A DNA stretch of 63,085 nucleotides, counting the filler, from Collodictyon triciliatum (lineage: Eukaryota): the NCBI GenBank assembly GCA_043381765.1. It is 13 parts of 13 records of this genome, joined end to end, with 100 filler letters (N's around TTAATTAATTAA, not from the genome) between each part and the next. Parts side by side here need not be neighbours in the genome. Positions count along the whole stretch, not along the records: positions 1 to 4,756 come from JBHJMP010005788.1; positions 4,857 to 9,611 come from JBHJMP010005789.1; positions 9,712 to 14,466 come from JBHJMP010005790.1; positions 14,567 to 19,316 come from JBHJMP010005791.1; positions 19,417 to 24,168 come from JBHJMP010005792.1; positions 24,269 to 29,020 come from JBHJMP010005793.1; positions 29,121 to 33,873 come from JBHJMP010005794.1; positions 33,974 to 38,725 come from JBHJMP010005795.1; 5 more parts are not named here. One strand, 5' to 3'. This document shows, in pieces, positions 1 to 63,085 of this stretch. A program made the position numbers and the translations under genes. Numbering within the stretch: position 1 is the stretch's first letter; each line of letters starts with the position of its first letter. Under the pieces are notes generated by a model. The model saw only the letters and a list, made by a program, of their open reading frames with translations. It searched no databases and was not told the origin of the DNA.

Positions 1-140
1 TGTTGTTATTTTTTCCATCTTTTTTTTTTGGGTGTTGTGGTTCCGGGTTGGTATGGGGGTGGGGGGGGGGGGGGGTGTTTTTGGTTCCCCTTTTTTTTTT
101 TTTTTTTTTTTTTATCAACAATAAGAAGAGAAAAAAATAC

Positions 141-2490
141 CCTCCATGTATTTATGATGCACGGCCTTGGATGGTGCGGGTGGCGGTAAGTTACGATTCG
201 AATTCGCCGCTATTAGATCTGCTCCCTTCGGGTCAGATTTTCTGACGTCTTGGCGGTAAGAATGAGATACTGCAACCTCCACTGATTTTTGATAAGGCGC
301 AGAATCAGCGGAAGGCTCCGACAGATTTTGCATAGGCACCGCTATTGCAGATTTGGCTCCTATTAAAATGGTTAATATTCATTTCATGTAAATATCTTTC
401 GAAGAAAACTGTAGGACTTGTTTTGTGGATGGGCATGTGACTGAACTAGCCTGGTAGATATTCTTGGGCAGCTCTTTCAACAGGCAACACATTCCCTTTT
501 TTCTGTATTTTATTCTTCTATTAGCCACGTGGAAATAGCACGCGATACCTCTGACTATTTCCATATTTTTGAGCTTCAAATTCAGCCTACCTTTTTCTTT
601 GGTCCTCTTTTTTTCCCTTCAGTTGACGAAAAAAAAAAAGATACCATATAAGATATAGAAAGAGCAAGGAAAGTCACCAAATACAAGTAATTTGCAAATG
701 ATCTAAGTAGCATATAATGTGTTTCATTAGAAGCGTTTTGAAGGCGGTGGAAACCTTTTGCTTCATTCCATGAGCTATCGTTTTCTTCTGCATTATCAGA
801 CTGTTCTAAATCTGGCAAAGGATTTTAAATTGAAATAGAAAATGTAAAACTCTCAATAGACCGCCCTTCAAATAAGTAATTTCATATTCAACCGTGGCAC
901 ACGTACATAATTTCTTGGATATTTTTAAAAATTATGAGAGAAAATAAAAAAAAATAAAAAATATTGAGGAGCGAAACTGATAAAGTCCAGCCAATCACTG
1001 ACCCTGCAGTAGGTCATTGACAGGGTCAGTCGCGTATATTTTTGAAAAGGGGTCCATCGAGGATTCGATTCTATATATCGAGGTATCGATATTAAACTAT
1101 TCAATTTTCTGTTTCTCTGGTATACCTTTTTCTTAACATGCAGTTGTGAAAAAAAAAAACCTTTTGCTGGCTACGCGGCTGGATGTTCTCCCTTTCCCCA
1201 TGCACTTTTCCAAGTGCGGTGCATACCTGCTCACACCTATCTGTCGCTCGCATGAAACTGAGGTTCATAAAAAATCAAATTTGCAGCAATCGAAAGAAAT
1301 TGCAACGGCGATATATTATTGTTTGCACGAAAGGGAAAACTCGAAAACATATTAATGTTACTTTTCTTTCTTGTTCTTTTTTTTTTGTCATAATAAGGGA
1401 AATAATACTGCAGTTCACAGTGTCTGTAGGAATCTTGACGGGCTGGCCATAAATATCATAGCCAGGTCTATAATCTGAGACAGAACCAGTGCACCGGATC
1501 ATAAATCATTTAAAATTTATCTTTAAGATAAAAGAAAAGATAGCTTGATGAGAACAGGAAGCTTTATCAGAAGCCATGCTATGTAACTGTATTTGGGAAT
1601 TACCGATAGGATCGCTTTCGTCATCTCCGAGGCTGTGGGTGAGCACGATAAAACAATAATTACATATTTTTTGAGTTTCAGCGAAAAAGCATGATGAATT
1701 GAATTTAAATATCAAAAGAAAGTGTATTTTGATTTAAAGTACACTAGAATGGTACATAATGTCTTGCAGAAGCTCCGTGATGGTTAGAAATATTTGCTCA
1801 TCAATCAGGTCAGTCCCACATTCTATACTCTGCAAGATAGTTGGAACAAGGAATATTAAAATATTGTTAGTTGACCAAGCAAGAGGATGTAATGCATGTG
1901 TCTTTTATTTATTAACTCCTTGGATTTCCTCACCAGAGAAGCAATACTCGGTTGCGAAGTGGAAGAAGTGAGCTTGGATAGTATGCGGAGTTTCTCTCTC
2001 ATGCTCTCCAGTTCCTGTTGTTTCTGCAAAACTCTTGTTTCGACCAAGCTGCGAAAATGAATTAAAAAACGGAAAAGAAAAAGAAAAGACAAAAGAAAAG
2101 ACAAAAGAAAAGACAAAAGAAAAGACAAAAGAAAAGACAAAAGAAAAGACAAAAGAAAAGAGAAGACGAAAGAAAAGACAAAAGAAGACAAAAGAAGACA
2201 AAAGACAAAAGAAAACAAAAGAACATAGAGAAGACGAAAAGAGAAAAGAAGGAAAAAGAAAAAGAATTGTTCATGTTAAAAAAAAACAGAAGAGTCTGGC
2301 CTCCTTCCAACCCATGGTATACCAAGGACAATAAAACACAACACACAACTCACACACGATCCGTGTCCAAGGACGAGAGCATGGCATCCTGTCGAAGCGG
2401 CGTAAGCGTAGAGTTGGACTTGGCTGGCTCACTTGCGCCTTCGTAGAACGGATTGAAGCTGACGTCCAAGCCAAAAAAATCATCGTCCAT
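141..2490 (-). CDS. SGF11: SAGA deubiquitinase-module subunit Sgf11/ATXN7L3-like, multi-exon, 3' partial
   Basis: GT-AG splicing gives MDDDFFGLD...[50 protein letters not shown]. This matches the Sgf11 zinc finger pattern (DIFGQ..CxxC..RFAPHLEKC.G.GR). Splice phases are consistent over about 10 exons. Confidence 0.88.
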
Positions 2491-4756
2491 AAGAGAAAAC
2501 AGGAGACCTGCGACGGCTGCATTCATTGTCAGAGTCAGCACAAAGCCAGGCTTGCCAGCAACAAACATATACATGTTGTTATTAGTACTTCATTAGTTAA
2601 TTAATGAAAAAGAGGCTCCGTGCCATCGGTGTTTGCCTTTGGGCTTGGGAGGCTGCTTGGACTCGCTTTTCGGTTTGTTTGTTTTGGTTTGCAAAAACAT
2701 TATTATTTTTTTTCGGAAGTGGCGAAGGTCGGTTTAGTGCCAGTAAGGATTTCAATGCGAACAGTCAAAATAGGGAGCAGGACATCGAAGCTGCAAAACA
2801 CAGCCACGAAACGTCAGGCATCCGGCCATGTGGCTTACTTTCCTGGGACTTTGGCGTAATGACGACGCAAAAGATGCTAAGCATGCATGTAGTGGCAAAG
2901 ACAGTAACAACCATGTCTTCCTGACCGTTTTATATATAATGGCCTAATATGATGTTCCAGTTTGCTGTTTCACGAAATCAGCAACAAAGCCGAGCTATTG
3001 AATGCAAGCGAGGTGCAACAGCCCATGTGAGGTTTGATGCAAATAGGCTGAAGAAGATTTCCAGTTGCTTTTCGACGAGTAGTGTTTTCTATCGGCAAAT
3101 GCGAGGTGCGTTCATGTAACAACCGGACACCCAAGTGTGTCCTTGGAATCTCTGATCCGATTCTAAGAACCATCTCGGAATTCTCAAAGTATGTTCTTAG
3201 AATCAGTTCAAAGAACCTCCGTGGAACGCTCCAGGAACCTTCCCAGAAACCTCCCCTGAACCCTTTTTCCAGGGGATATTTAACGAGTCCGTCGACTCGT
3301 CAATAGGTTGGGAATCATAAAACAAGCTTATAACAGAATAAAAGGACATCCCCTTACATTTTGTTATTCTATCTTGAAATTTTTCTTTGGGAAATGCTTC
3401 ACTAAAGGTGCATGTAAGGAAAATGCTGAATTACTTCAGTTTTCTCTCATTATTCGATTCAAAATGCCGAATTACTGTAAACTTTAACCCTGCCATCGTT
3501 ACTTGTACCGTGTAGCTTATTCCATTTGGAAAATCCTAGCATTTCCTCATAGAGTGGCTTTCCTTTCCCCTCAAAAATACTGTGCTTCATAAATCACGTC
3601 TGATTTATCATATCTCATCTTTTTCTACCCACGTCTACATAAAATACGATAAGGTGCTTTGTTTCACTTTACCAATCACATGGAAAACACAAATGCAGGG
3701 GTCTCTGATTGCCTAAAGGATAATAAAAGGTGACCAGCTTCTAGATTGGTAGAAAATCTTGCGGTAGGGATCTGCATTTACGTTATAGAAGCCATTCATT
3801 GGACATTCCGCTGGTAAGAAACAGATTCGCACAATATCAGCTTGTCCTCTTTTTCAATAGTAAAAAAAAGTAATAAATTCGAATACCCATTTTTTCACTA
3901 TGTTTTTTTTGGATTTTTTTTGAAATACCATTTGACTACGAAGCGAAGCTTGTTTCACCACATACATCTCACGCACTCCCTCTGATTTATGAATGAGCAG
4001 CAGTAAATCAACATAATAGTAATGCAAATAGCACCTATGTATTTGAAAGATAAATCTTCATACCTGCACACTGATTTTTTTATCCAACACTGAGACAGGA
4101 TTTTACCCACGAGGTCACATTTAGTGTCTGGCAGACAGTTTCATGTCGAAATGATAAACCAGTAATCATTCATGAAATTACAGTGGTGGATGTATCGGTA
4201 AGAAGGTCATAAGTGAATCGTGCAATTATATTTATTGGTACGGATTCGCAGAAAACCCCTATTTAAATTCAAATTTAATTTTTTATGTACTCTGGGATAG
4301 CAAGGTAAAAGTCTTAAATCACAGACAGGTCAAACTTTATTTGTCTGCATTTTAATTACTCCTATGTCAACATGGGCCAACCCAACTAAACTGAACCACT
4401 TTTTAAGAAAAATACCGTATAATGTTTAACTATTGGGTGTCTCATGGCCATTTCAATAACTCGTTTTTTACTCAAGCACTTTTTTGAAATCCAAATGACT
4501 GATTTTTGAAAACTAGTTATGATTCATCAGCTAGTCATTACTGCATACTCGCTTCTTTTTGTTTAATTCATCACCCACAATGAAGATGTGATTTTACCAT
4601 ATTTCCACAATACATTTTCAATTTCACCAATTTTGGTATTAAAAATTTACTAATATGTTTTTCCAGCTTTATTTTGTCTAATTATTTTGAAATGGTATGT
4701 TTACTGAATTCAATGTTTCATATACAAAGGACAAAAAATAGCCTGTATTTCTGCTT

Positions 4757-4856
4757 NNNNNNNNNNNNNNNNNNNNNNNNNNNNNNNNNNNNNNNNNNNN
4801 TTAATTAATTAANNNNNNNNNNNNNNNNNNNNNNNNNNNNNNNNNNNNNNNNNNNN
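4757..4856. other. Artificial contig linker (N44-TTAATTAATTAA-N44), first of 12
   Basis: The 100-nt spacer carries a six-frame stop cassette. It recurs at 9612, 14467, 19317, 24169, 29021, 33874, 38726, 43578, 48430, 53281 and 58132. Contigs between linkers are 4750-4756 nt (the last is 4854), consistent with size-sorted concatenation. A separate ~100-N scaffold gap starts at 51812. Confidence 0.98.
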
Positions 4857-5004
4857 CCTTTTCCTATTCCTATTCCTATTCCTATTCCTTTTCCTTTTCC
4901 TTTTCCTTTTCCTTTTCCTTTTCCTTTTCCTTTTCCTTTTCCTTTTCCTTTTCCTAATCTTATTACTACTAACTTCATGTGGCGCGGGGGAAATCTTTAA
5001 ACAG

Positions 5005-9440
<4,436 letters not shown>

Positions 9441-9711
9441 GTATTTTTCATTATGCATATTACTTGCGCAATTTGAAGAGTTTTTCCTTATTAAACAATG
9501 ATAAATAATGCGATAATAATAATAACAATAATAACAATAATAACAATAATAACAATAATAACAATAATAACAATAATAACAATAATAACAATAATAACAA
9601 TAATAACAATANNNNNNNNNNNNNNNNNNNNNNNNNNNNNNNNNNNNNNNNNNNNTTAATTAATTAANNNNNNNNNNNNNNNNNNNNNNNNNNNNNNNNN
9701 NNNNNNNNNNN

Positions 9712-9747
9712 TTCAGTCTTACGCTCTTCCAACTGAGCTATTTCGGC
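9712..9747 (-). tRNA. tRNA-Phe(GAA), 5' half, cut by the contig end
   Basis: Reverse complement reads GCCGAAATAGCTCAGTTGGAAGAGCGTAAGACTGAA: acceptor 5' strand, D-arm and the anticodon loop start CT-GAA, typical of eukaryotic tRNA-Phe. Confidence 0.88.
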
Positions 9748-11048
9748 TGCTCCTTGACTGAGAGGAAGACCTAACATATTAGAAACATATCTCTTTCCCT
9801 TTCCTTCTCCCATTACCACGTCGTCCGCAATCATTTGCTTGCTGGCTTCATCATTCTTCTTTGACCTCGCGCAAACAGGTTTAAATAATTTTTCGTCTTA
9901 CGTATGCGACTTCAAGCAAATGTGTGGTTGGGCGGTCTATTTCTTACATCCCGAACACCTAACCAAAAAAAAAACTTAATCTTTTTGCTGAACCGCAACA
10001 GCGCCCTCGTGTTTTGGCTGTATTGGTTTTTGGGGTTGACCACATTCCAGAAATAGACTCGCACCATGAAATTTTGCGTTGGCTGTGGCAGATGCGCCAC
10101 AGTGCCGAATCAAGCTGGGAGGGGAGACGAGAACACGCTGAAAACAAGACGGATGGCCTGGTAAGAACAGAATCTAAGGTGTGTGCACCCGGTGCGAACC
10201 AGAAAGAAAGGAGGACGACCTGCTCTGTACTCCATATCAAACCCAATCACTTTCTCTATCTTTCCGTTCGCCACTTATCCGCGTTTTATTCCGCCAACTT
10301 CCCGCTTGCCAACGAATCAAAGTGGCGAAGAAAGATCCTGACCCTCCTGCAACCCCGACTTTTATTTACCCATTCCATGGGAGTTTCTGTGTGAATTGAG
10401 CCTTCTCTGCCTCTTTGGATATGTCGAATAGGGAAGACTCATATCCTTGAAAAGGTTGTTTCTTTTCTGTGTTTGTCCACTTTGCTGCCTTCTTCGGGCC
10501 AAAGACGCTTCAACCAGCAGCGGCACAGACGATCTAGGAACCTTCCCTTTGTTTGACTTTCTGAATACGATCAGAGAACCGTCGTATATATATTTGTCTG
10601 GGGAAACAAAACTTTTAAAAAATCAATCTACCTCTTGAAAAAAAAAAAAAAAAGAGGGATTATTTTAAGTAAGGGGCTCACGTAACATGAGTATGTTAAA
10701 GGAAACACGAGGAATTTCTTTAGGCAACACACAACTCCTTCAAAGCAATAATGTCTGAGGCTTCGAGTGCCACGAAAGATTGGAACCAGGCTTTTGAGTA
10801 AGTAACGAATCATAATTCTATCTACCACTTTTTTTTTTGTTTGGATTGTGTTGAAGAAACTCTGCCTCAGGCCTCAAACGAGACAGAACAAAAGTCAAAA
10901 GACAATCCATAGAAATAAAAGAAAGACCTGTTGTTAGTGCCTCATCCAGCTTTCATAAAGCGAAAGATAGATTCCACCCTCGTTTCTAGGAAACTGTCCT
11001 GGTATTGCGTTCGTCCAACCTTTCAGTTTTAACACGGTAATTCTCTAG

Positions 11049-13810
11049 TGAGGCTGAGGAAGCCAACGCAGCTGAGGAAGCCAAAGCGGCTGAGCTAGCC
11101 GAAGCAGTCAGCAGCGAAGTGAAAGAAGAGTTCAATAGCCTGATGAAATCAGAAGCGCAGGGAACCATCCTGGAGGATGTGGACACAGAAACGTCACTTC
11201 TTGTTCGTGTCTTCAAGGCGCGTGGGGACGTTGGGGAAATCTTCTGCACAGAACAGTTCCATCAGTTCAACCTGTATGTTTTGTTTGTTTGTTTGTTTTC
11301 TGCCTACATGCCCTGGACTTTTCATTTGACAAAGTCACATGAAGAGTACTTATGTTAACACGAGACTACTATGGAATTAACGCAGCTCGAACAAATTCAT
11401 TGTGTCTGCTAACAAAACAAGCGCTTCTTCAACTGTAGGTGTGAAGAACTTCTCGACAGCGTGTCCTCTCACGGATGGTCGAAGCCCACTACCGTTCAGT
11501 CATTGTTTCTCCACAAGATTCTTGGGAAGGAGTTTGTTCTTGCATTATTCAAAACAAATGAACCAAAGACGTAACTGCTGCCATATACCATAAGACAATA
11601 AGATTAATCTACACTATATCTTAATGTGTCTAGGAGGAAAGATCTGATCGTTGTTGCCCCTACTGGTAGCGGAAAGACGTCCGGCTTTGTCCTTTGTATG
11701 CTCCATCGAGTTGTTCTTTCTCAAAACCACCCCCAGGTATATCATACTTAGGTTATTTCCCTCACTATATTCAACGGCCACTATATTAAAACGTCTGATC
11801 AATTACATTCATTTTCAATGTCTGTGATATATCGACCCCTTGAACTATATGCTGAATTCATTTAATTTCCTCTATCTTCTGCTATGAATGTGCAGGTGGT
11901 TTGCATATCTCCAACCATGGAACTTGCGGAGATGACCTACACATGGGTTGTTAACATGGGAAGCACGCTGCCTGGCCTGAAAACAGCGAAAGTCACAAAG
12001 ATGGATTCAAAAACTCCCGAAGACCTCGTTGCGCTGGCTGCAGAGTATAGTAAATGTCACGTGATTGTATGCACACCGCTTACTTTGATCAAGGTTTCCG
12101 AAAAATCTCGCGACTTGTTGACCAAGGTACTCGATAGGATTTTACTATTATTGTAGCTTATTTCAGCTAATAGATGTGGAAATACACTTTATGCCAAAAC
12201 TGAAAAATCCAATCAACTAGGTCAATCTCTTTGTCCTGGACGAAGCTGACATGTTTCTTTGCGATATGGAGATGACATCTCAAATCAATAAGATCAAAAC
12301 GTCAGTGAACTATATATCTCTTCTTTTTACGCAACTAATATACTCTGGTGCTTACATTATAGATCTCGATATACGAGATAAACAAGCAACACCCTCAAAA
12401 GAAAATTAACTCAATATACTCACAGCCTGATCTCTGGGCAGACTGGACGCGCTAGACTGCAGGCTCGGGGATTCCAAACTCTCATGTTTTCTGCAACCTT
12501 CTATCACCAAGAATTCTTATTATCTAAGAAATTCACGGTGGATCCAACTGTAGTCATTTGCCCTGGTATTCCAAAGTCGACAACACATATCTACCTCGAT
12601 GTATCCGAAGAGGTAAATACTATTTCCTAGTCTGGTATGCAACATAACATATTTATTTGACTGGGTGCGCCCACTTACGCATATTATTATCAAAAGCTTC
12701 CATTCTCGAGTCAGCCACATAGGAGTAACACACATATTAATGAGGAGGTTCATTTAAAAATATACATCACAATGCTACCAAAAGAAGAGAATCCGTCATG
12801 TTAGCCAATATTTGAAAATATATGGTCGTTTTGGGAGTTCAAGATGCTAAATAGTTCAATTTCTTAAAGGCGAAGCTGATTGAAAGAGTCCATAAATCTT
12901 GGTCTGGCGCCCAAACTATGGTGTTTGTCGAGGTACGCTCACCTAAAGAATAAAATGGATATGGTATATGGTATATACACAAACATGGACGAATCAAATT
13001 TCAGGTTTAGAGTATGGTGGAATGTTTGGTTCATCGTCACAAATTTAATTACATAATTGGCATAACTTCTACCTTACATGCGCTATTTTATAGACCCAGA
13101 AAATGTGCGATATTTTCTGTGCAGCACTGAGGTCGAGTATGGGAGAGCAAGTGCAGAGTCTTCACGGTAAAACAGAGAACAGACGCGAGATTATTGAGTG
13201 GTAAGTGATTTATGAAAACAGTTGACTCTCTTTCTTGATGTATCGCTTAAGTCAATGCGCAACACTCTCTCTCTCTCTCTCATGGTCACTAGGTTCTTTA
13301 AAGGAACTGTCAGACTGATATTTTGCACAAGAGTTGCATCTCGAGGTCTTGATATTCCCACTGTGTCCCTAGTCATCATTCGCGATATCCCGAAAAACTA
13401 CCCGGACAAAGTGTATGTCTCCACAAACAATCTCTTGCCTTTTAAGCAATATCCACTCAAGCCGAGCTGACCTACCACGAATAACTCGGATGCGTAACCA
13501 ATTGTTTGTCAATGTTCACAGCGAGGACCCGACCACATATCTTCACATGGCTGGTCGCACAGGGCGTATCGGGAACGTCGGTGTGGTTGCCACTCTGGTG
13601 AAGAATCCGAGCCAGATGAAGTCTATCCTCGCAATCCAGAACGGCATCCGACGCCTGATTACAGAAACTGCGGAAATGGCCAGCAAGGGTGCTGGTCCTG
13701 GTGCTGGTCCTGGTGCTGCACCTCCAGCCGGTACCCTGATTTCTTTTACAATTGAGCGAGTCACGGTGAGTAGATGTGGCCTAAATAGAAGCGAGAATGA
13801 ATCTCAGTAA
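11049..13810 (+). CDS. Divergent DEAD-box RNA helicase (DDX19/eIF4A-like), ends uncertain
   Basis: Spliced motifs: Q-motif KPTTVQ, APTGSGKT, SPTMELA, VLDEAD, FSAT, MVFV, SLHG, ASRGLDIP and YLHMAGRTGR. Confidence 0.9.
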
Positions 13811-14732
13811 TATTGATATATTGATTTCTTTGAATTGTAACTTGGAGAAGGACAAAAAAAAAAAAAATACAAAAAGTGCTATACACCCGCAGCTTCTCTC
13901 AACCATCCCCCCCATGCCATAGGCTGCTAATATCCAAAGAGTTGGCGATATCTTAACCATGCATCGCCAACAGCAAAATAGCTTGGGTGCGCTCTCGAAA
14001 AGCTAGGGCGGCTGCTCGCGGGCTGTTTTGCCCGTGAGTCGAGGCCTGTCCCTCTGCTCCTGCTTTCCTACGCAGCCTTCTACTTTCCTTCCAAGCATGG
14101 AATAAAAGAATACAAACACACAAATGGAAAATTAACAAAGAGAAAAAAAAAACTCGAATCTGCTGCTGCCTTCTGGCTGGTTTGCGAGCGATTGGAGGGG
14201 TTGCGTCCACGAATCATTCTTGGATTCCCCTTCACCAGAGAAGGAGCGGAACCACCAACCGAAGCTAGTCGACAGAGAGATAGCGTATGTGTGTATGTGT
14301 TGTGCAGGGCAAGGCATGTACACCGTGGATAACGAAGCTGAGAGAGAGCCTCTAGCTGAATTCCGTTTCTTTTTTTCTCTTTTTTTCTCTTTTTTTCTCT
14401 TTTTTTCTCTTTTTTTCTCTTTTTTTCTCTTTTTTTCTCTTTTTTTCTCTTTTTTTCTCTTTTTTTNNNNNNNNNNNNNNNNNNNNNNNNNNNNNNNNNN
14501 NNNNNNNNNNTTAATTAATTAANNNNNNNNNNNNNNNNNNNNNNNNNNNNNNNNNNNNNNNNNNNNAAGGAAAGAAAAGAAAAGAAAAGAAAAGAAAAGA
14601 AAAGAAAAGAAAAGAAAAGAAAAGAAAAGAAAAGAAAAGAAAAGAAAAGAAAAGAAAAGAAAAGAAAAGAAAAAGAAAATATAACATAATTGAAGATTGT
14701 ATAGATGGTTCTAAATACTTAACCATATACAG

Positions 14733-17562
<2,830 letters not shown>

Positions 17563-17951
17563 GGGTGAATCCCCAGCAAGCCAAGACCCGCCAGACCATC
17601 ACTGCCACTTATAAATCGAGGTTAGCTTCCAAACTCCAGATCTATTGTTGCTATCGAACTAAACCTTATGGCTTGTTGGACTTTTGGACGGGACAGATTG
17701 AAGCCAAAACGATTAAGATTGGCTCTGTTCTTGCTTTTTGTTTCTCCTTCCTTCCTTCCTTCCTTCCTTCCTGTGTGGCGTGAGTTTATGAATGCATTTA
17801 GGATGATGATGTGCCTGTATTCCGTGTTGTTTTGTGTGAGCGACAGGCTAATCCACGAAACAGACTTGATAAGTCACCCAGGAGCGTGGAATAAGGAGAG
17901 GGCGAGAAAAAGAGTGTTGCTTAAAAGTATGGGATGTCGTAACACAATTGA

Positions 17952-18424
17952 TTAGGCCTTAGACCCAGAAGATTTCACAAAGGCCAGGTCTTCCCACTCG
18001 CCATCTAAACAGTTATAGAAACTTACTAGACACATATGATAAATACTTGGAATCACACAATTGGCATTATACGCGGTAGGTGGAGGATTTCCCATCCTCC
18101 CTTCTTCTCTCAGCTATTCTTCATATTGGCTCTTGGGGGATAAAGATGAATGTGGTATAATCCCAAAGGAAAACAATAGAACAAAGGCATACCAGCCTTC
18201 CGGGTGGCCAGGTAGAGAACCTGATCTTTCTCAATTTTGTGTTCGCGAAGGGTGCGTGCGTCTTCCAAGACCTGGAGTTCAAAAAAGAGGCGTTGGTTGT
18301 CGACCGTGTAGTTTTGTGCCTCGGCGATGCGTGCTTTCAAAGAAGCAACAGTGTCCTTGGGATCGGCCGTCGCGTAGAGCGTGACATTCTGGCGCTTGAT
18401 TTTAAGGCAGATAGACTCCTGATT
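17952..18424 (-). CDS. Elongin-B-like ubiquitin-fold protein, 5' exon unresolved
   Basis: Two exons give ICLKIKRQNVTLYATADPKDTVASLKARI...NQRLFFELQVLEDARTLREHKIEKDQVLYLATRKA|DGEWEDLAFVKSSGSKA*. This resembles Elongin B-type ubiquitin-like proteins. Confidence 0.7.
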
Positions 18425-19664
18425 CTAGTGTCGCAAGTCGTTTTCATTTTTGTTCAACAGTGGGTTTACGGTTGCATAAGATGAAACAAAAAAAACCTGC
18501 ATACATAATAACATAACATAACATAACATAACATAACATAACATAACATAACATAACATAACATAACATAACATAACATAACATAACATAACATAACATA
18601 ACATAACAGCACAGCACAGAACATAACAGCGGTATTGTCGTATATATGCCCGACTGAAACAAAAATATCTTATTTGCTTGCTATATTCGCAGTGTGAAAA
18701 AAAAAAAAAGAAACAGAGAGAGAGGGAAACTTGTATATGGATGACTTGAAAAGAAACCATGTTTTTATTGGGCTTCGCTGGGGACCGGCTTTGTTTGAAC
18801 CTGCGACTGTGATCGTATTTGTCAGATTTACGAGTATTAACTGAAGGGAATATGGAGGATGCTTCTTGGTTTTTTCAAAGGAAGGCCACGAATAGCAAAG
18901 GGAATCAGAAAGAAAATTGCGTCGCTCAGCTTCGCTTCGGAACACTGCCTTTTGGGTTGTCTGCGTGGGCCGCTCTGCCTTCGCTCTTTTGCTGCTCAGC
19001 TTGCAACCCGCTGCTCTGCCTTCCTCGATCATCCCAGCTTCGCCAGATTCAACCCGCTATGAGGTTTTCGGCGAGAGGCGGAAAAGTCTTCGCTATTCAA
19101 TGAATTTGTATATACAAAATATTCATTTCTGGAAAATATACTTTGAAAAACAGCATTCAAAACAAACGAACACATCAACAAAAGCACCGAAAAGCCACAG
19201 TCAAAAGCACACAGATTTAATCTGAAAAAACAAAAAAACAAAAAAAACAAAAAAACAAAAAAACAAAAAAACAAAAAAAACAAAAAGACAAAAAAACAAA
19301 AAAACAAAAAAAACAANNNNNNNNNNNNNNNNNNNNNNNNNNNNNNNNNNNNNNNNNNNNTTAATTAATTAANNNNNNNNNNNNNNNNNNNNNNNNNNNN
19401 NNNNNNNNNNNNNNNNTTTTGTTTTTTGTTTTTTGTTTTTTGTTTTTTGTTTTTTGTTTTTTGTTTTTTGTTTTTTGTTTTTTGTTTTTTGTTTTTTGTT
19501 TTTTGTTTTTTGTTTTTTTGTTTTTTATTTTGTATTTTGTTTTTTTTTGTTTCTTTGTTTTTTGTTTTAAGAAAAGAAAGAAAAGTAAGTGTCATTTTAG
19601 CTGATTTTTTCCTTTTAACTAACTTTATTTTTTAAATCGCATGCACAGGTTGACTAACAGACGA

Positions 19665-19931
19665 ATGAAAGTGGACGGACATGTTTTCCTGGTCACTGGC
19701 GCTTCCAGTGGACTGGGACTAGCGACGGCCGAGTTACTTGTGGGGAAAGGAGCTTTTGTTGCCTTGCTGGTGAGGCTCCCATTCCTTCTCTTACTTTCTG
19801 ATTACCTCTACTCGTGGCCTTTCTGCAGTTCCTCTTTTCTCTCTGAAAAAACATAACTCTTCATTCATGTATTTATCTTTATTTCGTGATTTATTTATTT
19901 ATTTATTTCGTGATTTATTTTTCTTTATTTC

Positions 19932-19967
<36 letters not shown>

Positions 19968-22004
19968 TTTCCTTGTGAAGTATTCTGTTTCATGGGCATC
20001 TTACAAAGCTGCAAGTGTGGCAAGGACATGTTTTGATTGTTCTGCTACTGGTCATCACTAAGATATGTACCACTAGGACCGTGATACTGATGTCGCGTCG
20101 AGGTTTTCATCGTTGGGCGATGCAGCAAAGTTTTATGGAGTGGATGTAACCAATGAAGAATCTATCAAGAGTGCATTGGCATCCATCGTGCGAGACTTTG
20201 GAGGTATCCACGGGGTCATTAATTGTGCCGGTGTAGCATCGGCAGAAAAGGTCAATGGATTCTTCATTTTCAGATATAGAAATGATTATCAAAATAAGAG
20301 TTGCGTCTAAGAACGTCCAATTCTTGTCAAATCTGTCGCTCTACATGCTAAAAATAATTATTAATAGTTTTATAATTGCATTTTGTAATTTAAAATAAAA
20401 GGAAAGAAGTTCCTTGAACATAATGAAGGAAAAAGAAAAGAAAAAGAAAGACAATGCAGTCTCTCGTGACCTATACATTTGTAATTAATACAGTTTTTAC
20501 TCTATAAATCACAAATACAAGACATAAATAATACATATATGAAAAGGTTTATACACCCAACCGTGGTCCTCAATCGCTGGAGAATTTCGAATATGTAATG
20601 CGCGTCAACGTTTTGGGAACTTTCAATGTGATTCGTCTTGCTGTTGAAGTGGTAAGAGACGCTATCACAAATAATCAAATTCTTGCTATATTCTATCAGA
20701 TGGAATATGATTTTAGTTTCATAAATTCCATTTAATGCATGGGCAGATGGCGAAACAAGAGCCTAGAAACGAAGATGGTTCGAGCACTGTCTCAAAATTT
20801 TGCCTAAATCCTTCTTCTTCTTCTTCTTCTTCTTCTTCTTCTTCTTCTTCTTCTTCTTCTTCTTCTTCTTCTTCTTCTTCTTCTTCTTCTTCTTCTTCTT
20901 CTTCTTCTTCTTCTTCTTCTTCTTCTTTTTTTTTTTATGAACAAGACATTGTGTATTAATCTTCTTTCAAATCAAGGTGAACGAGGAGTGGTTGTAAATG
21001 TTGCTTCAGTAGCTGCCTTTGACGGCCAGATCGGACAAGGTAAATAGAATATTTATCGATGGGTAGAATGTGTTACCAAAACTTTTTGATGATGAGGATT
21101 TTCAAGGCAAGGAAACAGTTTATTAATGTATCACCAAATTCATTCGAATCGCGTTAGTTGCATACTCTGCCAGCAAAGCCGCTGTGGTTGGGATGACGCT
21201 ACCGCTTGCCCGAGAGGTATTTAAAAAATGGGAGACCTTTTTTATGTTAATGCACCTATCATACGGACAATGTATTCGTTTAGTTTGAGAAAAACCACAT
21301 CTTGATACATTTTACAGCCCAATATGTCAATATTTTCTGTTTACTTCGATTTCGTATAAAATGAAGCCAATACAATCTACAGGAGAGGTGTATAAAAACG
21401 ATATTGATTTTTTTCATTTTTCTTCAATAGTTTGGGATGTACGGAATCCGTGTAGTCACCATCGCACCTGGCCTTTTTTATATCCTAACGCTGTTACTTA
21501 ACATCGTGAAAGTAAATCGCAATCGCAATAGAAATAGTTTGATAAATTTTTCTTTAACTTTTCTTCACTAACACCGATGATGGAAGCAGCATCAGAAAAA
21601 GTGAAAAGAAGCCTTCTCTCGAACATGTAGAAATATTTAGATCCTCTTCCCCTCATTTTTCGTGAAAAAAAATACATCCTTACATTCTCTCATCTTTCCT
21701 GTTGTCAGTTATTTAACGCCCACCTCACGCCACAGCCCATTCCCAAGGAGGTTTGGCTCTCCGAAGGAATTTGCCATGATGTGTGAGCAAATAATCACTA
21801 ATGTCATGCTGAATGGAGAAACAATAAGGTTTATCCCTTTAATGAAATACTTGTCATTTTCTACCATATCATCTCTTTTTTTTAAAATATATCTTGTGTT
21901 GTGTTAACCCAGTTATGATTGAAGTATTCTGGACAATTTCATGATTAATTTAATAATTAAATCAAATAAGATTGGATGGTAGCATCAGAATGCCTGCCCT
22001 TTGA
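19665..22004 (+). CDS. HSD17B10: 3-hydroxyacyl-CoA dehydrogenase type-2 (SDR family), complete
   Basis: Ten exons give [69 protein letters not shown] and [15 protein letters not shown]. Confidence 0.96.
21480..21568 (+). other. U12-type AT-AC intron in HSD17B10
   Basis: 5' end ATATCCTA; branch TTCTTTAAC ending 10 nt before the 3' CAC. Removal restores the conserved IAPGLF-L-TPM (phase 1). Confidence 0.93.
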
Positions 22005-22224
22005 TACGTGCGGGAAAAAAAACCTAAATAAAATATGGACACGGCTAACAAGCAAACCCTCTCAAGCATTCGCTCGGGTGGAGGAAACAAGGCTGATGCG
22101 AACTCATACCAAATATGATATGATTACATCGAACTCTTCCTGATATATACATTTTCCTTGAAAATATTCAGGATTTTGCCTGATCGGTTTTTTGTTTGGT
22201 TTGGGTGTGGAGTATGTGATCTAA

Positions 22225-23170
22225 TTCCTCCTGTTTTTTTCCTTCCTTTTTTTCGCTTTCACTTTTCCCCTTTTTCTATTTTTCTTCCTTTTTTTTTCTT
22301 CTTTTTTTGCTTCCTCTTTTCTTCCTTTTTTCTTCCTTTTTTTCTTCCTTTTTTTTCTTCCTTTTTTTCTTCCTTTTTTTCTTCCTTTTTCTCTTCCTTT
22401 TTCTCTTCCTTTTTCTCTTCCTTTTTCTCTTCCTTTTTCTCTTCCTTTTTCCCTTCCTTTTTTTGCTTCCTTTTTTCTTCCTTTTTTCTTCCTTTTTTTC
22501 TTCCTTTTTCTCTTCCTTTTTCTCTTCCTTTTTCTCTTCCTTTTTCCTTCTTTTTTTGCTTCCTTTTTTTTCCTTTTTTCTTCCTTTTTTTCTTCCTTTT
22601 TCTCTTCCTTTTTCTCTTCCTTTTTCCATTTTCCTTCTTTTTTTTTCCTTTTTTCTTCCTTTTTTTCTTCCTTTTTTTCTTCCTTCCACTTTTCGTGGCT
22701 TGATCTTCCTTTTTCTCTTCCTTTTTCTCTTCTATTTTTCTTCCTTTTTTTTCTTCCATCTTTTCTTCCTTTTTTCTTCCTTTTTTCTTCCTTTTTTCTT
22801 CCTTTTTTTCTTCCTTTTTCTCTTCCTTTTTCCATTTTCCTTCTTTTTTTTTCCTTTTTTTTTCCATTTTTCTTCCTTTTTTCTTCCTTTTTTTCTTCCT
22901 TCTACTTTTCGTGGCTTGATCTCTGTTTACTCCCAAGGTTGACTCGCCAATGATCTTGTCATCTTCGAAAACTAGCGTGCTAAAAAATTTCTTAAGCTCT
23001 TGGCTTTTCTTTTTCCTTTTCGCTATATCTTTTCCTTTTCTTTTTTCTTTTTCTCTTTTTTCTCTTTTTCTCTTTTCATTTTCATTTTCTCATTTTCATT
23101 TTCATTTTCATTTTCTCATTTTCATATTCTCATTTTCATATTCTCTTTAATTTTTCTTTTCTTTTCTTAT
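22225..23170 (+). repeat. Long polypyrimidine (TTCCTTTTT-like) low-complexity tract with an internal duplication
   Basis: Almost purely C/T. The unique motif ACTTTTCGTGGCTTGATCT occurs twice (about 22688 and 22905). Confidence 0.9.
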
Positions 23171-23199
23171 CATACTATTATTGGATACCACAGACGAAC

Positions 23200-23625
23200 A
23201 TGGACTATGTCTGGGGCGCTTTGAGAAGCTCGCGTTTGTCCTTCGGGATGGGCAACTCGACGCCACAATCTAGTCAGATGCCGACCCGTGATACCTCTAA
23301 GGGCAATGATTCACAGAGCAAGTTGGGAATAGTTGATGGCAGGATGGTTAGGGTGAACGAAAAATGCGAAAGCTGTCTTTCAGCTCCAGTTGATGGAATT
23401 CCTTAGTAAGCATTTTACCTTCAATGCTATTTTATCACTTCATCGTCTTCTATTTATTATCAATAAACTAGGTTCTTTTCATATTTTCATGAGTTTTTCT
23501 GTTTATTCTGTCAATTATTTTATACTTATTTCAATATTATATATTTCCCAACCAGTACAACAGAGGAATACGCGCAAGCGAGACTATTTTTTTCAGATTT
23601 TGATGGAGCCAGCGATATCGGTCAA
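23200..23625 (+). CDS. Hypothetical protein, first two exons
   Basis: ATG-led exon MDYVWGALRSS...DGIP ends at a GTAAGC donor. A phase-compatible second exon reads YTTEEYAQARLFFSDFDGASDIGQ. No family recognised. Confidence 0.45.
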
Positions 23626-25278
23626 GTAAGAATATATCCACATGATTCGGATGTCCACTATATTATTTAATGGTGATAGTTTTTATAATTGTAATAATAT
23701 CTCCTACAATTCTCTCTGCACGTTATAATTTTATTTGGAATGTATGAACTAACGTCGTCCTTATGCATGTATCTAACATCTTGTTATTTTGTCTCTTAAA
23801 ATAATGTTCTCGGGGAAAACCTATGGACGTTAATCAGAAATTATATCACTTGAGAGAATTTTCTTCGTGCTTCGTAAGAAGTTTCCCTTTTAAGAAGAGT
23901 GATTCCCTTGAAAAGATCACTTCAGAATCACCAGCTGAAAACGCTTGCTTGTTTCACCCTCTGGACATATGCCTATCATTAGTTCAGTTTTTGCCTGTTC
24001 TGAAGCACATATGTAAGGCAGTAACGATATTTTACTTCTTGAAAAAGATATTAACAGTCCCTCGTTTTTTTTTTTTGAATCACCAAATTTCTCATTCATT
24101 TACCCAAGGACCATTAACATATTAATGCTCCCTTAAATTATAAAGGTGCTGATGAAATTCTCGCTGTCNNNNNNNNNNNNNNNNNNNNNNNNNNNNNNNN
24201 NNNNNNNNNNNNTTAATTAATTAANNNNNNNNNNNNNNNNNNNNNNNNNNNNNNNNNNNNNNNNNNNNTGCTCTGATTGAATAAAACATATCCTGTCACT
24301 ATTGTAAGCAAAAAATAAGACAAAATAAATAAAAGTAGCAAATGGATAGAGGACAACCTTGATATGTACCGTTCAAATGAAGCAGCAAGACCAATACACA
24401 ACTAATAATCTTTAAGCATCAAGGGCTTGTGCAACAAAACCAACCTGTTATCTATACATTACCAAAATAGTATTCATAGTCCAATAAGATACTTCAAATG
24501 ATTTATTATTCTGAGAGACTTAAGCATAGTACTTTAGTTTTTTTGGAAAAGGCTTATGAGGAAACAAATTCGTGGGATATCAAAGATAATGAGGAAAGAA
24601 AACTTTGCTTTTGTGAGTATAGATATTGTGATTCCTAATAAAGAAAAAAAGTGGAAAATAAAGATAAAACCGAGACTAATCACGCTGTGGAGCCAATAAA
24701 CTTATACAAAACAAACAACAAAACACTTCGGCGAATAATCAAACAACTGCAGATGCAACAGACAACAGCGCAATCAGTCAGGATATGAATAGCCTTCAAG
24801 TAAGTCGATGAATATAATATAAGACAGAATAAAGGCACACAAAGCGAGTGCATGTATCGTTACAGCCCACCATCATCATGAGCGCAAGAAGAAAGAGAAA
24901 AGATTGTGTCCATGGAGCTGACATTGCGGCACATAACCAAGCGAAAAAATATAATATGAATGAATCAAATAAAAGCAAACACCTCAGTAGCACAATGATA
25001 ACCAACACATAATCATTCTTTTAGCCTGAGACACATACTCAAGGTCGATTATCAAACAAACAGGAAATGTGTCACGTTTATCGGCGACTGCTGGAAAGGT
25101 TAGGTTTTTTTTTTTTATTCTTTTCATCCAGCCTCTGCAAACAAGCTAGCAGTCGTCTGCACTCATTCAGTTTGGCGGTCATCGAGATAGTACTCACTTG
25201 TACTTGTTTTTGTGGAAAAGATGTGTGTATGGGTGGATGAATGGGTTGTTTAGATGGGGTGGGTGACAGACGAGTCAC

Positions 25279-28200
25279 TTATTGGGTCAGCATCTTCTGT
25301 GCATCCATCATTTGCTTTTCTGAGAGCTTCGTATGAGGATGGTTTGCGCCATAGACAGTCTTGAATATCGTGTTGGCTTTTTGATACACTTCGAAAGCCT
25401 CTTGATATTTCTTCTGGTTCATGAGTAGAATACCAATATTCCCATATGACACCGCAACACTAGGGTGTGTCTCTCCATATACTTTCAGTTGAATTTCAAG
25501 TGATTTCTGGTAGTACTCCAGAGCTTTGTCATGCCTGTCAAACAATAAGTTAATGAAGGGATAAACACTACCAGATAATCAAATAAAACATACTTTCCAA
25601 GGTTCCTGTAAACCATCCCAATATTCCCATATGACGCGGCAACATCAGGGTGTATTTCTCCAAACACTTTAAGTCGAATTTCCAGGGATTTGTGGTAGTA
25701 CTCCAGAGCTTCGTCATGTCTATTAAATTATAAGTTAACGAAAGATTAAACACATATATAATCAAATAAAACATACTTTCCAATATTCTTGTAAACTATG
25801 CCAATATTATTATATGAAGCGGCAACATCAGGGTGGATTTCTCCAAACACTTTCAGTCGAATTTCCAGGGATTTGTGGTAGTATTCCAGAGCTTTGTCAT
25901 GTCTATTAAATGATAAGTTCATGAAAGAATAAATATTAAAAATATGTAATCGAACAAATCATACTTTCCAAGTTGACCATAAACGTTTCCAATATTTCCA
26001 TATGAAGTGGCAACATTAGGGTGGATTTCTCCAAACACTTTCAGTCGAATTTCCAGGGACTTGTGGTAGTACTCCAGAGCTTTATCATGTCTATCAAATA
26101 ATAATTAATAAAAGAATAAACATTAAAAATACGTAATTAAACAGAACATACTTTCCGACGTTATTGCAAACCAGCCCAATATTATTATATGAGGCAGCAA
26201 CATCAGGGTGGATTTCTCCAAACACTTTCAGTTGAATTTCCAATGATTTGTGAAAGTACTCCAGAGCTTTGTCATGTCTATTCAATAATAAGTTAATGAA
26301 GGATAAAGATAAATACATAATAAAATAAAACATACTTTCCAAGGTTATAGTAAACATTTCCAATATTATTATATGACTTCCCAACATCAGGGTGGATTTC
26401 TCCAAACACTTTAAGTTGAATTTCCAATGATTTGTGATAGTACTCCAGAGCTTTATCATGTCTATTAAATAATAAGCCAATTAAATGATAAATGTAAATA
26501 TACATAATCAAATGGACATACTTTCCGAGTTGACGATAAACAATTCCCAGAAAATTCAGATTTTTGCTGTTCGAACCTAATACAAATGAACCAAAGTTAG
26601 CAACACACCCATAAAATCCAAATCAAATGGCCAAACCCTCATTCGTCTCAACAGAAATGCGGTGCTCAAGAATCAGAATCAAAAAGGCATTCTCTTGAAT
26701 TTGTCGAAAGTAATCAACCAACGCAGAGCCAGCAGGATTCAGTTGCTGTTGTACATACCCATTAAAATAAATTCAATATTGATACATGTATTATAGTTTT
26801 ATCACCTTGGCCAACTCACAATAGATAGCTTTGTGGTCATAACCGTTCTTATTCAGCACTCTCCAGCATTCATAAAACTCGAAGCGAAAGTTGTCATCCA
26901 GCATGCTCACTACAACCTAAAGACTATATTACAATATAGGTCACAGTAATAAAATAAAATCCACAATTTAACCTTTTCACTCTTCAAAAAATCCACCAGT
27001 GTATCATATTCGCTCGAAATCCTCAGATTGTGGCATATTTCGGCAACAACACTCTTGTCTTCAGTATCAGAGCCGTATTCACCCAGCAGCCACAATCCAT
27101 ATTCACGTGCTTCCCTTGTTGTGTATGCTTCATCCTTAAAGTATCGCTCTTTGATGGATTGTGTCAGCAGCTGGTGAGAGAACGCGTATCTAATAAGATA
27201 TTGTGATTAGCAATTACGACCATTAAGAAACATATGAATACCCATATCACCTCCCGTTCCTCACAAAGAGCGAATCCAGCAAGACAAAGAGAAATGATTT
27301 CCTAAAATAAAAATACAATTTATCAAAAGTGATAAATATAAATAATATGACAGGAATCGATATACCAGGTTGCATGGTTGATTTGCATGTGAATTTGGTT
27401 AAGTCGATGCTATATGTATTTATCCAGCTTATTTTCATCAAGACCAATGCGCGACACATAAAGGACACTGATGGACAGACGGACAATATCCTCTCCTGAA
27501 ATGTATTATGTAAACTTAATAAAAGCATAATTTAAACACCTTCAGATGTATCACAAAACCGTATTTCTTTTCCCAGCGACTCATCACAAGGTCGAACAAA
27601 TTGACAACTCCCTTCGTCTCCAGCATTTCATGAAGCTCAGCATCAACTCTTTCGTACACCCCAAACACACGGAGCTCATCCAGCACAATGCGCAGGTAGA
27701 GTGGATGACCTGTTCTCGTATTCACAATTAAAAAAATATGTGTCCTAAAAATAAAATATAAAAATATTCGAATTATTAGCTACACTCACCAGTATCATCA
27801 CGTTTACTCAATATCACATCCATCTGTTTCTCGTTCAAGGTTTTGTTGTAGCGCTTGAAGAACGAGGTGGTTGCTTGTCTGATTCCGGCATCATCAAGCT
27901 TCGATACAGGAATGACATCTAGTCCTACTGACTTGGCAACCTATTAAAAAGTGATTGGATTAATCCAAATGTATTATATCCTCGAAAAAAATTAACAAAC
28001 ACTGCAGGATTCGTGGGTGTCGATGGTTGATGCGACGATGGAGATGTTCTTTGGTGTCTTTTTGGGAAGCCATTCAAGGCGGTGGACGTGCTTGTTTTGC
28101 TCTGAATTGACCAACTGGTTGAATGCATCGATGACCAAGACAACTTGCTTTTTTCTGTATTGATAGGCTTGTCAGATATTATATTATTTTAATTAAAAAT

Positions 28201-29020
28201 GATTACTGAAATCGACTCATTTCTTGATGCAAGCTTGAGTATGTAGTCTAGTCCCTTCTTCAAAGCTTCTTTCCCTGCAACAAGACATAGAACATAATGA
28301 ATGCTCATTTAATTTATTGAATCAGAAATAAAAAAGAAATAAAAATTAATTATTATTTGACATGTGAACCTTCTTCGGAGTCAAGGTTCAGTTCGATTGC
28401 TTCATTTTCAAGAAGAATGCGAGCTACACGCTCCACCAAACTATACAAATGGATTAATATATTATATGACCAGTTAACATATTTTACGTTACTATTTTAT
28501 TTGATTATTCTTACTTTTCCACATAGTTACTCAGGTTTGAGCATCCGACAAAGTGGTAGATGACTACTAGGTTTGACTTTTTGCCCGCGTTCAGGTCACG
28601 AACCAGCCCGCTCATAATCGTCGATTAGCCAATACCAGACTCTGTGCCAACAACGGTAATATCAGAACCGTCAGTATCGAGCTGTAGCATCGCTCTCTCC
28701 TTCAAAATGGCCAAAATGTTGTCTCTTCCTTCCAATCCAATCAGTCGATGTCGCATAAACTGCTCATGCGCCATGTCCTCAGGATTTTTGTGCTGCAAGG
28801 TTATTGATATCATAATTGGAGAACTAAAAATACTTAAGTTATCACAATATTGATTATACTTAAAAAATTGCTTTGAAAACAAACCTCTTGGTCGGGAAAA
28901 TCCTTGTCGATTGCTTCCATCAAATCATCAACCATCATCGAGACGAGCTGCTGGGGTGTCTTGTATGGCTTGACTTCAAAGACATTTCCAGTCTTTTCTT
29001 TCAACCCATCCTGGTTTTCT
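25279..29020 (-). pseudogene. STAND/NACHT-like P-loop NTPase with C-terminal 42-aa TPR repeats (NPHP3-like), 5' partial, one in-frame stop
   Basis: Walker A VVGTESGIG*ST with TAA at 28625-28627; Walker B VVLVIDAFNQL; GHPLYLRIVLDELRVFG; repeats HDKALEYYHKSLEIQLKVFGEIHPDVAASYNNIG. Confidence 0.75.
25535..26520 (-). repeat. Tandem array of TPR exon+intron units, period about 185 nt
   Basis: Five similar 126-nt exons, each followed by a homologous ~60-nt intron (GTATG...AG), precede a terminal exon that starts with the same repeat. Confidence 0.92.
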
Positions 29021-29543
29021 NNNNNNNNNNNNNNNNNNNNNNNNNNNNNNNNNNNNNNNNNNNNTTAATTAATTAANNNNNNNNNNNNNNNNNNNNNNNN
29101 NNNNNNNNNNNNNNNNNNNNAAATAAAACAGAAATAAAACAGAAATAAAACAGAAATAAAACAGAAATAAAACAGAAATAAAACAGAAATAAAACAGAAA
29201 TAAAACAGAAATAAAACAGAAATAAAACAGGAATAAAACGATTGAATGCTTGCCACATCTGAGGTGCTAAGAATACTCAATCATCTCACCACAATCATTT
29301 TATCATCATTTATGAGAGTCTGTAAAATAAATTGAATTTTTGTCATTTAATCTTAATAGGAAGGAAAAGAAAAAGAAAAAGGAAAAGAAAAAGGAAAAGA
29401 AAAAGGAAAAGAAAAAGGAAAAGAAAAGAAAAAGGAAAAGGAAAAAGAAATGGAGACAAAAGCAACCTTAGTGCAGAATGAACAAACGCCACACTTATTT
29501 TTAGATTTTATATATTTATGTTCTTCTACTCACACAAGAAGCA

Positions 29544-29615
29544 TCCGATATGGTGTAGTCGGTAGCACATGTGGCTTTCACCCACACAACCCGGGTTCGA
29601 TTCCCGGTATCGGAA
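29544..29615 (+). tRNA. tRNA-Glu(TTC)
   Basis: Acceptor stem TCCGATA/TATCGGA; anticodon arm TGTGG-CT TTC AC-CCACA; T-arm CCGGG-TTCGATT-CCCGG; followed by a T-run Pol III terminator. Confidence 0.97.
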
Positions 29616-30106
29616 TTTTTATTGCCGTAATCCTCTCTCTCGCACACCGCAGTGTTTGGCAGAACGCGTTTAACTATTCAAGCTTTTTCCTTTATTCGAT
29701 TTTTTTTTTTATTTATTTCGCCGGAGTCACTGATCCGCATTTCAGTTGAAAAAAACCAAAAAACCAAAAAACCAAAAAACCAAAAAACCAAAAAACCAAA
29801 AAGGAAGAAAACAACAAAAGACAATAGACAGTTTGTTCGCCTGTGTTACCCGCCAGCGCCGCATCACTGCTTCGTATTGGAACGCCCCTGCGATGGAGTT
29901 TCATTTGCGTACCCTGAATGTCTACGTTTCGCACGCTGCGTCCGAATCCTTACCGCAGATTATAGCAAGGTGGTTTGCGTCTGTGCATAGTTTTAAGTGA
30001 AGACAAAATTAATACCGATGACCACGAAGCGTTTTATTTGCTCATCAAACACATATATGCATGCTTTTTTTTTTTTTTTTCCTTCTGCAGCTCCGAAAAG
30101 TCAAAG

Positions 30107-33100
30107 ATGCTTCCAAAGCCACCAACCAGCGCAAGGGGAACGGGTTCGACGCCCAGGTTTTTGGCGTTTCTTTCTTTGCATTCGATTCATTTCATATCAT
30201 TTTTTAAATATATTTTCCCCCGTTTATTCGATTCAAAGAATATCAATTTTTTTAAATAAATGTTTCATGTTCTTTTGATGCTTATTTAGGCGACAGCAAA
30301 TCCCGTGGAGGCCGTATTCCTCTCCGCATGTGTCTTCGGGCTCAATTATGGTATCATCCTTCCCCTATTTCCCAAATCACGTTGCTTTCTTTTCTTTTGT
30401 GATCAATTTGCCAAAGCGATGCCCTTGCAATTCCGAAACCAAGCGATAATCACATTTCCAAGGCATTAATAGACACCTTGCGTTTGCCTCTTGTCTTGTA
30501 TTTCTGTCTCTGAAATACCTACAACGCAGATATTCATTCACTGACATTGATACATTCATCGCCGTAAAAGAGTTGCATAATTATTTTCTCAGTCAGCAGA
30601 CAAATTCTCAACAAACGAATTTCAAGCTGCATCAACGAAAACCGCCACCAAGGAATTTGTGAATCCGCCATTCCACCAGAGGCATAAACTGAAGAGTGGG
30701 GAATAGCTTTATCATTCTTTTTATTTTTATTCAGTGGCATTTCTTTTCCGTTCACCCTTTATGTTTCAGACTCCAGTTGCAGTTTTCTTTCCCGCATCTT
30801 TATGATTTTCGACTTATATTTTCTGCATCGACGATCCATTTATCGCAATTGTTTAGAGATAAAGCTGCACAAGAAGAAGGTAAAGCCAATCATGATAGTT
30901 CCTTTGGTATCCACTTCCTTCAGTGTGGAATTACGTCTAACATGTAGCGTTGGTATCATAACATGGCAGACATCCCGGGAGGCTGGTGCTCTTAGTTTAC
31001 CACCTGTTCCAAGTGCCAGAACAACTGACGTAGAATTTGATGGCGATACCCCCAGCATCGAACCGTCCACAAACAGTGTATGATAAAAAAATTATTTTTA
31101 TCTTTAATTCACTCTGCTTCTTCATACTTTTTTGTTCATAGTAATGTTTAATTCCAAAATAATAATAACAATGCTCTCCCATGCTTTTTTTCCCTGTGCT
31201 TTCAAAATCAAATGGTGTCTCGAGAGAATTTTACAATGAGAAAACGTCATTTCCATTCAGTTTACACCTCATTTTCTTCGCTCAAGGGCTTCGTCGATGG
31301 TGAGCTCAAAGTCTTTGCGGGTGAGTTCTTTTCAATTTTTTTTCTTGCGCTACATCTCCACTTCGCATACTCCTTCTGTCCATTTCTTTTTTATTTTTAT
31401 TTTTTTATTATTTAATATCAAAGCTGTTGTTATATCTATATAGCTTGAACGCACCCATCGATCAGAATCTTTCAAGACCATGTCTTCGCTCGCAGAAGAT
31501 GTCACAGAGACCTCTAGTGAGAAAATATTTGAGCAAGGGAAGCACAAGCATGAGGTATATGGTCCTTCTGTCGAGCTCTACTTTATTAATATCGCTTTTT
31601 AACCAAATCAGGCGGAAATATGTCAACGATCTAATTCATATAAATATTAATTGATTTTCAGGATGAACATGACGTTGAGTGTGTAAAGTTCAAGGCGCCA
31701 GAAGTTCCTGTGATATCGACCGAGAATCATGTCAACATCGAAGACATAACTCCGATCCCAACCCAGCGAACCATCAAAGTAGGCCGTATTAGATAACTCA
31801 AAGTTATATGAAGGTGTTAATATTATACATTGGCTATTTCCTTTCAACTTAATAAACACATATTCCTAATATCATACAAAAGCCCCGAAAACCTTACTTG
31901 TACAGTATGGTGACAAGTGAAACGGTTCGTACCCATGTGACACATGAAACAAAACTTAGATAATGTATAAAGATGTTTATATGTTGAGCCAAGGCGAGCA
32001 TCATCTTATTTTATTGACTGGGGGGTTTTATTATTTTTTTTTAAATTATTACTAAAATATACCCAAGTTACAAGATGATTCAGAGTATGACATGGATGAA
32101 TTCTTTCCATCAATCCGAAATGGGCGGGACTACAACCAACAGCTGAATGAAATGGGGCTGGATGCACTTTTCAAATTCCATCGGGCCAAGACGTATGTTC
32201 TATGTTGCCAACATAATTCCTTTCTATTTTTGATCATGTAATTAACGTGTCTAGATGATAATATTAGACTTGAAGTCTAAGTGTATTTAAAATTTTACAT
32301 AGTATATTGCTTTTCTTAACAATTTTTTTTATTTAGTTACAAAAACCTTAATCTTATTCAAATACAACTCTTGGAACATGCATTCAAGGAGGAAAATGCC
32401 CAAGGGCGGATGAACAAGCAACAAGCACGCTATTTCATTTTATGATCTTATAGGGTATTTTCATGAGGCTCAACATCACTTTTTATAACTTGCAGTTCAT
32501 CGATTTGATGAGCAGAGTGGTAGAGGATTCGGATGACATACTTGACGAGCTATTCAGAAAAGTAGATGATGGTGCTCAGGTATCTAAATAATCACACTCA
32601 CCAGCTTTTTTTTTTTTAATGATACTAATAATAATAACCCTTGCATCGATATTTAAAAAAAAAACATCATGCATCAACCTTGTACGTCTATGTAAAAGAT
32701 GAATTTTCAAGTTTTATCATTTTCCACCACCAGCGAATTATAACCTATGAGCAATTTGTATCGTTCATCATGCAAGAATGGGCTTGCACTGAGGATGCTG
32801 TCTTATCATCAATAGTAAACATATACGTACATCCTTTTTTTTCTCCTTCTTCTTCATTTCCCATCGCCTCCATTTTGATATTGAAATGTTGCTCTATTTG
32901 TCCATCCTTCCGTCTGTCAATTTTAAATACGTTGTCCATGTTGAAAACAATTGGTTTATTGCAATATAGAGCTTTTCACCGAGTGTTTCCATGGTCGACC
33001 CGGTTCATAGCCATAGACATATGATAGCACGCCTCAGAATACTCGAGCACCTCTCAGCATATGCAACATGCGGGTTGCCTTACTACCTCAATATTTGTTT

Positions 33101-33721
33101 ATCTCATCTAAATACTTACTTTTATTTTACAATTATTGACAGCTAATTTAATTAAAAAAGAAGTGTATGATACTAGCAGACATATTTTTTCCCCTTTGCC
33201 TTGTCAATTAAATTCATTACAACTCTGCCTTACTCAATATCAAGACGCGATGGAATCATCACCATGTGGGATGCAAACACACTTAAAAGAACACAATCCA
33301 TTTTACCTTTCGAGGATGCATCCCAACGGGAGAAACATATTTGCTATCGCACTGCTTCATCGTATCTTCCTGCACCTAGAAGGTTTTTTTTTCCTTTAAG
33401 AAACCGCACAAGTGTGAGAGTATTCTAGCCATATCTGTGTAATAATACCTGATTATCAGATCTAATATGTATCTCCAGCACCGACTCGCAGCACAGGTTT
33501 TTTCTTCTTCTAATACACGCCGCAATTATTTTTCTTACGATATTTTTGTCCACTTGGATTCGACTTAATACGGTTTCCAAAGCCCACGACAAAGTCTAGC
33601 CAAATATCTATGGTTGAGCAACCAATGAATCGAATTTATGCACAATTGACAAAATGCACTCCGTGGCCCACGGATGTCGCCCATAGTGCGGCTTTGGACC
33701 AAATCATAGTTACCACTCTCG
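30107..33721 (+). CDS. EF-hand plus WD40 protein (WDR49/EFCAB8/WDR64-like), 3' partial
   Basis: A low-complexity N-terminus is followed by an EF-hand-like pair (GRMNKQQFIDLM...ELFRKVDDGAQRIITYEQFVSFIM) and WD-like segments (YATCGRDGIITMWDA, WPTDVAHS). Confidence 0.7.
32425..32495 (+). other. GC-AG intron
   Basis: CAA|GCACGC...TGCAG| joins MNKQQ to FIDLM in frame. No GT donor occurs before the in-frame TGA. Confidence 0.7.
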
Positions 33722-33973
33722 GTAATCTTTATTCACAATATTTTGGTACAAAAAAGTGTATATATTCAATCTCATGTATAAATCCTTTTTCAAGGTGAAA
33801 TTTGCAGCAAAAAAAAAAGAAAAAAAAGAAAAAAAAAAAAAAAGAAAAAAAAAAAAAAAAAAAAAAAAAAAAANNNNNNNNNNNNNNNNNNNNNNNNNNN
33901 NNNNNNNNNNNNNNNNNTTAATTAATTAANNNNNNNNNNNNNNNNNNNNNNNNNNNNNNNNNNNNNNNNNNNN

Positions 33974-36900
33974 CAAAATAATCTTCAAATTCATCGAGCC
34001 GACATAAGGAGTTAGAATGGCAGCTTTGTGCTCAGTCATACAAAAGCCAATTAGGGGGAGAATGTTTGGGTGCTTCAATTTCCTGGAAAAAAGCTTTATT
34101 CATATGGAAAATTCATATATCGAAAAAAAGTCTGAGGAATTGGTTACCTATGAATGAAAATCTCCCTGACTATTTTAGACTTGTCCACTTTGACATAATC
34201 TGCTCTCACGATTTTGGCTGAAATCTCGAAGCCCTACGGAGTTTAGATCTTTCAGAAATAAAAAAAATTGGACATATGTTTGAAAGAATAGAATTATTTG
34301 CCAGGAACTCACCTTGTAATCTGCTATATATACCACACTATGAGCTCCCTTCCCAATAATCTTTCCGGTCAAGCTTATATCTGACCAGGGAATGCTTACA
34401 CGCTGTAACATCTTCTCGTCAATATCTGATGAGTTTCCATCGACAAAACTCTTCTCCGTAGGTGCTAGTATATTTTAGAATCATGTTTTTTAAAATAGCT
34501 TAAGGAAGAGAAAAAAGGGACTATCGGAGTGTAGATTGTATAAATACCAAACATATCGAAATCCTTATTGTCCACCATGTTTGGATGCTGCCATTTTATT
34601 TCCTATTTGTAATCAAAATTACATGCTAATTATCTGAAGTTAAGTTTGAAATAAAATAATAATTAAAAATAACCTTCGTTGAATTTCTTTTGTAGTAATT
34701 TAATATTTTATCATCTTGGTCAGGCAATTGAATTTTATTCGGCAGAGAGGATACATACATCTATAACATTTTAATTATGATAAAAGCATTCAATCATGTC
34801 AACCATCCTGCACAAAATTGAAAGGAAGAATAAAAAAATGATAAAACATTCAATATCCAAATCTGAAATACTCATTTTTCCAAAATTCAAAAGCGAAAAT
34901 AAAAATTATTCAAAATTAGGAGACATGAGATACAGAGACAAAAAGTTGCAAGTAGTTTTTTTTTTTTTAAAAAAAAGAAATGCATGCAAGGTAAAATTGG
35001 AAATAAACTTCATAAACCAAGCTATCTTCATTTATTAACGGTGTTGCTGGTGATATTAATCTTGTTGTTACAAAAATTTGAACCCTACTTTCTCCTACAA
35101 ACTGAATATTAAATCAGTCAAGATGCATCAAAAGTATGTTGATTCGTGATTTTTGAGCTTTGAATAAATAAAAACCTATTTGATTCTGTGAAGAATATTA
35201 TGAAAAGTCATATTATCTGATGATTTAAATACCCGTCAAATTACCTTTAAAAGTTTCCGACCTAGTAGCATTTGACCGTTGCTTGCAAGTACAGATAATT
35301 CCCTCACCCGTTCAATCAACTACATTTATTTATAAACTTTTTTATTTACTTATTTATCTATGTTTTTTTTTTTTACAATATGAAAAAAGCAGAAGGTAAG
35401 AATTAAGGTAAGAATTAATCTATCAACTAAAAAAAGACCTTTCCTTTCGGTACGTATAAGTCACCATCACGTCTAGTAATGCTACACTCTCCAAAGTCGG
35501 CCACCTGGATTAGATATTTAATACGAAATGTGTTGTAGGACACATATATCTTCTATTCGGGATAAGTATTTTCGTTTTACCAGAGAAACACTTAGAGATA
35601 CGGAGGTATTTTTTGGTGGTTCACTTGAAATATTTTCATGTAATCGGTTGTTATGAGGCCAACAAATTTGCTGAAGTTCTACTTGAAGCTGATGGCAAAA
35701 CCTAGAATTATTCATCTTTTTAGAAGCAAAATATTAACTAAGCTTAATACAATATACCAAATAATCGTGAAATATTTTAACCAAATCTGGCTTAACTGTA
35801 AAGAAGAAAGCGGCAAAGGGAACAGCAATAATGATTCGTTCGGCTTTTTTTGAATTTCCGTTCCACCAGCAGATATCAGAACCTAAGCAATTTTTTTCAA
35901 AAATAAAAATCACAACCGAAGCTATGTTTCATAAAAAGTTAATCCCCGTGGTTTATATCGTATTTAAATTTATAAGTTTATCTTTTTTTGGTAACCTTAT
36001 CAAATATATGTCTGAACATAATAATCGCTTCTATTATATCATCGGGATATTCGGACCAAAGCCTTTCGAGTTCATTAATGTGCGCGCACACAATTGTCAT
36101 TGGTTCTTTTCCGCTTTCACTTTCACTTTCACTTTCACTTTCATTTTCACTATTTCCTGAGGCCTAGCGATTATTTGGTAAGTTTTAAAGTAACTATCAT
36201 AACCAAAAATTACATTTTACTTTTCAGGACTTTGCATCTAACAAATATTTTTTAAAAACCTTTTCAGGGACTCTCTCATGTGGTTTGGTAAATTCACGAA
36301 GGTATTCCTATAATATTTAGTAAATATATGTGAGTATGAAGGCTCATTAGAAAAATTTTCCTGATAAAATACTACCGCTAGCTTTTCAACTACAGAGAAT
36401 AAAGGAATTCTTCGTGAAGGTTGAATTTCAAGGAGTGATTTGGTAATGATGCACTCAATATCCAATCCTTGGATTAGATTTGCATCTACTTCATCAGGCA
36501 GTTCATCGTAATTATAAGGTTTGCTTTCCAAAGTCATATTCTTTGTTTGCTTTCCTGTAATAAGTTCCCAGTATATGACTCCGATACTATACAAATCAGA
36601 TTCTACAGTGTATACAGGGAAATCTGTGATTTCGGGCGCCACCCATGTGTTCTTCTTTCCTCTTAAATTTGGCACTAGAAGAAGCTCTATATCTCGGACT
36701 AAATTGCTGAAAAATATGGCGGTCAATATTTTCAAATAAAATAGAAGATAATTTCTTTTCATAATATTAGGAGCATACCCTATCTTTGCAACTTGAAACG
36801 AATTGACCTACGAATTCACTTATGTATTAATGAATTGAATATGAAGAATAAATTCCTGATGATCAAATAGTATATAATAATAATTCCCCTCACATAGATG

Positions 36901-38700
36901 GTATAGCTTGTCAAATTATTGTGTAGTTTTATAGGTTCACAATTATGCAAGTAGTGTAAACCTTAAGATATTCATGAGAAAAGAATACATAAGTTGAAAG
37001 TGTACATGCTGTAATTTATTCAATTCAATTCAATTCAATTATTTTAACCTAGGGATATTTGATGCATGAACTCGAGAGCTATCTTTTTTCAATAATTTCG
37101 TGTAAAGACATGAAGTTGCGTAAGGTTCTATTTTTCATTCACTCATAAAAGAGACAAGGCAATTCTGGGTCGAGACAAACACCCAAATATAGCATCAGAT
37201 TAGGATGCCTGTAATTCCTGGATTTTGTTGATTGAATATTAATATTTGAGAAAAATATTTTTTTGTGTTAATTCTTCAAAACATTGTTGAGGTTGGACAC
37301 GTCAACTCAATATTTTAAAAAAAGAAAATGCCATGTGTAATTACATCAAATATTCGCTTTTTTCCTTCATCGAAGCAGCAAAGTTGTCATTTTTGCATTT
37401 AAATATTAAAATTGTAGCGTTTTGCTGCGGTATTTTACCATCGAACACCTAAATCCTTGGTTTTATTTTGCAGAATTTTAGGCAATACGTTTTAAATTCC
37501 ACAAAACCGCGAATATATACATACCTCATACAATAAATCGTTTCGTATTTGATTGTGAAAGACTATATCATCAGAGCGGATAATAACGAGTCTTTTCTGG
37601 GTCCTGTCAACGTAGGTACGCAGTCGTCCGGTATAAAATCGTACAACTATTATGGCAGCTAATACCGTAGCCCCAACAACACTGCACACAACAAGTACAA
37701 CAATGTCCCTTTGTCCATCAGTTCCTTGCGTTGAAAAAAGAAATCAGGTGTTATATTCCAAAAATAAGTGAATAACAGAGCATACCATCGTTTTTACTCT
37801 GTTCGTCGATGTAAGAGCCACACTCCTATTAGGTCGATATTAGAGAAATTACATGGTCAATAAAGCACCACCTTGCACAAAATCGAAAGGAAGAGTTAAA
37901 AAAACCGAAAAAATCTGACAAAACGACGGGTAAATAAAACATAAATTCTTATAAATACCTTGGTACCAAGGCGACATTTTTCACAAGAGTATGTTGTAAA
38001 ATTGAGTCTGTGTCCGTCCTCGCATACACAACCATGTGAGCGATGAAAGAGTGAATTACTTGGGCAAACTAACAATTTATGGAAAAAAAATAAAGAAATC
38101 AATAAAAAAAAACTCAGATATTACCGAAGTGATATCAGTTTTTTGAAAGGTGAGAGGGTTTAAAATTTTTTATGTTTGATACAATTTTGTCCGAATCGAA
38201 TAAACACTTGAATGATAAAAAAACAAAGCCATATGATCTCTCAGTTCCCACTGCAAGCGTATCAAAAGTGACACTGATGTTACCACTTATTTCTAGTTCA
38301 GTTGTTCCGCAGCCCTCCAACGTGAGAGAGACGCTATTTGTTTTGTAGTTATCAAGAACAGACAATCTAATTGCGTTTCATGGTAAGTAAAATCCAACCG
38401 AGTAATTAATGTATTATCTTGAATAAGGAATTATAGAAATTATTCATCTTAAGAAAATATGGGGAATTACATATTTCCTTTTCCAAAACAGTAGTCAATA
38501 ATAGCTCTGTTCGACTGAAGAACATTTCATGCACAATGCTGTCCATGAAAATAGGGAAATGTACCACTCCCATCGTCAAAGTATTGCAAATTATGATTTC
38601 CTCAGATAACTGTCACATCATTATTTGAACAAAAACCTACATCGATATGCCATAAGTTTCTGCGATATCAAATCTATCTCTAATTGATGATTACTTGGGC
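33974..38700 (-). pseudogene. Single-pass receptor-like TKL kinase with Cys-rich ectodomain and two kinase domains, disrupted, partial
   Basis: CVCEDG...CEKC ectodomain; TM segment IVVLVVCSVVGATVLAAIIVV; degenerate kinase 1 (RHPNLMLYLG, LHNNL, WVAPE, DLYSIG); start of kinase 2 (IIGKGAHSVVY, LKHPNIL). In-frame TGA at 37139-37141 and a frameshift at about 37085. Confidence 0.7.
34795..34837 (+). mobile_element. Ultra-short A-tailed insertion, family A (CCTGCACAAAATTGAAAGGAAGAATAn), with TSD
   Basis: Flanked by ATGATAAAAGCATTCAAT (34777-34794) and ATGATAAAACATTCAAT (34838-34854). Other copies are at 5643-5676, 37866-37904 and 49231-49270 (minus strand). Confidence 0.85.
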
Positions 38701-39559
38701 TATAAATAGTGAGCATGTTGAACTTNNNNNNNNNNNNNNNNNNNNNNNNNNNNNNNNNNNNNNNNNNNNTTAATTAATTAANNNNNNNNNNNNNNNNNNN
38801 NNNNNNNNNNNNNNNNNNNNNNNNNGTATGTATGTATGTATGTATGTATGTATGTATGTATGTATGTATGTATGTATGTATGTATGTATGTATGTATGTA
38901 TGTATGTATGTATGTATGTATGTATGTATGCATTCATATTTGTGTACTATGTAGCAGGAGTATATATAAAAATATTATCAAAAATAGATCGTGTCTCAAT
39001 AAATATTTCTTCTACCTTTTATTCGCTGAACCTTAAAACATTACTTTCATTTTCATGTCATCATCCTTACGTTTAATATATGATTACTTTGACTCCGATT
39101 ACAGAGAAAAAGAAGACGTTCTTTGCGTCCAAAAATTGATGAATAATTGCTGGATTCGGTTGAATTCCCACGATAAGCTTCCACGTGAAACCGCATCACC
39201 AAAGTTGTTGTTTGAGTTGTCAGGATAATATCAAAATGCACATACTTCAATATTAAGCTTTATCACGCCCTCCAAAAAATAAGAAAATAATTTGAATATA
39301 TTAACTGCAACTTGAGCTTTTACCTCACCAAGCACCATGAATACTTTTTTGTTTGTTTGTTTTTTTGGTAGCCATCGGATGGTCCCCTCACCATCAAAGG
39401 AACATGCCAGACCCAGGCATCAGCGACACACCTCGTAATAATTTTCTTAGCTTGATGCTATGCGAAACGAAAACCATTTTATCTCTTCGTTCAGAACGCT
39501 TTCATTTTGCACATTTGTCATTTCAATTCCTTGCATCCTCATCCAAATTACTATAAAGT

Positions 39560-40620
39560 GATCCAACGGCCTCATCACCCCGGAAGAAGTCTCCTGCGGG
39601 CCATCTCAGGCTAGTCGGACCACCATCGTCCCCATCGCGGGATGCAAAAGGGATATCTTTGGAATCGAGATTTGCTGGTCACGATACAAACACCCATAAC
39701 CCCCGCCACCAGCAGCAAAATTCCATACAGGTCACTTCATACATCCAAACGCAATTCCAGACAGCACCTCCAGAAAACTTGACCTCCCCAAAAGCGTAAA
39801 GATGACTCTTATCTATATCTGAGCAATAATAGATTCCTTTTCCGTTTCATTCATTTTGTTTTACTTTTTCTTATTCTTTTCCCGAAGACAACAAAATGTA
39901 TGAATCCATGCTTCATAGGAAAATAAAATAAGGATATTAGAGCAAAAGAACAAAGCGAAGCAAAATATAACAAAGCAAAGCAAAACAACACCATTTACTA
40001 ATAAAGGAGACGAGGTCATCTTGATGAGCACCATGCAAGCGAATATCGGCCTACTCTCTCCTATGTTCCAAGCCCACACCGCTCTACTTCATCGAGAGGT
40101 TCATCTGCAGGCTCGATGGGGAACCCAAGTAAATATAACGAGACTTCCTATTTAGAATTTTTTTTTAACTCGGAGATATGCTCTATTATTATGATTCTAT
40201 CGTATGAAAAATCGAAAGAACATAATGCTGGAACAATCAAATAAACAACAACCAATAATCAAACTGTAAATAAAGGGACACTATCTCCTTACCTTATGTT
40301 GCTGATTTTAGTTATATATATTAACATTAAAATGCATGCCACCGAATAGGAGCAAAACCTCCCCTCCCTTACAATGCTTCATCTCCGGTGGTCTCGAGTG
40401 GTGCTTCTTCAACGCGGTCGGACGGCAGGGAATCAACTCCCATTCAACAATCGCGAGGTTTTCCAACATGAAAATCTAATGCCAGTACTTAATGTTGTCT
40501 GCAAAAACTTTTACTGATGTTGCCTACAGCGATAACGTCAGACCGCACGTCGTTGGAGTCTTGCAGGCTTCCTCAAATCGACCCGAGATTTTCTTCATTT
40601 CGGTCAAAGTCTGCCCCTTC
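39560..40620 (+). mobile_element. Highly decayed non-LTR retrotransposon reverse-transcriptase remnant
   Basis: Broken motifs occur in the expected order: ITPEEV..AI (~39575), YRP(I)SLLC needing a 1-nt repair (~40043), RQG (~40423) and AYSDNV at the YADD position (~40522). Confidence 0.5.
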
Positions 40621-41540
40621 GAAAGGAGACGTGAGCAGTTTTCCACCTTGACTCTAGTGTTTCTACCTTCTTAATATGCTTCAAAGCAATTACAGAAAGT
40701 CAAAAAAGTAGCCGAGAAGTATGACATGTTGTTACAAATATCTCTTTTGTTCACTCCTATCTGGACCCAATAACAGGATGAGAACCCCATTAAAGGACGA
40801 AAAGAGAAATATGGAGACTTGAGCTCCCCCGTGCTACCAAAATCAAGCGCGAATGAGAAATCATCACATCATGGCATGCAGCCACATTACAATTCAGGAA
40901 GCCCTTCAAAACTGAGATTCTCGCCTAAAGTTAACAACTGAGCCCACAAAAAACTTGATTGGCAAACTTACTCATTTTATTTTTTTATTCTCCTCCACTC
41001 AAGAACAGAAATTATATTTTTACTCGATTTTCTTCATTCTATTCTTCTCAAAATATCTTTCTAGTATCGTCAATCGAATGGGAAATAAAGAAGCCAAAGA
41101 TATTATAATTGAGGTGGCTGAATAAAAATCATGGAAAAATCATCCATGCATGATTTACAGCCAAAGAGTTTTGTGCCGCTAAGGAAAATCATAAGACAAA
41201 GCTACCACTCATTGAGTCTTGGACCAAGCAGCGTACATTCTACAGGAGGCTGGTTGATGTCAAAGTTTTTATTTCACCTTGTGGGCAGTTTCCGCTCCAA
41301 AAGCACAAGATGATATTATTCTCATGTAGCGAGCCGTTCATGAATCGCTTGGTATTCATCTCAGAGAAAAAGAAATGATACAAATTATGTATTAATAGGT
41401 AATTCATATCTGGAAATCAGTGGTGGTGACCTTTATTTCTTTGTCAGTTATTCGTGAACTTTGTGAAAGAGAGTGAAGAGTACAGATTGGAGCACAGGAT
41501 GATGGACTGTAGTGCGCCATACGATGATATATCCTGCGTG

Positions 41541-42417
41541 CTAGGCATCTACGCTGGACACAACATTTTCGCCCCTATTTTTGTACGCCTTGTACGAAAT
41601 GTGAATCGAGCCAATAAATGACAAGACCAAGGAGACGATAAGGACGAAGGAGGATATAAAAGGTGACTTCTCAGACTTGATTTCAATTTGATCATCATAA
41701 TAGTTCCAAGGGCTTAACAAAGAAATTATCTGCGATTTCAATTCATCAGTTCAACATAAAAATTAAAAGTAGGAGATGATTACATTTTGATGGCATTAAA
41801 TTTAGGCCTTCATGTGAATAAAATAATTTCCTAACCTGGATCTTTAATTCGAGAAGAAGATAATCATAGTATCTTTCCACGCCCTCTTGTCCGATAAGGA
41901 ACCAAGCAAGAACAGAAACTACATTTCCAATGCATCCAGCAACATAGAGGAACCAGAGCCTCTTTTTCTTTAAGAAAAGTATTTCATGTTAAAGTTTAGC
42001 TTCATATTTATTTTATACAGAATCATATGCCTTTAATCGTGCGCTTTCTTATCTTGTATCGAATATCAGTTATATAGTTATTTTTGATGAAATTAGTACC
42101 TTGAATATATTGGCGAGCAAGGTAGAGAGGAAAAGTAGAAGCGATATGACACCGAACGCAAAAGTTACGCCGCCTCCAGTTTTGAGCTTTTTACAACCGT
42201 TCTCAATTTCTTGATCTACATCTCCGCAGTCATACTTTGTAGAGGTGCCGTCCGTTTCCAATGAATTGAACCCAAACATAATTTCGACATCATCCTCCAG
42301 TATAGGTTTGACTTTGAAGGTAATTAAAGCATAGTGGTCGATCCCAAGCGCCGCAATAGTAGCAGCGAGGGTCAATACACACCAAATGACGACAGCCACA
42401 TCAATTTTATCACCCAT
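41541..42417 (-). CDS. Four-transmembrane claudin/amastin-like membrane protein
   Basis: Three phase-0 GT-AG exons encode four hydrophobic helices, with a first loop FGF...C...C, ending in TAG. Confidence 0.7.
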
Positions 42418-42999
42418 GGTCGATCAGAACGGGATTGTATCTTTGGTTTCTTAAGAATGGAGATGAGTCGGGTTAGGAGCTCTGGGAAACAAGCGACTCT
42501 GCAGGAGCACAGTCGATGATATCCATGACAAGTGCTTCGTGCTCAGTCTGTCATGTGTCGATTTCGATTTGTACGTCTGGTGTGGAGAACCTGATTGTGC
42601 TTGTTCAATAAAACTAAGCGGTTGTGGCACATTCACTCCATATTTAATTCCAATTGATGAATCCGTTACATTCCGTTGAAGTTCTAACATATAAATTTTA
42701 CTTAGTATGGATATGGAAATATAGCCTAATATGACAGCCCAAAGTATGATTACCATATCAGTAAAAGGGCCAAGAGCGTTGGTACATCTAAGTGGTATGA
42801 TAAAGTGATTGCGAACTTGAAGCGCACGCGATTTTCTTGATGTCAATAGGTAGGGCACAACTGTATCGACATGAGATTATAAAACATAGTACATCTCACA
42901 CATGATTTTTCGATCAATCTTCCCGCGCCGGATGGAAAACACAAACCTCAACCCCTCGAAGGCTTATCACGTTGCAGTCTGTTATTCTGGTTCCAACGC

Positions 43000-43577
43000 T
43001 GGTGCGGAAAACCGCAAGTTTATGTGAGACCAGGAAAACCCGTGCAAGGAAGCCGCCTGCAAGTCTGTCTGAGTGGACAGTATTTTTGCACGGGGTCGAG
43101 CAAGTCGTTTACAACAAGAACAAGGCCCGAAGGCTTACAGATGCGCTCGCATCCTTTTTGAAAGCGAACATGCTTCGGGAAGATTCCATCCAACTGCACC
43201 TACTGGACAGTGAAGGCTTTTGCCTGACTGCCTTCCGCACTGCAGAGAACGCCTGAAAGCTTCTGGAGCTGAAGCAGGTAAGTTTTCGATATTATAATTA
43301 GCTTCAGCAGAAGTAAACCAATAGAGACCTCGGTAATGCTCTACCAACAACCGCTGGACGTGTGACTGCAACTTATTCGTGAGGAGCTGAAGCCGTTCAT
43401 ACCGACCCACATGGAGATCAAAAAAGGACAAAGGCTTCTTCACAGACACGTCCGTGGTGAAGCTTTTCTGTCACAAGAACCAGCTCCCTGCAAAGTTTAC
43501 GGTCATGGGTAAGAAGTGTCCAAAGCGCATCCTCAAAGAGCGTCCGCCAGCCGCGAACAACGAACGACAAGCAAAAG
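43000..43577 (+). mobile_element. Decayed LINE ORF1-like fragment
   Basis: Intron-less, GC-richer reading with stops and shifts: VMLYQQPLDV*LQLIREELKPF...GFFTDTSVVKLF...LPAKFTVMGKK. This resembles the RRM-like part of L1/Tx1-type ORF1. Confidence 0.35.
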
Positions 43578-43953
43578 NNNNNNNNNNNNNNNNNNNNNNN
43601 NNNNNNNNNNNNNNNNNNNNNTTAATTAATTAANNNNNNNNNNNNNNNNNNNNNNNNNNNNNNNNNNNNNNNNNNNNATAACATAGAAATAACATCTAAA
43701 TAACATAGAAATAACATAGAAATAACATAGAAATAACATAGAAATAACATAGAAATAACATAGAAATAACATAGAAATAACATAGAAATAACATAGAAAT
43801 AACATAGAAATAACATAGAAATAACATAGAAATAACATAGAAATAACATAGAATAATAAATATAAACTAGATAAATTATATATGTGTATTTCTGCCATTT
43901 GCTTTACTTATCTATCAACCGAATAGAAGAACAGTGAAATAACATAAACTGAC

Positions 43954-44190
43954 GTCGTCATATCCGCGAGCGATTGAGTCAAAGACTTTGTGGCGTTCCT
44001 GGTCAGAAACAACGGACCGTGCCTCGCGCGCAGAGTTGATCTTGACACCGTCCGGGCTTATGCGCACAACGCCATTATTCGGTTGCGAGGGAGAGACGAA
44101 GGAGTAGGCCAGCAAGGCGGAAGTTCCGTACACACCGAGACCCACAAAAACTTTTGTTGGGAGCGAGAGCTGGGCGAACCTCCTGAGCAT
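43954..44190 (-). CDS. Mitochondrial methyltransferase OMS1-like, first exon
   Basis: Presequence-like MLRRFAQLS, one TM segment, then RHKVFDSIARGYDD and a GTCAGT donor. Confidence 0.55.
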
Positions 44191-44385
44191 CGACTCACCA
44201 CGCCCCTGCAAATCAACAGCCAGTTACATGGGTCAACCTTCCTCGACTCCAACCGCTGCTTTCCTGGCAGCTACGAGTTACTCTGTTTGTTGTCGATTTC
44301 GCGAAAGTGTGCGTTTTCCTCTGACAGCTTCTTGAGTGGCAGAAAAGGCGAGTGAGTGTTGGGTGCTGTTTATTCGGCGCTTCCT

Positions 44386-47263
44386 TCAAGACACAGCTGG
44401 CTTTGTCTTTACGACGTACTGGACTTGTGCTGCTCCTTTGCGGTCTGTGATGATGCGGCGATGAAAAGCGTGATTACTACGCATGTTATCTTGACCAGGG
44501 AAAGTTTCACGCTGGGGGAGGAGTCAAAGGATGAAGTACAGCAAAAGGCGGAAGCAACACTCACGACTGTTTGAGCCAGAGTATCCCTTCTCATATGAGC
44601 GAGGCTGTGTTTCGGTGGATGCAGATGCGCTTTTCTCCTGGATTTGCCTTTCAGAAGGCAGCTGAGGTGGATTCAGCTTGATGGACACATCAGGCATGGG
44701 CTTGGATAGAGCTGCTTTGTGCGGGTTTGGTGTCGTGGTAGCGGTGGTGGCTTCCATGCCGACTGCTGACTGGGCTGCCTCGGCCTTCTTCTGGATTCGG
44801 ACCACCCCAGGTTCCAGCGCCTTTTGCAGGGACTTGCGAGTCCAGAGCTGCTGGTCAGGGCGGGTATCTGTGCGTGTTAGTCGTGATTTATTTAGCTATC
44901 GAACAAACCACAAGACTCGACATCAAGGCACTATGTGCTGCTTTAGGTCACTGGCGAAAGCGGTCATTCATTTCCGTTTTAAATGATAAAAGGGAACAAT
45001 AAAAAAAAATCATAAAAAATCATAAAAAATCATAAAAAATCATAAAAAATCATAAAAAATCAGAAAAATCAGAAAAAACCATAAAAACCATGAATAACGA
45101 AAGAATGTAAATGGGGAAACAAACAAAAGAGGTCAAAATTCCTTCTGAAGTACCTTTTCTTTTCTCTCTATCCATGGTTTGGACAGTTTCTTGACTTGTG
45201 CTAGGAGAGTCTGATATGGTACTACTTGATGGGGTGTTAGGGGTTGACATGCCTTCTCTTGCATCTGAAAGCGGAGTTGTTTCTGCTGCAGTTTCTTTCA
45301 CTTTGAATACAATAGTCATATCTGACTGCGTTTTTGACTCTCCTTTGCGTGGCTTTGTCTTTTTGCCTGATAAATTATCCTCATTTCCTGCATTCGTGTT
45401 TTTTGCCTGCTCCGAACGCTCTGCTTCCTCTTTCTCTTTCTTTTTCCGGGCCTTCTCAGCCTTCCTACTGTTCTCAGAGGCCTGTACAAGCCTTCGTGTC
45501 AATAAACCAGATATTTATGTAAAGGGATTTTTGCATGGTTTACGAGGAAAAGTGGAATACTGGTAAAATAATCAAAATCAAAGAAAATTAACTAGAAAGC
45601 AAACTTTTTTTTGTGTGTATTTTTTGATAACTTCGTTTGATCCGTCTTCTGTGTCTTTGCCTCGGTCACGGGTTATAATCTTCATCCCATCGCCCAGTCC
45701 CTGATACAAATATTGGTAAAATAAAAAATAATCATACAAGGGAAAAACAGAAGTGTGCACCTTGGGTGAGACTTTTAAAAAAAAAACGAACAAATGGTAC
45801 CGATGAAGATTTTGATTTTTAAAAAGAGGACAATATGTCTTTTTCGTATGTATTATGAATGCTCGGGTGGGGCCTGCTTTCTGGAGAAAAATTCTGTAGT
45901 ATACTGAGTTCTTTGCCAACAAGCGCTGCTCTCTTTTGCGTCGTAAATCGAGAATAAGCGGGCTCAGTATTGGTCCTTTATCTGTGATGGTGGAAATTCG
46001 AGTATGTAATACACAGGAATTAAAAGCCTTCAGATATTTTAATGAACCTCTCAATTATTTTCTTTACAACCAAGTACAAGCATACATGGAAATAGCATGG
46101 AAATAAGTGAAGCACTTGAATAATCATGTTTATGAATTTGAATTTTAACGGAGATCACATCAACAGAAATAATAAACTAAACTAAAATGAGAAATAAAAA
46201 ACTACTTGTTTCAATAACCGAGATGTCCTGCCGATCAATTTGTATTTCTGCACTGGGAAGCAGTTCGATGGGCTTCTTCAGTTGTTCGAGGAAGCTTTGG
46301 TAGGAAGGATCTGCATACAGTTGTAAATCAAACATAGAGGAAAGTTCTGATTTAGTCGATTTCAAAATATCAAGGCACAATTTCATTATTCCAACAAACG
46401 AGAATGTCAATTATGATGACATACAATAATTAATCCGGATTTTGAAAAAAAAAATTGATGAAAATTAGACAACTCAAATATAAACATTATTGTTAATCTG
46501 TCTCCCATGAATGTGTGATGGGTGCTCTCAAATAAGATAAAATAAATCAAAATAAAAAAGACGATACTTTAGGATATTTCATCTGTTCAAGATTGTATGT
46601 TATTGTTAGAAAATCCATGCGATATATCATAACTAGTTAAGTGAATTACCATTTTCAATAGTGTTCTGGTATTTATCTTGGTTGCAGGGCTTTGGAACTT
46701 TTTGATGTGGAGCATACTCAACTTGGGCGAGATACTCTACTCCTGTACGTTTTTTTTTTGGGTAAACGGAAGTCTTCTGTTTGGTCATATGAAAAAAGTA
46801 TGTGTTTATATATAAAACTCTGATGAAACCTTTCTGGTCGATGAAGGAATGGCCCTGAAACTTGTCGTAAAATGCATACAGTTTTTCCTCAGAACTGAAG
46901 GCAAGATACGCAACGGAGTAAACAACTCCTTCCTTCCTGTTGTGGGGGTGTTTCTAAAGCTGAATAAAAATCGAAAAGAAAACGATGAAGAAAAAAAAAG
47001 AAGACTGAAAGGAGCCAGCCCAGTATCTGCTCCAGACAATGGAACACGCGCCAGGATCGATAGAGGCACAGGGCACGCTTGACAACTCACCTTGTCCGGC
47101 CTTTCTCGTAGTTCATCCACGAAACTCCGTCGACAAAACCTTCGATCGCTTTTTGGAAAAGCTCGCTCGACAAGGACGGAGGCAAATGGCGGACAATGAC
47201 TTTGAAGCGGGCACTCTCCATCGCCTCCTTTGGTGCGGCTGCTCCCTGGTCTACCTTCGACAT
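44386..47263 (-). CDS. UPF3: Nonsense-mediated decay factor UPF3
   Basis: Spliced KVIVRHLPPSL, VAYLAF...FYDKFQGHSFIDQKGVEYLAQVEYAPHQKVP, TIENDPSYQSFLEQL and an EJC-binding-like RPDQQLW. Confidence 0.92.
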
Positions 47264-48529
47264 AAGAGACTGTCTGCGGAGTGAGAGCGGAGACTTTGGA
47301 AGAAGGTCGCTGTGATCGGGCTATGGGAAGTGAAGAACGCGGAGGAGCGGCGCGCTCGCTGATTAGCTCTGGAAAGAGTTCTCTTTTATGTCTTATGTTC
47401 TTGTTTTCTGTGGAGGTGTATACCAAGGCCGGTTTATGTTGTTAGACAAAGCTTAGCGCCTTCTGCGCACGGTTTATGTTCGACTTGCTGTGTCAGGGCG
47501 CAGAGTCCCAACGCCGTAAGATTGGGTAGATGTGTCGTGTGCAGGAAGGGTTTGGTTTGGTTATGGTGTTGGTGGCTGGGTATCTGCGAAACAGCAAGCG
47601 TCACGCAAGAGCAGCTGAGGAAAAGAAGAAGACCTTGGTGAACTATGCGCGAGGCTTGGAGTGCTAGCGAGCCTTGGCAATTATCTTCAGCTTTTGATAT
47701 CATCAATGCCCATCTTTCCTTGTTGTGTGGATAGGATTGCTGAGATATTGCGCAGTTCATCTGCCTGATAAAGGTGGGCGTTTTCACTCGGCCTTCTTGC
47801 GTTTCAAATCATAAGATAATGGTACGCGAGCGTTCTCACTTGAAGTAGCTAGGGGTTGGGAGTCTCATATTTCAGTTATTGTCAATGGATAGATTACGGC
47901 TCTTCCGTCCTAGGCCCACACAAACTCTGCTACATGGCTTTTCGATGCCAAGATTCTTTGGCAGAAAGCAGCTGTTCGCACGAAATGATTTATTTGACAG
48001 CTTGTACTCCAATCTAGCCAAGCCAATTAAGTTCATTTCCTGTTAATCCTGGTGGGGTTGTTCAGAAACTTGCCTGATTTATTTCAGACGATACTCGACC
48101 TCATATTTTTTTCTCGGAAGTATACTTTTCATGCAGATTTGTCAATTACATACAATTCTTATCGACCGTGAACGAAAACTAGACTTTTTTTTTTCATTCA
48201 ACGGCGTGTGCTTGGCGCCCACCAAAATAAAAAAAGTTTGCCCTTACAGCCATTTATTGGATCTCCCAACTTGTCACCTTCTCATTACTGATGATTGTGA
48301 TATTTTAATCACATTCTTGAAACAATTATCAATCAACCAACCAACCAACCAACCAACCAACCAACCAACCAACCAACCAACCAACCAACCAACCAACCAA
48401 CCAACCAACCAACCAACCAACCAACCAACNNNNNNNNNNNNNNNNNNNNNNNNNNNNNNNNNNNNNNNNNNNNTTAATTAATTAANNNNNNNNNNNNNNN
48501 NNNNNNNNNNNNNNNNNNNNNNNNNNNNN

Positions 48530-48650
48530 ACAAATCGAAAGCTAAAGCCTTTGTAAATCCAAAGAAATGCTCAATCCAGCTCTGAACCGTCCTGTCACCT
48601 CTAAAGTCGTAAATATCCAAACATCATTCCTTGTAAAAATGGGCGCAGTC
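48530..48650 (+). repeat. 121-bp exact direct repeat at the scaffold start
   Basis: Identical to 53160-53280, the last 121 nt of the same scaffold. Confidence 0.97.
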
Positions 48651-49230
48651 ACGGCGCTGTGGCATGTGCTGGCCTCATCCGTTCGCGTGTTTGTCTGCTT
48701 CTATTGGGTCAATAATCACCCCGAACGATTCGGCTGCATCTAAATGAAGTGTTGCCTGGTGCGTATCGTTTGAAGGCTGCTGCAAAGACTTCACCGTTCT
48801 GTCCCCACAAGACAAGCGTATGAACAAGTCCAGACACAAAGCTGCTCATCTGTGATGCAAACCTTCTATCTCTTTGCTCCCGTATTGAACAGCAATAAGG
48901 GAAGGGTATGAAAGATATTCGCGGTTCACCAATTACTTCCACCTCCCACAACGACATGACAAAAGTCTCATATCCCCACCACAAAGAAACACAGTCAAAC
49001 ACACACACACACACACACACACACAAAACAAAACAAAACTAAATAAAATCTTTGTGTTACAAGACTCTTGCTGGGTGCTGAGGTACATGTTTCTATTTGT
49101 GAGCACAATACAAGGCCGTAGACCCCAGTCCATCCAGAGAAAGACCGAGCTTTCGGGAGAGGTCGAGCGGAAAGAGATTGCACAAGCAAATCCTATGTTG
49201 GGTGATGAAGCATTCATGAAAACTGCAGAG

Positions 49231-49270
49231 CTTTTTTTTTATTCTTCCTTTCAATTTTGTGTAGGACAGT
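49231..49270 (-). mobile_element. Ultra-short insertion, family A, with 15-bp TSD
   Basis: Flanked by ATGAAAACTGCAGAG (49216-49230) and ATGAAAACCGCAGAG (49271-49285). Confidence 0.85.
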
Positions 49271-50662
49271 ATGAAAACCGCAGAGATGGAGTGGGAGAGG
49301 ACTTACCCGACAGTGATGTGAAAATATGAGACAAGAGTGCTGTGTAAATATTCTGAAAACCGCAGCTCAATACAAACGACGTTTAACACTCATGAGGACT
49401 GTTCTTGAGAAACACAAGAGTGGGATGACTTCGCCATTGTAGTTATCTATATTACTTTGGGTGTAGGCTGTTTGGCCGTGCTGTTTGTAAAAACAAAGGG
49501 CTTGTATCGAAAGAATGGAATGGAAAGGAAAGGAAAGGAAAGGAAAGGAAAGGAAAGGAAAGGAAAGGAAAGGAAAGGAAAGGAAAGGAAAGGAAAGGAA
49601 AGGAAAGGAATGGAATGGAATGGAATGGAATGGAAAGGAAAGGAAAAGAAAGGAAAGGAAAGGAAAGGAAAGGAAAGGATGGATGAAAAGAAGGTAGCAG
49701 AGCATTATGTGATTTTTAAAGGAAAGGACATTTTGATGCAGGAAGGTTTTTGGGGTTTGTCGTGAGCAGACTAGCGCGGGCACAAGAATAAGCGATGCGG
49801 ATTCTTCAAGAAGAGGCAGGACGGCGTGGGCAGGAGAGCGAAATGCAAGGGACGACTAAGAAGCATCGCTTCGATTCCACCCAAAGGATGCATCGACATC
49901 GGATTTAGAGTTTATTTGGCATCATCCTTGTTGCACTTGTGCCGCTACTTCTTGTCTTCCGCGCCTGTCATCCGCCATAGAAAACGCGTTTATGGGTGGA
50001 TATTTGCCTTGTAATCAGAGATATATGGAAGATTCGGTGAATTCATCCAAAAATAAGCCACATTCAACGCATTTGACAAGCTGTTCTGGTCTTTGCCTCT
50101 TTCCATGCGCTGTCCTTCTTTTGTTTATCCGACGCCAGAATCAAGTTGTGCTGCGGCGCGGGGATCGAAAAGCTGCCGCAGACCCGGGGCATTTGATTCA
50201 TTCATCGTTCTGAGAGGATCGGCAAGTTTGATTGCTCTTTTTTTGTTGTGTTGTTGTTTTGTTGTTTTGTTGTTTTGTTGTTTTGTTGTTTTGTTGTTTT
50301 GTTGTTTTCTTCTTTTCTTCTTTTCTTCTTTCCTTTTCTTTTCGTTTTTTTTTTGTTTTTTCTTCTTTTCTTACTTTTTCTTCCTTTTCTTCCTTTTCTT
50401 TTTATTTTTCTATTGTTTTTCTTCTGTTCTTACTTTTCTTCGTCTTTTCCTACCTTCTTGAGGAAGACGACCCCTCTTCTTTTCTCCGAAGTTATAGGTC
50501 GTACTTCATCACGTCCCTACTGGCATATATATATATATATCTCATTAACACCCTATTCGGTTTCTTATACAACGAATCGTTGCTTGATATATGTGGTGTG
50601 CATTTCGCTATTATCGTCTCAAGAAAGAAATTAAACAACCAAATGATTATCCAAAGCACAAG

Positions 50663-51752
50663 ATGAGCAAGCATTTGCCTCCCAACGATCCGAAGCAGCT
50701 TTCTTTTAGATGCCAGGTTAAGTCATATTTTTCGATGCCTCTTTCTTATTCTGCGCCCACTCTTTCTTATGTTATTTATTTACAAACTATTGTTTACATC
50801 CTTCCTTATCCAATTACCTATTGAATAGCTGTCAGCTTATATTTATACTACTTCATTTCATCATTCTAGTTGGTGATTTCTGAGAAAGGGGTATATAGGG
50901 AGCCGAAAGATGTGAACCTGGTTATAGGCAAGACAAACATATGCATTTCTGGAAAGGAGGTGTGTCCATAATATCATAGTAGCTCTTTAAGTTAATGTAT
51001 GACACCTTTTTATAATTTGCTGTGTATGATGCGTATCAAGCTCTCCAATTTTCACGTTGACAACTTATTCGTCATATGACTTTATATCAATCAGATGAAG
51101 ATGGAAATTCCACTCGCATCAATAGAAGATACCTCTGTATACCCTGATAACACCATGTTTACCATTCGTTATCAAGGCTCTTTCTTAATACACTTCCTAG
51201 TAGAAGATGTAACATTTTTTTGTTATTACTTAATCCCCTATTGGGCAAATCATTTTTCTTATCATATGGATACCCGAGTAATCCTTGGAACAATCGTATA
51301 TCTTCTCTTTTGAGATAAATGCCTTTTCATTTTATTATTTCTTAGGCCGAACTCATAAATAGTTCATATTTAAATGTGGTTAATGGCGATTGTGCTCTGT
51401 GTAAGTTTCTGGTGATCAATCATAGCGAATGGATACATCTTATTTTACTTTTTAGGCATTTATAAGTTTGAGAATCATGTTATTATTTTATTTTTGAAAG
51501 TACGGTCTTTCAACCCACTTTAATTTCTAGCGAAATCTCTCAGTCAGCAACATGTTGCAATTGACCCTATAAGCATTAGTGTATATGGTAAGCTTCAATT
51601 TATCTTAAAAAATTATATCGCTTTCTTGTTTTTGACTACATTGTGGTATACTTCACAAACATTTCTATGTAAGGTTCGTTCTAATACGATTTTTATTTAA
51701 TTTTCTATACTAGTGATTGAGGCCCGTAAATTATTACCAAAGGACTGGAATG
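50663..51752 (+). CDS. PH-like plus C2-domain protein, 5' part
   Basis: Exons read MSKHLPP...MEIPLASIEDTSV...ISVYVIEARKLLPKDWNG, the last being a C2 strand-1/loop signature. One junction is unresolved. Confidence 0.65.
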
Positions 51753-52007
51753 GTAGGCTTTAAAATTGAAATTCTCGATTCTATACCCATACTGTTTTTT
51801 TTTGTTTTGTTNNNNNNNNNNNNNNNNNNNNNNNNNNNNNNNNNNNNNNNNNNNNNNNNNNNNNNNNNNNNNNNNNNNNNNNNNNNNNNNNNNNNNNNNN
51901 NNNNNNNNNNNNGTTTTTGTTTTTGTTTTTGTTTTTGTTTTTTAAAAAAAAGCATATGTAAAATGTTCAACTGAATAATGAATTATTCTCACTATGAAAA
52001 CGAAAAG

Positions 52008-52478
52008 TCATCCTCCCTCGTAACTTGGAGCGTAATCCTAAGCCCCCAGCGCAAGCTTTTCAGCCAGTAACATTCCAGACATCTCGTATTTTAAATCCCG
52101 AGCGCGAAGCAAAATTAAGTGCTCTACTTAGCCGCATATACCAGGTTATGCAAAAGTCCCGGTTTATTCCCAAACCTTTTTTCCAGGACTACGATAGAGC
52201 TAGTGGGAATAGAGTGACAAAGTAATGAATTAATTATGTGTGTACCGTACGAGTTCATATTTTATTTATTGGAAACAGACTAAAATACTTGCTAACTAGT
52301 CTCTTAATAAATATACACACCACAATACATAATCAGGAGTCAGTTTCGGAGAGTGCTTGCCATGGGAAAGATACCAATTGCCGATGATGAGTTTAGCCTT
52401 CTGTTTGAAAAGTTTGAGGCGCTTCCTGACTCTATTGATTATGTATCATTCTGCAACTTATGCACATCAAATACTTAA
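52008..52478 (+). CDS. EF-hand protein, last two exons
   Basis: KPFFQDYDRASGNRVTK|SQFRRVL...SIDYVSFC, ending in TAA. Confidence 0.75.
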
Positions 52479-53159
52479 TCCATCACTGAATACTTTGTCA
52501 TGTTGCCCTTACGTTTTCTTGGCGGCAGCTGAATGAGAAAGAAGGAAAGAAGAAAAAGAACAGTAGTCCATTTAATCTTGTTTTCAATTTGACTATGTTA
52601 GAAATTAAAGTCATAAAAAGTATCACATTCAAAGCATCCAATGCATCAAGTTTGTATTTGGGGGCCAGTTGGTTAGAATCCGATATAAATATGCATGATA
52701 CTAGTAGAAGCACAATGATCTGTTTACCCCTCCCTTTTTTTTTTTCTTTACTGCTTGAGATGAGATAGCTGTAAATTAACTTGACATTGTCGGTGAGTAC
52801 GGTGAGCAACTGGATTGGTCAACCGGTAGGGTTGGGAAATTGCTGTGTTTTATTCTTAGTTTCTCGGTGACTATTATTCGCTATCATACGCACGATGCCT
52901 TGATTCTTGCGATTCCCCTACCAGTTCTTTGTCTTGGCCATATCCAGTATATTGTCTTTGAATGTTTTCTTTCTTTTCATCATATTCTTGATTCTGACTT
53001 GTGGACTACTGTCTTTCGAGCATCTCATCTCTATCCCCCCATACCACACTATCTACCATTGTGCTTCCCTTGTATCCTGTGTAATCATCGTACCGAATAT
53101 TGTAGACTATACACTTCTTTTTCAGATACTCAGGTTTGCTTGCACGCAAGGCGATAACG

Positions 53160-53280
53160 ACAAATCGAAAGCTAAAGCCTTTGTAAATCCAAAGAAATGC
53201 TCAATCCAGCTCTGAACCGTCCTGTCACCTCTAAAGTCGTAAATATCCAAACATCATTCCTTGTAAAAATGGGCGCAGTC
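53160..53280 (+). repeat. 121-bp exact direct repeat at the scaffold end
   Basis: Identical to 48530-48650. Confidence 0.97.
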
Positions 53281-53754
53281 NNNNNNNNNNNNNNNNNNNN
53301 NNNNNNNNNNNNNNNNNNNNNNNNTTAATTAATTAANNNNNNNNNNNNNNNNNNNNNNNNNNNNNNNNNNNNNNNNNNNNAGCAATATTCAGCGAACGGA
53401 AGAAATGCTGCCAAAAAAAAAAGAAAAAAAGAAAAAAAGAAAAAAAGAAAAAAAGAAAAAAAGAAAAAAAGAAAAAAAGAAAAAAAGAAGAAAAAGAAGA
53501 AAAAGAAGAAAAGAAGAAAAAGAAGAAAAGAAAAGAAGAAAAAGAAAAAAAGAAAAAAAAAGAAAAAAAGAAAAGAAAAAAGAAAAGAAAAGAAAAGAAA
53601 AGAAAAGAAAAGGACAGTTTCACAAACACTATTTGTACAAATCAGACTTGGGACTTTTGGCGGTCATCGCGCACAAACAGCGAAGGAAAGGAAGAGAAAC
53701 GGGACGAACCAAAACAAAGTCTAAAAGAGAAAAGGGACTTTGCAAGAAACAGCG

Positions 53755-55391
53755 ATGCTTCCGGATCAGTGGATCACAGACTTTACACGCTGCTGCGCGA
53801 TGACAGACACAATCATGGCCGACATCCACAACAGAAATCGCCTGCAGCAGAGTGGAATGAACGTGACAAAGAACAATTCGCTCCTTAGACGTTCTCTGAA
53901 GGAACTCGATGACAAGGTTACTGGGTTTCCCTCCTCCTTTCTCTTTTCTTTCTCCGTTTATGCTTTTTTTTTTCTCTTCATTTAATCTTTCGGCGCGTAT
54001 TCTTTCGAGCTGCAGCCCGACAATGACTGTGATTATTGTCTACTTAAACCTTTTCTGCTATTGTTTTTTTTTTTTTATTACTTTTCTATGTGCTGATGGC
54101 TTGATGGTTGATGGTTGAATGATTGAATGATTGGATGATTGAATGATTGGATGATTGAATGATTGAATGATTGAATGGTTCGATGTTTTATATATACAAT
54201 CTTTTCAATATTTCCCTCGTTTTATTCATATTATTAACTCAAATCGGGCGCGTTAAACATGCACCGCTTTTTTTTCCCATTGCATGGCTTTAGATTGAAG
54301 AATTGGACGACTCTGTGAAACTGCAGCTCAAAACGCTATCCCATGTGTGAGTGGTATACTTATGGTTTACATTCTGCAAATCAAACCGATTTGAATTGTG
54401 CCCCGCACTAACGTGATGTACACAGCACCGAAAAAGAAGCCATGCGGAGACAGGATAAAATGATGGATTTAAAGGTCCGTCGAGATGAATTAAGAATGCT
54501 TTTCCAACGAGACCCAGCACAAGGCCCCGGGTATACGAAAAATATTCTACAAGACTTTCGGCAACACACAACTTCAGCTTTATGCACTAGAGTTCTCTTT
54601 TCTTCATTAATACTGCTTTGTTTCTTTTGGGAATCGAGTTGATGCAAATGCTGAAAGCGCATCTACAATCAAAGGTTATTCGGGTCTCAATCAGTACCAC
54701 CAGCTCGCTCGTGGGGCACTCCCACATCGAATCCACTCCAAGAAACAGATGAGACACGGGACTTCAGTAGCGAAGAACTCGCTCAAATCCAAAAGAAAAA
54801 GATGGCTGGTTTGCCACACTTCTGTTTTTTTTTTTTTCTTCCTGTGTTCTTTGGCCAAATTGAACATTCACCAATTTTTAAAATTTTGTGTTATTATATC
54901 CACAGCAATACAACGCTCCGCTTTTCGGTGATTCGGTGCTATAATATATCACTTCTCCATGTTGACTTTTCATTCATTTTTTTTTTAACCAGAACAAGAC
55001 GAGCTCATCGAAAGAATCGGTCACTCTGTTTCCAGACAGAAACAAATCGGACTCGCTATTCATGACGAGCTTTCAGAGCAGAACAAAATGTTAGAGGATT
55101 TAGAGGCCAACGTCGACAATACGTCGAGCAAGCTGAACCGAGAGCAGAACAGAATTCAGCAGGTATTTCCAAAAAAAAAAAAAAAGTAACATCATCATTC
55201 AGATGTGGTATATACTGTCAATCAGTGATATTTCATAGAATTGCAAGATGCTAGCAGCGGATCATTTCCATTCCAAAAACTGAAGTTAATGATATGATTA
55301 GATTCTAAAAAAATCGAGTACAACGTGGTTGATGTGCTGTTTGTTCCTCAGCATCGTAATTTTCATCGTTGTCATTGCTCTGATTGCCTGA
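53755..55391 (+). CDS. STX8: Qc-SNARE syntaxin-8/SYP5-like, complete
   Basis: Six exons: N-terminal DQW helix, SNARE motif EQDELIERIGHSVSRQKQIGLAIHDELSEQNKMLEDL and a C-terminal TM segment. Confidence 0.88.
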
Positions 55392-55747
55392 TTTGCAATC
55401 AAGACTCATCGCATCGAATGAAAACACTTTTTTAGACGAACACAGAAACAAATTAGACAATTTTTATAAAAAAAAAAGCATGGAAATTATTGCTTTTGTT
55501 GTATCTTCTTTAACGGAGCCATTCTTTTGTAACATTTAATAAGTATTGACAATTCCACAGAATGAAATAACGTAATGTATATTAGTAAAAACAGCTGCAT
55601 CGACTAAAGGTATATCGAATTTGGAGGTCATGCTGTTTTTCTACTTCCTTCATTTTGATTGAAGTAGGTGATGCTTTTATATTCCACAGGCCCACTTCGA
55701 CTTTCCTTTCATTTTTTTTGTGTGTAAAATTATGATTTCTGATACAA

Positions 55748-58051
55748 TCATCGTAAATTGAAGAAATATTCGTTGACTGTCATGACCATATTCCTCGCGA
55801 TATCTGTGCAGCCAAAATATACAAAAATTAATGGGAAAATTATTGTTTATCTTTTACACGATGGGTTCATTTGAATACCATGAAAGGGTCAATGAGTATA
55901 ATAATTACTTGATAGAAACTGGAGCTTGGTTGTTTCATAGAAGCGGTCACACACAAACAGGAGCGGCTTCCTAATATTTCATATGATACTTGGCTTTTGA
56001 AACATGCATAATTCCGGAAAAAAAATGCTTATTCTCATAAATAGATGTGATACTTATTATTCTTATCGTGAATTCGAAAATACAGTGCCATATGAACAAT
56101 ATTCAACGCTGTTAAAGAGCATTATGTGTGATATAACCTTGTGTATCGCTCGTAAAAAGGGCTTCGAATAAGATATAATAGAATTTCTTTCTGTCTTCTG
56201 CTAATCTGTAATAAATGAGGCAATCTGAATATGAGCATTTATATTTTGTGCTTGTGTATTATTTTTTATGATTTTTTTAAGTCTTAAGGAAGATATGCTC
56301 GTTATAGCATTAATATTTTCTCGCCTCAATTTCCTTTTTTTCTTGCATCGAGCTGTTCAATTTGGCAGACTTGGAGGTTGAAACCAAACACAATGATAGA
56401 GATTCCAATACAATGGACACAAACCAAGCCTTCCATGATTTTCTCGTGTATTTGGAAATCACCAATGCTAAATGAGTGTGGAATGGATATCATGTTCATA
56501 ATCACAAACTTGAAGTCAATTCATAATTGACATATCGCGCATAATTTAAAGGTCTGTAGAGCAAACAAAACCATAAATAAATGGGCGCATGGTATAAATA
56601 ATTTCTCCTAATTCAATCTTCCGGTTGATGTCGATGCCACCATCCTACAAACATAGCAGTTTAGGAGATTTTTTTAATTTGATTTGATTATACACCAGTA
56701 CTAAAAGCGCGGATTGCTCACCTCATTTATTACTTCAGGTCTGATTTCACCCTTGGTCGTGAGATCAGAAATCAGTATAATAAACAACCTTTTTTTTTTT
56801 TTTTGTCGAGAGCACATATCATAATGTCCACAAGCATGCTTCATAACTTACCGATTCGGCATCACTGATACTTGGCTCCACTTCAACTTCTAGAAATACT
56901 TCCCATTTTTCCTTTCGCAATATACAATACCTTATCCACGCCCTGTGAATAGAAAACTGATGTTATTGCGATATTGCTAGGAGGAATTTTGAATACGTAG
57001 AGTCAGCCATGGCAGTCGATTATTGACATCGAATATGTCCTTGATGAAGCAGTAAAACATATGAGGACATGGCTTTTGTAAGCTTAAGAGAAGGGTCAAA
57101 TACTTTATTGCCTCCAAACCAACTATATAGAAACATGTATCTATTTCCCTGTGCATCAGCGGTTAGTTTTGATGAGGCCCAAAAATTCGCAATGTGTTTG
57201 TATAAAGGAGATTATAGTTGTAGATTTTTGGCGGTTGATTTACCTTCTCGACAGGATAATCTCGAACAAAACCTCAAATCTCGTGATATGATTCAGGGTT
57301 ATTGAGAATGGATTCCACCTTAAAATAAGAACAGCGAAGGATGAAAAATAAAAATAAAACTGAGGAATGCATATTGAAATGATTCAAAAAATTGATAAAA
57401 ATTTGAATCAATATTTTTTCAAATATATAGAAAAAATAAAAAAAATTACATGTATGTTGCAATATAATTATATATGGAATATAAAGCGGGTTACGAGGGA
57501 GACCGCTTGGATAAGCTGGACGAAAGCAGTAAATCATGATAATAGGATACAAGAGATATCCCTGACTGGGCTATAATTCGAAATACAATTGAAAGCAGAG
57601 ACACCAATCAGCCTGGTTGTACGTAAAAGAAAAATATATTCCACTCTTGCTGTATAGGTCTTAATGGCTGGATATTGAAATAAATTTATTTGTGCCTAAA
57701 CAAAAAAATTATAAAAATAATTGATGAATAATGAATAATGAAAAATGAAAAATGAAAAATGAAAAATGAAAAATGAAAAATGAAAAATGAAAAAGAATTG
57801 GTGTGAAAGTTTATATAATAGCAAACACTCTCAACCCAAAAAAATAAAGAAGGAAAAAGCAAATTTGGTGTGTATGCAGTTTGGAAAATAAGCGCACCGA
57901 GCTCTATGGCGACTTCAGCTTCTTCGAAGTGGTATGACGCCAACCAAAGGGCGGTATCCACATACTTTTCCGCTGCGCTGAGAGCCTCTCGATTTCGAAG
58001 CATAAAATCTGTATATGGCCGCAACATCTCTACTGCTCTGGCCGAACTCAT
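55748..58051 (-). CDS. PEX16: Peroxisomal membrane biogenesis protein PEX16
   Basis: Spliced motifs EVLFEI, LEAIKAWIR, GEIIYTMRPFIY, SWKAWFVS and ISRR...YLIRSPFYERYT match Pex16. Confidence 0.88.
56206..56324 (-). other. GC-AG intron in PEX16
   Basis: GAG|GCGAGA...TTACAG| joins EKKEIE to ISRRQ in phase 0. Read-through hits TAA. Confidence 0.65.
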
Positions 58052-58623
58052 CCAGGAAAACCTGGTTAACAAAGAAAAATAACAAAAAATAACAAAATAA
58101 CAAAATAACAAAAAACAAAAACAAAAAAAAANNNNNNNNNNNNNNNNNNNNNNNNNNNNNNNNNNNNNNNNNNNNTTAATTAATTAANNNNNNNNNNNNN
58201 NNNNNNNNNNNNNNNNNNNNNNNNNNNNNNNATTCCCAGGTCTTTGGTGACGCCCGGTGACGCACGCGACAAGCACCCGGCTATTCCCAAGACTTTCGAT
58301 GCAAGAGGTCAACCTTGGCTGTGGCCAACCCCGAACCGGTGAATTTCCAAGGAAGCACAAGCACACAAGTTCTGCACAAGTCGTCTTCTCTGAAAAATCC
58401 GCCGGCCTTTGCGGGATATTTAACCTCGTCTTGTCGAAATCCTTGCTCGTCTTTTCATATTTTCAAAGTACTTTTTGATCTCTGTGTGCACAACCCCACC
58501 ATCCTGACTCGAGTTATTCTGTCCTGTGTGATTGCCAAGTTCACTCATAAAACAAATAAATGATGTGTATTGTATTGACACACAGCTAGTCTACCCATAT
58601 ATACACAGACGGAATCTGTCCAG

Positions 58624-60928
58624 ATGTCCGATCACCTCACACCTGCCCAAGTGGATGCGCTGATGGAAGAAGTCCGGAAACTCTCCAACTATCCTGATAT
58701 TGCCAGTCTGAAACGCTCCACATCTCTGAGTCTCGGTGGCAACAAACTGTCATCTGTGCCACCTGGTGTTTTTCTGTTGACTGGTCTGAAACTATTGGGT
58801 CTTGGTGTCAATAAGCTGTCATCACTACCTGCACAAATATCGTGTTTAACTGGTCTCACATATCTTGATGTATTCTACAATCCGGTATGTTTTTATTCAT
58901 ATATTATTACTATTTATGTTTAAAAGATAATGACTGACAACGATACACGCAGATGGAGGAGCTTCCAGCACAGATCACAGCCCTCACAAATCTGAAAGTA
59001 CTCTACATCGAGGGCGGTGGCAGGGTAAACATAAAGAGAGCCCCGCGTGGCATCTCAAATCTCCCCTGCTGGAATAACACAGGATGCTTAGACTACCAAC
59101 ACATCCGCGCTCTGCAGCTCTACGACCCCGTAAGCACACATCCACCCCAACCCCCACATACACAACACAGGACACAACTAACATAACCCTAGGTCGATAC
59201 CGCAGCTGAAGCTAAAAGAGCTGAAGAAGCTAGAAAAGCTGAAGAAGCTAAAAGAGCTGAAGAAGCTAGAAAAGCTGAAGAAGCTAAAAGAGCTGAAGAA
59301 GCTAGAAAAGCTGAAGAAGCTAGAAAAGCTGAAGAAGCTAAAAGAGCTGAAGAAGCTAGAAAAGCTGAAGAAGCTAAAAGAGCTGAAGAAGCTAGAAAAG
59401 CTGAAGAAGCTAGAAAAGCTGAAGAAGCTAAAAAAGCTGAAGAAGCTAAAAGAGCTGAAGAAGCTAAAAGAGCTGAAGAAGCTAGAAAAGCTGAAGAAGC
59501 TAGAAAAGCTGAAGAAGCTAGAAAAGCTGAAGAAGCTAGAAAAGCTGAAGAAGCTAGAAAAGCTGAAGAAGCTAAAACAGCTGAAGAAGCTAGAAAAGCT
59601 GAAGAAGCTAAAACAGCTGAAGAAGCTAGAAAAGCTGAAGAAGCTAAAAGAGCTGAAGAAGCTAGAAAAGCTGAAGAAGCTAAAACAGCTGAAGAAGCTA
59701 GAAAAGCTGAAGAAGCTAAAAAATCTGAAGAAGCTAAAAGAGCTGAAGAAGCTAAAAGAGCTGAAGAAGCTAAAAGAGCTGAAGAAGCTAAAAGGGCTGA
59801 AGAAGCTAAAAAAGCTGAAGAAGCTAAAAGGGCTGAAGAAGCTAAAAAAGCTGAAGAAGCTAAAAGAGCAGAATCATCGAGTATGTTAATAGACTTACCT
59901 CACATGCAGTTGCCTACTGTTACCTCGGGGTTACATCTCACTATAACCCCACCTTAGCACCCAGCCGCCTGGCCCTCGGCAAATACGCCGATCTGCTGAC
60001 CACAGACTTTGAGAAGCGGGAGAACATCTTGGGCAAGGGCGGCTTCGGGCTGGTCTTCAAGGTGCAACTGAAGGCAGGCCTCTTCGCCGTGAAGCTTGTT
60101 GCGAACGCACAGATGCATGCGATCGTCGACGGCACCGACCCGGAGAAGGAGGGCAACATGATGCTCGAGCTGCAGCACCCAAACATCCTGACGCTCTACG
60201 ACTTTGGCTTCCGCGGCAGAGACCTGCTCTTTGTGATGGAGTTTGCAGACGGCGGAGAGCTCTGCTCACTTATCAAGAAACTAAAAGCACTAGGAAACGA
60301 CACGACCCTCAAGTACGGGCAGCACATCATCCAGGGCCTCGTCTACCTGCACACGCGGCCAAGGCCCATCCAGCACCGCGACCTCAAGACCGAGAACTGG
60401 TCACCGCCCGAGGTTTTTGAAGAAGGCAAGGGTGTGGGGCTGCCCAGCGACGTCTACTCGTACGGCGTGGTCCTCTGGTCCATGCTGAGCGGCGAGTATC
60501 CGTATGAAGGCATGACCATGGGCGAGGTCGGCACAAGAGTCATGAGCGGTAAAATGCTTCCTCTCCCACCAACATGCCCTTCTAACCTTGCAGCTCTTAT
60601 CCACAAGTGCTGGGAGAAAAACTATGAGACTCGCATCACTGCTCAACAGGTCGAGGCCGGGCTCAAGGGCATCATGTCAAACCCCGTTGCTGTCCCGGCC
60701 ACTCCGAGGTCTAGCTCTGTCAAGAAGATGGATACCGAAGAGTTGGTGGTCTACATGAAGGACAATAAGGCCAACCCAAAGCTGATACAGGCCTGCCAAG
60801 AGAATGGCTTAGGCGGGCGTGAGTTCCTTCTGATGACAGAGCCGGACTTGAAGGAGCTTGTTCCAGAGTTCAAGAATCTCCATATCCGAGCCGCTCTTGA
60901 TCTAATCGAGGAGGCCAAGCGCACCTAA
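58624..60928 (+). CDS. LRR - charged repeat helix - TKL (pseudo)kinase - SAM-like protein
   Basis: Four GT-AG exons (58624-58884, 58953-59129, 59193-59880, 59958-60928). They encode LRRs (LSLGGNKLSSVP), AEEA[RK]x repeats, GKGGFG/AVK/HRDLK, and a SAM-like ENGLGGREFLLMTEPDLKEL. Confidence 0.88.
59220..59867 (+). repeat. Coding minisatellite, 36 x 18 bp (GCTGAAGAAGCTA[AG]AA[ACG][AG])
   Basis: 648 nt in perfect period, encoding AEEARK/AEEAKR/AEEAKK/AEEAKT (one unit starts with Ser). Confidence 0.97.
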
Positions 60929-61836
60929 CCACCGCCCCACTCCCTCCTTCATTTCATGGGTTTTGTAGCATTCGCTTGACCCTTTGTTGTCCCCATCCCC
61001 ACACATCTCTATCGCACCCTCAACTGAATAAAGGAAAAACAAAACTATTCTCTGCTCCGCCCCTTTCGTCATCTCGCAAAAGAGAAAAGTAACCGTTTGC
61101 TGGTTTTGTTGCTTGGTTGCGCTGCAGGAAAAAAAAGCAGATTCTTCCGCGAGCCTGTGGTGCATGTAACTGAATTCCGTTTTCACGGGATAGGAAGTCG
61201 TTACATTGGTGTCAATTATACAAAAGTGGATAATAAATTAATAAGATCATATTTAATTATAATAGTTATTTATTATCGATTATATTGATATTTTTGAATA
61301 AATATATATAATTAATTGAATACTTAATGATGATTTTACTTATGGTGCACAGTCATTGAATGTTTCAATTGCAAATGCGACACAGAAACACCTTTGCACA
61401 GACCCAAAATTGTTGCAGTTCAATTGAAAAAAAGTCGGCTTCTCTTATGCGCTAAGAAAATAGTATAGATAGCAAACGACTTGCATAAAATCGCTATAAT
61501 TGCCAAGTTGACAGATTGCCTATATTGGCCTTAGTGCGGTGCATTTTGGGTAATCTTCTTTGAATGGTTCGAAAATCATGACAGAAACCCTCAACCCGAA
61601 TTTGGAATTGACCACATGAACTTTTCGTCCAATTGGTTCATATTCACTGAATTGAAAGTTTTGGCGATTTACTTCTTTTGTCATAGTTCACAGAATTTAT
61701 AATTCAATGAATATATCCAAAATATTCAACTAATTCACATCTGGAATATAAATGTTTTATAATTAAATATCATTACATGTATGATTAATTCAAATGTATG
61801 ATAAAATATGAATATAGATTAATATAAAAAACAAAA

Positions 61837-62128
61837 CTCGCTACACTTTGAATCGAATAAAGGAAAAAAAAATATACAAAACAAAAGATGTGGGAATGTG
61901 TCGTGCGATATCTCCCACAACATATCCAACCCCTGCTGCCCACGCAACCAATCAGCCAGTTGGGACGCCCACCTGACCAACTCGCTATCACTGACTTCTT
62001 TCCAGTGCTACCCTCTCCACGGTAGTCTTCTCCTACTCGCGTTTGCTCTCTCCCATGCGCTCCCATCCCGCCCCTTTGCATGGCATAACCTCACTGCACT
62101 TTGGATCGAATAAAGGAAAAAAAAAAAA
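61837..62128 (+). mobile_element. Two family B copies: a short one with TSD, and a possibly longer C-rich one
   Basis: 61837-61870 is flanked by AATATAAAAAACAAAA and AATATACAAAACAAAA. 62090-62128 repeats the tail with a long A-run, after about 200 nt of C-rich sequence. Confidence 0.75.
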
Positions 62129-63085
62129 CCTTGATTTTCAATCCATATTTTATCAAATCCGAACCCTGTATTAATACTTTAAAATAGATTTTGCTAAATA
62201 TCCCTTCATCACACATCAGAGTACTTTGGTTAATTGTATTTTTTGTGCTTTTTTTTTCCAGCGCTAATATGTTGGGGCAAATAAGGTTCCTAATACCCAG
62301 CCGTCTGGCTTATCAGTGACCGCGGTGGAAGCGAGAGTTTCTTCGGGATTGCTCTGCACAACCCTTTTCGATGACGGACCATGAGATTGATTTATGGGCA
62401 CGTAATACGCATTATCGAAAAAATGGTACCCTTGTAAGTGAAACTGGTATATTTCATATATCAGAAGTATCCTTGGGATAAGTACAGTTTCACCTTTTGC
62501 ATATCCTATCAGGATTTCTTGCCTTCGTAAATCAGCACTCTCACACTTTATATCACAATCAGATTTCGTTACAAAGCCCCAGGGACTCCAAAATGCACAG
62601 CAAGAATACTGAGAACCCTCCTTTTGATTGCGTTTAATGGGATAGAAATCGAGGAGGGTCCAAATTATCCAAAAACACCTCGAGAAATATCATAGAATGC
62701 TAAAGGTCAATATCAGAATCAAAGGATTTATGAATAGTCAAATTATTTGGTACTTCATCTCGTATCATTACATTGATGTAGAGAACCACGTGAATACCTA
62801 ATTCAAGTATGATTTCTTTAGCCACCCAAAGGTTTTCAGTAGCTTATACTTAATCTGAAAAAAATGATATACTGTATTCATAGGAGTATCCATTGAGATA
62901 AAAAGTGCAAACCCCTTAATCAGAAGGTAATAAACTTACTTGTATGCTCTATTATCTTCACATCCCCAGTCCCAGTAAGTTGGTACGCAACATCTTGAGC
63001 AAAATAACAAAACGAAAAAAAAATTGTCACTATTTTTGTATTTTTCATTAAGGGTTTATGATATTCTACAAAATACCAATTATTC

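What the first reader, a model, noticed from the sequence alone, without database searches (positions are those of the whole stretch)
3420..62128. Family B micro-retroposons (CACTTTGAATCGAATAAAGG-An), down to ~23 nt
Seen: six copies at 3436-3460 (minus, diverged, TSD AAAATGC[TC]GAATTACT), 7341-7363 (+, TSD 15/17 identical), 29684-29701 (minus, no clear TSD), 30211-30239 (minus, TSD ATATCA..TTTTTAAATA), 61837-61870 (+, TSD 15/16 identical) and 62090-62128 (+). The tail contains AATAAA shortly before the A-run. The longer copies of A and B both begin with CT[GA]CAC. Inference: a second, possibly related, family of aborted TPRT insertions. Tail plus TSD adds about 40-60 nt per event, a large share of these short introns, so this could be a mechanism of intron lengthening.
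Basis: partly seen in the sequence, partly recalled or inferred. Interest (0 to 1): 0.7.

Follow-up and report, generated by a model that had tools for sequence, protein, structure and literature searches.

The report
Tiny LINE-tail retro-insertions, family B
Six short repeats in this protist DNA are front-truncated copies of one L1-like jumping gene, five of them carrying only its last 11-27 bases plus a short A tail: an ordinary copy-and-paste mechanism with unusually tiny products.

Summary
The 20-mer CACTTTGAATCGAATAAAGG occurs 5 times at up to 3 mismatches, against 0 expected. A sixth, 13-nt copy is at 29684-29701. All six stated coordinates are correct.

The parent is now identified. A metagenome contig (L001) carries the C-terminus of a LINE ORF2 (Pfam zf-RVT, then QLAITDFF), a stop codon, a ~93-nt 3'UTR and exactly this tail plus A10. 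The sixth copy is not a micro-element. It is a 243-nt fragment (61886-62128), 95% identical to L001, and it keeps the last 46 ORF2 codons.

The other five copies carry 11-27 LINE bases plus 3-9 tail A's. Four of the six have 15-17-bp target-site duplications, far beyond a matched null. The copies lie on both strands. One sits in a verified dynein intron.

So these are 5'-truncated LINE copies made by target-primed reverse transcription. Why they are so short is inferred, not shown.

Two micro-copies sit directly 5' of an older copy, which is unexplained.

This scan reported the same phenomenon for other LINE families on other pieces of this genome (e1-7200386, e1-7201191).

The parts
3420..3476 (-). 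c1. The insertion is 3436-3460 (25 nt): 11-14 LINE bases (TTT)GAATCGAATAA plus a diverged purine-rich tail. It is flanked by a 16-nt duplication (3420-3435 / 3461-3476, 15/16 identical). The TTT at the 5' junction is shared by the duplication and the LINE (microhomology).
7324..7380 (+). c2. The insertion is 7341-7363: CTTTGAATCGAATAAAGG (18 LINE bases) plus GGAAA. It is flanked by a 17-nt duplication (7324-7340 / 7364-7380, 15/17 identical). It is in sense orientation inside dynein heavy chain intron 7219-7402.
7219..7402 (+). Host intron of c2 (184 nt). The exon ending at 7218 matches Pfam Dynein_heavy profile positions 40-67, and the exon starting at 7403 matches positions 68-114.
29684..29701 (-). 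c3. 13 LINE bases (AATCGAATAAAGG) plus A5, with no duplication. It abuts an A-run, so its 5' end is ambiguous. It lies 70 nt downstream of tRNA-Glu (29544-29615).
30194..30259 (-). c4. The insertion is 30211-30239: CTTTGAATCGAATAAAcGG (18 LINE bases, 1 mismatch) plus a GGGAAAATA tail. It is flanked by a ~17-19-nt duplication with one indel (30194-30210 / 30240-30259). It is antisense in a putative intron, 30157-30289, of an unverified plus-strand gene.
30170..30193 (-). c4b. A probable older, degenerate micro-copy, GAAA-TGAATCGAAT-GCAAAGAAAG (10/10 match to the tail core). It sits directly 3' of c4's duplication and has no duplication of its own.
   Evidence: the chance estimate is my arithmetic
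61821..61886 (+). c5. The insertion is 61837-61872: 27 LINE bases plus A9, 36/36 identical to L001. It is flanked by a 16-nt duplication (61821-61836 / 61871-61886, 15/16 identical; the A-tail and the 3' duplication overlap by two ambiguous A's). The 3' duplication ends exactly where c6 begins.
61886..62128 (+). c6. A 243-nt 5'-truncated LINE copy. It holds the last 46 codons of ORF2 (61885-62025, containing QLAITDFF, stop TAG at 62023-62025), a 91-nt 3'UTR (62026-62116) and A12 (62117-62128). It has no duplication. It is 95% identical to L001.
61026..61038 (+). Marginal candidate, not counted: GAATAAAGGAAAA in the 3' region of the kinase gene, in the bin where RNA-contig cover of that gene falls away. 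It is either the gene's own poly(A) signal or a 9-nt micro-copy.
   Evidence: table 2; null 0.05 per window

Best explanation
Family B is not a separate retroposon. It is the 3' end of one L1-like LINE (APE-type endonuclease plus reverse transcriptase plus zf-RVT C-terminus). Its 3'UTR ends ...CTCGCTACACTTTGAATCGAATAAAGG, followed by poly(A). Each copy arose by target-primed reverse transcription: the element's endonuclease nicked an AT-rich site, and the nicked end primed cDNA synthesis from the poly(A) tail of LINE RNA. A second nick 15-17 bp away on the other strand produced the target-site duplication. In five of six copies the cDNA was joined to the target after only 11-27 templated bases, leaving insertions of 18-36 nt. 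Shown here: the parent and its tail, the A-tails, the duplications, the variable 5' ends and the use of both strands. Inferred: why the copies are so short. My preferred reading is an early, abortive phase of TPRT before the enzyme becomes processive. If the chance of stopping per base were constant and high enough to give about 17-nt products, almost no copy would reach the 231 nt of c6 or the length of the longer copies that exist. So two regimes are needed. A recurrent start at base -18 (c2, c4 and three contigs of a DNA metagenome) suggests a preferred stop.
For: Parent. L001 carries an ORF with zf-RVT at 32.4 bits against a cut-off of 27.5, then a stop, a 3'UTR and the exact tail plus A10. 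Remote relatives P0011, P0013 and P0014 have Exo_endo_phos, RVT_1 and zf-RVT; P0012 has the first two. c6 is 95% identical to L001 over 243 nt, and c5 is 36/36 identical. Repeat status. Region 61886-62128 is covered by 12-20 contigs in X1 and X2. Its depth in DNA run X4 is 40-179, against 0-7 in the flanks. Loose ends before 61886 continue with L001's upstream sequence. Duplications: 4 of 6 copies score >=9, against 0.9% of null sites. The 15-17 bp length matches the 14-16 bp peak reported for human L1 (PMC2912911, passages read). Both strands are used: 3 plus, 3 minus. c2 lies inside a verified intron. The -18 start is seen in c2 and c4, and in 3 X4 contigs whose homology starts at 61846 with unlike upstream flanks (agreement 0.56, table 7).
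Against: No reverse transcriptase or endonuclease domain of this family itself was seen. L001 is only 1157 nt, and its ORF2 reading is broken by a frameshift. A search for longer homologues found none. Two of the six copies (c3, c6), and c4b as well, lack duplications. The sites nicked first (bottom strand 3' ends ...TTACT...AATAT...AAATA...TATATT) give no consensus from n=4. Shortness could reflect survival rather than mechanism: the window is gene-dense with short introns, so only tiny insertions may be tolerated. The 3'UTR has no stable structure that would stall the enzyme (z = 0.16). The whole genome was not available, so the length distribution rests on six copies plus one contig.
Confidence: 0.8

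Rival explanations
1. The enzymatic mechanism is the same, but the shortness comes from selection. TPRT yields the usual broad range of truncated lengths, and in this compact genome only the tiniest insertions survive in introns and short spacers.
For: The window is gene-dense, with introns of about 130-180 nt. The one long copy (c6) lies in an intergenic stretch without RNA-contig cover on its upstream side (table 2). c2 and probably c4 sit in introns.
Against: If 5' ends were spread broadly over a multi-kb element, only a very small share would fall below 30 nt, so very many insertions would have to have been purged. The recurrent start at -18 (c2, c4 and 3 X4 contigs) is not expected from selection on length. 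c1, c3 and c5 are not in verified introns and are still tiny.
Confidence: 0.3
2. The template is already short. LINE RNA is cut near its 3' end, for example by RNA silencing or decay, and the enzyme bound to the poly(A) tail copies the remaining fragment to its end. On this reading the 5' ends mark RNA cleavage sites, not enzyme stops.
For: The 5' end recurs at -18. The copy sizes fall in the small-RNA range. No structure in the 3'UTR explains a stall.
Against: No small-RNA data were seen. The 5' ends also fall at -11/-14, -13 and -27. c1 shows junction microhomology (TTT), which is typical of end-joining on a nascent cDNA.
Confidence: 0.12
3. A non-autonomous micro-SINE: a short master element of about 18 nt plus tail is transcribed and mobilised in trans by the LINE.
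For: c2 and c4 share the same 5' end and an unusual G-rich tail (GGGGAAAATAT; 37-40-nt alignments at 87.5-89% identity).
Against: There is no room for a promoter, and no tRNA-, 7SL- or 5S-like head. The other copies have different 5' ends. c5 and c6 continue into the LINE 3'UTR and ORF2.
Confidence: 0.05
4. A functional cis element, such as a poly(A) signal or regulatory motif, rather than insertions.
For: The tail holds AATAAA. A similar GAATAAAGGAAAA lies in the bin where RNA-contig cover of the kinase gene falls away.
Against: The copies lie on both strands, inside an intron, and antisense in a putative intron. They have flanking duplications. They are identical to the end of a LINE that carries ORF2.
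Confidence: 0.02

Closest known systems
5'-truncated ('dead-on-arrival') copies of L1-type LINEs made by TPRT, with human L1 as the reference case
   Same: They derive from the 3' end of an element with an EN + RT + zf-RVT type of ORF2. They carry AATAAA and a poly(A) tail and have variable 5' truncation. Their 15-17-bp duplications compare with the 14-16 bp peak reported for human L1 (PMC2912911, passages read). c1 shows occasional junction microhomology, and some copies lack duplications.
   Different: Five of six copies carry only 11-27 templated bases. The review read here calls a 112-bp L1 insertion 'very short' (PMC4859970, passages). The survey read here only collected insertions of 50 bp or more (PMC2912911). 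Tails are only 3-12 A. No TTTT/AA-like nick consensus is visible from n=4.
Extreme single cases in human disease tables, for example the 'shortest Alu insertion' (6 bp of Alu plus A40, SERPINC1)
   Same: A retro-insertion reduced to a few templated bases plus a tail (PMC4859970, Table 1 passage).
   Different: That is a rare curiosity with a 1.4-kb target deletion. Here tiny products with normal duplications are the majority class of a LINE family, and per earlier scan notes of other families in the same genome too.
Ultra-short LINE-tail insertions reported by this scan on other pieces of the same genome (e1-7200386, e1-7201191)
   Same: The same anatomy: the last 11-35 bases of a LINE, a short tail, and duplications of about 16 bp.
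   Different: A different LINE family with a different tail sequence. Here the parent was recovered from an independent metagenome contig, and the pairing of younger with older copies was noticed. Those notes are unchecked AI notes, and I did not see their data.
Introners (transposons that create introns)
   Same: Short mobile insertions found inside introns of a protist (PMC12130899, abstract in the search listing only).
   Different: No splice sites are carried and no new intron is created. c2 lies inside an intron between two exons that abut on the Dynein_heavy profile (positions 67|68), and c4 inside a putative one; they merely lengthen these introns.

Membership tests
5'-truncated copy of an APE-type (L1-like) non-LTR retrotransposon | The sequence is colinear with the 3' end of an element that encodes a LINE ORF2 | tested here: met
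   L001 carries an ORF with zf-RVT (32.4 bits, cut-off 27.5), a stop, a 3'UTR and the exact tail plus A10. c6 is 95% identical over 243 nt and c5 is 36/36 identical.
5'-truncated copy of an APE-type (L1-like) non-LTR retrotransposon | The parent encodes an APE-type endonuclease and a reverse transcriptase | tested here: inconclusive
   L001 is too short to hold these domains. Only remote relatives (25-38% identity) of 1226-1275 aa show Exo_endo_phos + RVT_1, three of the four also zf-RVT. There is no RT domain in the window (0 of 116 ORFs).
5'-truncated copy of an APE-type (L1-like) non-LTR retrotransposon | A 3' poly(A) tail directly after the element's end | tested here: met
   A5, A9 and A12 in c3, c5 and c6, and A10 in L001. 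c2 and c4 have GG(G)AAA(A). c1's tail is diverged.
5'-truncated copy of an APE-type (L1-like) non-LTR retrotransposon | Target-site duplications that abut the insertion | tested here: met
   4 of 6 copies score >=9, against 0.9% of 4000 null sites. c3 and c6 have none.
5'-truncated copy of an APE-type (L1-like) non-LTR retrotransposon | A consensus endonuclease nick site at the start of the duplication | tested here: inconclusive
   n=4. Three of the four duplications start with (A)ATAT or TATT. No T-run primer end is present (read from the sequence).
SINE / non-autonomous retroposon | Its own promoter-bearing head (tRNA-, 7SL- or 5S-derived) and a fixed 5' end | tested here: not met
   The insertions are 18-36 nt, with 5' ends at -11/-14, -13, -18, -18 and -27. 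ARAGORN found only one tRNA in the window, and it is not part of any copy.
Introner | The insertion itself supplies splice sites and creates a new intron | tested here: not met
   c2 lies in the interior of intron 7219-7402, whose GT and AG are outside the insertion and its duplication.

The most novel reading that the evidence does not exclude
TPRT in this lineage may have a discrete abortive checkpoint. After about 18 templated bases plus the tail, the enzyme either releases the cDNA for joining or switches to processive synthesis, and this leaves a genome-wide layer of 20-40-nt insertions invisible to repeat annotation. New insertions may also be drawn to the immediate 5' edge of existing copies of the same LINE: c5 abuts c6, and c4 abuts c4b. 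That would point to reuse of a nick site, to recombination between insertion intermediates, or to guidance by the element's own RNA.
Probability: 0.2. Interest if true: 0.65.

Novelty: new variant of a known kind. Interest (0 to 1): 0.45.

Why it matters
If tiny tails are the main product of LINE activity in this deep-branching protist, three things follow. Standard repeat annotation, which needs tens of bases, misses most retrotransposition events in compact genomes. LINE activity adds about 40-50 nt per event to short introns and spacers; c2 accounts for 22% of a dynein intron, and c4 with c4b would account for about half of a putative 133-nt intron. The sharp length class would also be a natural read-out of the poorly understood step from initiation to elongation in TPRT. 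As it stands, the mechanism class is ordinary and only the product size is unusual.

Tried and rejected
- **Public collection scans.** The genome-contig scan with the 18-mer plus RR gave 7 of 7 chance matches inside bacterial MAG sequence without A-tails. The viral-contig scan gave 0 hits. Of the 2 metagenome hits, L002 is a chance match in bacterial-looking sequence without an A-tail.
- **Longer relatives.** The search for homologous proteins with 'longer' lengths and the L001 ORF found none.
- **Stall structure.** The RNA fold of the L001 3'UTR gave z = 0.16, with 105 of 200 shuffles folding at least as well. No hairpin explains the early stop.
- **Weaker motif matches, rejected as copies.** These are 24956-24975, 38187-38206 and 55591-55610. 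They have no A-tail directly behind the match, and for 38187-38206, the one tested, no duplication. The 13-mer at 61026-61038 stays marginal. The 6-nt + A9 match at 33384-33398 is not significant.
- **Host gene of c4.** No Pfam family at a credible E-value on its flanking ORFs, so that intron stays putative. The context of c1 was not resolved.
- **Earlier scan notes.** Look-ups by sequence and by place near this window returned nothing.
- **Read laying.** All four runs are contigs, so transcript ends, strand and expression level could not be read. Stretches without cover (61184-61825 in X1 and X2) are no evidence. X1 and X2 look like RNA only because of GT..AG joints at 62481>62563 and 62748>62883, among others.
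- **c5 + c6 as a single composite event.** I consider this less likely than two events. c6 is 5% diverged from L001, and it carries an A at 62093 where all other contigs in X1 and X2, and 90 of 94.6 depth in X4, read G. c5 is identical to L001.
- **Papers.** My four searches found no paper describing ultra-short LINE tails as a major product class. That is weak evidence of absence, and subscription journals are not covered.
Full report

The 20-mer CACTTTGAATCGAATAAAGG has 5 matches at up to 3 mismatches. They lie at 3447-3466 (-), 7339-7358 (+), 30221-30240 (-), 61844-61863 (+) and 62097-62116 (+). None of 100 dinucleotide-preserving shuffles gave any match. The 12-mer core has 8 matches at up to 1 mismatch, against 0.88 expected. 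Suffix scans add the sixth copy at 29684-29701 on the minus strand, 13 bases plus A5.

Three weaker matches have no A-tail directly behind the match, and for 38187-38206, the one tested, no duplication. I reject them. They are at 24956-24975, 38187-38206 and 55591-55610.

**2. Are the flanking repeats more than chance?**

For each copy I scored the best ungapped match between the sequence abutting the 5' end of the LINE-like part and the 45 nt after AAAGG. I did the same for random pseudo-insertions of 12-27 nt.

| Null set | Sites | score >=9 | >=11 | >=13 |
|---|---|---|---|---|
| Outside tandem repeats | 4000 | 0.9% | 0.18% | 0.03% |
| All sites, microsatellites included | 5112 | 5.4% | 4.5% | 3.6% |

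The real scores for c1 to c6 are 13, 11, 5, 9, 13 and 6. So 4 of 6 copies have a 15-17-nt duplication, and c4's has one indel. c3 and c6 have none. A first, looser control gave the same picture.

**3. What is the parent?**

- The window holds no reverse transcriptase: 0 of 116 ORFs of 90 aa or more hit RVT families.
- No whole genome is held for this window.
- One exact-pattern scan of metagenome contigs gave two loci. L002 is a chance match in bacterial-looking sequence without an A-tail.
- L001 (1157 nt) is the parent's 3' end. It has an open frame of 202 aa that hits Pfam zf-RVT, the zinc-binding C-terminal domain of LINE reverse transcriptases, at 32.4 bits against a cut-off of 27.5.
- After one frameshift, a 133-aa continuation ends ...PPDQLAITDFFPVLASPR. 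Then come a stop, a 3'UTR of about 93 nt, the tail CTCGCTACACTTTGAATCGAATAAAGG, and A10.
- An exhaustive HMMER search with the 202-aa ORF found 14 proteins at E <= 0.001. Among them are short fragments of the same family that end in QTAITDFF or QSVITNFF.
- It also found four remote relatives of 1226-1275 aa. Three carry Exo_endo_phos + RVT_1 + zf-RVT and one lacks zf-RVT. That is the L1-type ORF2 layout.
- The RT and EN domains of family B itself were not seen.

**4. Anatomy of the six copies against L001.**

| Copy | Insertion (strand) | LINE-derived bases | Tail | Duplication |
|---|---|---|---|---|
| c1 | 3436-3460 (-) | 11-14 | diverged, purine-rich | 16 nt, 15/16 |
| c2 | 7341-7363 (+) | 18 | GGAAA | 17 nt, 15/17 |
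| c3 | 29684-29701 (-) | 13 | A5 | none |
| c4 | 30211-30239 (-) | 18 (1 mismatch) | GGGAAAATA | ~17-19 nt, one indel |
| c5 | 61837-61872 (+) | 27 | A9 | 16 nt, 15/16 |
| c6 | 61886-62128 (+) | 231 | A12 | none |

- c6 is a 243-nt copy, 95% identical to L001. It holds the last 46 ORF2 codons (containing QLAITDFF, stop at 62023-62025), a 91-nt 3'UTR and A12. It is therefore not a micro-element.
- c5 is 36/36 identical to L001.
- In c1, a TTT is shared between the duplication and the LINE at the 5' junction.
- c2 and c4 also share a G-rich tail, GGGGAAAATAT.

**5. Independent support from public runs (all four runs are contigs).**

- The stretch 61886-62128 is covered by 12-20 contigs per variant position in X1 and X2.
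- In DNA run X4 its depth is 40-179, against 0-7 in the flanks. It is therefore a multi-copy repeat.
- Contigs that reach 61886 continue upstream with ...CTACTCTGACCGCAAGCGAAGAG, which is L001's sequence. So longer copies exist and appear in what look like transcriptomes. X1 and X2 show GT..AG joints downstream and no cover over 61184-61825. The RNA label is the tool's guess.
- Three X4 contigs start their homology at 61846, the C of CTTTG, and their upstream flanks are unlike each other (agreement 0.56). That is the same -18 start as c2 and c4.

**6. Context.**

- c2 lies in sense orientation in a verified intron. The exon ending at 7218 matches Dynein_heavy profile positions 40-67, and the exon starting at 7403 matches positions 68-114. 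The intron is 7219-7402 (184 nt), and the insertion plus its duplicate adds about 40 nt (22%).
- c4 and c4b lie antisense in a GT..AG-bounded stretch, 30157-30289 (133 nt), of a gene I could not verify.
- c3 is 70 nt downstream of the window's only tRNA gene, tRNA-Glu.
- c5 and c6 are intergenic.
- The context of c1 is unresolved.

**7. Mechanism.**

Shown: a LINE parent, A-tails, 15-17-bp duplications in 4 of 6 copies, and variable 5' ends. This is the signature of target-primed reverse transcription with 5' truncation. The duplication length matches the 14-16 bp peak reported for human L1 (PMC2912911, passages read).

Inferred: why the products are so short.
- A constant stop probability that yields about 17-nt products would almost never reach 231 nt or the longer copies. 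So I favour a two-phase process: an abortive start, then processive synthesis. The apparent preferred stop at -18 fits this.
- The 3'UTR has no stable fold that would stall the enzyme (z = 0.16).
- Rival readings are selective survival of tiny copies in a compact genome, and a pre-shortened RNA template. Neither can be excluded without the genome or raw reads.

**8. An unexplained pattern.**

Twice, a younger micro-copy with good duplications sits directly 5' of another copy. That other copy has the same orientation, looks older, and has no duplication of its own.
- c5's 3' duplication ends at the first base of c6.
- c4's 3' duplication is followed within 4 nt by TGAATCGAAT-GCAAAGAAAG (c4b).

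With 7 copies in 63 kb, I calculate about 0.03 pairs expected within 50 nt. This is my arithmetic, not a tool result. c6 is 5% diverged, and it carries an A at 62093 where the other contigs in X1 and X2 all read G. That favours two successive events. Possible causes are reuse of a nick site, recombination of insertion intermediates (compare PMC13526784; abstract and one passage read), or guidance by the element's RNA. None was tested.

**9. Comparison and novelty.**

The kind, truncated LINE copies, is textbook. In the papers I read, a 112-bp L1 insertion is called very short, and the shortest Alu insertion (6 bp plus A40) is a curiosity (PMC4859970, passages). Surveys set a 50-bp floor (PMC2912911).

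Four searches found no description of ultra-short tails as a major product class. The library lacks most subscription journals, so this is weak evidence.

This scan noted the same phenomenon for other LINE families on other pieces of this genome (e1-7200386, e1-7201191), and a PIP-like ORF2 end (e1-7246953, e1-7201261). I saw such a motif independently in L001, c6, P0004 and P0009. I did not test it.

**10. Verdict.**

Family B is a new LINE family's truncated tails: a known mechanism with an unusual size class of product. Interest is moderate.

Noticed in passing
window 5643-5676 (+), 34795-34837 (+), 49234-49266 (-): Three copies of a second tail family ('family A', ...CATCCTGCACAAAATTGAAAGGAAGAATAAAAAA), two of them with clear flanking duplications. 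The pattern is 0-mismatch in 3 places, and 5 matches at <=3 mismatches compare with 0.57 expected. One copy sits inside a (TTA)n microsatellite.
   Followed up: partly
window 61821-62128 and 30170-30259: In two places a younger micro-copy with duplications lies directly 5' of an older copy of the same LINE tail. The older copy has the same orientation and lacks duplications. The cause is unexplained.
   Followed up: partly
window 61885-62025; L001 208-606 (-); P0004, P0009: The LINE ORF2 ends in a PCNA-box-like motif shortly before the stop: QLAITDFF in c6 and L001, QTAITDFF in P0004, QSVITNFF in P0009. This agrees with earlier scan notes on other LINE families of this genome.
   Followed up: partly
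window 61024-61038: RNA-contig cover of the LRR-kinase gene (stop at 60926-60928) falls away in the bin that holds CTGAATAAAGGAAAAA. AATAAAGG may therefore be this organism's usual poly(A) signal context, with cleavage only a few bases downstream, or a 9-nt micro-copy may supply the signal.
   Followed up: partly
window 29544-29615: The only tRNA gene in the window, tRNA-Glu (TTC), lies 70 nt upstream of micro-copy c3. It is followed by an (AAAAAACC)n repeat at about 29750-29800.
   Followed up: no
window 48530-48650 and 53160-53280: A 121-nt stretch is repeated at 100% identity, and each copy directly abuts one of the regularly spaced N blocks (pairs of 44-N runs roughly every 4850 nt). This looks like an artefact of masking or of how the window was put together rather than biology.
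   Followed up: no
window 59208-59873; 22230-22900; 53410-53615: There are long low-complexity or tandem coding-like repeats. One is an 18-nt period array upstream of the kinase domain. Purine-rich arrays are shared among several places in the window.
   Followed up: no
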